A stretch of DNA of 64,000 nt from Perna viridis (Eukaryota): NCBI GenBank assembly GCA_037379345.1, contig CM074512.1:16306001-16370000 (forward strand), read 5' to 3'. Positions within the stretch are counted from its first letter, which is position 1; the number at the start of each line of letters is the position of its first letter. Under the pieces are notes generated by a model that saw only the letters and a program-made list of their open reading frames with translations, was not told the DNA's origin and did not search any database. Of the stretch, positions 1 to 64,000 are shown one piece after another. Both the position numbers and the translations under genes were made by a program.

Positions 1-3000
1 CAGACCTGCTCTGAATGGTGGCAAAGAATGTCCAGATCTCGTCCAACTTGGCAAAGGTTTGTGTCATTTATTGGCTTACATACTTTGAGCTATAAGTTCA
101 ATAACAAATCAGGAGGGGTTTATTATGTATACTCATACATGTAAGTCATGCGAATGTAAGAAATGATAAAAAAAGGGCGGATATCATTTTTTATCTGAGT
201 TATAAATATAGTTATACAGGTGGGATTACTGTCAACATTACATTGATTGTCCTTTTAAGTTCTTAACTTTAAGACAAAATCATGATCTTTTAACTGAAAT
301 TTGTTATCTGCATCAACATTTTATAAACGATCCTTTCAAGAAAATATCTCAAAGTATTAAAGTTTAGACTAGGTAGTTGTTTTAATAACTTGTGCTTATT
401 ACATAGTTAAGCCTTAAGTACCATGTGTTACAAAAAAAGTTAAAGATGTGAAGTTTGAAAGAAAATTACTGTTGGGATAGTTCAATGCTTTGTTTTTTAT
501 ATGTTGTGTTTTTAAAAAGTAAAGAAAATTTGATTGAAAATCTGGATAACATATGATTCATTATTATAGTGTTGGGCTGATTTTTACTATAAGGGTATCA
601 AAATATTAGAGTTGTGTTGAAGGTAATACCACACTTTTTTAACTTGCCATTTGTGAAGAAGCTCTGCTATCCTTGGTTCTTTGAAAACACGTCTCAATAC
701 TTACCAAATAAAGTAATGAAGAAGCATCTTTACAGTCAAGAAAATAAAATTCTAAGAAATTGATTTTTTGTTTATCGTCAAACAGTTTTATATGAATCAT
801 CAGGTCTGAAAGATTTGCTTCATGTAATATATGCTATTTCAATGTAACTTTTCAATCTTTTAGTACCATTGCCATGTATTGTGTCTGAATGGACCACATG
901 GTCACCACCTGATGCTTCTGGAACCAGATACAGAGTTAGATACATGACCAGACCTGCTCTGAATGGTGGCAAAGAATGTCCAGATCTTATCCAACTTGGC
1001 AAAGGTTTGTAAAAATTTTCAATTTACCAATTAAAGTGATAATCTGATTTATGTTTTCTTAAATGAGAATTTATTAGAGAGAACTGTTTGAGGTATTTTG
1101 CTGTAAGCCTATAATTATTTAAATCATGCATTTTTATCATTGATGTTTAGTGTTGTTGCACAGGTAAAATTGTTTATCTACATAAAAGTGTCACTGGAAA
1201 AATCAGAATAAACATTTGACACTAAAGTTAAAATTTGGGCATCAAGTTTGATTCCATAGTTCTATAATCTTTAAACAAGTACAATGTCCTCCCCAACATT
1301 TGATAATTCCTGAAACTGGTACTTATTAAACTAACATGTACTACTAATTCTGATTCAAAATCAGGTTGAATATCTGAACTGGTCCTCTGGGAGCATCTGG
1401 CTGCCAGTATTCAATATTTTCAGGATCAGAATATTATATTAAGACACATCAAGATTCTCATCCACCAGCAACTAAAAAAAAGGGGGCTGGTGGGAGGATT
1501 TTATTATATATTTTTAAAAATTTGTCCAATATTTGTAAAATCTTATTCCTGCTGATGAATTTGTTGAAGAACTGGATATGTGTATGTTTGGGTATGTTTG
1601 TGCCATACCAAGGCTTTATTTCTTTAATTCCCCTTATAATGCGATTAACAACGAAAACCATCCTCAGATCTGCCGAAAAATATCAAGATATTCTGTAAAT
1701 ATACACCTTGTTACTCATTTTTCAACCATTTGTAGTACCACTGCCATGTATTGTGACTGAATGGACAAGATGGTCTGCACCTGATGCTTCAGGTACCAGA
1801 TACAGAGTTAGATATATGACCAGACCTGCTCTTAATGGTGGAAAGGAATGTCCAGATCTCATCCAACTTGGCAAAGGTATGTTATAAGAAAGCATTGACT
1901 ATTTAAAATACATCCTGTTCCTTTATAAACTGGTTAATTTTTGTCATTACAGTATAGATGACGTAACAAGTGTTGAAAATATAATGCTTTATTAAAGAAG
2001 AAGAATTTTTATTATGAATTATAAAAAAATCTGTACTTATTACTTAGTGTACGTTTTTTATATTTTAACATACAAAAAACATGTGCTTGTTAAAGCCTCT
2101 GCTTGCAAGGTAAGAGGGTATATAAGAGTCCTTCTGTCTGTCAATCTGTCCCAGTGGTATAGCTTGCATTTAGGCATCCTCATCATTAAACAAAATTGGA
2201 TTTTTGTTATTGTTTTAAGCAGCCACTGTGTCCATTTGTCTGTTAACATATGTTGTAATTGCAATTCCTTATAATCTGCTGAAGGGATTTGTAGAAATTT
2301 TATGGGAAAGTTGGGCATCGTACATGTATGTAGATATGAATGTTGTCTGAGGACTTCTAAAGGAGATAAGCCAACTTCAGTATTACTTCACAAGCACAAT
2401 TAGATAAAGGGATTTGGTGAAAATTTTATACAAGGTTGGGTATTGATGTAGATGTGCATGAAGGAATATATTTTTTTAAGGGACTCCAAAGGGAAATATT
2501 TCAATTTTAACTCTCACTAACCATATCAAATGTTTTCATTACTTTACATGTTAAAAAAGTAAATTTCAAAGTTTCACTGTGAATTCCCAGGACAAATGAC
2601 ACCTTAAAGTTGCATACCATTGCTAAGCTTGGAATATAAGGCTTTTAAAATCATAATGCTAATGGTATGATGATTGTAGAAAATTTTCACAAAGTTTACT
2701 TGAATAAATAATACTGAAAATCCACAATTTTACCATTTCTGCTAATTGACAGCATTGAGGCAAATAACTAACACTTGTAAACAATATTCATACACATTTG
2801 TAATAAATTGCAAATATGATTTTAGAGTACACATTCTCAGCTTTATATTGAGTACTTTTGATCAGAATACACACAAATAATGCACTTACAATGCATTGGT
2901 CTAGGTTCAGCATGTATTTGGTACTACATAGGGGAACGGCCATTTTTGACCCGAAAGTGGTTAGTGAGACCTAAGGGGTTTTACATTTAAAATTCAGCTC

Positions 3001-4019
3001 CCTTTGCAGTGTTTATAGTGTAATCTACTAAGACGAGTGTTGAGATGTTATAAGTTAGCAAAACTAAGAATTAAAGTGTAAAATTTGTTATTTAAATTCC
3101 AAACAAATTTTAACTCATATTATATTAGAGAGAATGAAGGAAACCAGATTTAATAAAAAAAAAATTTGGTATGATATGTGGTGATTAATTGTATTTTTGT
3201 ACTTTTGAACTAAGTTCATTATTTTAAATTTCTTTTGTTGGAATATTTTATTTTCTGCAAGATATTTATTCATGGTTCCTTTTTTGTATATTTTTAAATT
3301 GACAGTACCACTTCCATGTATTGTGTCTGACTGGACTGAATGGTCAGCACCTGATGCTTCTGGAACTAGATACAGAGTTAGATACATGACAAGACCTGCT
3401 CTTAATGGTGGACAAGAATGTCCAGATCTCATCCAACTTACCAAAGGTAATATGTGCTCCTTTTAAAACAATCTTGTTATTCAGGTACATATAATTTGCC
3501 TTTAAGTTACAGTGAACTTCTTTATCTTAATGTTTTCTAAATGCTGAGGTTTTCTGATGTCTCTAGTTCAGTCCCTAAAACCAGAAGGTTTATTTGATGA
3601 ACAGTAGAATCATTTAAGAGTTACATAGGCTTTTTGTTACATAATCATATACAGTTTCATAAAAGAAGAAACTGATTCCTCTAATTAAAGAATTGTTCAC
3701 TCACTGTTAGAGCATTTGAATAGCCATTAATAATATGTGAATAACTGTCTTCTTCACATACGAGTTCAGTAGTATTTTGTATACTGCTTGCGTGTTTTGA
3801 ATTGAATAAATTGATTTCAGTATAAAATGAAAAGATGTGAAAAACTATCAGACAATAGTTAAAAATCAACTCTTTCAGTACCACTGCCATGTATTGTTTC
3901 TGACTGGACTGAATGGAGTAAACCAGATGCCACAGGAACCAGATATAGAGTTAGATACATGACCAGACCTGCTCTTAATGGTGGAAAAGAATGCCCAGAT
4001 CTTATTCAAATGGGCAGAG
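1..4019 (+). CDS. TSR exon block 1 (A-type: ...RYRVRYMTRPALNGGKECPDLIQL[G/T]K); 5 exons
   Basis: Exons <1-56 (partial), 864-1004, 1736-1876, 3306-3446, 3879-4019. Complete exons are 141 nt with ag|TA...G|gt boundaries. Confidence 0.92.
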
Positions 4020-7000
4020 GTAATGAATTACTTGTTCATTCTTTGTGTTGGATTGGTAGACTTGAAATTTTTACTGGTACATGTAGTTATAATGATGTGA
4101 AACTAATGGTTGAGAAACAAAATTTTCCTTGTATACAAGAAATGATAAATTATCCTAGTACATCAATTCATGGAATGATTTGCTGTTTGTCCATTCTTCT
4201 TCCTTACTCCTCTTTATTCAAAAAATATCTGTGTTATTATCAAACTGTTTGTACCAGTGAATAGTGAGTATGCCATTTAAAAAGAAACATTTTTATTCAC
4301 ATTTGTTTTGTTTTTATGTGCTTTTCATTTGATATTCAGTACCATTGCCATGTATTATGAGTGAATGGACTCCATGGACCAAACCAGATGCTACTGGAAC
4401 TATTTATAGATACAGATATGTCCTTAGACCAGCTCTTAATAAGGGCAAAGAATGTGAAGATCTCCTCCAACTTAAAAAAGGTAATTGATTTCATTTGGTC
4501 TAAATTCTTCCAACAGATATGGCTTGATGATGGTGGTTATATAGCAGTATGAGTTACATGTATATGTTATGTTATTAGGAAAGGTCAATGTTAATTTTTG
4601 AGGTGCCCAACTAGTCCATATACTGACACTTGATCTTAATTTACTATTAATATTATACCATAGAAACATCTTAAATAACTGTAATTGTAAATATTCTCAC
4701 ATATTTCATGATCAGTAGTTATTCACAAAAAGTACCTGTTAATATCTATACTAAGTAACATTCAACATAAAGCCAACTTAAATACTCTTGAAAATGTTTG
4801 TGAACTATCAATTATTGGAATAAGTACTGAAGAAAATAAGTACAAATACTTAAGTGGGTAATTAGCAATCTTTAAGGACTAGTTTATCTAAGAATCAGGC
4901 AGAAGGTGATAAGTCAATAATTGTATCAAATCTCTGTGTCTCATTAGTGATCTGAGAACCAATAACAGTAATGAAGTATGTTTGGAAGAAGAGAATTTTT
5001 TTCAAAATTTTTTTTTAAACTGTTACCATTTGGAGGGGATATTTCTATGCTATTTGATAGTGCATGAGTCAAAACTCAGATTCTTTACAACATTGAATAT
5101 AAAATATGAATCACAAAAAAACCAACTTTTCTTGCAGTACCACTGCCATGTCTGATGTCTGACTGGACTCGTTGGTCAGTACCAGATGCCACAGGAACTA
5201 TTTATAGAGTCAGATATGTCCTAAGACCAGCTCTTAATGGCGGGAAAGAATGTGAAGATCTTATGCAACTTAAGAAAGGTAATTTTGATGGAAAGTTAAG
5301 CTCAAAAAGAAGGGAACTTTAATATGTATCCCATGCATTAAACTTGCTGCATAAAGTCTTTCATTTTTTTTTACAACACAACGTTTCATTGCAGTTCTGC
5401 AAAATAATCATGATTTAAGATTACATGAAGCCTTGTTTATAGTTTTGATTGGCAAAAAAAAAACAACCTATAGACAGTTAGATTCACATCCAAGTTTCTT
5501 ATGTATATTTTTTGTTTATTCATGAAGTTGGCCTATGAATTTTGTAGGCTTTATAATAGATGCTTGATAAGTCAACATGAAATGATTTTGATTTTTTACT
5601 TCTTTAAGCAAATCTTTTCTGTAAAATAATGAAACAAAAACAAAAGTGCAAAAAATTCTTTATGTAAGTTTTCTTTTTGAAATTAAGTTCCACTGCCATG
5701 TATTGTTTCTGATTGGACTGAATGGAGTAAACCAGATGCCACAGGAACCAGATTCAGAGTTAGATACACAGTCAGACCTGCCCTCAATGGTGGCAAAGAA
5801 TGTCCAGATCTTATGCAATTGGCCAAAGGTAATTATTAAAATTTTGAATGTTCAGTCAAAAAGGGTCAATCAATTGCAGGTTTTTTCTTTTAGTTTTTTT
5901 TTTCTGAAAGATGATTGTTTATTATACAGGAAGTACAGTACCATATTTTTCGACCTATAAGTCGAGGTAGAATATAAGTTGAATCACCGAATTTTGACTA
6001 AAATCGACAATAAAAACATCGACAAGTCAGATTTGCCAGGTAAGTCAAGGGGCAGACGTGCATCTTAGGTCATTGATGTAAACTGTTGTGTCAAATCATA
6101 TTATTTAACTTTAGATGATATCTTTAAGTTTGTTAGTATTTTTAATAAAGCGTATTTTGTAAATGAGTTTTTTTAGTTCTGTGTCAATTGCTTATATATT
6201 GAAACACAAAGGTGTTCAACATGTCAAGGGTGGGCACCCAGATGTAAAATTAGGACAGCCAGTCATAATTAATTGTTACCTTTAAATCTGGTTGCAATTA
6301 GCCAGTTAGATAACACTTTAATTAATTATAATTTGTGCCAAGTGTGAATGTGTACAACATACTACATACTGTAAATGGGTATAAATTTGGATATAAAAGG
6401 ACTGATAACTCTGGAATACATGATTTGATTAAAGATTTTGAAAACGTTGCTAACTCATTGATAAATGTATGTAAAAACTATTTGATCAAAGCCCACAAAC
6501 ACACAAACAGTATCTTAAGGTCAAATATGCTACAACCAAGTAACACAAAGGAATGAATGATTTAGTATGTAGTACAGGCAAATATTTAAAGTTTACTCAC
6601 TATGGATCAGAGTTAGAAATAGTAGCCTGCCTGCCAGCCCAAGCTGTTTTTTGGCAGGGCTGGCTAATTTGAGCAAAAATTTATATAGTCATATAGTAAA
6701 TATATTGAAAAAATTGTATTCAGGACTGGCTAGAATTTGAGGGAGTTTCCTACCCTCCTATGGATTACTGGGTAAATAAATATGAAAAATAGGCACAATT
6801 TATAAATGATTTGAAATATCTTGATATTTTAGAAAACTGTTTTAATGCCTTGTGTAGTATTTAACTTATTTTCATATGATTGGTTCTGACTTAATTGCAC
6901 TGATAATACTTATTCATTTCAGTACCACTACCATGTATTATGTCTGAATGGACACAGTGGAGTAAACCAGATGCTACTGGAACTATTTACAGATATAGAT

Positions 7001-10000
7001 ATGTCATCAGACCAGCACTCAACAAGGGGAAAGAATGTGAAGATCTCATGCAACTCAAGAAAGGTACATTCATTGTATCTATAAACATATATTGTCTGAT
7101 AATGCTTTAATTGATGTCTCTAAATAGTAAGTTAATTTGTTTTTGTATGAAATATTATCTGCCATGAAGTTAAAGAACACCTGATGAATCATTTAAAAAT
7201 TGATGTGTGTTTCACTCTATTTAAGTTGTGACAATGGACTTGATTTCATGGGGATAATTTCTTTTTTTAGTTCACAATGTAATACATTTATGATTATTTG
7301 CTGACAACCATTCTTGCTTGATACAGTGATTGATTTGATAGATCAATTTGGCAAAAAATGAGAAAATGTAACATAGAGAAGTAAAATGCTAAAGTAATGA
7401 AGATTTTTATTTAGTTTATGGAAAATTATTTCTTTTTACAGTTCAATTGCCATGTTTGATGTCCGACTGGACTCGTTGGTCTGTTCCTGATGCCACTGGA
7501 ACTATTTATAGAGTTAGATATGTCCTAAGACCAGCTCTTAATGGTGGAAAGGAATGTGAAGATCTTATGCAACTCAAGAAAGGTACCATTTCTTTAGATA
7601 TGATCATACAGTTAGTTTGGCTTCTGGTCAAAAACTTTTTCTGAACTTTCATTAACAGTGTAATTGTTTGAAAAACTTCCATGATCATTTTTAAAGATTT
7701 AATCTAAGTTTTAACAATGACCTTGATTGATAATTGGAAAAATATTTAAATAAGAAAAAGCTTTTTTGGGTTGTTATCCTGACATTTATCTGAAATATTA
7801 TGCTTCATTTATTTTTTTCTAGTACCACTGCCTTGTATTATGAGTGAATGGACCCAATGGACCAAACCAGATGCTACTGGAACTATTTATAGATACAGAT
7901 ATGTCCTTAGACCAGCTCTTAATAAGGGCAAGGAGTGTGAAGATCTCATGCAACTTAAGAAATGTATGTATAATTCAAATCCATTCAGGGATTGACTTGA
8001 ATTCTCAAATTATTCTTTTCTGGTCTTCTCCAAAGTCGATAAAATCAATATTTTATGTTACCTAAATAATAAAGAAATAATAAATCTATTACAAAATCCA
8101 TCATCAGTTCGTACTTCGTTACATGACAATGGTATACAGTGTAGTTAGACTACGAGGTCTTTATCATTGTAGTACCTTTACCATGTATTGTTTCTGATTG
8201 GACTGAATGGAGTAAACCAGATGCCACAGGAACCAGATTCAGAGTTAGATACACAGTCAGACCTGCCCTCAATGGTGGCAAAGAATGTCCAGATCTTATG
8301 CAATTAACCAAAGGTTTGTTATTTTTTTGAAAATGAACCAGAAATTTGTCTGACTATTCTTGCTTAATGCTTTATGGGGATTGTGTGAATTTTTTTCTGT
8401 ATTTCTAATTAAATCTTGTTTCGTTTTGAGCAGAGGAATGGTCATATTTAGGCAAATCATATTGGTATGTGAATGTACTTATTAAAAAAAAAACAGCCAC
8501 AAAGAAGATTTTTCAATTTCATGACATTCAAATTACATACATAGGCCTTTAGATAGTGTTCAATAAAGGATCTTTTTTCTTTAAAATCATATGATTTAAC
8601 TGATCATTCTATATGTATATTTATGACTCTATGGTAATGCACAGAATGAATCATATACTATAGGTTAAATAAGGAAGAATCTAATCTTGAGTGTGTCTTT
8701 CATCTTCTACAATTTTTTCTACAATTATTTTTATATGGTGATGCTTGTTTCCAAATATTCATTCGTTTTACATTTGCAGTTCCATTGCCATGTTTAATGA
8801 GCCCATGGACCCCATGGAGTAAACCTGATGCTACAGGAACTATCTATAGAGTCAGATATGTCATCAGACCAGCTCTTAATGGTGGCAAAGAATGTGAAGA
8901 TCTCATGCAACTTAAGAAAGGTATGGAATATGGGAATATAGAGGAGATGTCAAATGTGATGCTACTGATGAACTTTCTGCTTGTAAAGTAACAAAACGTA
9001 CAACTGGTATATTTAATCAAAGACTGAAGTCTTTAAAGTCGCTAATCGTCAAGTATTCTCTACCACTGATTTTGGCTTCAAGGTACATTTAACATCTGAA
9101 AAGGCATGAATGCGATATGCTCTAAAAACTGATGACTTTTAGAGTCTGGGTTCTCTTGATATGATTGTGTACTCTTTCATAATCGTGATGACCCAAAAGT
9201 TTTCAGTCAAAACAACTGGTTACCTGGAACCACATTAAACAACTGGGAATGGCTATATATAGATATTGGGGTCATGATAATGTAAATGACGTATATACAG
9301 TCGAACCTTAATGTGTCGAACTCGGATATGCGAAATCTCGGATAATTCGAACTAATTACAAAGTCCCAGCAAAACTCCCCTTGCTCCAATACAATTTTAC
9401 TTCGGATGACTTGAACTTGGATGAATCGAAACCTCAGATAACTCGAGGTAATCAATTAATCTCCTTGACAGGACTTTGAGGTTAATTAACCCTGATGTCT
9501 CGAAGTCAACTAATAAAACTGATTGTTTTATTACAAACAATGATCGAAGTGTGTTTTAACAACAATTAGCGTGGCTATTAAAATTAAGTTGACACTCTTT
9601 ATGGTTTGATTTGTTTATTTAATTAATTTAAAATTGCACGTTTTTAAAATAAACGAATTTTATTAATAACACATCGGAACAGTGATATCGGATATTTTGA
9701 TATTTTGAAATTTTTTTTAAAAATACAGATGAATTATAATGGTATCTGACTTTAATGAAACATAAAACAGACGATAGTAAGAGTAGTAAGAGTATTTCAA
9801 CGACTACATTTGTTTCACTAGTGAATCTGAAATTTTATCGTAATATTGTGGAGCACATGGTTTGTGGATACTCCTGATTGTGAATCAAACAAAGCAGCAT
9901 GTTATGAACTATGGCATTTTTGATATAGAAAAAATAAAAAGGAAATTTTTCTAAAATACTGGCTGCCATTCAGTATTTCAAACATGATATACATACAAAA

Positions 10001-13000
10001 AAATATCTTCCGATATGAAAGGCATGACATTACGGAGTACCGTGTAAAGTGAAGCACATGTACATGTACAAGCATGACAAATGATGTAAATACAGAAACA
10101 ATCATGGACAAAACTACTAGTATTTCCGGTTTATCCTCGACCTCGGATTACTCGAACCTCGGATAACTCGAACATTTTTGCATGATCCTTTCAACTTAAC
10201 GAGGTTTGACTGTAGTCAATTGTAACGAGCCTCTGTGTTTGAATCGGAAACTGGGTAATACTACATAAATTCAATGCTAACTGATCATTTCATCTGTTAA
10301 TGTAAGCTTCCCATTCTCATACAAGCTAACAAACACAAATAGACATGTTTATATTATTTAAAAGAGGTGCATTTTAGCAATCTTTGGGTCGCTTATTGGC
10401 CAGCGGATCAGATTAGGAACCAGATTGGCAATGATTATTCATAGATATCTTAGCCTTGCTCTTGTATATGACCTATATAGTCTTGTAACGAGCAGCTGTA
10501 CCTGAATAGGAAACCGGGTAAAGTTCAATGCTAATTGATCACTTCATGTAAACTTCCTGTTCTCATATGATCCAATGACAAAATAATCTGAAAATTTTCA
10601 ATGCAATACTGCTTATATTCAACTTTATCGTTTCTTTGGCATTTCAGTTTTAATCTTTCTTATGTTAGAACCTCATTCTGCTTCAGTTTGAAGGGTTTTG
10701 CATTAACTTGCAGCATATTATTTTAAAAAGAACAAAATATTTATATATTGGCTACATGTATTTGAATTCTTTTTTCTTCTTCAAAAATGAAGATAAAGAA
10801 GTAGCTATTATATTATTTTATTATAGTACCACTTCCATGTATTGTGTCTGAATGGACCAGATGGTCAGCACCTGATGCTTCTGGAACCAGATACAGAGTT
10901 AGATATATGGTCAGACCAGCTCTTAATGGTGGAAAAGAATGTCCAGATCTCATCCAACTTGGCAAAGGTGAGAAAAAAAAAGTTTATTTTCATTGAAGCC
11001 CCATTTGGTTTAATGAGAAAATCAGTTTCATTTACGGAATTGGCTAGATATTATAAAATTATTTAATGCTTATCAGAAATTATAGGCATTAGGGGAATGA
11101 ACATGATTACTCTGCTATTTGGAAATCTAAATGCACTTTTAGTATCTGTTTCTTTTGTTTAGTTTTATGGTATGCGCAGTTTTACATCTTTGAACGTAAG
11201 CTGCTAATTTTAATTGTGATTTTTATACAAGTGCAAACCTTTGTTGTATAATGGTATGGTGCTCTCATGTCAGCATCATTATCCTTTATGTCATTTTTTG
11301 TAGACATTTGGTTTTTATGTGATGAATTGAATGGTAGTAGGTTGATCATAAGGCCACACCATTTTAATTTTTCTTTGGACATACCTGCCTGCATGAAATG
11401 AAAAAAAAAATATCATTAAATGTTGTTCCCACGTACCTGGATGAAAAATCGTGTCCATTTCCCACATCTGTTTTACTATTATGATTGAAATAATATAAAT
11501 TCACGACCACCAGATTGTTTGATTTGGTGAGAAATCATGGTCCTTCAAGCTGATTTAGTATTAACACAGATTTTATAAATCAAAGTCAAGGATGATTGTT
11601 GACTAAAGATGCCGACTTTCGTTGTGAAAATTAAGGATGCTGAATTAGCATAAGGATTGCTTTCAATGGCAATATCATGTGCTGGTAGAAGTTTTGTGGA
11701 TTTATTTTTGATTTTGCTTTCACACAATAAAGCTTTATTTGTCTGCTGATAATATAGAGGTATGCTTAAAACTATAAAAGTCTGATCTGCTTGTCACTTT
11801 GTCAAGTTCTTGGTGTAGGCCTACACCTCAGAAAGTAGACATTGTATTACTATGTATATCAATAATGCTAAACATGTAGATGCATCTAGTAGTGTTCCAC
11901 TGCCCAAAAAATTTTTGTTTGATTTGAATTGTATATAAATTACTCTGGTAAAGATCTTACGTTATCTTTGACGGCAGACCTGGTATCTTTGACGGCAGAC
12001 CTGGTATCACCATGGTATGATAATGATACATGTATGTCTTAAATTGAGGCTTCTTAGAAATTGCTTTACAATTAAATAACTTCCAAGTCACTTTGACCTA
12101 CATTTAATGACTTAAAATTTTGATAAATTCTTTGTATGGGTCCAGTATCAGAAAGAATAAAAATCAAGGGACAAAGCACAAAACCTGAGAATACCAGAAC
12201 AAACCAGACATGGCAAGGACATCTAAAATGCCTCTGGAAATGATATTTAACTTAAAAATAATCAAATTTAAATGGTTTATTGAAAATCCATACCATTTTT
12301 TTCATAGATACTGTTGAAACCTACAATTTTATGTTTTGCAAAAAAAAATCACTTGGCTTTACTATTTGAGCTTCACTTTAAAAATTTGCAATATGCTTGC
12401 TCACCCCAATTGTTAAAATGGGAAAATCAGTAGAACAAGAAATTAAATTGGTGTGGCCTAATAAAATTTTATAACTAGGTTCCATACCTTAAAAGGAAGG
12501 TTTGCATTGACTTTTGAGAACTAGTACAATCTAATTAAAATTATACCTATCAGTTGTTCCATTAAGTCACAGTTTGTATAGGATCTAACAACACTCCATT
12601 CTACTTTCTGTTATGATGAACTTTCTGATCAATCAATCAGATTCCATCTTTCATGATTTTGAAAGCATTATTCATAGGAAGAAACCCAAGGATTCTGAAA
12701 AAGGTCATCTGAACAGCTAGTAGAATGGAGTGTTGTTAGATCCTGATAGGTCTAATTTAGATTGAAACCAGCATTTCTGTGAATTCTGTGAAATTGTACC
12801 ACAATGTGACATCACAAAAAGATGGCTGGGACTGATTTTTGTGTTTGTGACTTATGCCACTTAGGAATAAGGGTCCATAAAGAAGCATTTCCTGATGTCT
12901 GCATAATAACTTCACTAAAAAGTATTTTCTTTTTAAAATTGCTCCAAAATGTGTTATTTCACTGAAGGAAGGCAGTAAAAACTGATTTTTGAGGTTGTGA

Positions 13001-16000
13001 CATGAACTGTTTAGGAATTAAGGGCCAAAAAGGGGCAACTCTGATTCTTGTACATTCTTATTCTGTGTCAAATGTTTAATTGCAATCCAAATTCAGAGTT
13101 TAATCAAGCTTGAATGATGTGTCCATACTTGTCCCAACCACTCAAGGTTTGACTTCTATAGTTGTACTAAGCTGTGCCCTTTGATGCTTTTTATTGTATA
13201 TTCTTATCAAAATAATATTGTACCAGAGGGAAAAAGTTTTGGTAGTTCAGTTATTGTGGTGACTCCCAAATAGATTAAAGTTGTAGCTATTCTTTATTTA
13301 ATTTTGATATTATTAATATAGTCTGTAATTTACTGTAGTACAAAGGTGTTTGTTTATTATTCAGTACCACTCCCATGTATTGTGTCTGACTGGTCTGAAT
13401 GGTCAGCACCTGATGCTTCTGGAACCAGATACAGAGTTAGATACATGACCAGACCTGCTCTTAATGGTGGTAACGAATGTCCAGATCTTATCCAACTTGG
13501 CAAAGGTTTGTATACTGCCTTAATTACTTAAATGACAGGGTGCTGAGATTACAATAATACAATTCATCACATTTTCAAACCTATCAGATGTATACAATTC
13601 ACTCCTGCTCAACTTGTACATTGTATTCTGTCAGAAGCAATGCATATTTCTGTTATGTGTCTTCTTAAATCATTTAGGATTCACTTCTTGTTTGACCATC
13701 AAAGTCATGTTACCATTTAAATTTTTATCATTTGTTTTTATTTAGGTCTCATTTGAATCATTTGCATGTTGATTGTAGGATATTACTCTTTGTTTATTTT
13801 GAATTGTATTATTTTTATTTCGTTCTGCATTTTATATTATTCAGTACCACTGCCATGTATTGTGTCTGACTGGACTGAATGGTCAGCACCTGATGCTTCT
13901 GGAACCAGATACAGAGTTAGATACATGACCAGACCTGCTCTTAATGGTGGCAAAGAATGTCCAGATCTCATCCAACTTACCAAAGGTAAATTTACTAAAT
14001 GTATAATTCAAAATTCTGATAAAAATTAAGTAAGATGCCAATCATGGACATACAGTGTTGATTTTGAAGACAATATGGCAAGTACACATGTATGAACAGA
14101 AAACAGCATTTCACACGTGAATTTCTGTAATGCATAAAATTGAAACATCATGCATTAATTGAAATGCAGGCAAGGAAATTGATATTACAGTCACAATATT
14201 TGATTGTAAGGTATTTATTAATTTCAAATTATGGCTACAAACCACTTATATCACTTCCCATTAGCTCCAATGCTAATTTCACTAAGTTCAATGTGTTATG
14301 GAGCTTTCACCTTAAGTTTAATCGTTAGAAGATTATATGTATATTCTTAAAGCTGTATGTTTACACTAATAGCTCTGAAATATCTGGTAAGGTTTACTTC
14401 CTTGCAGCGCGAATGACAATGTCTCCTTGAAGACACATCTTAAGATAAGAGTTTAGACCCAAGCAATATCGGTTTCCTATTTTGATGGTTTTGTTCATAT
14501 TATGACCCTGTGGATTAAATTAAAGTGTGGCTCTCTGCAACCACTCATCGCAAGGGCTATATCATATGGTACAATTTCACATTCAGGCGACATCTACTTC
14601 CTGATTTATAACTTCATTGTTTGACCTTATGGCTTTATTGCAAATTTTCAGTAACATTTTTTTCTGCAACTACTTCTCACAGGGTATGCCATAACGGGGA
14701 AAATATTTCAGACCTAAGCAACGTTAAGACTCTGTCAAAACAGTCTTTTTTAATATCATTAACTTATGGTTTTAACACAAAATGTCAGAATTTACCTCTT
14801 TGATCACCTATACTAAGTTCAATATCTCCCAGGTCACATTGGAAACATGCTGTTTAAAATTGTATTTATGGACTGAATGAATTTTGTGGTAGAAATGATT
14901 GTGTTCTCTACTTAGAATTACACTTCTTTTCTCTTCTCAGTACCTCTGCCATGTATTGTATCTGAATGGACCAGATGGTCAGCACCTGATGCTTCTGGAA
15001 CCAGATACAGAGTTAGATATATGACAAGACCTGCTCTTAATGGTGGTAAAGAATGTCCTGATCTCATCCAACTCGGCAAAGGTAAACATTTTATATTTAT
15101 ACTCTAGATGGTTTGATGTTATAAGTTTGAAATGAGAGACTTCTGACAACACAGTCTTCCTAAACTGATCTATATATGAACTTAAGAATCTGTCTAGTAA
15201 AGATAAATTGTGACTATAAATTTATATCACATATTTGTAGTACAACTAATTTGTATTTCTGTAATGGATATTGATTGCATTTCTATTATGACCTAAGTAA
15301 GGTTATATCAAAAGACTTTTTTTTAGTCATAATACATGTACTTTCTCATTATTTCAGTACCACTTCCATGTATTGTATCTGACTGGACTGAATGGTCAGC
15401 ACCTGATGCTTCTGGAACCAGATACAGAGTTAGATACATGACCAGACCTGCTCTTAATGGTGGCAAAGAATGTCCAGATCTCATACAACTTACCAAAGGT
15501 AAAATTATAGGAGTATAAAGTCAAGATAAATAATATATATATATATATGTAGTCTTCAATCTTATTAAAGGTGCTAGTTTAATTTGTGGGTAGACTTAAG
15601 GTTGAAAGGATCTCGTAACAAAAATTGTAATGATCTAATGAACTTGAAAAAAAAATCTTATGTAAAACCAAAATCATGATTTTGTTATCCTTAGTGTTTC
15701 TGCTTTGTGTATTATGTTAATTTTGCTTATGGAGGTAAAACATAGCAATTGTTTCTAATTGAAGAACAAAAAAATTAAACCATTCTAACTGATACTAAAT
15801 CATATGAACATTTTTCTATTTAAATAAAGTTGAAGTTGAAATAAATTTTCTTTTATGGGTTTTTTTAGGCCATTGTACATAAAAAGAAACTTGTTGTTTT
15901 GAAGTTGCCACTAAAGCAAACCTACAAAAGCTTCCTTAGAGTTTTACTTATGTAGTAAATACCTATTCAAGTTATTGCCCTTGAAATGCTTTAGTTTTAC

Positions 16001-19000
16001 TTATGTAGTAAATACCTATTCGAGTTATTGCCCTTGAAATGCTTTAGTTTTACTTATGTAGTAAATACCTATTAGAGTTATTGCCCTTGAAATGCTTTAG
16101 TTTTACTTATGTAGTAAATACCTATTAGAGTTATTGTCCTTGAAATGCATTAGTTTTACATATGTAGTAAATACCTATTAGAGTTATTGCCCTTGAAATG
16201 CCTTATATGACATCTTCAGTTTGTTTACCTTTTTTTATTTTAAAGGATAAGGTACACTTCTGGGTGAATTTGTCCCTTTCTTTTCTGTATACCTGAAAAT
16301 ATATATTGGTTGATATCATACAACAGGTTTCTTTATATGTTGTACATTGAAATTATGCTTAAAGAATCTTCATTGAATTCCTTATAAGAAATGTCAAGTC
16401 GAAAGTTAACAAAAATTTTGTTAACTGTTTTAGAATGTTATGCAACACTGATACAGCCCATTAAAAATCTAATGGATGGTGAAATTTTTTAAACAAGTAT
16501 GCTTCAGAATAAAGAAAAATCAAAGTACTCATGTACTGAATCAATTTATATTGATGGCTTGAATTTTTACGCCTCAAATAACCATCAAATTGCAAAATAT
16601 GGGATAAAAGCAGGGATAAAAGGAAAGTACAGGGATCAAATTCAAATGTATCTAAACACAGGCTTTTTGTTGTAAATGGTTAATATTGAACTCTGATTTT
16701 TTTTTCATTCACCATTCTGATTACGAAGGACATTTAATAAGCACAACAACATTCATGATGCAGTGCACCAGTTAGCAAAATATTCAGTTTTGTTGATGGT
16801 TTACATGGAACACCAAGATGAATTCATACACAACATCCAACATACTGCATAATCGAACTACGAGCTACTAGTTGGCCTTTCCCAGTTCCTAAATTTTCAA
16901 TTCGAAATTCAATTTAAAGATCTTCAGATCAAAACTGTCTGTCAGATCGTTTAAACTTTTGCCACAATCATTGAAATCAACCATGCCTTTAGATACGTTC
17001 CCTCTCAACTAGGTACATCTCTCAGTTGCTAAGCTATATAGCTCAAGTCCTACAAGTTATCACATATACACCTGTGTGTCCTGTGAAAGTGCTTAGTTTC
17101 TGGGCATCTAGTTCTAGAGACATGCACATACATTAACATATAAACACCAAAGCCTTAGAAAATTTCCACAATTATGTCTGATGCAGGAAACACTCACCAT
17201 GCACCTTCCGGTAAATGCATAGAAATAAACAGGTATTGATGAAATTAAAGGTCAACTATTTTTTAATGGGATCGTTGTTAATACAAACCAAACTTTTAAT
17301 CATCATATTTCGTTCACAGTAAAAGTTGTTTATTGGGTTTGTTTATTGGCGTAAATAGCATAGAAATAAATATGACAAATTAGAAATACCTATTAAGTGG
17401 ATATAACTATCTGCATTTGAACATCAATGGGGTATGCCTGTGGGATTATTTTCCTGCAGTAGTGTAAGATAATTTCAGATGCTAACAGGCTTTACAAATC
17501 TAAAGGCTCCGGCGATTGCTATATCAATTCTGATCTTTGATCTAAATTGATAAAAAACATAAGAGTAAATTGGTACAGCTACTAACTCTAGGTATTTCCC
17601 TTTCATCCAAAAAGCAGAAATTTATTTGGATTAAAACTTTGATTTCATAGAATCTTTGGGTCGCTGACTGGCATGCGTACCCCAATCTTTGGGTCGCTGA
17701 GTGGCATGCGTACCCCAATCTTTTGGTCGCTGACTAGCATGCGTACTCCAATCTTTGGGTCGCTGACTGGCATGTGTACCCCAGTCTTTATGGTGTAAAT
17801 TGTTTATATTGATTTAATAATCATTTTGAAAGGGTCATTATATGGTTGAAGTTGACTCTTATTGGAAATCATTGTCATTGACTGGCAGGATATCATACCC
17901 TTTTAATTTTCCTCAAGCATTTAGAGCTTCCTTTCACATTGATTTAATTTACCTTCTAAAACAGTACCACTTCCATGTATTGTGTCTGAATGGACTAGAT
18001 GGTCAGCACCAGATGCTTCTGGAACCAGATATAGAGTTAGATACATGACCAGACCTGCTCTTAATGGTGGAAAGGAATGTCCAGATCTTATCCAACTTGG
18101 CAAAGGTTTGTAATCAGTATGATATTATTATGCTTTTATGGAAATAAGGAAATCGAATGAGCTTACATTTAATTTTGAAAAGCAAATATTGTTAGATATT
18201 TTCTGTATGAAACAATTTATTAACACATACATAATAAGAAACTATGAATTGTGAAATTAGAGGTATATGATATTCATATGGCAAATTAATTTTATTTTGG
18301 ATTTTTCTTGTCTCCTTTTCAAGCAGAAGTGAGAGACCAGCAAAAACAAGGAAAAATTTAAGGATGGCTCAAATTCAAATATAAAAGGACAAATTAAACA
18401 TAATGTGCAGTTTTCTGAGGTGTTAGTCCACAGAGTGGTCAGGTAATATGGTTAAACATTTACTAGTCATGTCATGAGTTTTGTTCATAATGGGTTACAT
18501 TTTAATGAGTTCTCTTATTTACAGTACCACTTCCATGTATTGTGTCTGACTGGACTGAATGGTCAGCACCTGATGCTTCTGGAACCAGATACAGAGTTAG
18601 ATACATGACCAGACCTGCTCTTAATGGTGGAAAAGAATGTCCAGATCTCATCCAACTCACTAAAGGTGTGATTTTGAGCGATTTAAAAAATACATTAGTG
18701 GTGTTACCTCCATTAACAAAAAAAAACTATTTTTGACTGACTGATAGGGCAATAGTCAATAGAATATTTGTTGGACATTGTTCTTCCTTACTTATAAAAA
18801 TATGGCTGTATTTCTGAAATAAATTTTGGAGGATGTTGTAAACGATGAACTTCAAATTGTAGATTAGTGAAAATTAGTAAGCTAATGCTATACTTAAAGT
18901 GTGTCAGTGGTTTCTGATATATACAAATAATTTTCTGCTATGCCTCTCTCCTGCAATAGTTTACATGAAATGAAACAAAAACATTTAAATGGTTTTATTA

Positions 19001-22000
19001 CAATACTGTAAGGTAGATAAATTTCATTGAGTACTAATTTTAATAGTCTGTCTATATACTACGAAAGATTGTCCATAAAATATTAACTATGGACTTTAGT
19101 ACCTAGTGCATCACTTGGCATCTGCCAAAATTTTTCAGATTACTTTTTCCTCATAGTCACTACATTTTACACCTGCTAAAATGACCCACATTATAATATG
19201 TAGATGTACTGTTCAACCCTTGTATATTTGAGCCTTTATTGCCTAGAAACAAGCATGATTTTTTTATCTCATCTTTTGCCTTTTTGAGTACTGAAATTTG
19301 TGTCAGTGTCTGAATGATTACTTGATATTTTATAGATTCACTTTCATTTTTTTCTTAGTAACTGTGATTGGAAACATTTTAGAACCAGGAGCAATAATTT
19401 TTTTTTAATTTCTTAAAAATAAAATGCATTTTGTTTGTTTTAACCTTAAGTACCACTTCCATGTATTGTGTCTGAATGGACCAGATGGTCAGCTCCTGAT
19501 GCTTCTGGAACCAGATACAGAGTTAGATATATGACCAGACCTGCTCTTAATGGTGGAAAAGAATGTCCAGATCTCATTCAACTTGGAAAAGGTAAAGAAT
19601 TGCTACTTTTGTATATATTAATGCATTTTATGTGAATTATGTAGCTAAACTAGCTTGAACAGCTGTGCTTCATGATTTGTGGCTACCTTTGTTCAATATA
19701 AGCTGAAATATTCTTTGAAACTTTCTATCATCTAGTTTGTCAGTACCAATATGGGTATATTTTTATTTAGACATCAAAGAAATTCTTTTTTTATGACACT
19801 AAAATCTAGGTTACGGTATTGGCCTCTTTATTCTTTGATATATAATTCTGTAACCAGTCTGCTTCAGTCAATCAACATATAGATCTGTTGCATTAAAAAG
19901 TCAAAATGACTATACACTAAGAAATTTAATTGTGAATGCAAGTGTAAAACACATTGTTCTGTTCTTTAAATTGAGGCTTATTATGTATACCTTATAGTAC
20001 CATTGCCATGTATTGTGATATAAGTAAAGTTATATCAAAAGACCTTTTTAGTCATGATACATGTACTTTCTCATTTCAGTACCACTTCCATGTATTGTGT
20101 CTGACTGGACTCAATGGTCAGCACCTGATGCTTCTGGTACCAGATACAGAGTTAGATACATGACAAGACCTGCTCTAAATGGTGGAAAAGAATGTCCAGA
20201 TCTTATCCAACTGACTAAAGGTTAGTATCCTGATTTTTCATACAATTGAAAAAAGAATTGTGGTTGTAAAATGGTATGGCACTGTCCTTGCCAGCAGTGG
20301 TGTTATTATTTATTGGAATTAGAAAAAGGAACCTATATGGTGAAACCCCACAAATGCACCATATATAGGGGCCAAAAAAGAGTTAGAAACAAGCTTAATC
20401 CTGGTTTCTGGTTCATAACTTGAATAAAAGTGTTTCGATATATATGAAAATGTACCATGATGATCCACACCACAAAAGGAAGGCTGAGATTGATTTTGGG
20501 GGTTATGACTGAAACTGTTTACTTAGAGGCAAAAATAATAAGGGCCAGAAATCAGCATTTTCCTGATGTTTGCACAATAACTTGAGTAAGAGTTTGTGGA
20601 TCTCTAAGAATTCATATTTTGTATTGAATAGCAGGGTTATTGCTTTTACTGTTTAGGAATGGGGGGAAATGGGGGGTGTTAAAATAATCATTTTTGCCAC
20701 TTTGTTAAAATTTCTAAATTCTTTTGTTTAAGTGCAAATTTTTATGTTCTTTGACCACTTTTATCCTGGTCAGGCAATCGAACTGTGAAGGATTTTATTT
20801 AAATGATTAAAAAAGATTTCCTACTCTTCAAATTTTAATCTGTACAATTTCCTTAGAGCATAAGGAAAATAATTTGCATCCATGGTTTAAGTAGTGGTCA
20901 CAAGAATATATTCTCTATTTTCAGTACCTTTGCCATGTATTGTTTCTGACTGGACTGAATGGAGTAAACCAGATGCCACAGGAACCAGATATAGAGTTAG
21001 ATACATGACCAGACCAGCTCTCAATGGTGGAAAAGAATGTCCAGATCTTATTCAAATGGGCAGAGGTAATGAATTACTTGTTCATCCTTTGTGATTGATT
21101 GGTGGACTACAAACTAGGAAATTTTTAGTACAATGTACTTAATTGTTTTACTGGTACATGTAGTTATAATGATGTGAAACTAAAATGGTTGAGAGACAAA
21201 ATTTCCCTTGTATATAAGAAATGATAAATCATCCTGACACCTTATTTCATGAAATGATTTGCTGTTTGTCCATTCTTATGCCTTACTCCTCTTTATTCAA
21301 AGATATCTGTGAATAGTGAATATGCCATTTAAAAAGAAAACATTTTTATTCACATTTGTTTTATTTTTTATTTGCTTTTCATTTGATATTCAGTACCATT
21401 GCCATGTATTATGAGTGAATGGACCCCATGGACCAAACCAGATGCTACTGGAACTATTTATAGATACAGATATGTCCTTAGACCAGCTCTTAATAAGGGC
21501 AAAGAGTGTGAAGATCTCATGCAACTTAAAAAAGGTAATTTAAATTAGATACACTATGAGTAATTAAAGAGTAATTAAGGGAATTGAAATTCTTGTGGAA
21601 ATCAAAAAATTGTAATCCACTGACGAAGACCACACAAGGAAAACAGCCACACACAACAAAGAACATGAAATAATTAAAATAATATGTACAAAGTAACAAA
21701 AGTAAATGACTAACTTGGACTCCACTAAAAAACTGACCAGGTGCACTGGTAGAGCATCCTCTGTAAATCACTTAATAAACATTATGTTCATAGAATAAGT
21801 TCTAATTAATCTGAAATCCTCCGCATACATTAATAATAGCCAATGCAATATAGCATACAATTACATTATTTAAAAAAATGACAAACAAGAAAACCTAAAT
21901 CTTTGAAACCACATGCGATGAAGTTAAAATTCATAAAAAGTACTAAAAATTACCAGTCTGACATTCTGTGTACAAATTATGATATACAAGTTTCAGTCAC

Positions 22001-25000
22001 CTCTTAGTCCACACTAAATTATGAATGTAGTTTGCATGGAGAGATGTTTACATTTTTTAAGGTTGTATATTTAGATGGAAGAATGTTCCTTGTTATAATA
22101 CAGGTATGTCAGTATCTTTTCAGTCGGTACTGTACATAAACATTTTCTTCATGAGCATTTCATCAACTACTAGTAGTAATTACTGTTTGCTATAAAATGT
22201 TAAAATTGCCATCATAAAACTTTCATATTTCTTTTCTAGTACCACTGCCATGTCTGATGTCTGACTGGACTAAATGGACTCAGCCTGATGCCTCAGGAAC
22301 TATCTACAGATACAGATACATGATCAGACCTTCTCTTAATGGTGGAAAAGAATGTGAAGACCTCCTTCAACTTAAGAAAGGTATTATTATTTTTTCATTT
22401 AAAGGAAAATATAATTCATCATTTTTATATGGAAAATCTGCATTTAATGTGGTTTTGATAGAAAATTTTATGTTTTAATTGTCAACAGAAAATATGAAAT
22501 TTGTGAATTGATTTATATACAAATAACCTGAAATCAATGATTCCTTATTGACTGAATTATTCATGGTGAGTTTTTATCACCTACTAGTGAGTGCAAACCA
22601 CCAATAATTTCTTCACACATATAGAAAGAGAAATGAAAATTGCAAGTTTGAAATGAAAGATATCAAACATTTATTGTTGAAGTTAGGTTGGGGCCAGAAG
22701 ATTGAATAAATGAATGTGAAATTGAAAGAGGTTGACATTTTGAAAGAAATTTTTAGAAAAAAGGTAGTATTTTTAATTAAAGCAAATGATTTCTTCGATT
22801 CAGCATCTATATTAAGTTGAAAATCACATTTTTCCATTATTATTATTCTAGTACCACTGCCATGTCTGATGTCTGACTGGACTAAATGGACTCAGCCTGA
22901 TGCCTCAGGAACTATCTACAGATACAGATATGTTATCAGACCTTCACTCAATGGTGGCAAGGAGTGTGAAGACCTCCTTCAACTCAAGAAAGGTAAGATT
23001 TACCACTTTAATTGTCTTTATCTGCAAAATGAGGGAGGGCCATGGTATTAGTATTAGTATCTGTCTGCCCATCCATTTGTTCACAACACCTCGTGGATAC
23101 ATCTCTCAAGAAACCACAGATTGTTTCAATATTTTGTAGGATGTTTTGTTATGAAGTGTTTGACTTAAATAATACACCACCATTTTGATTCAACAAATTA
23201 TGTAGGAGTTAGACAATTTTTAACATCTCTCCACACAAGAAAATCTTGTGAAACCAACTCCTCTGAAACTACTGGACAGATGGCTTCCATATTTTGTCGG
23301 ATAAGTTGTTATGAAATGTCAATATTTATACGTAGGAGTTATGGGACTTGATTAACTTGAAGTAATTTGAAGTAATCTTGTACCAGATGATTGTTTGTTT
23401 GTTGGGTTTTAACGTCCGAGCAGCAATATTTCAGCTTTATTCAGATGAGTGTACCAGATGATGATTTAATTATTTTTAAATCCATATAAAGCAAACATAT
23501 ATATTTGTTTTTGATTTATGCCAGCTTATTGGGCAACAAACCCTTCTATACAGGAGGAGGGGATGTAAGTCTATTTAGTAGTTTAAAGTAGGTTAAAATG
23601 AATGAAATGTGTAACAAATTCGGTTTTTTTTTAGTACCACTTCCATGTATTGTGTCTGACTGGACCACATGGTCAGCACCTGATGCTTCTGGAACCAGAT
23701 ATAGAGTTAGATATACAGTCAGACCTGCCCTCAATGGTGGCAAAGAATGTCCAGATCTCATCCAGCTTGGCAAAGGTTTGTGTCTAATTGTTCAGAATGA
23801 ATTGACAAAAAAGTGTGTGTTCATGTATGTTACAACTCACTTCAATTAATATAGTTAGTCTACAATAACTTGAAAGAATTTTAATTTCACATTATTTTTC
23901 TGAAATAGACACAAAAATTAAATGAAGTTTAACCAACAAACAACTCATATAAATGTATTTACCTATTTACTGTTTTAGTTTTTGGTTGTTTCATATGAAT
24001 ATTTTATACCAGTGTTTATGCCTACTTAAGAATAATACTTCCTGATGTGAAATTAAGATACAAATTTGAATGTTTACTAATGATCAGTTTCTTTACTGTG
24101 TCTACAGTATAAAACTTATATTACAGTACCACTCCCATGTATTGTGTCTGACTGGACCGAATGGTCAGCACCTGATGCTTCTGGAACCAGATACAGAGTT
24201 AGATATATGACCAGACCAGCTCTTAATGGTGGAAAAGAATGTCCAGATCTCATCCAACTCACAAAAGGTAAATAAAAACTGAAGTTTTTTCTACTATCAT
24301 AAAGTAGCAAAATGAAATGTGACCCCATTAGTTACTAAGTTTTTCAACTGTTTGAAATACCATGTCCAGTTGTTCATACTACATTATCCTCTGTACTGGA
24401 GCTGGTGTTGTTTTTTTGTGAATGTATAATCAGATAGCAGTAGTTTTCTTATTCTCACCACATTCTTTGGAGGTATAGAAATATTTAATGTATCTACACT
24501 TTTCTGTCATAAGTATGTAGCATTTTGGGATAAAACAATTCAATACAATTTTGTTAGTTGTAGTACATGGTTTCCAGTGACTTATCAGTCATTTAAATTT
24601 TGAAGCAAAATGATTTTTTTCTTTAGTACCACTCCCATGTATTGTGTCTGAATGGACCAGATGGTCTGCACCTGATGCTTCTGGAACCAGATACAGAGTT
24701 AGATACATGACCAGACCTGCTCTTAATGGTGGCAAAGAATGTCCAGATCTCATCCAACTTGGAAAAGGTGTGTAAAATCATTAAAACCTGATTTTAGAAT
24801 CTAAATTTTAGTGGTTTGGTTTAATTGGAATCTTTGTCAAAGAAACATGTTTCCATTAAATTCCTTTGTAAAGATTTTAGATAAATGTTAACATATTTAA
24901 CATGGAGAAGTCTGACATAGGGCTTAGCTAAAGTAGTAGAACTCAAATTTTGTTGTTAATAAACTGTCTTGAAAAATATTACAGTACCACTCCCATGTAT

Positions 25001-28000
25001 TGTGTCTGACTGGACTGAATGGTCAGCACCAGATGCTTCTGGAACCAGATACAGAGTTAGATACATGACAAGACCTGCTCTTAATGGTGGTAAAGAATGT
25101 CCAGATCTCATCCAACTCACTAAAGGTATATAAGTATGAAAAAAGTGGGTTTTTTTTTCAGATTTCTTTTTTTTTTCAATGAAAATACCAGATTGCTATA
25201 GATTTAAGGTGTTGATCCTACTGCTTAGTTATGTTTAAGACAGGAAACTAAATTCAATTTGTGTTGCTTTGTTTCATTTTGGTTATAAATTAAATTGTAT
25301 GTTATTTGATATGAAGGACTCTGAAGTAGTTAGTATAACTTTTTAACCAGGCATCTTTTACTTATCATTTCTTAATGTATTAACATTTTCAGTATCTAAA
25401 TTTGATGAAAATTTATTTGTATGTGAACATTACAAATGCAAATATAAGTGACAAATGTATGTTCAAGGTTCATAATAAGTATTTTTTCTTGTTGTCTTTG
25501 ATAAAAATAGAGAAGCACAATTGACTGTTAATACAAAAAACCTCAACAGAACTTGTTCAATTATTTTCCAGTACCACTGCCATGTATTGTGTCTGAATGG
25601 ACTACATGGTCAGCTCCTGATGCTTCTGGAACCAGATACAGAGTTAGATATATGACCAGACCTGCTCTTAACGGTGGTAAAGAATGTCCAGATCTCATCC
25701 AACTTGGCAAAGGTAAAATTTTGAAAAAAATAGACATACAAATTTTAAGTGAAGCTTTATTTTTGTTCATTATGTTTATATATGTAATGAAATAGTTATG
25801 AATTTATTTCACATTAATTGTGTTAAACGTATACTGAATGTATATTTTATGCACAGCATCTGAAAGTTCTAAGCAGGTCTTTAAAGAAGTTGGTTTGGTA
25901 AGGGCAAAATTTGGCCTCAAATTCAAAGTCTACATGAAAAAAATTTTATGTTGTTTTTTAATGTGTTTATAGTTGATTTGATTGGTTTATGGTGATTCTT
26001 TGAACATATACAGTCATATATACCCTTCAAACTTGGCTAAGATTGGGAAGATCTGTTAAAAAGACTGAAAAACACCAAATTTTGTGCCATTTTTCACTCT
26101 TTTAACAATGGCCACATGCATGTTGACTCTCATATTTCATATATGTTGTGTATTATTGTCAGTTACAACTTGTGTAAAATATCTGGAGTCAACAGATGTG
26201 TGGCCACTTCTGTTCCACACAAAAACCATCTTAAAAATTGCGGAATGTTAAAAGAAAGGTTTTTGTAAAAGATAAATGCATACTGTTTTTTCTAGAATAA
26301 CATCATAAATCTTGACAAAAACATCTTATATTCAGTGTTTGTGACCATTTTACTATTCTGCTACTATGTAGAATTCAGCTTTAATCAAATTTTTTAAAAT
26401 GCCCTAATTATGAGGCAAAAAGGGGTCCTTACCAAACTTTCTCAAAGTGAGGTAATCAGAGAAATACATAATGGCTTTAGAAAGTGTTGAGAGAATGATT
26501 TATCGAGTCTTTTTTTTGTCATGATATTTTCTCATTATTTCAGTACCATTGCCATGTATTGTGTCTGACTGGACTGAATGGTCAGCACCAGATGCTTCTG
26601 GAACCAGATATAGAGTTAGATACATGACCAGACCTGCTCTCAATGGTGGAAAAGAATGCCCAGATCTCATCCAACTCACCAAAGGTTTGTATTATCTCAA
26701 GCCTGTTCGCTCTAAGTAAATATTTTAGTGCATTTATTGTTTTATTGAAAAATTAAGTGTATGCTCTTTTAAAATTGCTACTTGGCACTGAAAGATTCAG
26801 AATCTTGTCAGAATCAGATTATAGCCTGGCACTTGTAGTTTTCATTACGGTTGGCTCACCGATTTTCTTGGTTGCTTTTTGTCCCACGCCCTTCATGAAT
26901 GCAGGCAGTATAGAATTAGGCTTTCCGTCAATCTGTCTGTCCGAAATTGGTTTCCAGAGCATAACTTTAAAATGCCTTCATAAAATTTCATTAAACTTGG
27001 ACAGTTGAAGGCTTTTGAGGTAGGTAAGACACCTATTGATTTTGAAGTCAGTAGGTTAAAGGTCAAGGTTACATGGACTATATGAAATAGTTTTGGAGTT
27101 GAAATTTGGTTTCCAGAGTGTAACTTTTTAATGCCTTCATAAAATTTCACCAAACTGGGACAGTTGAAGGCTTATGGGGTAAGGATGACACCTATTGACT
27201 CTGAGGTCAGTAGGCCAAAGGTCAAGGTCACACAGACTTAACAAAATATAATTTTGGGGTGTAAATTGGTTTCCAGTTAGTAACTTTTGAATGCCTTCAT
27301 AGAGTTTCACCAAACTTGGGTAGTTGAAGGCTTATGGGTAAGGAGGACACCTTGAATTTGAGGTCAGTATGTTGAAGGTCAAGGTCACACAGACTTAACA
27401 AAATATAATTTGGGGGGGGGGAATTAGTTTCTGGAGCATTACTTTTGAACGCCTTCATAGAATTTCATCAAACTTGGACAGTTGAAGGCTTATGCTGAAG
27501 GAAATAATATTCTGTGCAATTTTACTTTTGTTGCAAGGGGACCCTGGAGCACTGCTCTTGTTATATCTGTATCTGAAAGATTAAGTATCAAGAATATTAT
27601 AATTATGTCATTGATTTCTGTAAAATATTATATGCAATCTTAGAGCCTTAAACAATTTTATTTTCGTACCAAGTTTCTCTTATGTAAATAATCTCTTTTT
27701 GTAGTACCACTACCATGTATTGTATCTGAATGGACTAGATGGTCAGCACCTGATGCTTCTGGAACCAGATACAGAGTCAGATACATGACCAGACCTGCTC
27801 TTAATGGTGGTAAAGAATGTCCAGATCTCATCCAACTTGGCAAAGGTGTGTTCATGTCATAAGGGCTTAATTTCTATCTGTTTGTTATAAATGAAAGTTA
27901 ACTTGAGTTAACTTTGTATCTGAAAAAAAAATATGAAGAACTTTTACAATACATTCCACATTTTGTGATGGTCTTCAAAAAATATGTCAAATATTAGCTT

Positions 28001-31000
28001 AATGATAACAACTTAATTAGTACTTCATTTCTGGCATGTCATTTCACACATTTTTTATCATAAAAAGGAGACCCATAATATTTAAAGCTTTTAGTCTAAA
28101 ACAATCATGAATCTTTTCCACTAGTACCACTGCCATGTATTGTGTCTGACTGGACTGAATGGAGTAAACCAGATGCTACTGGTACCAGATACAGAGTAAG
28201 ATACATGACCAGACCTGCTCTTAATGGTGGCAAAGAATGTCCAGATCTCATCCAACTTGGCAGAGGTAAAGCATTATTAACTATTTCGATCTTCTTATTA
28301 AGTGCAATAACTGATATCCATCAATTTTTCATATATATCCATGATTTAAATTTTCTTTTCTTTTTTCTGTTTTGAATGGTTAAGGCATCATTTTATATAA
28401 AATGTGAATTGTGCATGAGACAAATCACTGACACTGAAGTGTCACAGTGAGAAAACAAAAAATACTGCTCAGCCGGTAATGCAGTGTAAATTTTGTACCG
28501 AGTAGTTACCTTTAATTGGGTCTAAGTTGTAGAATTTGTAAAAACTACAAAACTGTGACAGAAATATCCTATTTAAAGAATATACATAAAACAAGATGTC
28601 AATATGAGTCAAGACTGCAGCTAATGTAGTTGCAGACTTTTCAATGATTTCAGTAGAATTTGATACAGGTCTAGTTTTGTGTTTTAAATCAAATTTGATG
28701 TAAATGTTCACTAAGATTTTATCTAAGCAAAACATGCATCATTTAAAGGTTCTTATGGATAAGTTACTAAATAAAGTTTATGTAAATGCATTTCTTGTAT
28801 ATATCAGTACCACTTCCATGTATTGTGTCCGAGTGGACTAGATGGTCAGCACCTGATGCTACAGGAACCAGGTACAGAGTTAGATATATGACCAGACCAG
28901 CTCTTAATGGTGGAAAAGAATGTCCAGATCTTATCCAACTTGGCAAAGGTGAGAAAAAAATATGTTTATTTTCATTGAAGCCCCATTTGGTTTAATGAGA
29001 AAATCAGTTTCATTTACGGAATTGGCTAGATATTATAAAATTATTTAATGCTTATCAGAAATTATAGGCATTAGGGGAATTGGTGGCATACGAATCTTTT
29101 TGTTGCTACAAGATTTAGGTCATCACTACAGAAGTTTTATGGTTGTCATCATGAACTTGATGATTGTTACGGTGTATTCATCTGCACCATGAAAACAAAT
29201 TTGTTCAAGGTTTCGCAGTTGTCCTTTCTTCTTTTGTCTACCCTGGACTTGACTTTTTATGAGCAACTCAATGGGTGTTTCTAGAAAAGCAGAGGACCCT
29301 TACCCTATTGGTGTATCTGGTCCTTGCTCCCAGTTTTTAGTGGAGTCTGAGTTGCACAATTACTTTTGTTACTTAGTATGTATTATTTTTGTATTTTATG
29401 TTCTTTGTTATGTTTGTCTGTTTTCCATGTCTGGTCTTGGTTCCCTTGATTACTCTTTGTATAAAATTTGGTCTAATATTATCATAAGGTATTGATAACG
29501 TTTAATATTAAAATGTTCTTGACCGAGAAGTGTGGGCATCACATTTTCTTGGCGCTTAACTTTAAATTCTATTTTATTCAGTCATATTTTCTGCAATATG
29601 AATAAGTCAAATTAATGTCATCTGTTTTCTTAATCCAAAGGCTTCTATCAAACATGCCCAGGTATCATAAATAATCTCAAATGGAGAATTTCCTCATATC
29701 CTTAAATTTTCCTGAAATCTTCAAATTCAAGCAATCTGATGAGTTAATTTGATTTCAAGGTGGAATTTGAAGAGAATCTTAATTTGAAAATTGTTATAAA
29801 ACCCAGAACTTTTAATTGTTGGAAGAATAATGTAATGTCTTTACATTAAAATATCTAGGTAACTGTACTGTTTGAATAATATCATTCTAGTACCACTGCC
29901 ATGTCTGATGTCTGACTGGACTAAATGGACTCAGCCTGATGCCTCAGGAACTATCTACAGATACAGGTACATGATCAGACCTGCTCTTAATGGTGGAAAA
30001 GAATGTGAAGACCTCATTCAACTGAAGAAGGGTAAATAATGCTTAAATTTACTACTGTAGATGGAGACATTTTCATGCTGTCTCCTTTTCATGGTTTTTG
30101 TGACCAATCTGCTTTTGTACAGTTTTTAATTAGTGATTGTTCTTCGAATGTATTATAATGTTCTTTAATAAAAAGTTTCATGACAGCTCAATTTTAGCCT
30201 TACCGTTTTTTACCACAAAAACTTCAAAAATTTCACAGTAAACAGTATTAATTTGTTGTGTTAAGAAATTTTGATACAGTATTTATAATCAGTTAGTATT
30301 TCCTTAATTGCTTTTTGTATTAAAAGATAAAGATCAAAGGAGTTTTCTAAGATCTATTTTAAGTCTTTTTACAATAGTTGCTTGAGCTTGTCCAACACCA
30401 ATAAGCCAATATGATTATATTCATGTTATTACATTTCAGTACCACTTCCATGTATTGTGTCTGATTGGACCACATGGTCAGCACCTGATGCTTCTGGAAC
30501 CAGATACAGAGTTAGATACATGACCAGACCTGCTCTTAATGGTGGAAAAGAATGTCCAGATCTCATCCAACTTGGCAGAGGTATCATTAGATATTTATTC
30601 TCAAAATATAAGGCTTCACATTGTTAATATGTAGGATTATTTCTTCTTTTATATGTGTTATTGAAAATCTTGGTTAAAGATGAATATGGCAGACTGGAGG
30701 CTATGTACATTAAAATAAACTTTTCAACAAGTTCATGGGCATTGTCTCTTGTGATTATAATATTATTTAGTCAGTCTTTATGTTTTGAATATTGTTTCTG
30801 AACCTTGTTCATTTACAAATATCACAGTAATTGTTTCTGTTAATGCTAGCATTCCTACTATTACAAGATGATATTGTTGATGGTTTACTTTAAATAAACA
30901 AAATCTTCAATAATCTGTTAAATCTACAGTGGTTATTTACAAGGAGGTACAAGCCTTTAGTTCTTGCATATAAGAGGAAAATGATTTTGATCAAAAACAA

Positions 31001-34000
31001 AACTTTTCCACCATTGATGAAATAAATTTTGATTTTAACTTCCTGTTTCCTAAGCTACGTATTATATTGAGACAACATTTGTTCACTGAAACAGGTTTTA
31101 CAGTGTAAAAGTATTTGTCCATTTCAGTACCATTGCCATGTATTGTGTCTGACTGGTCTGAATGGTCAGCACCTGATGCATCTGGAACCAGATACAGAGT
31201 TAGATACATGACCAGACCTGCTTTAAATAAGGGCAAAGAATGTCCAGATCTTATCCAACTCACAAAAGGTTGGTATAATGACAATATTTATAACTTAAAT
31301 TCAAGTTAGAAATTTTTTTTGTATCTAAGAAATATTTCATCTGACAAGGGTTCATTGTTGTGCTTCAAGACTTGCAGTCAAACTTTAATTGCACTTGATT
31401 TATTGAACTGTTTCAATAAGTATTTTATAATTTGTAAAATGATACTTTGTTTTGGGTTCAACACACAGAGATGACAATGATATTCAGGCTGTTAAATTCC
31501 ATAAAACCTGACAGTATTGGATTGCCTTACAGTTCTTTAGTCTTTGTAGTAGTTCAATATATCCAATTTTATACATCAAGACATCCTTGAAGTGGTTTTT
31601 ATACCACACCATACAAATTTGTAAGTTATTATGTGGAAAGTTGCATGTCCATCCATCTGTCTCTGTCACCTGTCCACCCCTTGACAGTTTCAGAGGACAT
31701 AAATTGAGAACAGATCAATGAATTTTATTTTAAACTATGCACAGTTCTTTAGTATTATGAAATACAGAATAAGTTCAATTTTCAGCAAAGTCCAAAATGT
31801 AGTGTTTGAGTAAGGTTATTTTTTGGGCATTTTGCAATATCACTTTTTTCACCATTACTTCAGGAGGTATCACTTAATGTTCCATTAATGCCCTGTTTGT
31901 TTGTATGATATAATCTATCATAAATATTTTGAAAAAGTTACAGGATAGTAATTAGAATTAAAGTTAATAGAAACAAAACCTCATTGTCTACATTGTCTAC
32001 ATTGTATCTTTTACCCAGTACCACTTCCATGTATTGTGTCTGATTGGACCACGTGGTCAGCACCTGATGCTTCTGGAACCAGATACAGAGTCAGATACAT
32101 GACCAGACCTGCTCTTAATGGTGGCAAGGAATGTCCAGATCTCATCCAACTTGGCAAAGGTAAAATGAAAGTGATCTGTTTCCAGTTCTTATCAACAATT
32201 CCTCTGAAACAGCTAAATGGACTTTGATGTAACTTTCACAGATTCTTTAGTATATGATGTGGTTGTGCACCTTCTATTTTGCTTTTCCATCTGAATGCTT
32301 AAATCACTTATTGGTTATCCTCTTTGGTTTCTGGGGTGGGAAGCAGGGGTATCATCAAACACATTTTCTAGTTGTATTATTTAAATACTGTTTCTTTTAT
32401 ATATTCAGAAAGTGTATGCAGTGTAAATTGTTTAATCAAGGTCAAAACACTTATAATGTGCAATTCTGTTCCTTTTATCTACCTCTAATACACATGTACT
32501 ACATGAAGATAAGAGACCAGCTATGAAATGAATTGGCTTAATTGACATTAAAATTTGTAAAATGCTATTTCTGATTGATTTCCTGTTTATACATTTACCT
32601 TTTAAAGTTCATACTCCATAAATAAAATTTGATGGTAATTTCAGAAGAAAATATTGTAAGAGTCTTTAAATGATTTTCATAATTTACAATTACCTTCATT
32701 TACAGTACCACTTCCATGTATTGTATCTGATTGGACTCAGTGGTCAGCACCTGATGCTTCTGGAACCAGATACAGAGTAAGATACATGACAAGACCTGCT
32801 CTAAATGGTGGCAAGGAATGTCCAGATCTCATCCAACTCACTAAAGGTACATTATTTTTGTTTGGATTTAGATTAATTTAGGTGTCACAATGATATAAGA
32901 TGTGAAACTTCTAATACCATTATAGAATTTTGAACTTGACCATTCCACTTTCACTATAAATCTAGGTAGGCTTCTGTGTGGTTTGAATAGCTCTTTAGGT
33001 AGAATTCTGTCCTATATTATTTCAGTGTGTTTAACTACCACTGAGCACCTGCCTGGTATTTTAAACAAAATCTTTAGTTTGAGTAGGTTATCATTTTTCT
33101 CTGAATTTTTAATTCTTACAAAAACATTACATTGAAAAATATATATTTGCAGTACCACTGCCATGTATTGTGTCTGACTGGACTCAGTGGTCAGCACCTG
33201 ATGCTTCTGGAACCAGATACAGAGTTAGATACATGACCAGACCAGCTCTTAATGGTGGAAAAGAATGTCCAGATCTTATTCAACTTGGTAAAGGTAAGAA
33301 GATTTTATTTTATTTCATAGGCGTTTTAATATAAAAAAGATTTTTCATGTCCATCTTGCACGTTACTGTTTCCCTGTTATAAGTATCTCCGTTAATCATA
33401 TTTTGACCATATGGTCATTTGGTTTGAGAGTTGGGGTATCTTACTTTTTTTAGTTTCCCAATACAGTTTAATGTCTATACACTACTTGAAAAGTATTCAT
33501 AAAACTAACAACATCCATGTTAATTGCACAGTACTAATGGTTTTTTCTTGTATTATAATCATGTTCCGTTGACAAAGTTTTTCTGATATTTATTTGAATA
33601 TAAAATCTATATATTTTTGTTCATTTGAGAATCTTTTCACACATCCATGGAACTGACAAGGAGAGTGTTTTCTTTCAAACAGATCATAAGGATAAAATGT
33701 ACCGATCTCTAACTTTCATCTTTTAATGAATGGATAATTTTTCACACAGTTCTTAATTTTACACCAAAGTTAAAGAGAAATATAAACAAACGCTATCTTT
33801 GTTCTTACTTCCGAATCTTTTTGATAGATAAAAGAGGAGAGTTATGGTGCAGGTTTTCAGTTGGGAAACATGTGTGGCCCACACAACAATCGAAATCTGT
33901 TTTGTAAATAAGAATATTATTTTAGCATATCTATTAAACAATTCATCGTAACATTGCACCAAGTTACTTTTTTTTGGTGACGACATGCCCACATCTGTTT

Positions 34001-37000
34001 TATCCATCTCGTTTCTTCCTTTGGTGGTTCATTGAAACTAATGAACTAGTATTTACTTTTAGATTGTAGGAAAACTTTCTTTCACTGTATACTGCTACTA
34101 AATCATTTATTAATGACTGTGTAAATCATATAAGTACGAACTACAAGTACTGTGGTTCTTTAAAACAGTGTATTTGGGTTTATTTTATTGATTCCTTGTG
34201 GGGTCCAATCACTTTGAAAAGGCTATTATATGCTTATTTGTCCATATTTTGCACATTCCCAAAAGGGGAGTTAAATCCTCTGGAAACAGCCATAGATCTG
34301 CCACTGAGTTTCCAAAAATTAAGGAGAAATTATCCAAATTACTTTCATACTTTAGTACCCTGATCATTAAAACATAAAAAAAGGCATAAGCTAAAGTAAA
34401 ACTATATAATAATTATTAGTATTCTTTCACCTTCAGTACCACTTCCATGTATTGTGTCTGACTGGTCTGAATGGTCAGCACCTGATGCTTCTGGAACCAG
34501 ATACAGAGTTAGATACATGACCAGACCTGCTCTTAATGGTGGAAAAGAATGTCCAGATCTCATACAATTGGGAAGAGGTATTTTTGATAGATTCATGATT
34601 TTGAGGTGAAATCAAGAGTAACCTCAGGTAAAGCAATTGTTACTATTTCTATATGTTGGAAAAAAAGAATATACAAATGTACATTAAAATTGTATGTTTG
34701 TCAGAATTCTCCAGATTATACAGTGTGAAATCCAAATTTTTTAAAACTAATAGAATAATAAAACATCCAGTTAATAGTATGTTGTAATAGTATTAATCTG
34801 TCAAATGAACATATTGGCATGGTATCCATTTTCACAATTTTGAGAAATTTATTAGCATTATATAGTGTTGAAAAGCAATTTTATTTGTACTATGTTTTTG
34901 TGCTTTTCTGGCTGCCAGGAAAATTGATACATCTACAGTAACTTAAATAATGAGGCCAAGCAAAGAAACTTTGAGAAAGATAGCAATGAAAACATAAAGA
35001 AACCGAATAAAAAACAAACACAAAAAATGAATGTAGTTAAGCAGGCAGGATCCATCAAAAACTAGGAACATTCTCTGGTTGTTTTTTTTTTATTTTTTGA
35101 AATACTTTTTTTTTTCAGAAATGATGGTAACTTTTTTACGTAAAATCTGTAAAACAAAGAAGCTTAAGATACTTTGTAATTTTTGGATGTAGTATTTGAA
35201 CCCTATTTCATAAAACATTTGAGATCTTTGTTTTTATGTGACATAATTGAGTTGAGGAACGAACTTTCAAAGAAAAAAAAAATGAAAGTGAGATTTTTAA
35301 TGAAACCTATTGCAAACACTGATTAGTAAATATTGACAAGGTTATGACAAAGTTTTACCAAGTCTTATCTGGCTATTGGAACTAGATTAAATATGCTTTA
35401 TATTGGTGTCTTATCATAAATTGTGTGTCATCCCAATAAATCAATCTACATAGTTTGCCTTCTAACAGATTTCTCAAACCTGCCAATTTTTCAGTACCAC
35501 TTCCATGTATTGTATCTGACTGGTCTGAATGGTCAGCACCTGATGCTTCTGGAACCAGATACAGAGTTAGGTACATGACCAGACCTGCTCTTAACAAAGG
35601 CAAAGAATGTCCAGATCTTATACAACTCACCAAGGGTAAGGATAAGCTGTTTGAGGCAGCACTAAATTTATTTTAAATTTAGCAATAAATAAAACATAAA
35701 AACCTGTCCATTGAATATTTATTTGTAGTCTGCAATATAATGTAAAGATTTAAGGCTGTATAAGTATAGAAATACAGAAAAAAATAGAAGGGAAACATTT
35801 GGGTAAGGTTGAATTAAATGTGTTGTATCAGTAGACCAACTGTTGCTTGGGGTGTTTAGGTCTTTTTATCAGGAACCCCAAGGTGACAATGGTTTTATGT
35901 TCCATCTATCCATAAGCTCATCAATTGGTATCTTTCAGTGTGCCAGTCTTTTTACACCCCTGCTTTCAGACATAGTGATATATTATTATCAAGATTTCTG
36001 TCTGTCCTTAACACTTTTGTTTTCTTATTGTGAGTTGACGATGGATGTAGCAATATACTTCTGCTATCCAAAATTGAGTCTTTTTAAAGTGGACCTTAGG
36101 TATTGCTCCAGTGACATTTTAAAGAATCAAAATGTTGGATCAACCCATGGATATTTTCTTTGTAGTGATATCTAAATGACTGAACATTTCGTTTTGAATT
36201 TTCGTTAGATAAGATGAATAATGACTGAGTTATTATAACCCTGCTTTGCAGGTGGTATATATTGAGCATAATGTCTATCCACAATTTTTTCGTTATTTTT
36301 TTCTCTGCAACTACTTTTCACACCCACTTGATAGGCTTGCAATTTCATCTGATTGGATTTTAGACTTAAATGACTTTCCTGTTTGATGACTGTTTATATT
36401 TGACCATTAGCTTATTGGGTTGGAGGAGAGGTTGTGCTTTCTTTAATAAGTTTTGCTCACAGTTGTCTTGTTTTTTATTTTTTTATTTTTTTTTTGAAAA
36501 GGTAATTATGTATTGAAATCTGTAATACTGAATCTTATTTATGTTTCATGATGTTATCATGACTCTAGATTCAATGCCATTTATATTTGTACTTTATAGT
36601 TAAACTTCCATGTATTGTATCTGAATGGACCACATGGTCAGCTCCTGATGCAACTGGAACCAGATTCAGAGTTAGATATATGACAAGACCTGCTCTTAAT
36701 GGTGGAAAAGAATGTCCAGATCTCATCCAACTTGGCAAAGGTAGTTTTAAGATACATTTACTATTTTAAGTTCATAGAAAGTGTTGTTAAAAGAAGCAAT
36801 TGTAACATTATTATAAACAGGAATATGTAGATGTGCATGAAGGAATATAGTTACTGTCTGAGGACTTCAAAGGGAGATAATGGAGCTTAAAGTCTATACA
36901 TTTTACTCCATCATTTGAAATGTGGGATATTTTTTTTGTTAGAGTAATTCTACTGGTTTTTGAGATGTTCCCAATACAATTTGTATGATCTAACAGTAGA

Positions 37001-40000
37001 ACTTCTAAAACCAAGATTTTATATATTAAAACTTTAAAGTAGTTTATCAAAGAAAAATTAGGAGACATTTCGGATAAAAATTTATAAGGAATTTACAATA
37101 AAGTTAATTTGTTTTGAATTAGAAATTTAGCTTGATGGCTAACTATGGAATTCTATTTTGATCAATATGAGGGCACATGTGGTGGATATCAGTCTTCATA
37201 TAAAACTGACGTAGAGATCATGCATTATTTGATATTAAGAAAATGAAGGTTTTGAACACTTAAATGCAAATTTCGCAATGACTTCAGATATTGTTAATGG
37301 CATCATGTTCATTACCTTTTGAAAAAAAATCACAATTTGGAGAATAAGGTACTGATATCTACATTGACTAGGTACACATTTTGAGATATACAGTCATTAT
37401 TGTCCATTTATATTTCACTATAGCATGAAATTAGTTTTGCCTTTTGCTGATGTTTGACTTGTTTTTCAGTACCACTGCCATGTATTGTGTCTGACTGGAC
37501 TGAATGGTCAGCACCTGATGCTTCTGGAACCAGATACAGAGTTAGATACATGACAAGACCTGCTCTTAATGGTGGACAAGAATGTCCAGATCTCATCCAA
37601 CTCACTAAAGGTATGTGATTACTGCATGCTTATTTAATGTACTAGTATGTACTCAATACAAACATTTTTTTTTCTCCATTTGCTTGTAGATGAAATATTT
37701 AGTGTTACTACTCCAAAGATAGAATATTTAAATGTAACTACTCTGAAGATAGAATTAAGAGGTTTTTAACTAACTTTTAGGATGAAGTTTTGAATTAGTA
37801 TTTACATGGTTAAATTTAAATCAACGCTTTTGGTCATATTTTAATGCCAATTTTGATTCGACAAATTTTACAGGAGTTATGGGACTTACACATTTTTTGG
37901 AGCTGCAGTGGACATATGGCTACATGTAGCAATCTTGTTTTATTAGCATATTTACCAACAGTTCTAGTTGAATCCAATTCAAATGACTTGTGATATAAAA
38001 GCTGTAATACATCATCAAAATTTCTTTTATTGCCAAAGTAAAATGTACAACAATTTAGAATGCCTTTTGTAACATATTTTTCATTTCCTTGTCAGTTAAA
38101 CTACCATGTATTGTATCTGAATGGACAAGATGGTCAGCACCTGATGCTTCTGGAACCAGATACAGAGTTAGATACATGACAAGACCTGCTCTTAATGGTG
38201 GTAAAGAATGTCCAGATCTCATCCAACTTGGCAAAGGTATGCATGATTATTTATTATGATAATTTTAGTAGTTAATTCAAAAAATGCTTTGTATATTGAT
38301 CTGTTAATCATTTAAAGTCCTCAAACCTAGATAGATAATTGCAGTCCTTGCTAGAAATACTAGTTACTCACATTTCTTGGTTTTTTTATCTGCCTTGCAG
38401 TTTTTAACAGTAATCTACATTATAGTATCAGCTTCAGGTAGATTATACATAATATTTTTGTTGTAATCGCAACTCTTCCGAAACCCCTCAAGGGATCGTG
38501 ATGAGATTTTATAGGAAAGTTGGGTATAATATGTAGATGTGCATAAAGGAATTTAATTACTGTTTGATGATTCCAAAGGGAGATGATCCAAATTAAGTGT
38601 TTTACATGTAATTTTATATAATGGTTGGGTATCAGGTGTAGGTATGTATGAAGGAATGTAATTACTGTTTGAGCACTTGAAAGGGAGGTAATCCAACCAG
38701 TGATTTACATTGAAGTCCTTTTGATGAGTGTGTATTCTCTTAGTGTGCCTGATCACAGTATTTCTAATTAGTCTATATATACTTTCTTGTTTTTCTTATT
38801 TAAAAAAAAAAATGGGAGTCATCAAAATTATTTCCGTGTTTGCAGAAATTGAAATTACCTATACATTTCAATGAGAAAAAAAAGCCTGTCAGTTCTTTCC
38901 ACATTGAAAGCTTTTTTTCAAAATAATTTTTGTGAGTTTGCAAATTAAGTTCTTTTGACAAAACATTGCCTGTCCAAAATGTGAATTTATTAACAGAGTT
39001 TAAAGATGCTTGGAAATATCTATGATCATTAAAACATAAAAAAACGCATAATCTTAATTAAAACTATATTATAATTATTAGTATTCTTTCACCTTCAGTA
39101 CCACTTCCATGTATTGTGTCTGACTGGTCCGAATGGTCAGCGCCTGATGCTTCTGGAACCAGATACAGAGTTAGATACATGACAAGACCTGCCCTTAATG
39201 GTGGTGAAGAATGTCCAGATCTCATCCAACTTGGCAAAGGTATCCATGATTAATTATTATAATAATTTTAGTCGTTAATAAAAAAAAAATGCTTTGTATA
39301 TGGATCTGGTAATCATTCAAAGTCCTCAAAGTTCTTAATGGTGGCAAAGAATCTCCAGATCTAATCCAACTTATCAAAGGTAAATTTGTTTGTTTGACAA
39401 TAGCAAAAAATTAGATTTCTTTAATGGTCAGTCTCATAAATAGCTTGGTTTCCAAGTTGTATTGTGATTGGTCAAAACAAAGAAGGTTTTTAGTGCGTGA
39501 AAAGGTTGTTGTTTTTTTATACCCCTACTTGAAAAGTGGAGGGTGTATAGTGATGGAGGTGTCTGTCCATCCTTCCATCCTTTTGTCAATCTTTCTATTA
39601 AACGAAGGGGACCCATCTCTTATCTGTTACTCCTCCTAAACGGAGTTAAATGAAACTTTCACAGAATATTTGTTATATGTTCCCTTTGTGCACCTCCTAT
39701 TTTAGATTTTGATCTGAATGAATTTTGAGGTTTCACATAACAAAACATTGACTTTGTCATTTGTTAATATGGGGACGTGGGGACCTTTCTATTATCCTTC
39801 ACTCCTCCTATACCACTGAGTGGAATTAAATGAAACTCTGAAAGAATCTTTATGACGTGTTCCCATTGTGCGCAACCTATTTTAGATTTTGATCCAAAAC
39901 CAATCTGAGTGTTTTACATAACAAAACATGGACTTCATCATTTGTGAATATGGGGACCTGGGAGACCAATCACTTATCCATTACTCCTCCTATACCACTG

Positions 40001-43000
40001 AATGGAACTGAATGAAACTTTCACAGAATTTTCATTTTATATTCCCATTATGCACCTTCAATTTTAGATTTTGATTAGAAACTAATCAAGGGTTTCTCAG
40101 TGCAAAACATGGACTTACTCATTTGTGGATATGGGGACATAGGGGCCCATCACTTATCTGTTACGCCTCCTATATCACTGAATGAAACTTAATGAAACTT
40201 TCACAGACCTTTTATTATATATTTATGAACTTGATGAATATATCTCAATTCATTTAATTTTTTGGGGATCAATAGATTATGGACTTGAAAACTAAAATTG
40301 CCTTTCCATATTAAAAAAAAAATCAGGCATAGCCATCCATTTAATTTTGTTGAAAAGCACAATAGATGGAGTAATGACATTTTGCTCATTTAAAATTATC
40401 TTTTTTGAAATTTAAAAATCTTATCGATATTAGAAACATTTTTTTCACCATACCAAATAGTACAACAGTAATTAAAAAGAGGAAAAATTACATTATCACT
40501 TTCCTCTTCAGTGCAACTTCCATGCATTGTTTCTGACTGGACAACATGGTCAGCACCCGATGCTTCTGGAACCAGATACAGAGTAAGATACATGACCAGA
40601 CCTGCTCTCAATGGTGGAAAGGAATGTCCAGATCTCATCCAACTCTCCAAAGGTATTTTCTATATTTCCCATGAAATGAATTTTACCAGCAATTCCAAGT
40701 GATTGCCCAGTATCCAGGGCATTAGGTATATGTTTGTGCTTACTAAGTTTCTTACATTATGATTAGTTCTCCTTCAAGGAAACACACCAAATCAGCATCT
40801 GATTTAATGTTTACATTTCTCAAATTACTAACCAAGATTTTTATCATCATCACAGGGAAAAAAGTGGGAGGTGTTTATAGGAATCACCCAGTCTGTCTGT
40901 CCCTTAGTTCGTCAACGTTTCTTATAAGGGCAACTGCTCCTAAACTGTGCAAGAAATGTTGAGAACGTCACTGGAAACAACACAATGCATTATTGCATTT
41001 AATTGTCAATATTGATGTTGGCTATAACGTTTGTCCGAGTAGAAGTTCCATATTGTTTTTAAAATGAATGTGTTTAATGAAAGAACCATCAATCGAAATC
41101 TAGGGGTGTTCATGAATTTTCATAAAAGATTGGGCATTATAAGTAGATGTGACATTTAATGTTTTACCATATCTGTTACTCGACTGCATCTTGGAGACAA
41201 GCCATACACCCAGAATTATGTGTTATGAAGCACTTGTCCATTCTAAAATACCTAATTTTGGTTTAATGATAAATGACAGAATAAATTTTGGAACCAATTA
41301 AAAAATGTTTTATTTAAATTTTTTAATGAATGCTATTGCCATGTGTTTCAGAAAGAATGTATATATCTGTATTATTTGATAGAAAAAAAATGGTTGAAAT
41401 TTTACTCACTTTGTTGTATCAAATAAGCTATTTCAAGTTATTGTTTTGTGTTTACTATATTAAAGGTGATAACTGAATAGGTGCCTATTTCATGTGTGTG
41501 ACGAACTTTATACTTTAAATTTTGATAAAGTATATATGGTCATTGACGATGAAATTGAATTCAATTGAGAGAAAAGAATATAACTAATTTAAACTACAAC
41601 ATCTTTCATTACATTCATTATTTTGTCTACTTTTTACTTTGTAGTGCAACTTCCATGTATTGTGTCTGACTGGTCTGAATGGTCAGCACCTGATGCTTCT
41701 GGAACCAGATACAGAGTAAGATACATGACCAGACCTGCTCTTAATGGTGGAAAAGAATGTCCAGATCTCATCCAACTCACTAAAGGTACCAGTTCATTAG
41801 GCAGAATTATTTTCTAAAAAGCATCTCCATTTGATATTAACAAAAAATATAGTTTTTGACTGCCTGTCCTTTTGATAAAGGTTAAAATAATCTGAAGGTT
41901 TCAAAATTAGTTTTATTACCAGCAGTAAAAACACCTTCTCTTCTGTATTTTGATAAATAACAAATGGAAGTGAGACAAACTTGCTCAACACAGTTAAACC
42001 TGTCAAAATGGAACCTTTTAGCTGGAGGGCTATGTTCTTAGTTTAGGTGCATGTTTAGTTAACACATTAAAATGCTTTAAAACTATTTTCAAGGGAATTT
42101 AAAAGATGTCTTATTGAGACAGGGTATCTTGTTTATTCAGGGTTACATTTAGACAGACTTTACTGTCATTTAATACTGGGAGAGATTGATATAATTGATT
42201 CCATATTTTTCTTTCCCTTTTCAGTACCACTACCTTGCATTGTGTCCGATTGGACCACATGGTCAGCACCTGATGCTTCTGGAACCAGATATAGAGTTAG
42301 ATACATGACCAGACCTGCTCTTAATGGTGGCAAAGAATGTCCAGATCTTATACAACTTTCTAAAGGTAATTGAATATTTCCACTGTGTTAGGTATATACT
42401 GTTATTGTTCATAGATACGTAAGTTCATCTGTCCATTGAATTTGCCTATACTTGACCTTGTGAACCCATCATGGAAATGGTATGAAATTTTATATGCAGG
42501 TAATACCATTATCCTTGTCAGTCACACATCAGCTTATTTTTGTCGGCATTGCCAGCTTTAAAGCATTGATATTATAGGCAGGATAAGCTGTGGACATATT
42601 TGTGTGACCAGTGATATTATAGGCAGGATAAGCTGTGGACATATTTGTGTGACCAGTTCTTTATAAGGCTTTGCTGCTCATTAATTTTTTGTTTTTGCTT
42701 CTTAATTATTCTGTATGTTCTTTATTTGTTCTTACTTTTAAGTTTTTGACTGGTAACTGTTGATTTCATTTTTAATAGTACAACACAAATATTCCTCCTA
42801 AATAGTTTTGATATTTAAAGCCATTTAACCATCTAATTGCCTCTACATCTTACACAAGCAAAAGAATTTCTAAAGTTTTAATTTTTTTTACATTCTTTCT
42901 TCAGTTAAATTGCCATGTATTGTGTCTGACTGGTCTGAATGGTCAGCACCAGATGCTTCTGGAACCAGATACAGAGTTAGATACATGACAAGACCTGCTC

Positions 43001-46000
43001 TTAATGGTGGACAAGAATGTCCAGATCTCATCCAACTTGGCAAAGGTATCATAGACTCTTCCTTATTAATGTATTGATATTTAAAAAAAAGAATTGAATT
43101 ACAGTGTAACGGTATTCAATTAGTTATCTTATCTAGATTAATATACACTAATTGCTTGCTGAGTAAGATTTTCCATTCAGCTATTTAATTTCATCAATTC
43201 TTTAAATATATACCTTAATATTTGCAAGGTTCTTTCTATGCTATATATGTGAGGTTTGAGGAATTGTGAAAATAGAAGCTTGCCCAATTTAAGTCCAAAT
43301 GTTTTACTCATGATTATTTCAATTCTGTTAAATCTGAAGACACGGAAAATAAAAACATAAAAAATTTAATATCTCTATTCTTAGAGCAAATTGCAAAATT
43401 TGGCACCCACGAAAATTACCCCCTATATGGTATTACTGGAAATATTATGTGAGTTTGAACTACTACTTCAAACAGATTTTAGATCTGATAATTGACATCC
43501 ATACTATTATACTCCCTCAAAACAAAGTTTGGGGGGGGGTATATAAATATCACCCCATCTATCCATCCATCTGTCATTTCGTCTGCCTGTTCACATTTTT
43601 TGATGAAATTTTAATAGGAAGGCTGGGTATCATATGTAGATGTGCATGAAGGAATGTAATTACTGTGGGAAGACTCCAAAGGGAGATAATCCAAATCAAG
43701 ATTTTTACATATTTAAACTTTTTAAGTTTTTACGTGCAACTCCTCCTAAACCGCTGAAGGGATTTTAATGAAATTTTATAGGACGGTTGGGTATCATATG
43801 TTCATGATGTAAGTGTGTATTAAGGAATATAGTTACTGTTGGATAAAGCCAAAAGGAGATATTTCAACAAGTGTTTTATATGGAAGTCCATTTGAAGGTA
43901 TTTTGTTTGTGAGCTTGTTTGTAATAAGTTGTTTTTCTAGTTGTCCCTAATGAAAATAGAGAGGCACAATGAGCTGTTTATAATCTCAACAGAACTAGTT
44001 CATTTATTTTTTAGTACAACTTCCATGTATTGTATCTGATTGGACCACTTGGTCAGCTCCTGATGCTTCTGGAACCAGATACAGAGTTAGATACATGACC
44101 AGACCTGCTCTTAATGGTGGCAAAGAATGCCCAGATCTCATCCAACTTACTAAAGGTAGGATTGGATATTGAGTTCATGTGTATTTTTTTTTGTTAGAGG
44201 AGCTTAAAGATGGATATCTGGGGTTTGTCATGAATCAGAATTTGACAGCATAATCTTTATCCTGTAAATATGTGAATGTGTAAAGTGATATTTTATCATC
44301 TGAAATTATGGCGAACTTTACCTAATCTTAGGGGAGGTAATTTGATAATTATTCACTTTTATTTTTCTTGTAGATTTTTAAAATTGCAGAAGTACCCATT
44401 ATAGTATTATTTGTTCTCAGGAACAACAGATTGAATTCACTTAATAATTGGTTAGGGTCCCACACTATGCTTACATACTTCAGCATGTCTATTACCAAAT
44501 CAAATTAAGTTATTCAAGTTGTAAATGCAGTTGAATAATTGCTTGTATTCAGATTAACAATGTCACACATTTTGATTCATAACCTTATTCAATACAGATT
44601 TTTTTTTTATAACTTACAGTTAAACTACCATGTATTGTGTCTGACTGGTCTGAATGGTCTGCACCTGATGCTACAGGAACCAGATACAGAGTTAGATACA
44701 TGACTAGACCTGCCCTTAATGGTGGCAATGAATGTCCAGATCTTATCCAACTCACTAAAGGTCTGTATTAAACTGCTGTAAGACCTGTAATAATATATAA
44801 GATGTAGTGTCAACATACAGTTCTTGAATTTGGTATGATTAAAAGACAAAGTTCATTATCATGTTAAAATTCTGGTCTATTTTCTGCTGAATCTTACAGA
44901 ATTTTGGTCATTTAGAATAAACATAAATCATAACCAATTAATGGTATGAATTGTCAACCAGCACATGTTTGATATTTACCTGATTCAATGCTTTAATTAT
45001 TTTACGATACCTGTAACAGTTCCACTGCCATGTATTGTGTCTGACTGGACTGAATGGAGTAAACCAGACGCCACAGGAAGTACATTTAGATGGAGATTTG
45101 TCACTAGGCCTTCTCTTAATGGTGGTAAAGAATGTCCTGATCTTATACAGTCTAGAAAAGGTATGCTGGCATACCATGCAGAAAGAGATCAAAGCATTTT
45201 AATGTTAAATATGATGGGTGTTTGATTGCCGACAGTTTGCAATTACAAAGCTTGAAAACTTTCAATTTGAAAAAGGAAAACAAAATAAAATAAATTACAC
45301 TCATTTAACATACACAATGAATTTGCTTTCTCTCCATTCAATATTTATACAATAAATTTAATGAGTTCTTGAGTGCCTCATCAACTCAGCTTGAATAAGA
45401 AACCAATATATTAACCATATCACTGCTAAAGATTACATTGGTAGGGTACAAATATGTCACGAGGACAAAGATTCCTGAAATTTCTTGGTCCTTCATATGT
45501 TTACTTTTAAGTGATATTCTCTGTAAGAATCAGGCAGTGGTAAAAAAAAAACACACACACGTCTTTCTATGAAATCTTATTCAGTATATTATCTGAAATG
45601 CAGAAATGCCATTCAGTAATTATATGAAATGCCTTGCACCCATATGGTCGTGTGTTTTCTGTGATTCATTACTTTGAATTTTGCCTGATTCTTACAGATT
45701 CCAGCACTTAATTACTTTAAAAAAAAAAGTATATACAGGTACAATAAACCTCTAAAAAAAGTATATACATGTACAATAAACCTCTGAAAAATCTTGTTAA
45801 AAAAAAAGTTATATTTCAAGAATTAGAAAGTAGAAAATCATATTATTGGATTACTTTTGATTAATTATTCATTTTTGCTCATTTTATTACAATTGCTCTT
45901 TGATTGTTTAATATGTCTTTTATTTAATGATATTTATTGTGTTACTTTTACTTTAAAGTTTTATGTTTCATCAGCATTTAGTCGGAAATTTATTTTTATT

Positions 46001-49000
46001 TTTTATTTTCAGCCTTAATGGGGTCAATGAATTACTTTTGATACATTACTGTGTAATACAAAAAGTTTGGTTTTGAACCTTGTATTGGGGCTTGCTACAT
46101 ATTTGTCTCGTGTGTATTTCAGTACCACTGCCATGTATTGTGTCTGACTGGAATGAATGGTCTGCTATTGATGCTACTGGTACCTCATTCAGATACAGAT
46201 ATGTCACCAGACCACCAATAAACATCAATGGAGAATGCCCACCACTTATACAATCCAGAAAAGGTATGTTGGTTTAAGGGTTTGTTTGGTTTTCATTAGT
46301 ACTTTCTTAATTTATAATGTTTAGTTATAATTGTCCAGTGTATTTGTAGGCAATCATTTCTTTAGAATGTTTGAATGCAAGAAAATTATGTTACAACTTC
46401 TCCAATCTTTTCATTTGATACATGAAATTCACATATTACTATACTGAAAGTCATTATTAAAAGAACCAATGGCAGCAACCTATCCAAATGATTGTGGGTG
46501 GTCTAAATTTTTTATTTTACTACACTTTTGGTGTTGTAGTGGATTTCAAGAATGTATTCACTCAACCTGTATTGCCCTTTACTATTGGGTGTTTTTCCAT
46601 CTTTTAAATAGACTGCCATAATCACACAATGTTTACAAACAATGTATATAATACTGTAATTCAAGTATTAATATGCAGCATATATCTAGAACGTATTGTT
46701 TTACCATTTAAACAAAATATTATAAATTATTTAGTCTTTCAATTATATACTTAGGCCAATATCATTAGTTGCATGATAAATCAGTATTCAGTTGCATTCA
46801 TTGAATTTTTACATTTTTAAAGCAAATTCTTCTATGACTATTTTTTCTCAAATTTCAGTACCACTACCATGTATTGTATCTGAATGGAATGAATGGTCAG
46901 CACCTGATGCGACAGGAACCACATTCAGATGGAGATTTGTTACCAGACCTTCTATCAACAATGGCAAAGAATGTCCAGATCTCATCCAATCAAAGAAATG
47001 TATGTTCTTTAGTTGTTGTTTAAATACTCCATCTTAATGCTATTATATAATTACCTCTAAAGGAATAATGCGACTAAAATAAATTAATTTTAGAATGTTC
47101 AATTTTTTAACTTATTTTCAAGTTAAATAGCATTTGAAAAGGTTACTATAAATATAGAGGGCGCCTCAATGCTATTATTTCTATTATACTTTGAATACTT
47201 ATATCCAATATTATATTGTAGAATCAAAATATTTCTTGTATACATTTAACATTCACATCGAATTTCAGTACCACTGCCATGTATTGTGTCTGACTGGAAT
47301 GAATGGTCTGCTATCGATGCCACTGGTACCTCATTCAGATACAGATATGTCACCAGACCACCAATAAACATCAACGGAGAATGCCCACCACTTATACAAT
47401 CCCGAAAAGGTATGTTGGTTTAAGTTTTCATAATTTGTTGACTAGTTTATTTCAACTGATATTGCATTACAAAATAAAATGGCAAAGAATAGTAAATATT
47501 TGCAAAGAAAGATTATGTATTTTAAGAATCAGTTGTGATGTTAACTCCTATACGTGTGCTGAATTCAGGCACTTGGAATGTAGCTTTATATGGGTGCGCC
47601 ATATTTTGTGATTTTGGATACTGTCCTTATCAACTACCTGTATGAGTAGGGGATGAAAGGGAGGTACATACTTTCCCAGTAAAATTTGGGATTCAACTGA
47701 ATCAAAATAAGCACCTGATTTTTACTGACAAATAGGGTTTATCAATTTATACCTCTTTCTATGAACAGTACCACTTCCATGTATTGTGTCTGATTGGGTA
47801 CAATGGACAGCACCTGATGCAACAGGAACCACATTCAGATGGAGATTTGTTACCAGACCTTCTATCAACAATGGCAAAGAATGTCCAGATCTTATCCAAA
47901 CAAAGAAAAGTATGCTTATTTGCTCTCGTTTCTCTTAAAACTGAGATTAATCAAGAATCTCAAAAACATTCTTGATATTGTTAAATGGCTTAGTTATGTT
48001 CTTAGGTGAAATATTTCCTGAAAATATTACTGGTTCTTTAATTTTTTTAAGTGCTAGTGATGAGAGGAAATTTCCAATACTGTTTTTGTCCATAGTGATA
48101 AATACCTAAATTTGAAAAAAAAAAACTTTTTTATTTTACTCAACAGTATCTTATGAAGTACTAATTGATTTCAGTACCACTTCCATGTCTTGTGTCTGAC
48201 TGGACCACATGGTCAGCCCCTGATGCTACAGGAACTACATTCCGATGGAGATTTGTCACTAGACCAGCAATAAACCATGATGGAGAATGTCCACCACTCA
48301 TACAATCCAAGAAAAGTATGTTGTTAAAATGTATCAACTACAATAATTGACAACATAGTAAACCCATGTTAATTGCTCAATGACTAAATCATTTAAATTT
48401 AAAAAAAAAATTATATGTACTTCAATTTAATACTGTATTATTTTATAAAAGTACTAAGACAGAATGCTCTGATATCATAATCACAATTTAATTATTATTT
48501 TTTGTTCGTCAAATAATCAGTTTTGTTTTTCTTAATGTTAGTTTCCTCACTCCATTTTTATTTAACAGTACCATTACCATGTATTGTGACTGACTGGACT
48601 GAATGGTCAGCACCTGATGCCACTGGAACTTCATTTAGATGGAGAATGGTAACAAGACCTTCATTGAATGGTGGAAAAGAATGTCCTGATCTCATACAAT
48701 CTAGAAAGAGTAAGTTTTGAATTTTTTATTTTTTTTTATCCTAGTACTTATAAAGTTGTCTTTTACAAAATGAATAAATATAATAAAAGTAAGCAGTGGA
48801 GGCTCATCTGATTTTGCCTTACGGAGCTTACTCATCCAGTAAAGATAATGTGTCAAAAATTATCTTTCAGTACCACTTCCATGTCTTGTGTCTGACTGGA
48901 CCACATGGTCAGCACCTGATGCTACAGGAACTACATTCAGATGGAGATTTGTCACTAGACCAGCAATAAACCATGATGGAGAATGTCCACCACTCATACA

Positions 49001-52000
49001 ATCCAAGAAAAGTATGTTTCATGTTTAATGAAAGGATTTAATTTTTTTATGCCATTTTGATGGGCATGGGAATTAAGTTTTACTATTATTGGTACATCTG
49101 TTAATGCAATATACAGCTTCAACATGGTAGATTGTACCATTTGGTAGCTAGTGCATTGATTTCTTGTCAGATTTGTTTACGGGACAATTGTCTACAAAGC
49201 ATTCCTTAATTTTTGGCAAATAATATGAATTACAAGTCAAAATTGATGATCATTGACATGATTACGGTAATGCTTTACTACACTATATAGAATTAATAGA
49301 TTCCTTTAACAAGGTGGTATATGGTTTTGCAGAATCTTATTTACTCACTCCTGAGTTTACCCCATTTTTATTTAACAGTACCATTACCATGTATTGTGAC
49401 TGACTGGACTGAATGGTCAGCACCTGATGCCACTGGAACTTCATTTAGATGGAGAATGGTAACAAGACCTTCATTGAATGGTGGAAAGGAATGTCCTGAT
49501 CTCATACAATCTAGAAAGAGTAAGTCTTAACTTCAGGTTTTTTTTCTTGTCACTATATCTCTAAAAATTATCTTAAATAAAAAAAAAATCCAAAGTTTAC
49601 AAAGTGCACTCATGTAGTCAAAATAAACCGTTACTTTTTTTTTTTTCCTTTCAGTACCATTGCCATGTCTTGTGTCTGACTGGACCACATGGACAGCACC
49701 TGATGCTACAGGAACTACATTCCGATGGAGATTTGTCACTAGACCAGCAATAAACCATGATGGAGAATGTCCACCACTCATACAATCCAAGAAGAGTATG
49801 TTTTATATATAGCCTGCATTTTGATTTGAAGTAATTCTTAGAAATTCTAATTCTAGTGATTTAGCATATCAGTTATTGGAGCCGCTAATGTTATATACTT
49901 CATGAGTTTGAATCATTTTGTGCTTCACATTTTACAGTATTAGTACTTAAATACATGTCTATAATTTTATTTCAGTACCATTGCCATGTATTGTAACTGA
50001 TTGGAATGAATGGTCTGCTATTGATGCTACTGGGACAACATTTAGATACAGAATGGTAACCAGACCTTCTATCAACAATGGCAAAGAATGTCCAGATCTT
50101 ATCCAATCTAAGAAAGGTATCAACAAACATTTAGCTGTTTTATTCAACTTACTTTAATCAAAATTAATATGTTTTTTTTTCTTTTTTACACCACCAAAAA
50201 TTAAGGATTGGGAGCAGGAGGCTTTAGGTTATGTAGGAACCACACTGAGTACCTGTAAACATCTTTTAAAAGGGCAGCTTCTTCTAAACCATTCTATCGA
50301 TTCCAATGAAACTTTGAAAGGAAGGATAGGTTTCAAATGTAGATGTAGATGTAAAAATAATCAGCTTTGGGTGGCTTTAATGGGAGATAATCCAACTGAA
50401 GAGATTAGCCTTTAGTGGGAGAGAGGGAGAATGCTTCTTGTAAACATTTCTGTTGTTGTTGTTCAATAATTACATGCTAGTAAATGTCATTAAAATTCAT
50501 TATTGATATTTGCAGTGCCTTTGCCATGCTTGGTTTCTGATTGGTCACAGTGGACAGCAATAGATGCCACTGGAACAATCTTCCGTTATAGATTTGTAAC
50601 CAGACCACCTATAAACCATGATGGAGAATGTCCACCACTCATACAGTCCAAGAAGAGTAAGAATCTATGTTTCTATGGCTTTACTAGTGTTAGGTATTTT
50701 CTGTAAATTTGATAATAGAGTTTTTTTTAATACATAGTTTTTTTACATTTTAAGTCATTATTTATTGGATATATGCAATACAAAGTAGTTTACATCATAA
50801 GTCAATGTTGGAATCATGATAGTTATGTGATAAAGTTGTTATTTCAAATAAATGTCTTGAGTACATTTGTTTCCTTGATGACTAATTTAATTTTGTAGTC
50901 TGCTGTCTGGCAGTTTTATTCTTCAATTGATGATATATGGAATGTATAGAAATGTTCAGAATTTTTTATACAATCACTAAATACTTATTTATAATGTAAT
51001 TGTAAATTGTGATATGCTCTTTAATAATAAGCACCTGATTTTTACTGACAAATAGGGTTCATCAATTTATACCTCTTTCTATGAACAGTGCCACTTCCAT
51101 GTCTTGTATCAGACTGGACCAACTGGTCTGCACCAGACTCTACTGGTACCCAGTACAGGTACAGAATGGTAACCAGACCTTCTCTTAATGGTGGAAAAGA
51201 ATGTCCAGATCTCCTACAATCCAGAAAAGGTATTTACTCACTGTTTCTCATTTCTGAGTAAACCAGACAATTATACATTTTGCAACATATCTATATCTGT
51301 ATATATTTAGACCAAGGTTTTTCATAACTGAAATTTAGCTTTTATATAAGTCTGAATTATCTTAAATTTCTCTGTACATGGAAGCAATTCAACCTTACAT
51401 CTGGTAACCTATAAATGAATAAAAATCATGTGACTGCAACATTTCACAAGCTTTGTTGAACTGGAACTTGACCCAGTCTTTGGAGGAAGATAAATTTTCA
51501 GACATTTTCACCACTGTTAGTTCCATGTTTCTTCATGGATCAGGACTTACATGCTGTTATATGATTTTTTTTTATTACAGAAGAGCCTACCTAAATTATT
51601 TTGGTAAAAGTTATTCTTAAAATGATGTACTTTTTTTTTAAAATGATGTGGTCATATTTTTACAGTCAAACTGCCATGTATCGTGTCTGACTGGACAGAG
51701 TGGAGCAAACCAGACACTACTGGTACCATTTACAGATACAGAATGGTAACCAGACCATCTCTTAATGGTGGTGCTGAGTGTCCAGATCTCCTACAATCTA
51801 AGAAGGGTAAGTTTGGAATGTTGTTGTTTAATAAGCCACTGTAAAACATAATTGATTGATTTGTAAGAATTATGGGATATCTTCTTAAATTGGATTAATT
51901 TTGAGCACTGGTATTCAATTTAACAATAGACTTGGAATACTAATGTAGGTAATGGTTAACACTATACAGGATTTTTTTAAAGGACATGAACATTTTCTTC

Positions 52001-55000
52001 TTAAAATTGTTACTTTTCTGTATGTGTTAGTGACATGATTACTGTTGTGTTTTTACAGTTGAACTACCATGTATTGTAAGTGATTGGACTGAATGGACCA
52101 AACCAGACTCTACAGGAACATCAACTAGGTCCAGATATGTCATTAGACCACCACTCAACCATGATGGAGAATGTCCACCACTTCTACAAACCAGAAAAGG
52201 TAAATTTCTATCAACTTTGTTTGTGCTTGTATTCGTTAGACTGTCAAATACAAAATCATCAATATTGCCAATGTCAGTATGCTATACACGTTTCAATGAG
52301 TAACCTCTCATCAGCAGCATTAGTACCAAATACTTAGGACAATCAAAGTAGAAAAAACATTGTATACAAAAAGTACCCACACCCAAAAATGTTGAAGTAG
52401 GAAGTCAAATTCAGCATCATGAGGTTACACCATGAGCATTACAAGGAAGGGAGCCTTTGTGCTAACGAGATTTTGAATTTCATATTACATTATATTATAA
52501 TTTTTGGTAAAATATGTATGATATAATTCTGGTAAGACAAGCCTGACTATTGGACCTTTGGTCCTCCAGCATCAACCCAGTGGATATTCAATTAAAAAAA
52601 TACCAATCATATTAATATGGTAAATTTTGTTATGCTGTAAATGTGTTTATCTTGTTAGTGGTGATCCTTTTCAAGGAAAATTTACCAAAAAAAAAAGAAC
52701 AAAACAAAATCGGGAAACATGATTTGAATAGATAGATTATAACCATTTATGTTTATCAAGGAGACAACTGAATCAAACTCACCAGATGGACATTTTTAAA
52801 AGAAGTGAAAGAACTACTTGTGTTTTATAGTCTTTAAAGTATATATCTTACTTTAAAAAGTATTAAGATTTGTAGCATATAGTTTTGTTTTATCTCCTGT
52901 TTCATGACAATTTATTCTATTCTTAGTTGACCTGCCATGTCTGGTTTCTGACTGGAGTGAATGGAGTAAACCAGATCCAAGTGGTAAACGTTACAGAACT
53001 AGGAAGGTTATCAGACCAGCGCTCAACAATGGAGCGAAATGTCCAGATCTTATGCAAGAAGACAATGGTTAGTAGAAAACATTACAGATTACACTAATTT
53101 ATGTGTTGTTTTCAGCTATGAAGCATGAGCTAAACAATAACCTTGTCTGTCTGTATGTTAACTTGAAAGATGAATTCTTTCTTAAAATGTATGTTAGGTT
53201 TCAGTTAAATTTTAAAAATTCTTTATAATCTGCTGCAGGTTTTGATATGATTGTTGGTGGTAGTTCAATGTAAAAAATCCTCATTCATTTGTAACATTTA
53301 GCATTTTATATAACTCATTATTTTATTTCTAAATACTGATACACTTTCAGTACTTCTACATCTACATATATTTACAGTTGAAGTACCATGTATAGTGTCA
53401 GAATGGGGACCATGGAGCTATCCAGATGATCAAGGACTTAGTAAGAGAGTAAGAACTATAACACAGGCACCACTGCATGGTGGTACTGCATGTCCACCTC
53501 TTGAGGAAAATAGAAATGGTAGGTTGGATGAAAAAGTTAAGCTTTCTCTCAGTTAACAGGTACAAAATGTCTCATCTTTTGCACATTTGAGATAGTTAAG
53601 TAAAGTGTTTTTTCTATATATCTATTTTTATATCCTGCATTTAATTACTTTTTGATATCTACAGTTTCAGAAGCTGCTGTATCAATATTAAAATCCAAAG
53701 CACATCATACTTTCATTACATTTAGCATAAAGTTGGGCACCTTGGAAATTTGTATAGAAATGAATGTTTATAGGAGCAATTGGTATTTGAAATATAATTA
53801 CTGTGATCCAATATTTTCTTTTAAAAATATCAAAGCATGTCAGATATGTTCTCTTTCCACAAATTTATAAAACAGTCATTGAGCTGATACTTTCTTTTTT
53901 AAAATGCGCTCGATTTCCTCACATAATCTTAATAAATCTCACTGACACTAAGGCATAGCTAAGTCAAAATCAATTTGATGACCTCTGTATTCTAAATTGA
54001 TTTTTTTTTAAAGAGTGGCAAACTAACATACTGTCAAGTCAGATTTCAAAAATGTTTTGTATCTGCATTTACATGAACTATAAATATGTAACTTTACTAC
54101 TACAAACTGTATCAGTCAATATTTTCTTGATTTACTGTTTTTCAAATATCAGTACTAAAAAAATATATCAGTACAGATCCATGATATTTCTTCAAAACAT
54201 TCCAATATGTTATTTGTAAAATAATAGGGTAATAAGTTGTTTCATTTGTTGTATGATCTGGTCTCTATATTTCCTCATTTAATGATTCCATTATAGTGGA
54301 AAGAGACTGTGTTGTAACAGAATGGACCCTGTGGTCTAAGCCAAATAGAAGAGGAAACTCTGAGAGAACAAGGGAAGTTCAGGTTAAATCCCTCCATGGT
54401 GGAAAGGAATGCCCACCACTTAGAGAAACCAGACAAGGTAAATAATGTGCTAGATTCCCTGTGTTAGATTTCTAATACATCTGTTGTGTACAAATGTAAT
54501 GTAATACCATAGTGTGTTTAATTTGATTTTGATCAGAAAAATTATAATTAAGAAGGTTAACATAATTGCTTGTTGAAAGCTGTTTTTTTTTTTTAACTCA
54601 AATGAAAACTTGTACTCCCAAAAGGAAAATGAGGGCAAGTACCTTCATGAAAACAGTTCCGCTCTCACAGATTTCACCGGTGGACATATTAAGTACCATT
54701 AAATGCTATTTGTTCCATAACAGAAAGATTATTGGTTAAAGTCATATTTGTGTTTACTTGTAGTTGATCTGGACTGCATTGTTAGTGAATGGGGAATCTG
54801 GTCTTCACCAAATCAAAATGGTATCTCAAGGAGAACAAGAACAGTATTACGTCAACCAATTGGTAATGCTGGTGCTTGCCCTGACCTTGAAGAAACCAAA
54901 CAAGGTAAAAGTAAAACTAAGAACCATTGGGTAAATGTAAAGGTAGCTACAATTTTAAAACTAGAAACCAACCAAAGCAATTACTTTCAAGTAATAATAA

Positions 55001-58000
55001 GTAATTTTCACCTGCCATTATTATACCTCTGCTCAACAATTGAGTGGTGTATTGGAATCACCTTGTCCATCCATGTGAATATTATTGCAATTATCTCAAC
55101 ACTCAATAGATTGATTAGTTTTAAGTTTGTCATGTTGTTTTATATAGATGTTGTAAGTGAATATGGGTGCTGTCTGATATTCTGTATGATTTGGGGTATA
55201 ACTAGCCTAAAAATGGGTGCAACTTCATGCATAATACTAATGCTTAATTTAATCCTTAAAAGAAGCAAAAAGAACTTAGCGCCTTTGTTGTATCACTGAA
55301 AAGGAGGAAAATTAAACAAGGATCTTTATCTTTGGTATAATCTAGGTTTGTTTTTCTTTTTTTAAAGATTGTTTTAAATTGTAATTATTAATTTATATTT
55401 CAGTTGCAATTGACTGTATTATGGGACCATGGTCTGAATGGTCTGAAATGATTGAAGGTGGATTAGTCTTTAGATCCAGGAAGATCAGGAAAGCAGGAAA
55501 CAGATTTGGAAAAGAATGTGGACCAACAGAAGAATCCAAGAAATGTAAATACCATTACAGAGTGATATACTGGCTGATTTAGGAATGTATACACTTATCA
55601 GAAAATAATCACTTTAATATAGGAAACTTGACATGCTTTACAAGTTGCTCATTCATACTTTTGTTACTTTGTATGTATGATTTTAGTTACTTTATGTTCT
55701 TTGTTGTGTATGTCTGTTTTCCATGTCTGGTCTTTGTCCCTGGATTACATTCTTTTGATTACCACTATAACCTTGATTCCCTTGATACATAAAAGACTAT
55801 TAAGTCCAATATAATTAATGTTTAATACTTACTATGCCAAGCATTATTTCATTTTAGAATATGTTAGTGCCAAGTGCCTTGATACCAGCATTTCCATCCT
55901 GAATTTGAATGTCCATAGGTCAATAAACAAGCAATTTAAAATAATTTTTTTTGCAGTGGCTGTTGATTGTGTCGTTGGAGAATGGGGAGAATGGACAACC
56001 AACCAATTTACTGGTGTTAAATCCAGGAGAAGAAGAGTTAAGCAAGGCAATCTGAATGGAGGAAAACCATGTCCTCGACTTTTTGAAACTGAAGAGTGTA
56101 AGTTATAACTGTATCCACACAAGTATCTTGTCAGAATCTGTTTTTGAACTTGAATGATATATTGCGCTTATCAACTTTTCAAATATAGAGCTTTTGGATA
56201 TTCATAATGGCATGATAGTGTTGCCTTACCTCATATTTCATTCTTATTAACTCTTAGTATTATATTTGGTGGGTATATGTTATTTTAACTCTGCTTCAAA
56301 ATAACTTTGTCAAGTTTTGGACAGAAAACTCTTGCTCACTTTTTCTTTTTTTTTTAATAAACTTTTGAACGTTGTTATCTTCAAAGCTTTAAAAATGTTA
56401 GACTTGTTCGTTTTTAGCTGTCGTTGATTGTGTTGTGAGTGATTGGAGTAGCTGGGGAAGTGCTGATCGAAAGACAGGAATCAGCACAAGAACAAGAAGG
56501 ATTGTTCACAAAGCTGTTAATGGTGGAAAGGAGTGTCCTGACCTTATAGAAAGGAAGAAAGGTTGGTGTGAATAACCACCTCTTTAGTTTTATCAATCAT
56601 GCATACATCTTTTGTAGTTTTACTATTTTGACTTTTTACTATATGACCACTTGAAATGTAATGATTCATTGAACTTGTGAGAATTATACAGAATCCCACT
56701 GGTACAAATTCAGATATCCTGGTTTATATTGTGAAAATTCCGAATTTTAGATATATACTCTAAGTGAGTATGATTCCAAATTTTCCTGACATTAAAAACT
56801 TAACATTATTATTGAAAGTTGAAAAATAGAATTTGGAATTCCAATTTGCATTAGTTAGATTTGGATCCTACTGGATTCCAATTTTTTCTGTAATAAATAC
56901 ATTTAGACTAAGTACATATATACCAGTAGATATTATTCAGACATTATCACTTTGTATTTTATTATCTATATCTTCCTTTAATTTATTATTTTAGTCAAGA
57001 TAGATTGTATAGTATCAGAATGGGGACCATGGAGTTTGCCTTTTGGATTTGGAACCAAGACTAGATCAAGAACAATAGAGAGAGCTCCAGCCAATGGTGG
57101 TAAACCATGCCCTGCATTGGAACAAGAAGCTCCTGCTAGTAAGTCTTAAACCAGCGAATTTGGATGAATTTTGAAACCACAAGTTTTAAGATGTCATGAA
57201 GCTGTCTGTGAAATATATCTGTATAAGTCAACAGCCCTTTTCATGTCAATTTTACTCTTTTATTATCTACTTCAAGTTTTATAGAAAAAATAAATATAAT
57301 TTTGATTTGATTTTTGAAAAAAAAAATCATGTTGTTTTTGGAAGAAATTTAGTTTGGAGCCATTTTTTGTGTTTGGACAGATTTCCCTTTCTATCTTGAA
57401 TCAACATTCTGTTGACTTCTCAATCAAACTGTCTATCAGTATGCTCTCCCAAACTCACAACCTTTAAGGAATAAATGGTGTAAAAAATTATTTTCTTTGA
57501 AAGAGCTTTGGTAGTTCTTGTTTTTTTTTTTTCAAATACCTTCAGAAATTTAAATACTGTAAATTCAAAAATTATTGTGAGCAATAATTATTGCAATTAA
57601 ATTACTTTAGTGAAAATTGCAATTTCAATATTTGCAAATTTGAGAAAAATCCAACACTATCGTAGTTATGTTGAAAACTCAATGATGTGTGATTAAATGT
57701 TTGTTGCATTTTTCACAATAACAAAAACATTACAATTTCTGAACTTACAGTAAATAAGACTGAACAGATTATTATAGAAACATTGTAATATTGTAGGTAA
57801 TTTCAAGGAATAGATTTTAATTTTGCAGTTTCTGTTAACTGTCATTTGTACTAAGTTCTAAAAGGCTTATATTTATTAATTTTCTTTCAGCTATAACTCC
57901 AAACACAACTGCTGAAAATATGATCAAACATTTTGTCAGAGGATATGACAGTTCAAGAGATATTCAGATTATCATAGATGCCTCTGGTAGTATTGGAGAA

Positions 58001-59647
58001 AGTGCATTTAGATCATCACTGAAGACCTTATATGACTTGCTATCCTACCTCTGTCCATCACCAGAACCATACAAGAAAGGTGGCAGTAAATATAACCAAT
58101 TAGGCATGATGACATTCTCTACTGGTGTTAGAGATCAGTTCCATTTCGGCGAGAAACAACTTCTGTCTGAAATCAAACCAGCGGTGTTGAACACACCATA
58201 TGAAGCCAGGACAACATGTACTGGTGATGCTATTAAACATGCAGTACAAAATATGAAGAGAGGTAAGAATGTTTGAAGGTTTTATTGGAATCCTAAACTC
58301 ATATGAAGAGAGGTAAGAATGTATGAAGGTTTTATTGGAATCCTAAACTCATGTGAAGAGAGGTAAGAATGTATGAAGGTTTTATTGGAATCCTAAACTC
58401 ATGTGAAGAGAGGTAAGAATGTTTGAAGGTTTTATTGGAATCCTAAACTCATGTGAAGAGAGGTAAGAATGTATGAAGGTTTTATTGGAATCCTAAACTC
58501 ATGTGAAGAGAGGTAAGAATGTATGAAGGTTTTATTGGAATCCTAAACTCATGTGAAGAGAGGTAAGAATGTATGAAGGTTTTATTGGAATCCTAAACTC
58601 ATGTGAAGAGAGGTAAGAATGTATGAAGGTTTTATTGGAATCCTAAACTCATATGAAGAGAGGTAAGAATGTATGAAGGTTTTATTGGAATCCTAAACTC
58701 ATATGAAGAGAGGTAAGAATGTATGAAGGTTTTTTTGAAACTCAAGGGATTTCAAAGAAATTTAATAGAAAGTTTGGGGCATCATACGTAGATGTGCATG
58801 AAGGTATGTACCGGTAGTTTCTGTCAGAGGACTCAAAAGAGAAACAAATCCAACGGGGGATAGGGGTACTTTCTTTGTGAGCTAGTTCACAGAACTTCTA
58901 GTTATTTTTGGATCAACAACTTCAATAAAGGAGGATAAACAAAATTTTCTACCTTTATTAGAAAGCATTGCAGTCAATTAAAACTTATTTAAATAGAAAT
59001 TTCACTTAAGCCAGCTGGAATAAGTTTTTGGGTTTTGTGACTCTTTGTCATCTCTTTTAGGGTATCATTACTAATTTTTTTTACCATATCAGTATAAGTA
59101 AAAACAAACTCTGCCCCCTCTCTCTTGAATTTTAAGTACTTAAACAAAGCATTATCCTCACCTCTGAGAGGAAAAAGGTGGGTGAAAAATTGTCTTTCTT
59201 TTTTATTATTTTATGCAAAATAATTTACGATAAAGAAATTTACTACCTTCATTGCATATTATTTATACTGTGAAATTATTTTCAAAGAGTATAAGTGCTT
59301 AGCTTTGTGTTACTTGTTTTACAGCACGAAAGGGTGTGAAGAAACAGGTACTGTTGCTCACCGATGGTCTATACAACTGTATTAAGGGTGGTAAGAAACA
59401 TGACTTTGATGCATATGCTGCTTACACAGAAAAATGGGCTGAAGAATTAAAGGAACATGCTGAAATATTCGGAATGATGATTGGAATCGAAGGTCAACTT
59501 GGTCAAGAAAAATTATCTAAACTTGTGTCTGCTCCTCTTAGAGACCATTTGTATTCTGCTAGAGACTACCATGATTTCACTACTATGGTGGAGAAAATTA
59601 AACAATTGTTAGTAACCACAGGAATGAAATGTACCTGGATTAACTAA
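1..59647 (+). CDS. Giant multi-exon gene (5' end outside window): >=76 tandem two-Cys spondin-type TSP1 repeats followed by a C-terminal VWA domain; probable secreted matrix/adhesive fibre protein
   Basis: 76 exons each translate as one repeat, consensus VPLPCIVSDWTEWSAPDASGTRYRVRYMTRPALNGGKECPDLIQLTK (WxxW, RxRxR, NGGKECP of spondin-type TSRs). All have AG/GT boundaries and phase 1-1. They splice in frame into VWA exons 57891-58262 and 59325-59647, which end in TAA. Total coding in the window is 11,332 nt (~3,776 aa) if every exon is used. Confidence 0.93.
4340..8920 (+). CDS. TSR exon block 2 (mostly B-type: ...TGTIYR[Y/V]RYV[L/I]RPALN[K/G]GKECEDL[L/M]QLKK); 8 exons
   Basis: Exons 4340-4480, 5138-5278, 5688-5828, 6923-7063, 7442-7582, 7823-7963, 8173-8313, 8780-8920. 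The exons at 5688 and 8173 are a RFRVRYTVRP variant. Confidence 0.92.
9298..10212. mobile_element. Non-autonomous pogo/Tigger-like (Tc1/mariner superfamily) MITE, 915 bp
   Basis: Ends TA|CAGTCGAACCT ... AGGTTTGACTG|TA (10/11 TIR match, TA target duplication). Subterminal CTCGAAC/CTCGGATAAC repeats near both ends; locally CpG-rich; no transposase ORF. Confidence 0.8.
10827..21065 (+). CDS. TSR exon block 3 (A-type, alternating LGK/LTK ends); 10 exons
   Basis: Exons 10827-10967, 13365-13505, 13845-13985, 14941-15081, 15358-15498, 17965-18105, 18525-18665, 19451-19591, 20080-20220, 20925-21065. Confidence 0.92.
12528..12762. repeat. Long inverted repeat / foldback MITE-like hairpin
   Basis: AGGATCTAACAACACTCCATTCTACT (12580-12605) is the exact reverse complement of 12719-12744 (26 bp). 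Imperfect complementarity extends both inward and outward. Confidence 0.8.
15940..16201. repeat. Minisatellite, 53-bp unit, ~5 copies
   Basis: GTTTTACTTATGTAGTAAATACCTATT..AGTTATTGCCCTTGAAATGC recurs at 15941, 15994, 16047, 16100, 16153. Confidence 0.95.
17651..17782. repeat. Minisatellite, 33-bp unit, 4 copies
   Basis: AATCTTTGGGTCGCTGACTGGCATGCGTACCCC at 17651, 17684, 17717, 17750. Confidence 0.95.
19998..20023 (+). pseudogene. 5' fragment of a TSR exon ending in an in-frame stop
   Basis: cttatag|TA CCA TTG CCA TGT ATT GTG ATA TAA gtaaag: intact acceptor plus about 20 nt of exon, fused to intron sequence homologous to 15294-15357. Confidence 0.85.
21394..22992 (+). CDS. TSR exon block 4 (B-type); 3 exons
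   Basis: Exons 21394-21534, 22240-22380, 22852-22992; all encode IYRYRY...ECEDL[M/L]QLKK. Confidence 0.92.
23635..44760 (+). CDS. TSR exon block 5 (A-type, with one B-type exon at 29891); 27 exons
   Basis: 141-nt exons starting at 23635, 24127, 24627, 24985, 25572, 26544, 27705, 28125, 28808, 29891, 30440, 31128, 32019, 32706, 33153, 34437, 35495, 36600, 37470, 38096, 39099, 40512, 41645, 42225, 42905, 44015, 44620. Each ends at start+140 and is followed by GT. Confidence 0.92.
26876..27562 (+). mobile_element. Non-autonomous Helentron/HINE-like element with internal ~160-bp tandem repeats
   Basis: T-run left end, (TCTG/TCCG)n microsatellite, ~3.5 units (AAATTGGTTTCCAG at about 26944, 27102, 27263, 27422), terminal mini-hairpin GAGCACTGCTC followed by TTGTT. 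Confidence 0.65.
29109..29480 (+). mobile_element. Degenerate 3' end of a Penelope-like retroelement
   Basis: Residual peptide RFRSSLQKFYGCHHELDDCYGVFI, followed by a tail (AGAAAAGCAGAGGAC..CCCAGTTTTTAGTGGAGT) repeated at about 21565-21763 (-), 55640-55790 (partial) and 62480-62690. Family assignment is from recall of this motif, not from a search. Confidence 0.5.
39332..39379 (+). pseudogene. 3' fragment of a TSR exon (possible 48-nt in-frame micro-exon)
   Basis: aag|TT CTT AAT GGT GGC AAA GAA TCT CCA GAT CTA ATC CAA CTT ATC AAA G|gtaaat. The Cys codon TGT has become TCT. Confidence 0.85.
39512..40207 (+). mobile_element. Non-autonomous Helentron/HINE-like element with internal ~181-bp tandem repeats (3' truncated)
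   Basis: Head TTTTATACCCCTACTT..AAGTGGAGGGTGTATAG and a TCCA microsatellite, then units with AATGAAACT at about 39649, 39829, 40011, 40191. Confidence 0.65.
42567..42656. repeat. Exact 45-bp tandem duplication
   Basis: TGATATTATAGGCAGGATAAGCTGTGGACATATTTGTGTGACCAG at 42567 and 42612. Confidence 0.95.
43508..44000 (+). mobile_element. Member of a dispersed HINE-like family (core GGGTATCATATGTAGATGTGCATGAAGGAAT...AAAGGGAGATAA)
   Basis: Two tandem cores here. Related cores occur at about 2280-2500, 36820-36885, 38480-38700, 50270-50400 and 58740-58850. Confidence 0.55.
45020..52199 (+). CDS. TSR exon block 6 (C-type: FR[W/Y]R[F/Y/M]VTRP...Q[S/T][R/K]K, alternating N[G/N]GKECPD and N[HD/IN]GECPP); 15 exons
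   Basis: 141-nt exons starting at 45020, 46123, 46859, 47269, 47769, 48175, 48569, 48871, 49379, 49655, 49976, 50516, 51089, 51666, 52059. Confidence 0.92.
52927..57138 (+). CDS. TSR exon block 7 (divergent, mutually unique repeats next to the VWA domain); 8 exons
   Basis: Exons 52927-53067, 53378-53518, 54297-54437, 54764-54904, 55404-55544, 55957-56097 (141 nt) and 56418-56561, 56995-57138 (144 nt). Example: VDLDCIVSEWGIWSSPNQNGISRRTRTVLRQPIGNAGACPDLEETKQ. Each still has 2 Cys and WxxW. Confidence 0.9.
57557..57750. mobile_element. Small Tc1/mariner-type MITE, 194 bp
   Basis: Ends TA|CTGTAAATTCAAAAATT ... AATTTCTGAACTTACAG|TA (15/17 TIR match, TA flanks). Confidence 0.7.
57891..58262 (+). 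CDS. Penultimate exon: linker plus N-terminal half of the von Willebrand factor A domain
   Basis: Boundaries tttctttcag|CT ATA ... AGA G|gtaaga; 372 nt, phase 1-1. Encodes DIQIIIDASGSIG (MIDAS DxSxS), LGMMTFS and RTTCTGDAI (MIDAS Thr). Confidence 0.93.
58251..58733. repeat. Minisatellite, 50-bp unit, 9 full copies plus 1 partial, spanning the VWA exon donor site
   Basis: AT[A/G]TGAAGAGAGGTAAGAATGT[A/T]TGAAGGTTTTATTGGAATCCTAAACTC at 58251, 58301 ... 58701. Confidence 0.97.
59325..59647 (+). CDS. Last coding exon: C-terminal half of the VWA domain and stop codon
   Basis: Starts ttttacag|CA CGA AAG GGT GTG. Encodes ARKGVKKQVLLLTDG (last MIDAS Asp), EIFGMMIG and HLYSARDY, and ends GMKCTWIN-TAA. 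No hydrophobic anchor. Confidence 0.93.
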
Positions 59648-59678
59648 TTAATTTAATGATTTATGTATTGTTTACCTT

Positions 59679-59684
59679 AATAAA
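59679..59684 (+). terminator. Candidate polyadenylation signal of the TSR-VWA gene
   Basis: AATAAA 31 nt after the stop codon, followed by T/GT-rich sequence. Confidence 0.6.
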
Positions 59685-60599
59685 GAAGGATATTGTTAAA
59701 TTTTGTTATTTAAAATCCCTTAGAAATAATAGAACTACCATGATTTTTATTGTCGTATGCCTTGAATCGATAGAGGGACATGGTTATAGTAGCCTGCCAT
59801 CATAAAGCTCCCCGAAACTGCTTGTCAGATTTCTTCGTTATTTGATAGGATTTGTTGTTACGAAGTGTAAATGTGCATAACATTTCGCTCTTTTGATTTG
59901 ACAGTTTTTGTAGGAGCTATTTTTCACAATTTCATACTCATTGAATTTTGATACTAAAATTAAATTATAAGGAATGAATGTTATATTTTTTGGTCTGTTT
60001 GAAATATTAAACATCAACCACACTTGGTTTAGTGTGCACCATATAATTGAGGTTATTTCAGGTAGCCTGAAAACACAGTCAATACTCATAAAATCATTTT
60101 GGTATCAAAATTTGACTAGTAGATCATAAAAATAGATTGATGACGTCACGGTCACATTACAAAATTTGATCTATGAGATGATGGACACAAATTTTTATCC
60201 AATTAAGAAGATTGTTACTTCTGAAATTAAATTATTTGTAACAAGTCTTGGTAGTAAATTTGTAGAAAAATGTAATCGGGTACTACATAAGATACTATTC
60301 AGACATTTTTTGCCTTATTTTACTTGAATCCAAATTAATTCGGAATTCAAGCACATGTAATACCTTGTTCAAACATTATGCATATTGTTGATAGCAAAAT
60401 TCAGGGACTATCAGATGGAACATCTAATTATAGTTATACATTTAAAATACAATTTAAGTCCACTTAAGTAGAAGTTGTTATACAGACAGCAGATTGATGC
60501 AGGCATGTCAAAAAACTTCTTATTCAGAAACCACATAACCAGTCTTAGTTTGTTATTTGGTTTTTGGAAATTTGAGATGAAAAATATATCAAGATTTTG

Positions 60600-61140
60600 A
60601 TGAATTGATGCTTTGCAAGAGTCATCATTCCTGATTTGATTGATTAAAGCGGGAGATGGAAGTGTGATTTTCTCCAAAATACAGAAAGGACTATGGTTCC
60701 GTAAAAATATGGTGCCTCACTCCTTATCAATTCAAGTGACCACACCAAATTCAATCCCATCATTTCTTTTGTGGTACTGCACCTTGAACTACAATTTCAA
60801 AGAGATGCATTCATTTATAGTCAAGTTACTGTCCTGACATCATTTAAAAGCTTGTTTCTGGCACCCGATATATATAAGTGATTCAATAATAACCCCCAAA
60901 GTCAATCCCATCTTTCTTTTTGTGCTATGGCACCCTATGGTACAATTTCATAGAGATTCAGTCACAATTCATTGCTATTGTCCAAAAATCACAAAAAAGC
61001 TTGTTTATGGCCTATAATTTGTTAACAGTTTGAGTTACAACCTCAAAATTGATTCCAGCCTTCCGTTTGTGTTATGGCACCTTTTGGTATAATTTCATAA
61101 AGATCTATACACTTATACTCAAGTACTTGTCCAGACGTGA
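60600..61140 (-). repeat. Degenerate ~150-bp tandem units of a HINE-like family
   Basis: CAATCCCATC.TTCTTTT.TG.....ACAATTTCA.AGAGAT recurs at about 60752, 60903, 61050. Related sequence lies at 62750-63010 and, in the opposite orientation, at 12770-13040 and 20340-20680. Confidence 0.5.
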
Positions 61141-62369
61141 AGTGTCTACAGAGGATGATAACAGCATGATAAAATCAAAGTGCTATTAGCACTGGAGGTT
61201 TTTGATTCTTGTGAAAATTGTACCATTAACAAAGTTTCCAACACTGCATGATGTAATATAAAACTGTGATAATACATTTGCATTTCCTATATCATTTAGA
61301 ATTTTTTTTTCCTAACAGTAATATGTATAAATGAATGTCAATCATTACTATTGATTTCTGAAGTATAAATTTTAATGGATAGTTAAACAGTATTCACACA
61401 CATTTACAAATTTTGTCCATTTTGCCTTTATCCCAATTTTTTAAACCTATCCAAAAGTTAATTTGCATTTACATTCAAAAACTGTTTTAACAGAGTATTA
61501 TTCTACACTGCAATTTTACTTAAATAAAACCAATTTCAGCTTAGCAAAATAATTACCTTGATAAAAATTATAGATTTTCCAAAACTAGACACTTTTTATC
61601 AATTTGAATTTTCCGACGAATTTTACAGGGTGCTCTCAACTTCCTATAAATATTAAAGATAGGATGAAGATTTTGACTCATGGTTGTGTTAAATGGAACA
61701 GGTTTAGCACATTTAATGCTTCTTGACACATCACTGCAAGAACTTCTTTCCCTAAATGCAAATTTATTACTAAACATCTTTCAAGACCAAAAACGAATCC
61801 CTCAAATCTTCATTTGATTTGACGACCAGATTTTATTTCTATTTGCCAAAATAATAGAATATTTATTAAGCTGAATAATTACCAGAAACATAATTAGAGC
61901 TTATAAAAAATGTATATTTTTGTGTAGTGTTCAGAAATTACTGACAGAAACCTGTGACATAAGATATTTTGATTCTGAAGGATCAAAAACCCCAAAAAAT
62001 GTGGTAACATAAAAATCCTTCCAGTTAAATTGATTTCAATTAAATCTAATGAAGCTTTGAACTTAAATGAGAAGCTATTATGGATAAGTTAGAATTTCCC
62101 ATATCAAAGAAGCTGTTTATTAAACACCATTAAAATGATAAAGAAGCAATAAACCTGTACACAGAATTTTTAGCCTGATTCTGTCCTTTGTTCCTAAAAG
62201 ACAAGGGTTAGAAGTATCAAAATAAATCACAATCTACAAAGCATCTTTGGAATCTTGTTCAGTTTCATACAGATCCATGCGCTTTTACTGAAGTGGTTTT
62301 ACAAAATCCAGGAAAATGTTGATTTTTGGCAATTAATTCCTGAACAATTCAAAATAAATGACCAAACTA

Positions 62370-62690
62370 TATATTTTTCTTTCATCTGTGGCAACATCCC
62401 TTCAAATAAATGGAGTTTTCATATCACAACTCATACATTATGCAAGAGCTTTTTGAAACTAAGCAGATTTCACATTTTATGAGTAACTCGAGAAAAGCAG
62501 AGGACACTTACTGTAGCAGATGCACCTGGTCCATGCTTCCCAGTTTTTAGTGGAGTTCAGGTTGCTTATTTATTTTGTCGCTTTGTACATTTTTTTATGA
62601 TTATTTCATGTACTTTATTGTGTGTATCTAGTTTCTTTGTTAAGTTGTTACCCTCGGACAATGCTGTTTTTGATTACTGTTAGAATCATG
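62370..62690 (+). mobile_element. Degenerate Penelope-like retroelement fragment
   Basis: Frameshifted FICGNIPS / GVFISQLIHYAR resembles the RT C-terminal motif (SNIP...GVYISQLIRYAR), followed by the same tail as 29260-29480. Confidence 0.5.
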
Positions 62691-63633
62691 ATTTTCAATA
62701 CACTTCCACTCGTTAGTGTCTAGACACTAAGAAAACATTTGTTTGTGGTCCCTTCAATACCAGCCCTCCTTGTGTGGTTTAAAACCTTGTGGTACAATTT
62801 CACAGATCCATAAACTTAACTAATATTTAAGTTATTGTGTGGACAACAGAAAAATGTTTTTTGACACCTTCTTACCTTCGTCATCCAAGGTGGTCCAAGT
62901 CACAACCCAAAAAATCAATACTAGCCTTTCTTTTGTGGCAGAGATCCTTCTGATAGTTTCAAAGAGTTACATACACTTAACCTCATTATTGTGTGGAAAC
63001 CAAATGTCTGTGGATGCTGACAACAGCACAATACCATTCTTAACCTTCTTTTATGTAACACCATTTATATAATCACATTTAGGGGCATGTGTTACTGTAA
63101 CCTTTCTTCAAACTTAATAAATCATTACAACTACACATATGTGAATAATTAAGTATAAATTTTAATTATCAAATTATTTCATTGTAATGGGAGACATATC
63201 ATGGTGTTTCTACATCTATGATGTCAACAAATTTCCGATGATGATGTGACTTACATTAGGAAAGTTGAACGTCAGCTAGTATGAGCTTTTATCAGAAGAA
63301 CAATAGAAAAACAAGGTGAATGCCCATCCAAAAATTCTCTAAAATGTACTTAAACAGATCTCAAAGAACACACTTCCTCCTTCCTTTGTTATACTACAAC
63401 CAAGTTAGTGACTGAGAGGAATGAGGATGCATGCTGGGAGATAGAAGTAGTTAGAAAATATACGGTAAGCAAAATGTCACAAAAATGTTTCGCATCAATT
63501 ATTTCTAGTGTTTGTCAAATAAATACAAGTCATAAGCAATCACATTTAATCATAATAAACAAACATCAGTGTTACATGATTAAAACAGAACAATCCTTTA
63601 TACAAGGTATACATATTTTAGATGTCTCAGATG

Positions 63634-63803
63634 TCATGAATCATCTTTATGGTCTACAAGTGCTGATCTTATTCCAATTTTCTGAAGTTCTTCAACTAAT
63701 TCACCACTTTTATGCATCTCTACCAAAACATCACAACCACCAATAAATTCACCATTGAAAAATATTTGAGGAATAGTTGGCCAGCTACTGTAATCTTTTA
63801 TTC
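63634..63803 (-). CDS. GLRX5: Last coding exon of mitochondrial monothiol glutaredoxin-related protein 5
   Basis: Minus strand reads tacacag|GA ATA AAA GAT... and translates (G)[55 protein letters not shown]. It has the WPTIPQ and GGCD motifs and a C-terminus typical of animal GLRX5. Upstream exon(s) lie outside the window. Confidence 0.93.
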
Positions 63804-64000
63804 CTGTGTAAAAATAAACACAGCATCATGTTAGTGACAGAGTGGGAATACATTTTGAATACCTTATAGTTGGTGCTTAAAACTATTAAGCAGTGTAAGC
63901 TTGCCCACTTGACTGCCAAAGTTAAAACTGACAAGTTAATATAATGAATGGCAGAAAAAATACAAGCAACTAAAGTCAGTCACCTGGTAATGCAGTTGAT

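Follow-up and report, generated by a model that had tools for sequence, protein, structure and literature searches.

The repeat exons of a ~95-kb gene in Perna viridis have most probably been kept alike by ectopic gene conversion at the DNA level, that is, by break repair templated on paralogous exons; this is a reading of the sequence. The silent-site identity of the paralogous exons exceeds the identity of their flanks, and it does so in bounded tracts. The short-tract exon-to-exon conversion put forward in a preliminary description of this DNA is supported, in that the introns are not homologous at a divergence like that of the exons.

The gene and its exon array

The window, meaning the whole 64,000-nt stretch that was analyzed, covers the 3′ two-thirds of the gene. 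The encoded protein consists, in order, of a signal peptide (assigned by eye from the hydrophobic start), a Gly/Ser/Tyr-rich head, 119 TSP1-spondin (thrombospondin) modules and a C-terminal VWA domain. The parts of the gene are as follows.

L004:4099-4843, upstream of the window: exon 1, with signal peptide, Gly/Ser/Tyr-rich head and first module (translation of 4099-4842)
864..57138, + strand: 75 single-module TSP1-spondin exons wholly inside the window, of 141 nt, two of them of 144 nt
13365..44760, + strand: central, most homogenised block, 39 exons and 38 introns of 217-2466 nt
45020..50656, + strand: 3′ block in which exon types alternate, near-identical pairs standing at lag 2 (46123/47269, 4 nt; 48175/48871, 2 nt; 48569/49379, 1 nt)
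57891..58265, + strand: VWA exon 1 with the DASGS (DxSxS) motif, Pfam VWA E 3.7e-12, spliced in RNA contigs
59325..59647, + strand: VWA exon 2 and stop codon, from profile match, spliced contigs and joined frame

The joined frame of 18,096 nt translates to 6,031 aa with a single stop, at its end, and the predicted protein mass is ~677 kDa. All but one of the modules (118/119) are each encoded by one single exon of 141 or 144 nt in phase 1-1, and AG/GT ends and an open frame are present in 118 of the 118 internal exons found. The four modules scanned all match the TSP1_spondin profile (E 1.3e-5 to 5.5e-11), one of them above the curated cut-off. A further 43 module exons start upstream of the window, so that the array runs from ~34 kb upstream of it to 57138. 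The preliminary description had the range 13365..44760, in which 39 exons lie, and had given intron lengths of about 0.14 to 2.5 kb; the upper value holds in that interval, but 0.14 kb falls outside its range. Over the whole array the introns are 127-3745 nt long (median 446). They contain satellites and dispersed repeats.

The gene product is likely a byssus (attachment-thread) protein, a candidate by its domain layout. A search for full-length homologs, limited to ≤2000 aa, returned none at E≤0.001, and a second search with that limit gave 13 single-exon fragments. The VWA search returned relatives without names, none of them a full-length relative. Two runs, X12 and X18, are presumed to be RNA. 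In X12, consecutive exon joints from 50114 to 59323 document serial splicing of the 3′ part. Single-exon choice of the Dscam type was not found across those joints, the core joints being ambiguous. Two joints in X12 look like exon skips (47407-48869 and 47909-48871, with sides of 24 and 28 nt), but near-identical exon starts leave their placement ambiguous. Transcript abundance is high in one RNA-like run. In the raw RNA reads of three other libraries, depth is mostly below 3 outside a dispersed repeat; therefore, expression appears to be tissue-limited. A THSD7B-like gene of P. viridis, which may or may not be the present gene, is expressed at 759 TPM in foot against 0.33 TPM in gonad (PMC7971044).

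An artefact of assembly or polishing is ruled out. Of the sequence words in 44000-53600, a fraction of 0.73-0.83 recurs in DNA runs from other samples; contigs from these runs span exon-intron-exon stretches in 45900-50300 with 0-9 differing letters each, and RNA-like contigs are spliced.

Near-identical exons between unrelated introns

The counts first described are exact: 4 of the 141 nt differ between exons 13845-13985 and 18525-18665, and 2 nt between exons 48175-48315 and 48871-49011. Every one of these differences is synonymous. We defined close pairs as exon pairs differing at ≤8 nt (n=88) and took 150 distant pairs as controls. The absence of intron similarity beside near-identical exons was borne out: the anchored flank score is below 10 on both sides in 82 of 88 close pairs, and it reaches 10 or more on one side in six and on both sides in none. 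Among the distant pairs, 150/150 score below 10 on both sides. A whole-intron test on the 28 exon pairs with ≤5 differences gave z>4 in 3 of 56 flanking intron pairs, one intron pair (4020-4339/21066-21393) accounting for two of these, while the third is a gappy alignment; in simulation the test detects 27/30 at 30% substitution plus indels and 5/30 at 40%. BLAST over all intron pairs found any match in 48 of 6,786, mostly internal repeats or at chance level. In the 3′ block, introns are unalignable except for splice-proximal matches of 15-20 nt. For the most part, identity stops no more than a few bases from the splice sites, with exceptions running 60-130 nt into the intron.

Some exons share states with one partner only. 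Those at -21561 and -15752 differ at 1 nt, with the third-nearest exon 21 away, and 48569 and 49379 differ at 1 nt, with the next exon at 27. Close pairs span lags of 1-41 exons, and a collinear close neighbour pair is present for only 10 of 38; thus, block duplication leaves most of them unexplained.

This bears on the idea that exons and introns were recently duplicated together by unequal crossing over and the introns then turned over very fast, which we consider very improbable. The lag-2 alternation of the 3′ block would suit it, as would the one tract that includes an intron, where ~300 nt show 8 gap events, the repeats and satellites inside introns, and the rapid intron turnover described for Argiope MaSp2 genes in part of PMC9779670. 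However, introns of the reference and of run X3 are only ~0.7% apart, pairs 1-2 nt apart have both introns unalignable by a test that sees 30% divergence, and 28/38 close pairs lack the collinear neighbour. A recent duplicate of two paralog exons elsewhere retained its intron (1,458/1,482 matches). Old duplication is the likely origin of the array, the introns having since diverged past alignment.

Copied intron edges and exon stubs

Intron DNA has been copied in seven tracts, six one-sided and one spanning a whole intron. The one-sided tracts are 60-130 nt long, about 80-99% identical and anchored at splice sites. They score 41-123.5 over 6,903 exon pairs with two sides each, and the two ends of the whole-intron tract also stand out. 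The tracts and remnants discussed are listed here.

10968..11098, + strand: one-sided tract in donor-side intron, 130/131 aligned bases identical to 28949-29080, abrupt end
47706..47768, + strand: one-sided tract in acceptor-side intron, 62/63 identical to 51026-51088, the exons differing at 42 nt
19996-20018 (within 19996..20079), + strand: orphan 5′ exon stub, AG and first 21 exon bases, 22.5 bits, top 5′-stub score against 13.1 for the best antisense
39023..39381, + strand: region of mosaic exon 39099-39239, whose upstream 76 nt match the flank of exon 34437 (71/76)
39333-39381, + strand: orphan decayed 3′ stub, exon positions 95-141 plus GT, ≤4 nt after the tract, 20.1 bits against 11.4 for the best antisense
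20925..21534, + strand: two-exon tract including the whole intervening intron, common to 3879-4480, outer introns unrelated

The exons of the 10968/28949 tract have 9 differing sites, 8 of them within the first 85 nt. This tract and 47706/51026 have only two matches each genome-wide. Dispersed repeats as the source of shared intron edges are ruled out for these two tracts, the ones checked, both being two-copy.

The stubs lie where copying ended. Three nucleotides after the 5′ stub, the sequence copies 58 nt from the end of the intron preceding exon 15358 (55 matches, 3 mismatches, 2 gaps), and exon 20080 follows. In its 3′ part and for ~89 nt into the donor intron, the mosaic exon 39099-39239 agrees with exon 38096 (78 matches, 9 mismatches), and then comes the 3′ stub. 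Both stubs in the window are the top genome-strand scores, and each abuts the far end of a copied tract. These two apart, no exon fragments beyond antisense or flank background were found in the introns. A third stub occurs in another organism (locus L012), where an exon is followed by 58 nt of intron and then a decayed 3′ stub with GT. There is no clear stub at four of the six one-sided tracts. A weak possible stub of 4 nt upstream of the 34361 tract was left out of the count.

We propose that a break in one repeat exon is repaired by copying another repeat exon of the same gene. If both broken ends were resolved within exon homology, the tract would be traceless in the introns. If one end were resolved without homology, by one-sided invasion or template switch, a donor intron edge would be copied and the end of the recipient exon left as a stub. 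Two ends anchored in successive exons would copy the intron between them. As the only homology remaining between the long-diverged units lies in the 141-nt exons, copying would mostly stop at splice sites.

A template of the gene's own intronless mRNA or cDNA, also raised in the preliminary description, is unsupported, since introns have not been lost and intron DNA has been copied. Most identity does end within a few bases of splice sites, and the transcript is abundant in that one run; yet homology limits alone predict the identical boundary, and the low, tissue-limited RNA depth in the three libraries does not favor it. None of the 117 inter-module introns is lost, there are no fused exons among 118, and the six one-sided tracts and the whole intron carry intron DNA, with stubs at tract ends. 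We regard templating by mRNA or cDNA as highly unlikely, and we give as little credence to a mixed version in which exon-confined tracts come from the spliced transcript by germline RNA/cDNA repair and only the intron-reaching minority is DNA-templated. If true, it would be natural, heritable transcript-templated homogenisation across >100 exons of one animal gene.

Silent sites, constraint and the regional pattern

Synonymous sites vary no slower than introns. In the two-exon tract, which serves as an internal clock, the intron has 21 substitutions in 293 aligned bases (7.2%) plus 8 gaps, and the exons have 7.5 synonymous changes per 58.8 sites (12.8%). Among the rows listed of run X3 SNPs, there are 5 synonymous in ≤318 sites against 20 in 2,991 intron bases and no non-synonymous ones (Fisher p=0.085, from five synonymous sites in one run). 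This count dropped 10 rows as likely paralog contigs (46889, 47740 and eight at 49723-49749). Seven of those eight match exon 50516, which lies beyond the stretch compared.

Strong nucleotide constraint from codon choice or from splice enhancers serving 118 symmetric exons might have frozen old duplicate exons while introns drifted. Codon use is indeed skewed (AGA 393/433 Arg; TGT 209/228 Cys), and the foreign exons of L012 share many position-specific codons with the core. However, at shared-residue codons the core exons differ in a fraction of 0.22, where the codon use of the gene itself predicts 0.48, and the choice varies by position (Pro3 CCA 46/47; Pro15 CCT 38/47). The paralogous gene, of the same exon layout, is not homogenised: 17 modules were found, and the closest 141-nt pair is 61 nt apart. 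Constraint also cannot yield private identity within exon types, copied intron edges or stubs. With synonymous change at or above the intron rate in both the internal clock and polymorphism, the codon or splice-enhancer alternative of the preliminary description is disfavored, and we hold it to be improbable.

Since the L012 exons share those codons, part of the core similarity may be old or constrained. Their pS to the core is 0.37-0.49, the best single pairs being at 0.25-0.31, against 0.27 within the core. In an exon tree with only 4 foreign DNA exons, the foreign exons form no single clade, and a 42-exon core group excludes all four with support 84/89. Sixteen of 18 distinct foreign protein modules, some likely alleles, are nearer another foreign module than any module of the window. 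In the scans for foreign DNA, 44 pattern matches in metagenomes came down to 1 locus, and the genome and viral collections yielded 0 of 7 and 0 of 16.

Exon similarity peaks centrally and falls away toward both array ends. The 42 core-type exons have pS 0.27 and pN 0.05, and the 16 terminal exons have pS 0.65 and pN 0.41. Under conversion, purifying selection on the protein would keep the exons similar enough to exchange sequence, and the loop would then sustain itself in the center, the terminal exons having escaped. GC-biased conversion is rejected, with GC at third positions of conserved codons at 0.12 in the core against 0.22 at the ends and no core rise. The formal mosaic tests give modest support for conversion. 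A PHI-type recombination test gave p=0.041 over the full set of 113 exons and p<0.001 only in the 3′ block; the core gave 0.075-0.115 and the upstream exons 0.33. A Sawyer-type test reaches significance with all sites included (5/4,749 pairs; p=0.01 in the core) but does not when restricted to third positions (p=0.15 and 0.61), which is a point for constraint.

Comparison with known systems

In one-sided invasion, one end copies a homologous donor past the homology and the other joins without homology; such one-sided-invasion or template-switch repair was reportedly described by Belmaaza and Chartrand in 1994. The known system involves an induced break, whereas here we infer the process from natural footprints in a germline gene. 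The conversion mechanism is known, and the exon-only architecture is unusual, silk genes homogenising introns as well; a literature search, mainly open-access, did not find exon-only homogenisation of this gene. The array would be an unusually clean natural record of short (141-nt) homology islands sustaining ectopic conversion in an animal germline, in which 118 exons serve as replicates, the unconverted paralog as control and one tract as internal clock, and homology-free endings have left datable footprints. It may also point to a way of keeping a repeat protein of ~6,000 residues uniform while avoiding the long identity behind changes in copy number. The analysis also yields a complete model of what is likely a major byssus protein of the mussel, one that short-read assemblies would collapse.

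By layout, the protein is likened to the byssal TSP-1 protein of Pinctada fucata, which, in the part of PMC4597212 used here, has a signal peptide, a Gly/Ser/Tyr-rich head of low complexity, TSP1 repeats and a C-terminal vWFA with DXSXS; that protein has 24 TSP1 repeats and 191.6 kDa, whereas 119 modules and ~677 kDa are predicted here. Among clustered protocadherin variable exons, too, paralogs in tandem have been homogenised at synonymous sites along part of the exon, as far as the portion of PMC4978886 used here goes. There, a separate isoform comes from each large variable exon, whereas here exons of 141 nt are joined in series into one protein (as shown in the 3′ part) and splice sites bound the tracts. 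Dscam arrays also line up short paralogous exons in tandem by the dozen, with short introns between them, but they are spliced mutually exclusively, and gene conversion is undetectable in the sections of PMC3236188 concerned; here there are serial splicing and homogenisation. Argiope MaSp2 (PMC9779670) and webspinner e-fibroin (10.64898/2026.08.07.743568), in the excerpts available of both papers, encode secreted fibres in giant genes whose many repeat exons undergo homogenisation within the gene. Their introns are homogenised too, at 97.6% within MaSp2 genes and 96.6% within type in one e-fibroin, whereas here they are unrelated, so the exon-only homogenisation of the mussel gene is the mirror image of the silk genes.

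The gene and its product

A profile search of the + strand found 118 internal exons, 113 of them 141 nt long and five 144 nt. Each is bounded by AG and GT, is phase 1-1 and open, and encodes one TSP1-spondin module. Seventy-five lie wholly within the window, and 43 begin upstream in adjoining stretches of the source assembly (G000). The ends of the gene are as follows.

L004:4099-4843 (stretch upstream of the window): exon 1, with a hydrophobic leader, a His/Ser/Gly/Tyr-rich head and the first module
57891-58265, + strand: first VWA exon, next to last of the gene
59325-59647, + strand: second VWA exon, last of the gene

The joined frame is 18,096 nt, or 6,031 aa (~677 kDa), with a single stop, at its end. 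Between 50114 and 59323, contigs of a presumed RNA run splice successive exons together at GT..AG. The domain order is that of pearl-oyster byssal TSP-1, described in the accessible text of PMC4597212 as a signal peptide, a GGSS-rich region, 24 TSP-1 repeats and vWFA. The head of exon 1 is abundant in His, Tyr, Ser, Gly and Ala, has SYGAAKG-like repeats, and is a candidate metal-binding or cross-linking end.

A 50-bp tandem repeat (58254-58737; 9.7 copies, 98%) starts inside the end of the first VWA exon, whose last bases and donor site are thereby present about 10 times; the first donor is the one used in the RNA contigs. An intronic dispersed repeat at 55656-55786, SINE-like by its behaviour, collects RNA reads at high depth from both strands, with loose ends. 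Intronic tandem repeats at 15940-16205 (53 bp), 17651-17789 (33 bp), 26944-27494 (159 bp) and 39647-40223 (180 bp) account for part of the spread in intron length.

Near-identical exons between unrelated introns

Homogenisation confined to the exons is real. The preliminary description reported that exons 13845-13985 and 18525-18665 differ at 4 nt and 48175-48315 and 48871-49011 at 2 nt; these counts are exact, and every change is silent. The 6,328 pairs of 141-nt exons include 4 that differ at no more than 2 nt, 17 at no more than 4 and 88 at no more than 8. When flanks were aligned from the splice sites, 82 of those 88 scored below 10 on both sides, as did all 150 distant control pairs. Comparison of whole flanking introns for the 28 pairs at five or fewer differences left 3 of 56 standing out, two of them being one intron pair; in simulations with 30% substitution and added indels, this test recovers 27 of 30 pairs. 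In an all-against-all BLAST, matches linked 48 of the 6,786 intron pairs, most of them through internal repeats or at chance level; reversed sequence as a control gave 34 hits. An assembly product is ruled out as the cause because DNA contigs of other individuals run across these introns and the exon borders and differ from them at few positions.

Recent duplication of exons with their introns is very improbable as the source of the close pairs. In the 3' block (45020..50656), exon types alternate at lag 2, the pattern expected from dimer duplication, yet the introns there have only 15-20 splice-proximal bases in common although exon differences there amount to 1-4 nt. The distance within a close pair ranges from 1 to 41 exons, and only 10 of 38 such pairs have a collinear close neighbour pair. 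A TSP1-VWA paralog lies elsewhere on this chromosome (G000:C2 ~60.156-60.186 Mb, minus strand, L013-L016); its single-module exons number at least 17, every one strongly diverged from the rest. Two of those exons and their intron have an inverted recent copy (~60.309-60.310 Mb, L021-L022) in which the intron is retained (1,458 of 1,482 matches), an example of how a recent duplication appears in this genome.

One-sided tracts and orphan stubs

A scan of all 6,903 exon pairs, covering the upstream and the downstream flank, yielded six intron tracts that are one-sided and anchored at a splice site (60-130 nt, scores 41-123.5), besides both ends of one whole shared intron. Two orphan exon ends left in introns (stubs) score 22.5 and 20.1 bits against antisense maxima of 13.1 and 11.4, and each borders a copied tract on its far side.

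10968-11098 and 28949-29080: one-sided tract, 130 of 131 bases matching, ending abruptly
47706-47768 and 51026-51088: one-sided tract, 62 of 63 bases matching, adjoining exons differing at 42 nt
19996-20018: 5' stub, an acceptor and the first 21 exon bases
within 39240-39381, beyond the copied tract of exon 39099: 3' stub, decayed exon positions 95-141 and GT

Both listed tracts are two-copy in the genome, and the exons at the first have 9 differences, nearly all 5' of position 86. At 19996-20079, the order is 5' stub, copied end of the intron that precedes exon 15358, exon 20080. The 3' portion of exon 39099, with ~89 nt of the intron on its donor side, resembles exon 38096 and its flank. L012, a metagenomic contig from another organism, has the same order: exon 704-844, 58 nt, and a decayed 3' stub with GT (903-941). 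L012 also holds an inverted partial exon (1-117) and an exon whose similarity ends after ~100 nt (2531-2631). Both window stubs keep their splice site, giving an extra acceptor 82 nt upstream and an extra donor 140 nt downstream; splicing at either would shift the frame.

One-sided invasion is a route of break repair in which one end copies a homologous donor and the other is joined without homology. A break inside a recipient exon would start repair, one end would copy from a paralog and continue beyond the splice site, and the other would join without homology, leaving a stub beyond the copied tract. Judged from sequence, the order of exon, tract and stub appears to be that expected of such repair. 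Ordinary ectopic gene conversion is the most likely mechanism, with the gene's architecture being what is unusual. The short-tract exon-to-exon conversion suggested earlier gains from the tracts, the stubs and formal mosaic tests, which are supportive but modest; its proposed RNA or cDNA template fares badly, given intron DNA in the tracts. It is most unlikely that even the tracts free of intron trace were copied from RNA. With such a template, tracts should lack intron sequence and exons should now and then be fused, while seven tracts hold intron DNA and all 117 inter-module introns are still in place; nor is RNA needed, since homology-limited DNA conversion predicts the same exon-bounded identity.

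Silent sites and comparison with other systems

Codon constraint or slow turnover of a consensus is a possible source of some of the likeness, because the four L012 exons retain many position-specific codons. Their silent-site difference (pS) to the core is 0.37-0.49; core exons compared with one another give 0.27, and terminal exons 0.65. Against constraint, residues shared among 47 core exons are written with different codons in 0.22 of cases, where codon use across the gene would give 0.48, and which codon is preferred varies with position in the module. Two internal measures also show that silent sites are not slow. Where an intron is shared (3879-4480 and 20925-21534), it has 21 substitutions in 293 aligned bases (7.2%), and the exons carry 7.5 silent changes over 58.8 sites (12.8%), with 1.5 replacement changes over 217. 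In DNA of another individual (X3; 45900-50300, 10 rows judged to be paralog contigs dropped), the exon SNPs among the rows listed number five, all silent, in at most 318 silent sites, and the intron SNPs listed at least 20 in 2,991 bases (exon silent versus intron, Fisher p=0.085). The paralogous gene also has the same exon layout, yet no two of the 17 modules found there are closer than 61 nt. A tree was built from 117 exons, 113 of them from this gene (all those of 141 nt) and four foreign. In it the 42 core exons group without the foreign ones (support 84/89) and the foreign exons are not one clade, with 141 columns giving little resolution.

A literature search, with most subscription journals outside its reach, found no report of the exon-only pattern in this gene. 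What the array adds is scale, built-in controls, and stubs that record one-sided events. In the accessible texts, gene conversion among tandem exons is known from protocadherins (PMC4978886) and Dscam exon arrays are described as having none (PMC3236188). Silk genes, in the parts of the sources available, have introns homogenised along with exons (PMC9779670; 10.64898/2026.08.07.743568), whereas here only the exons are.
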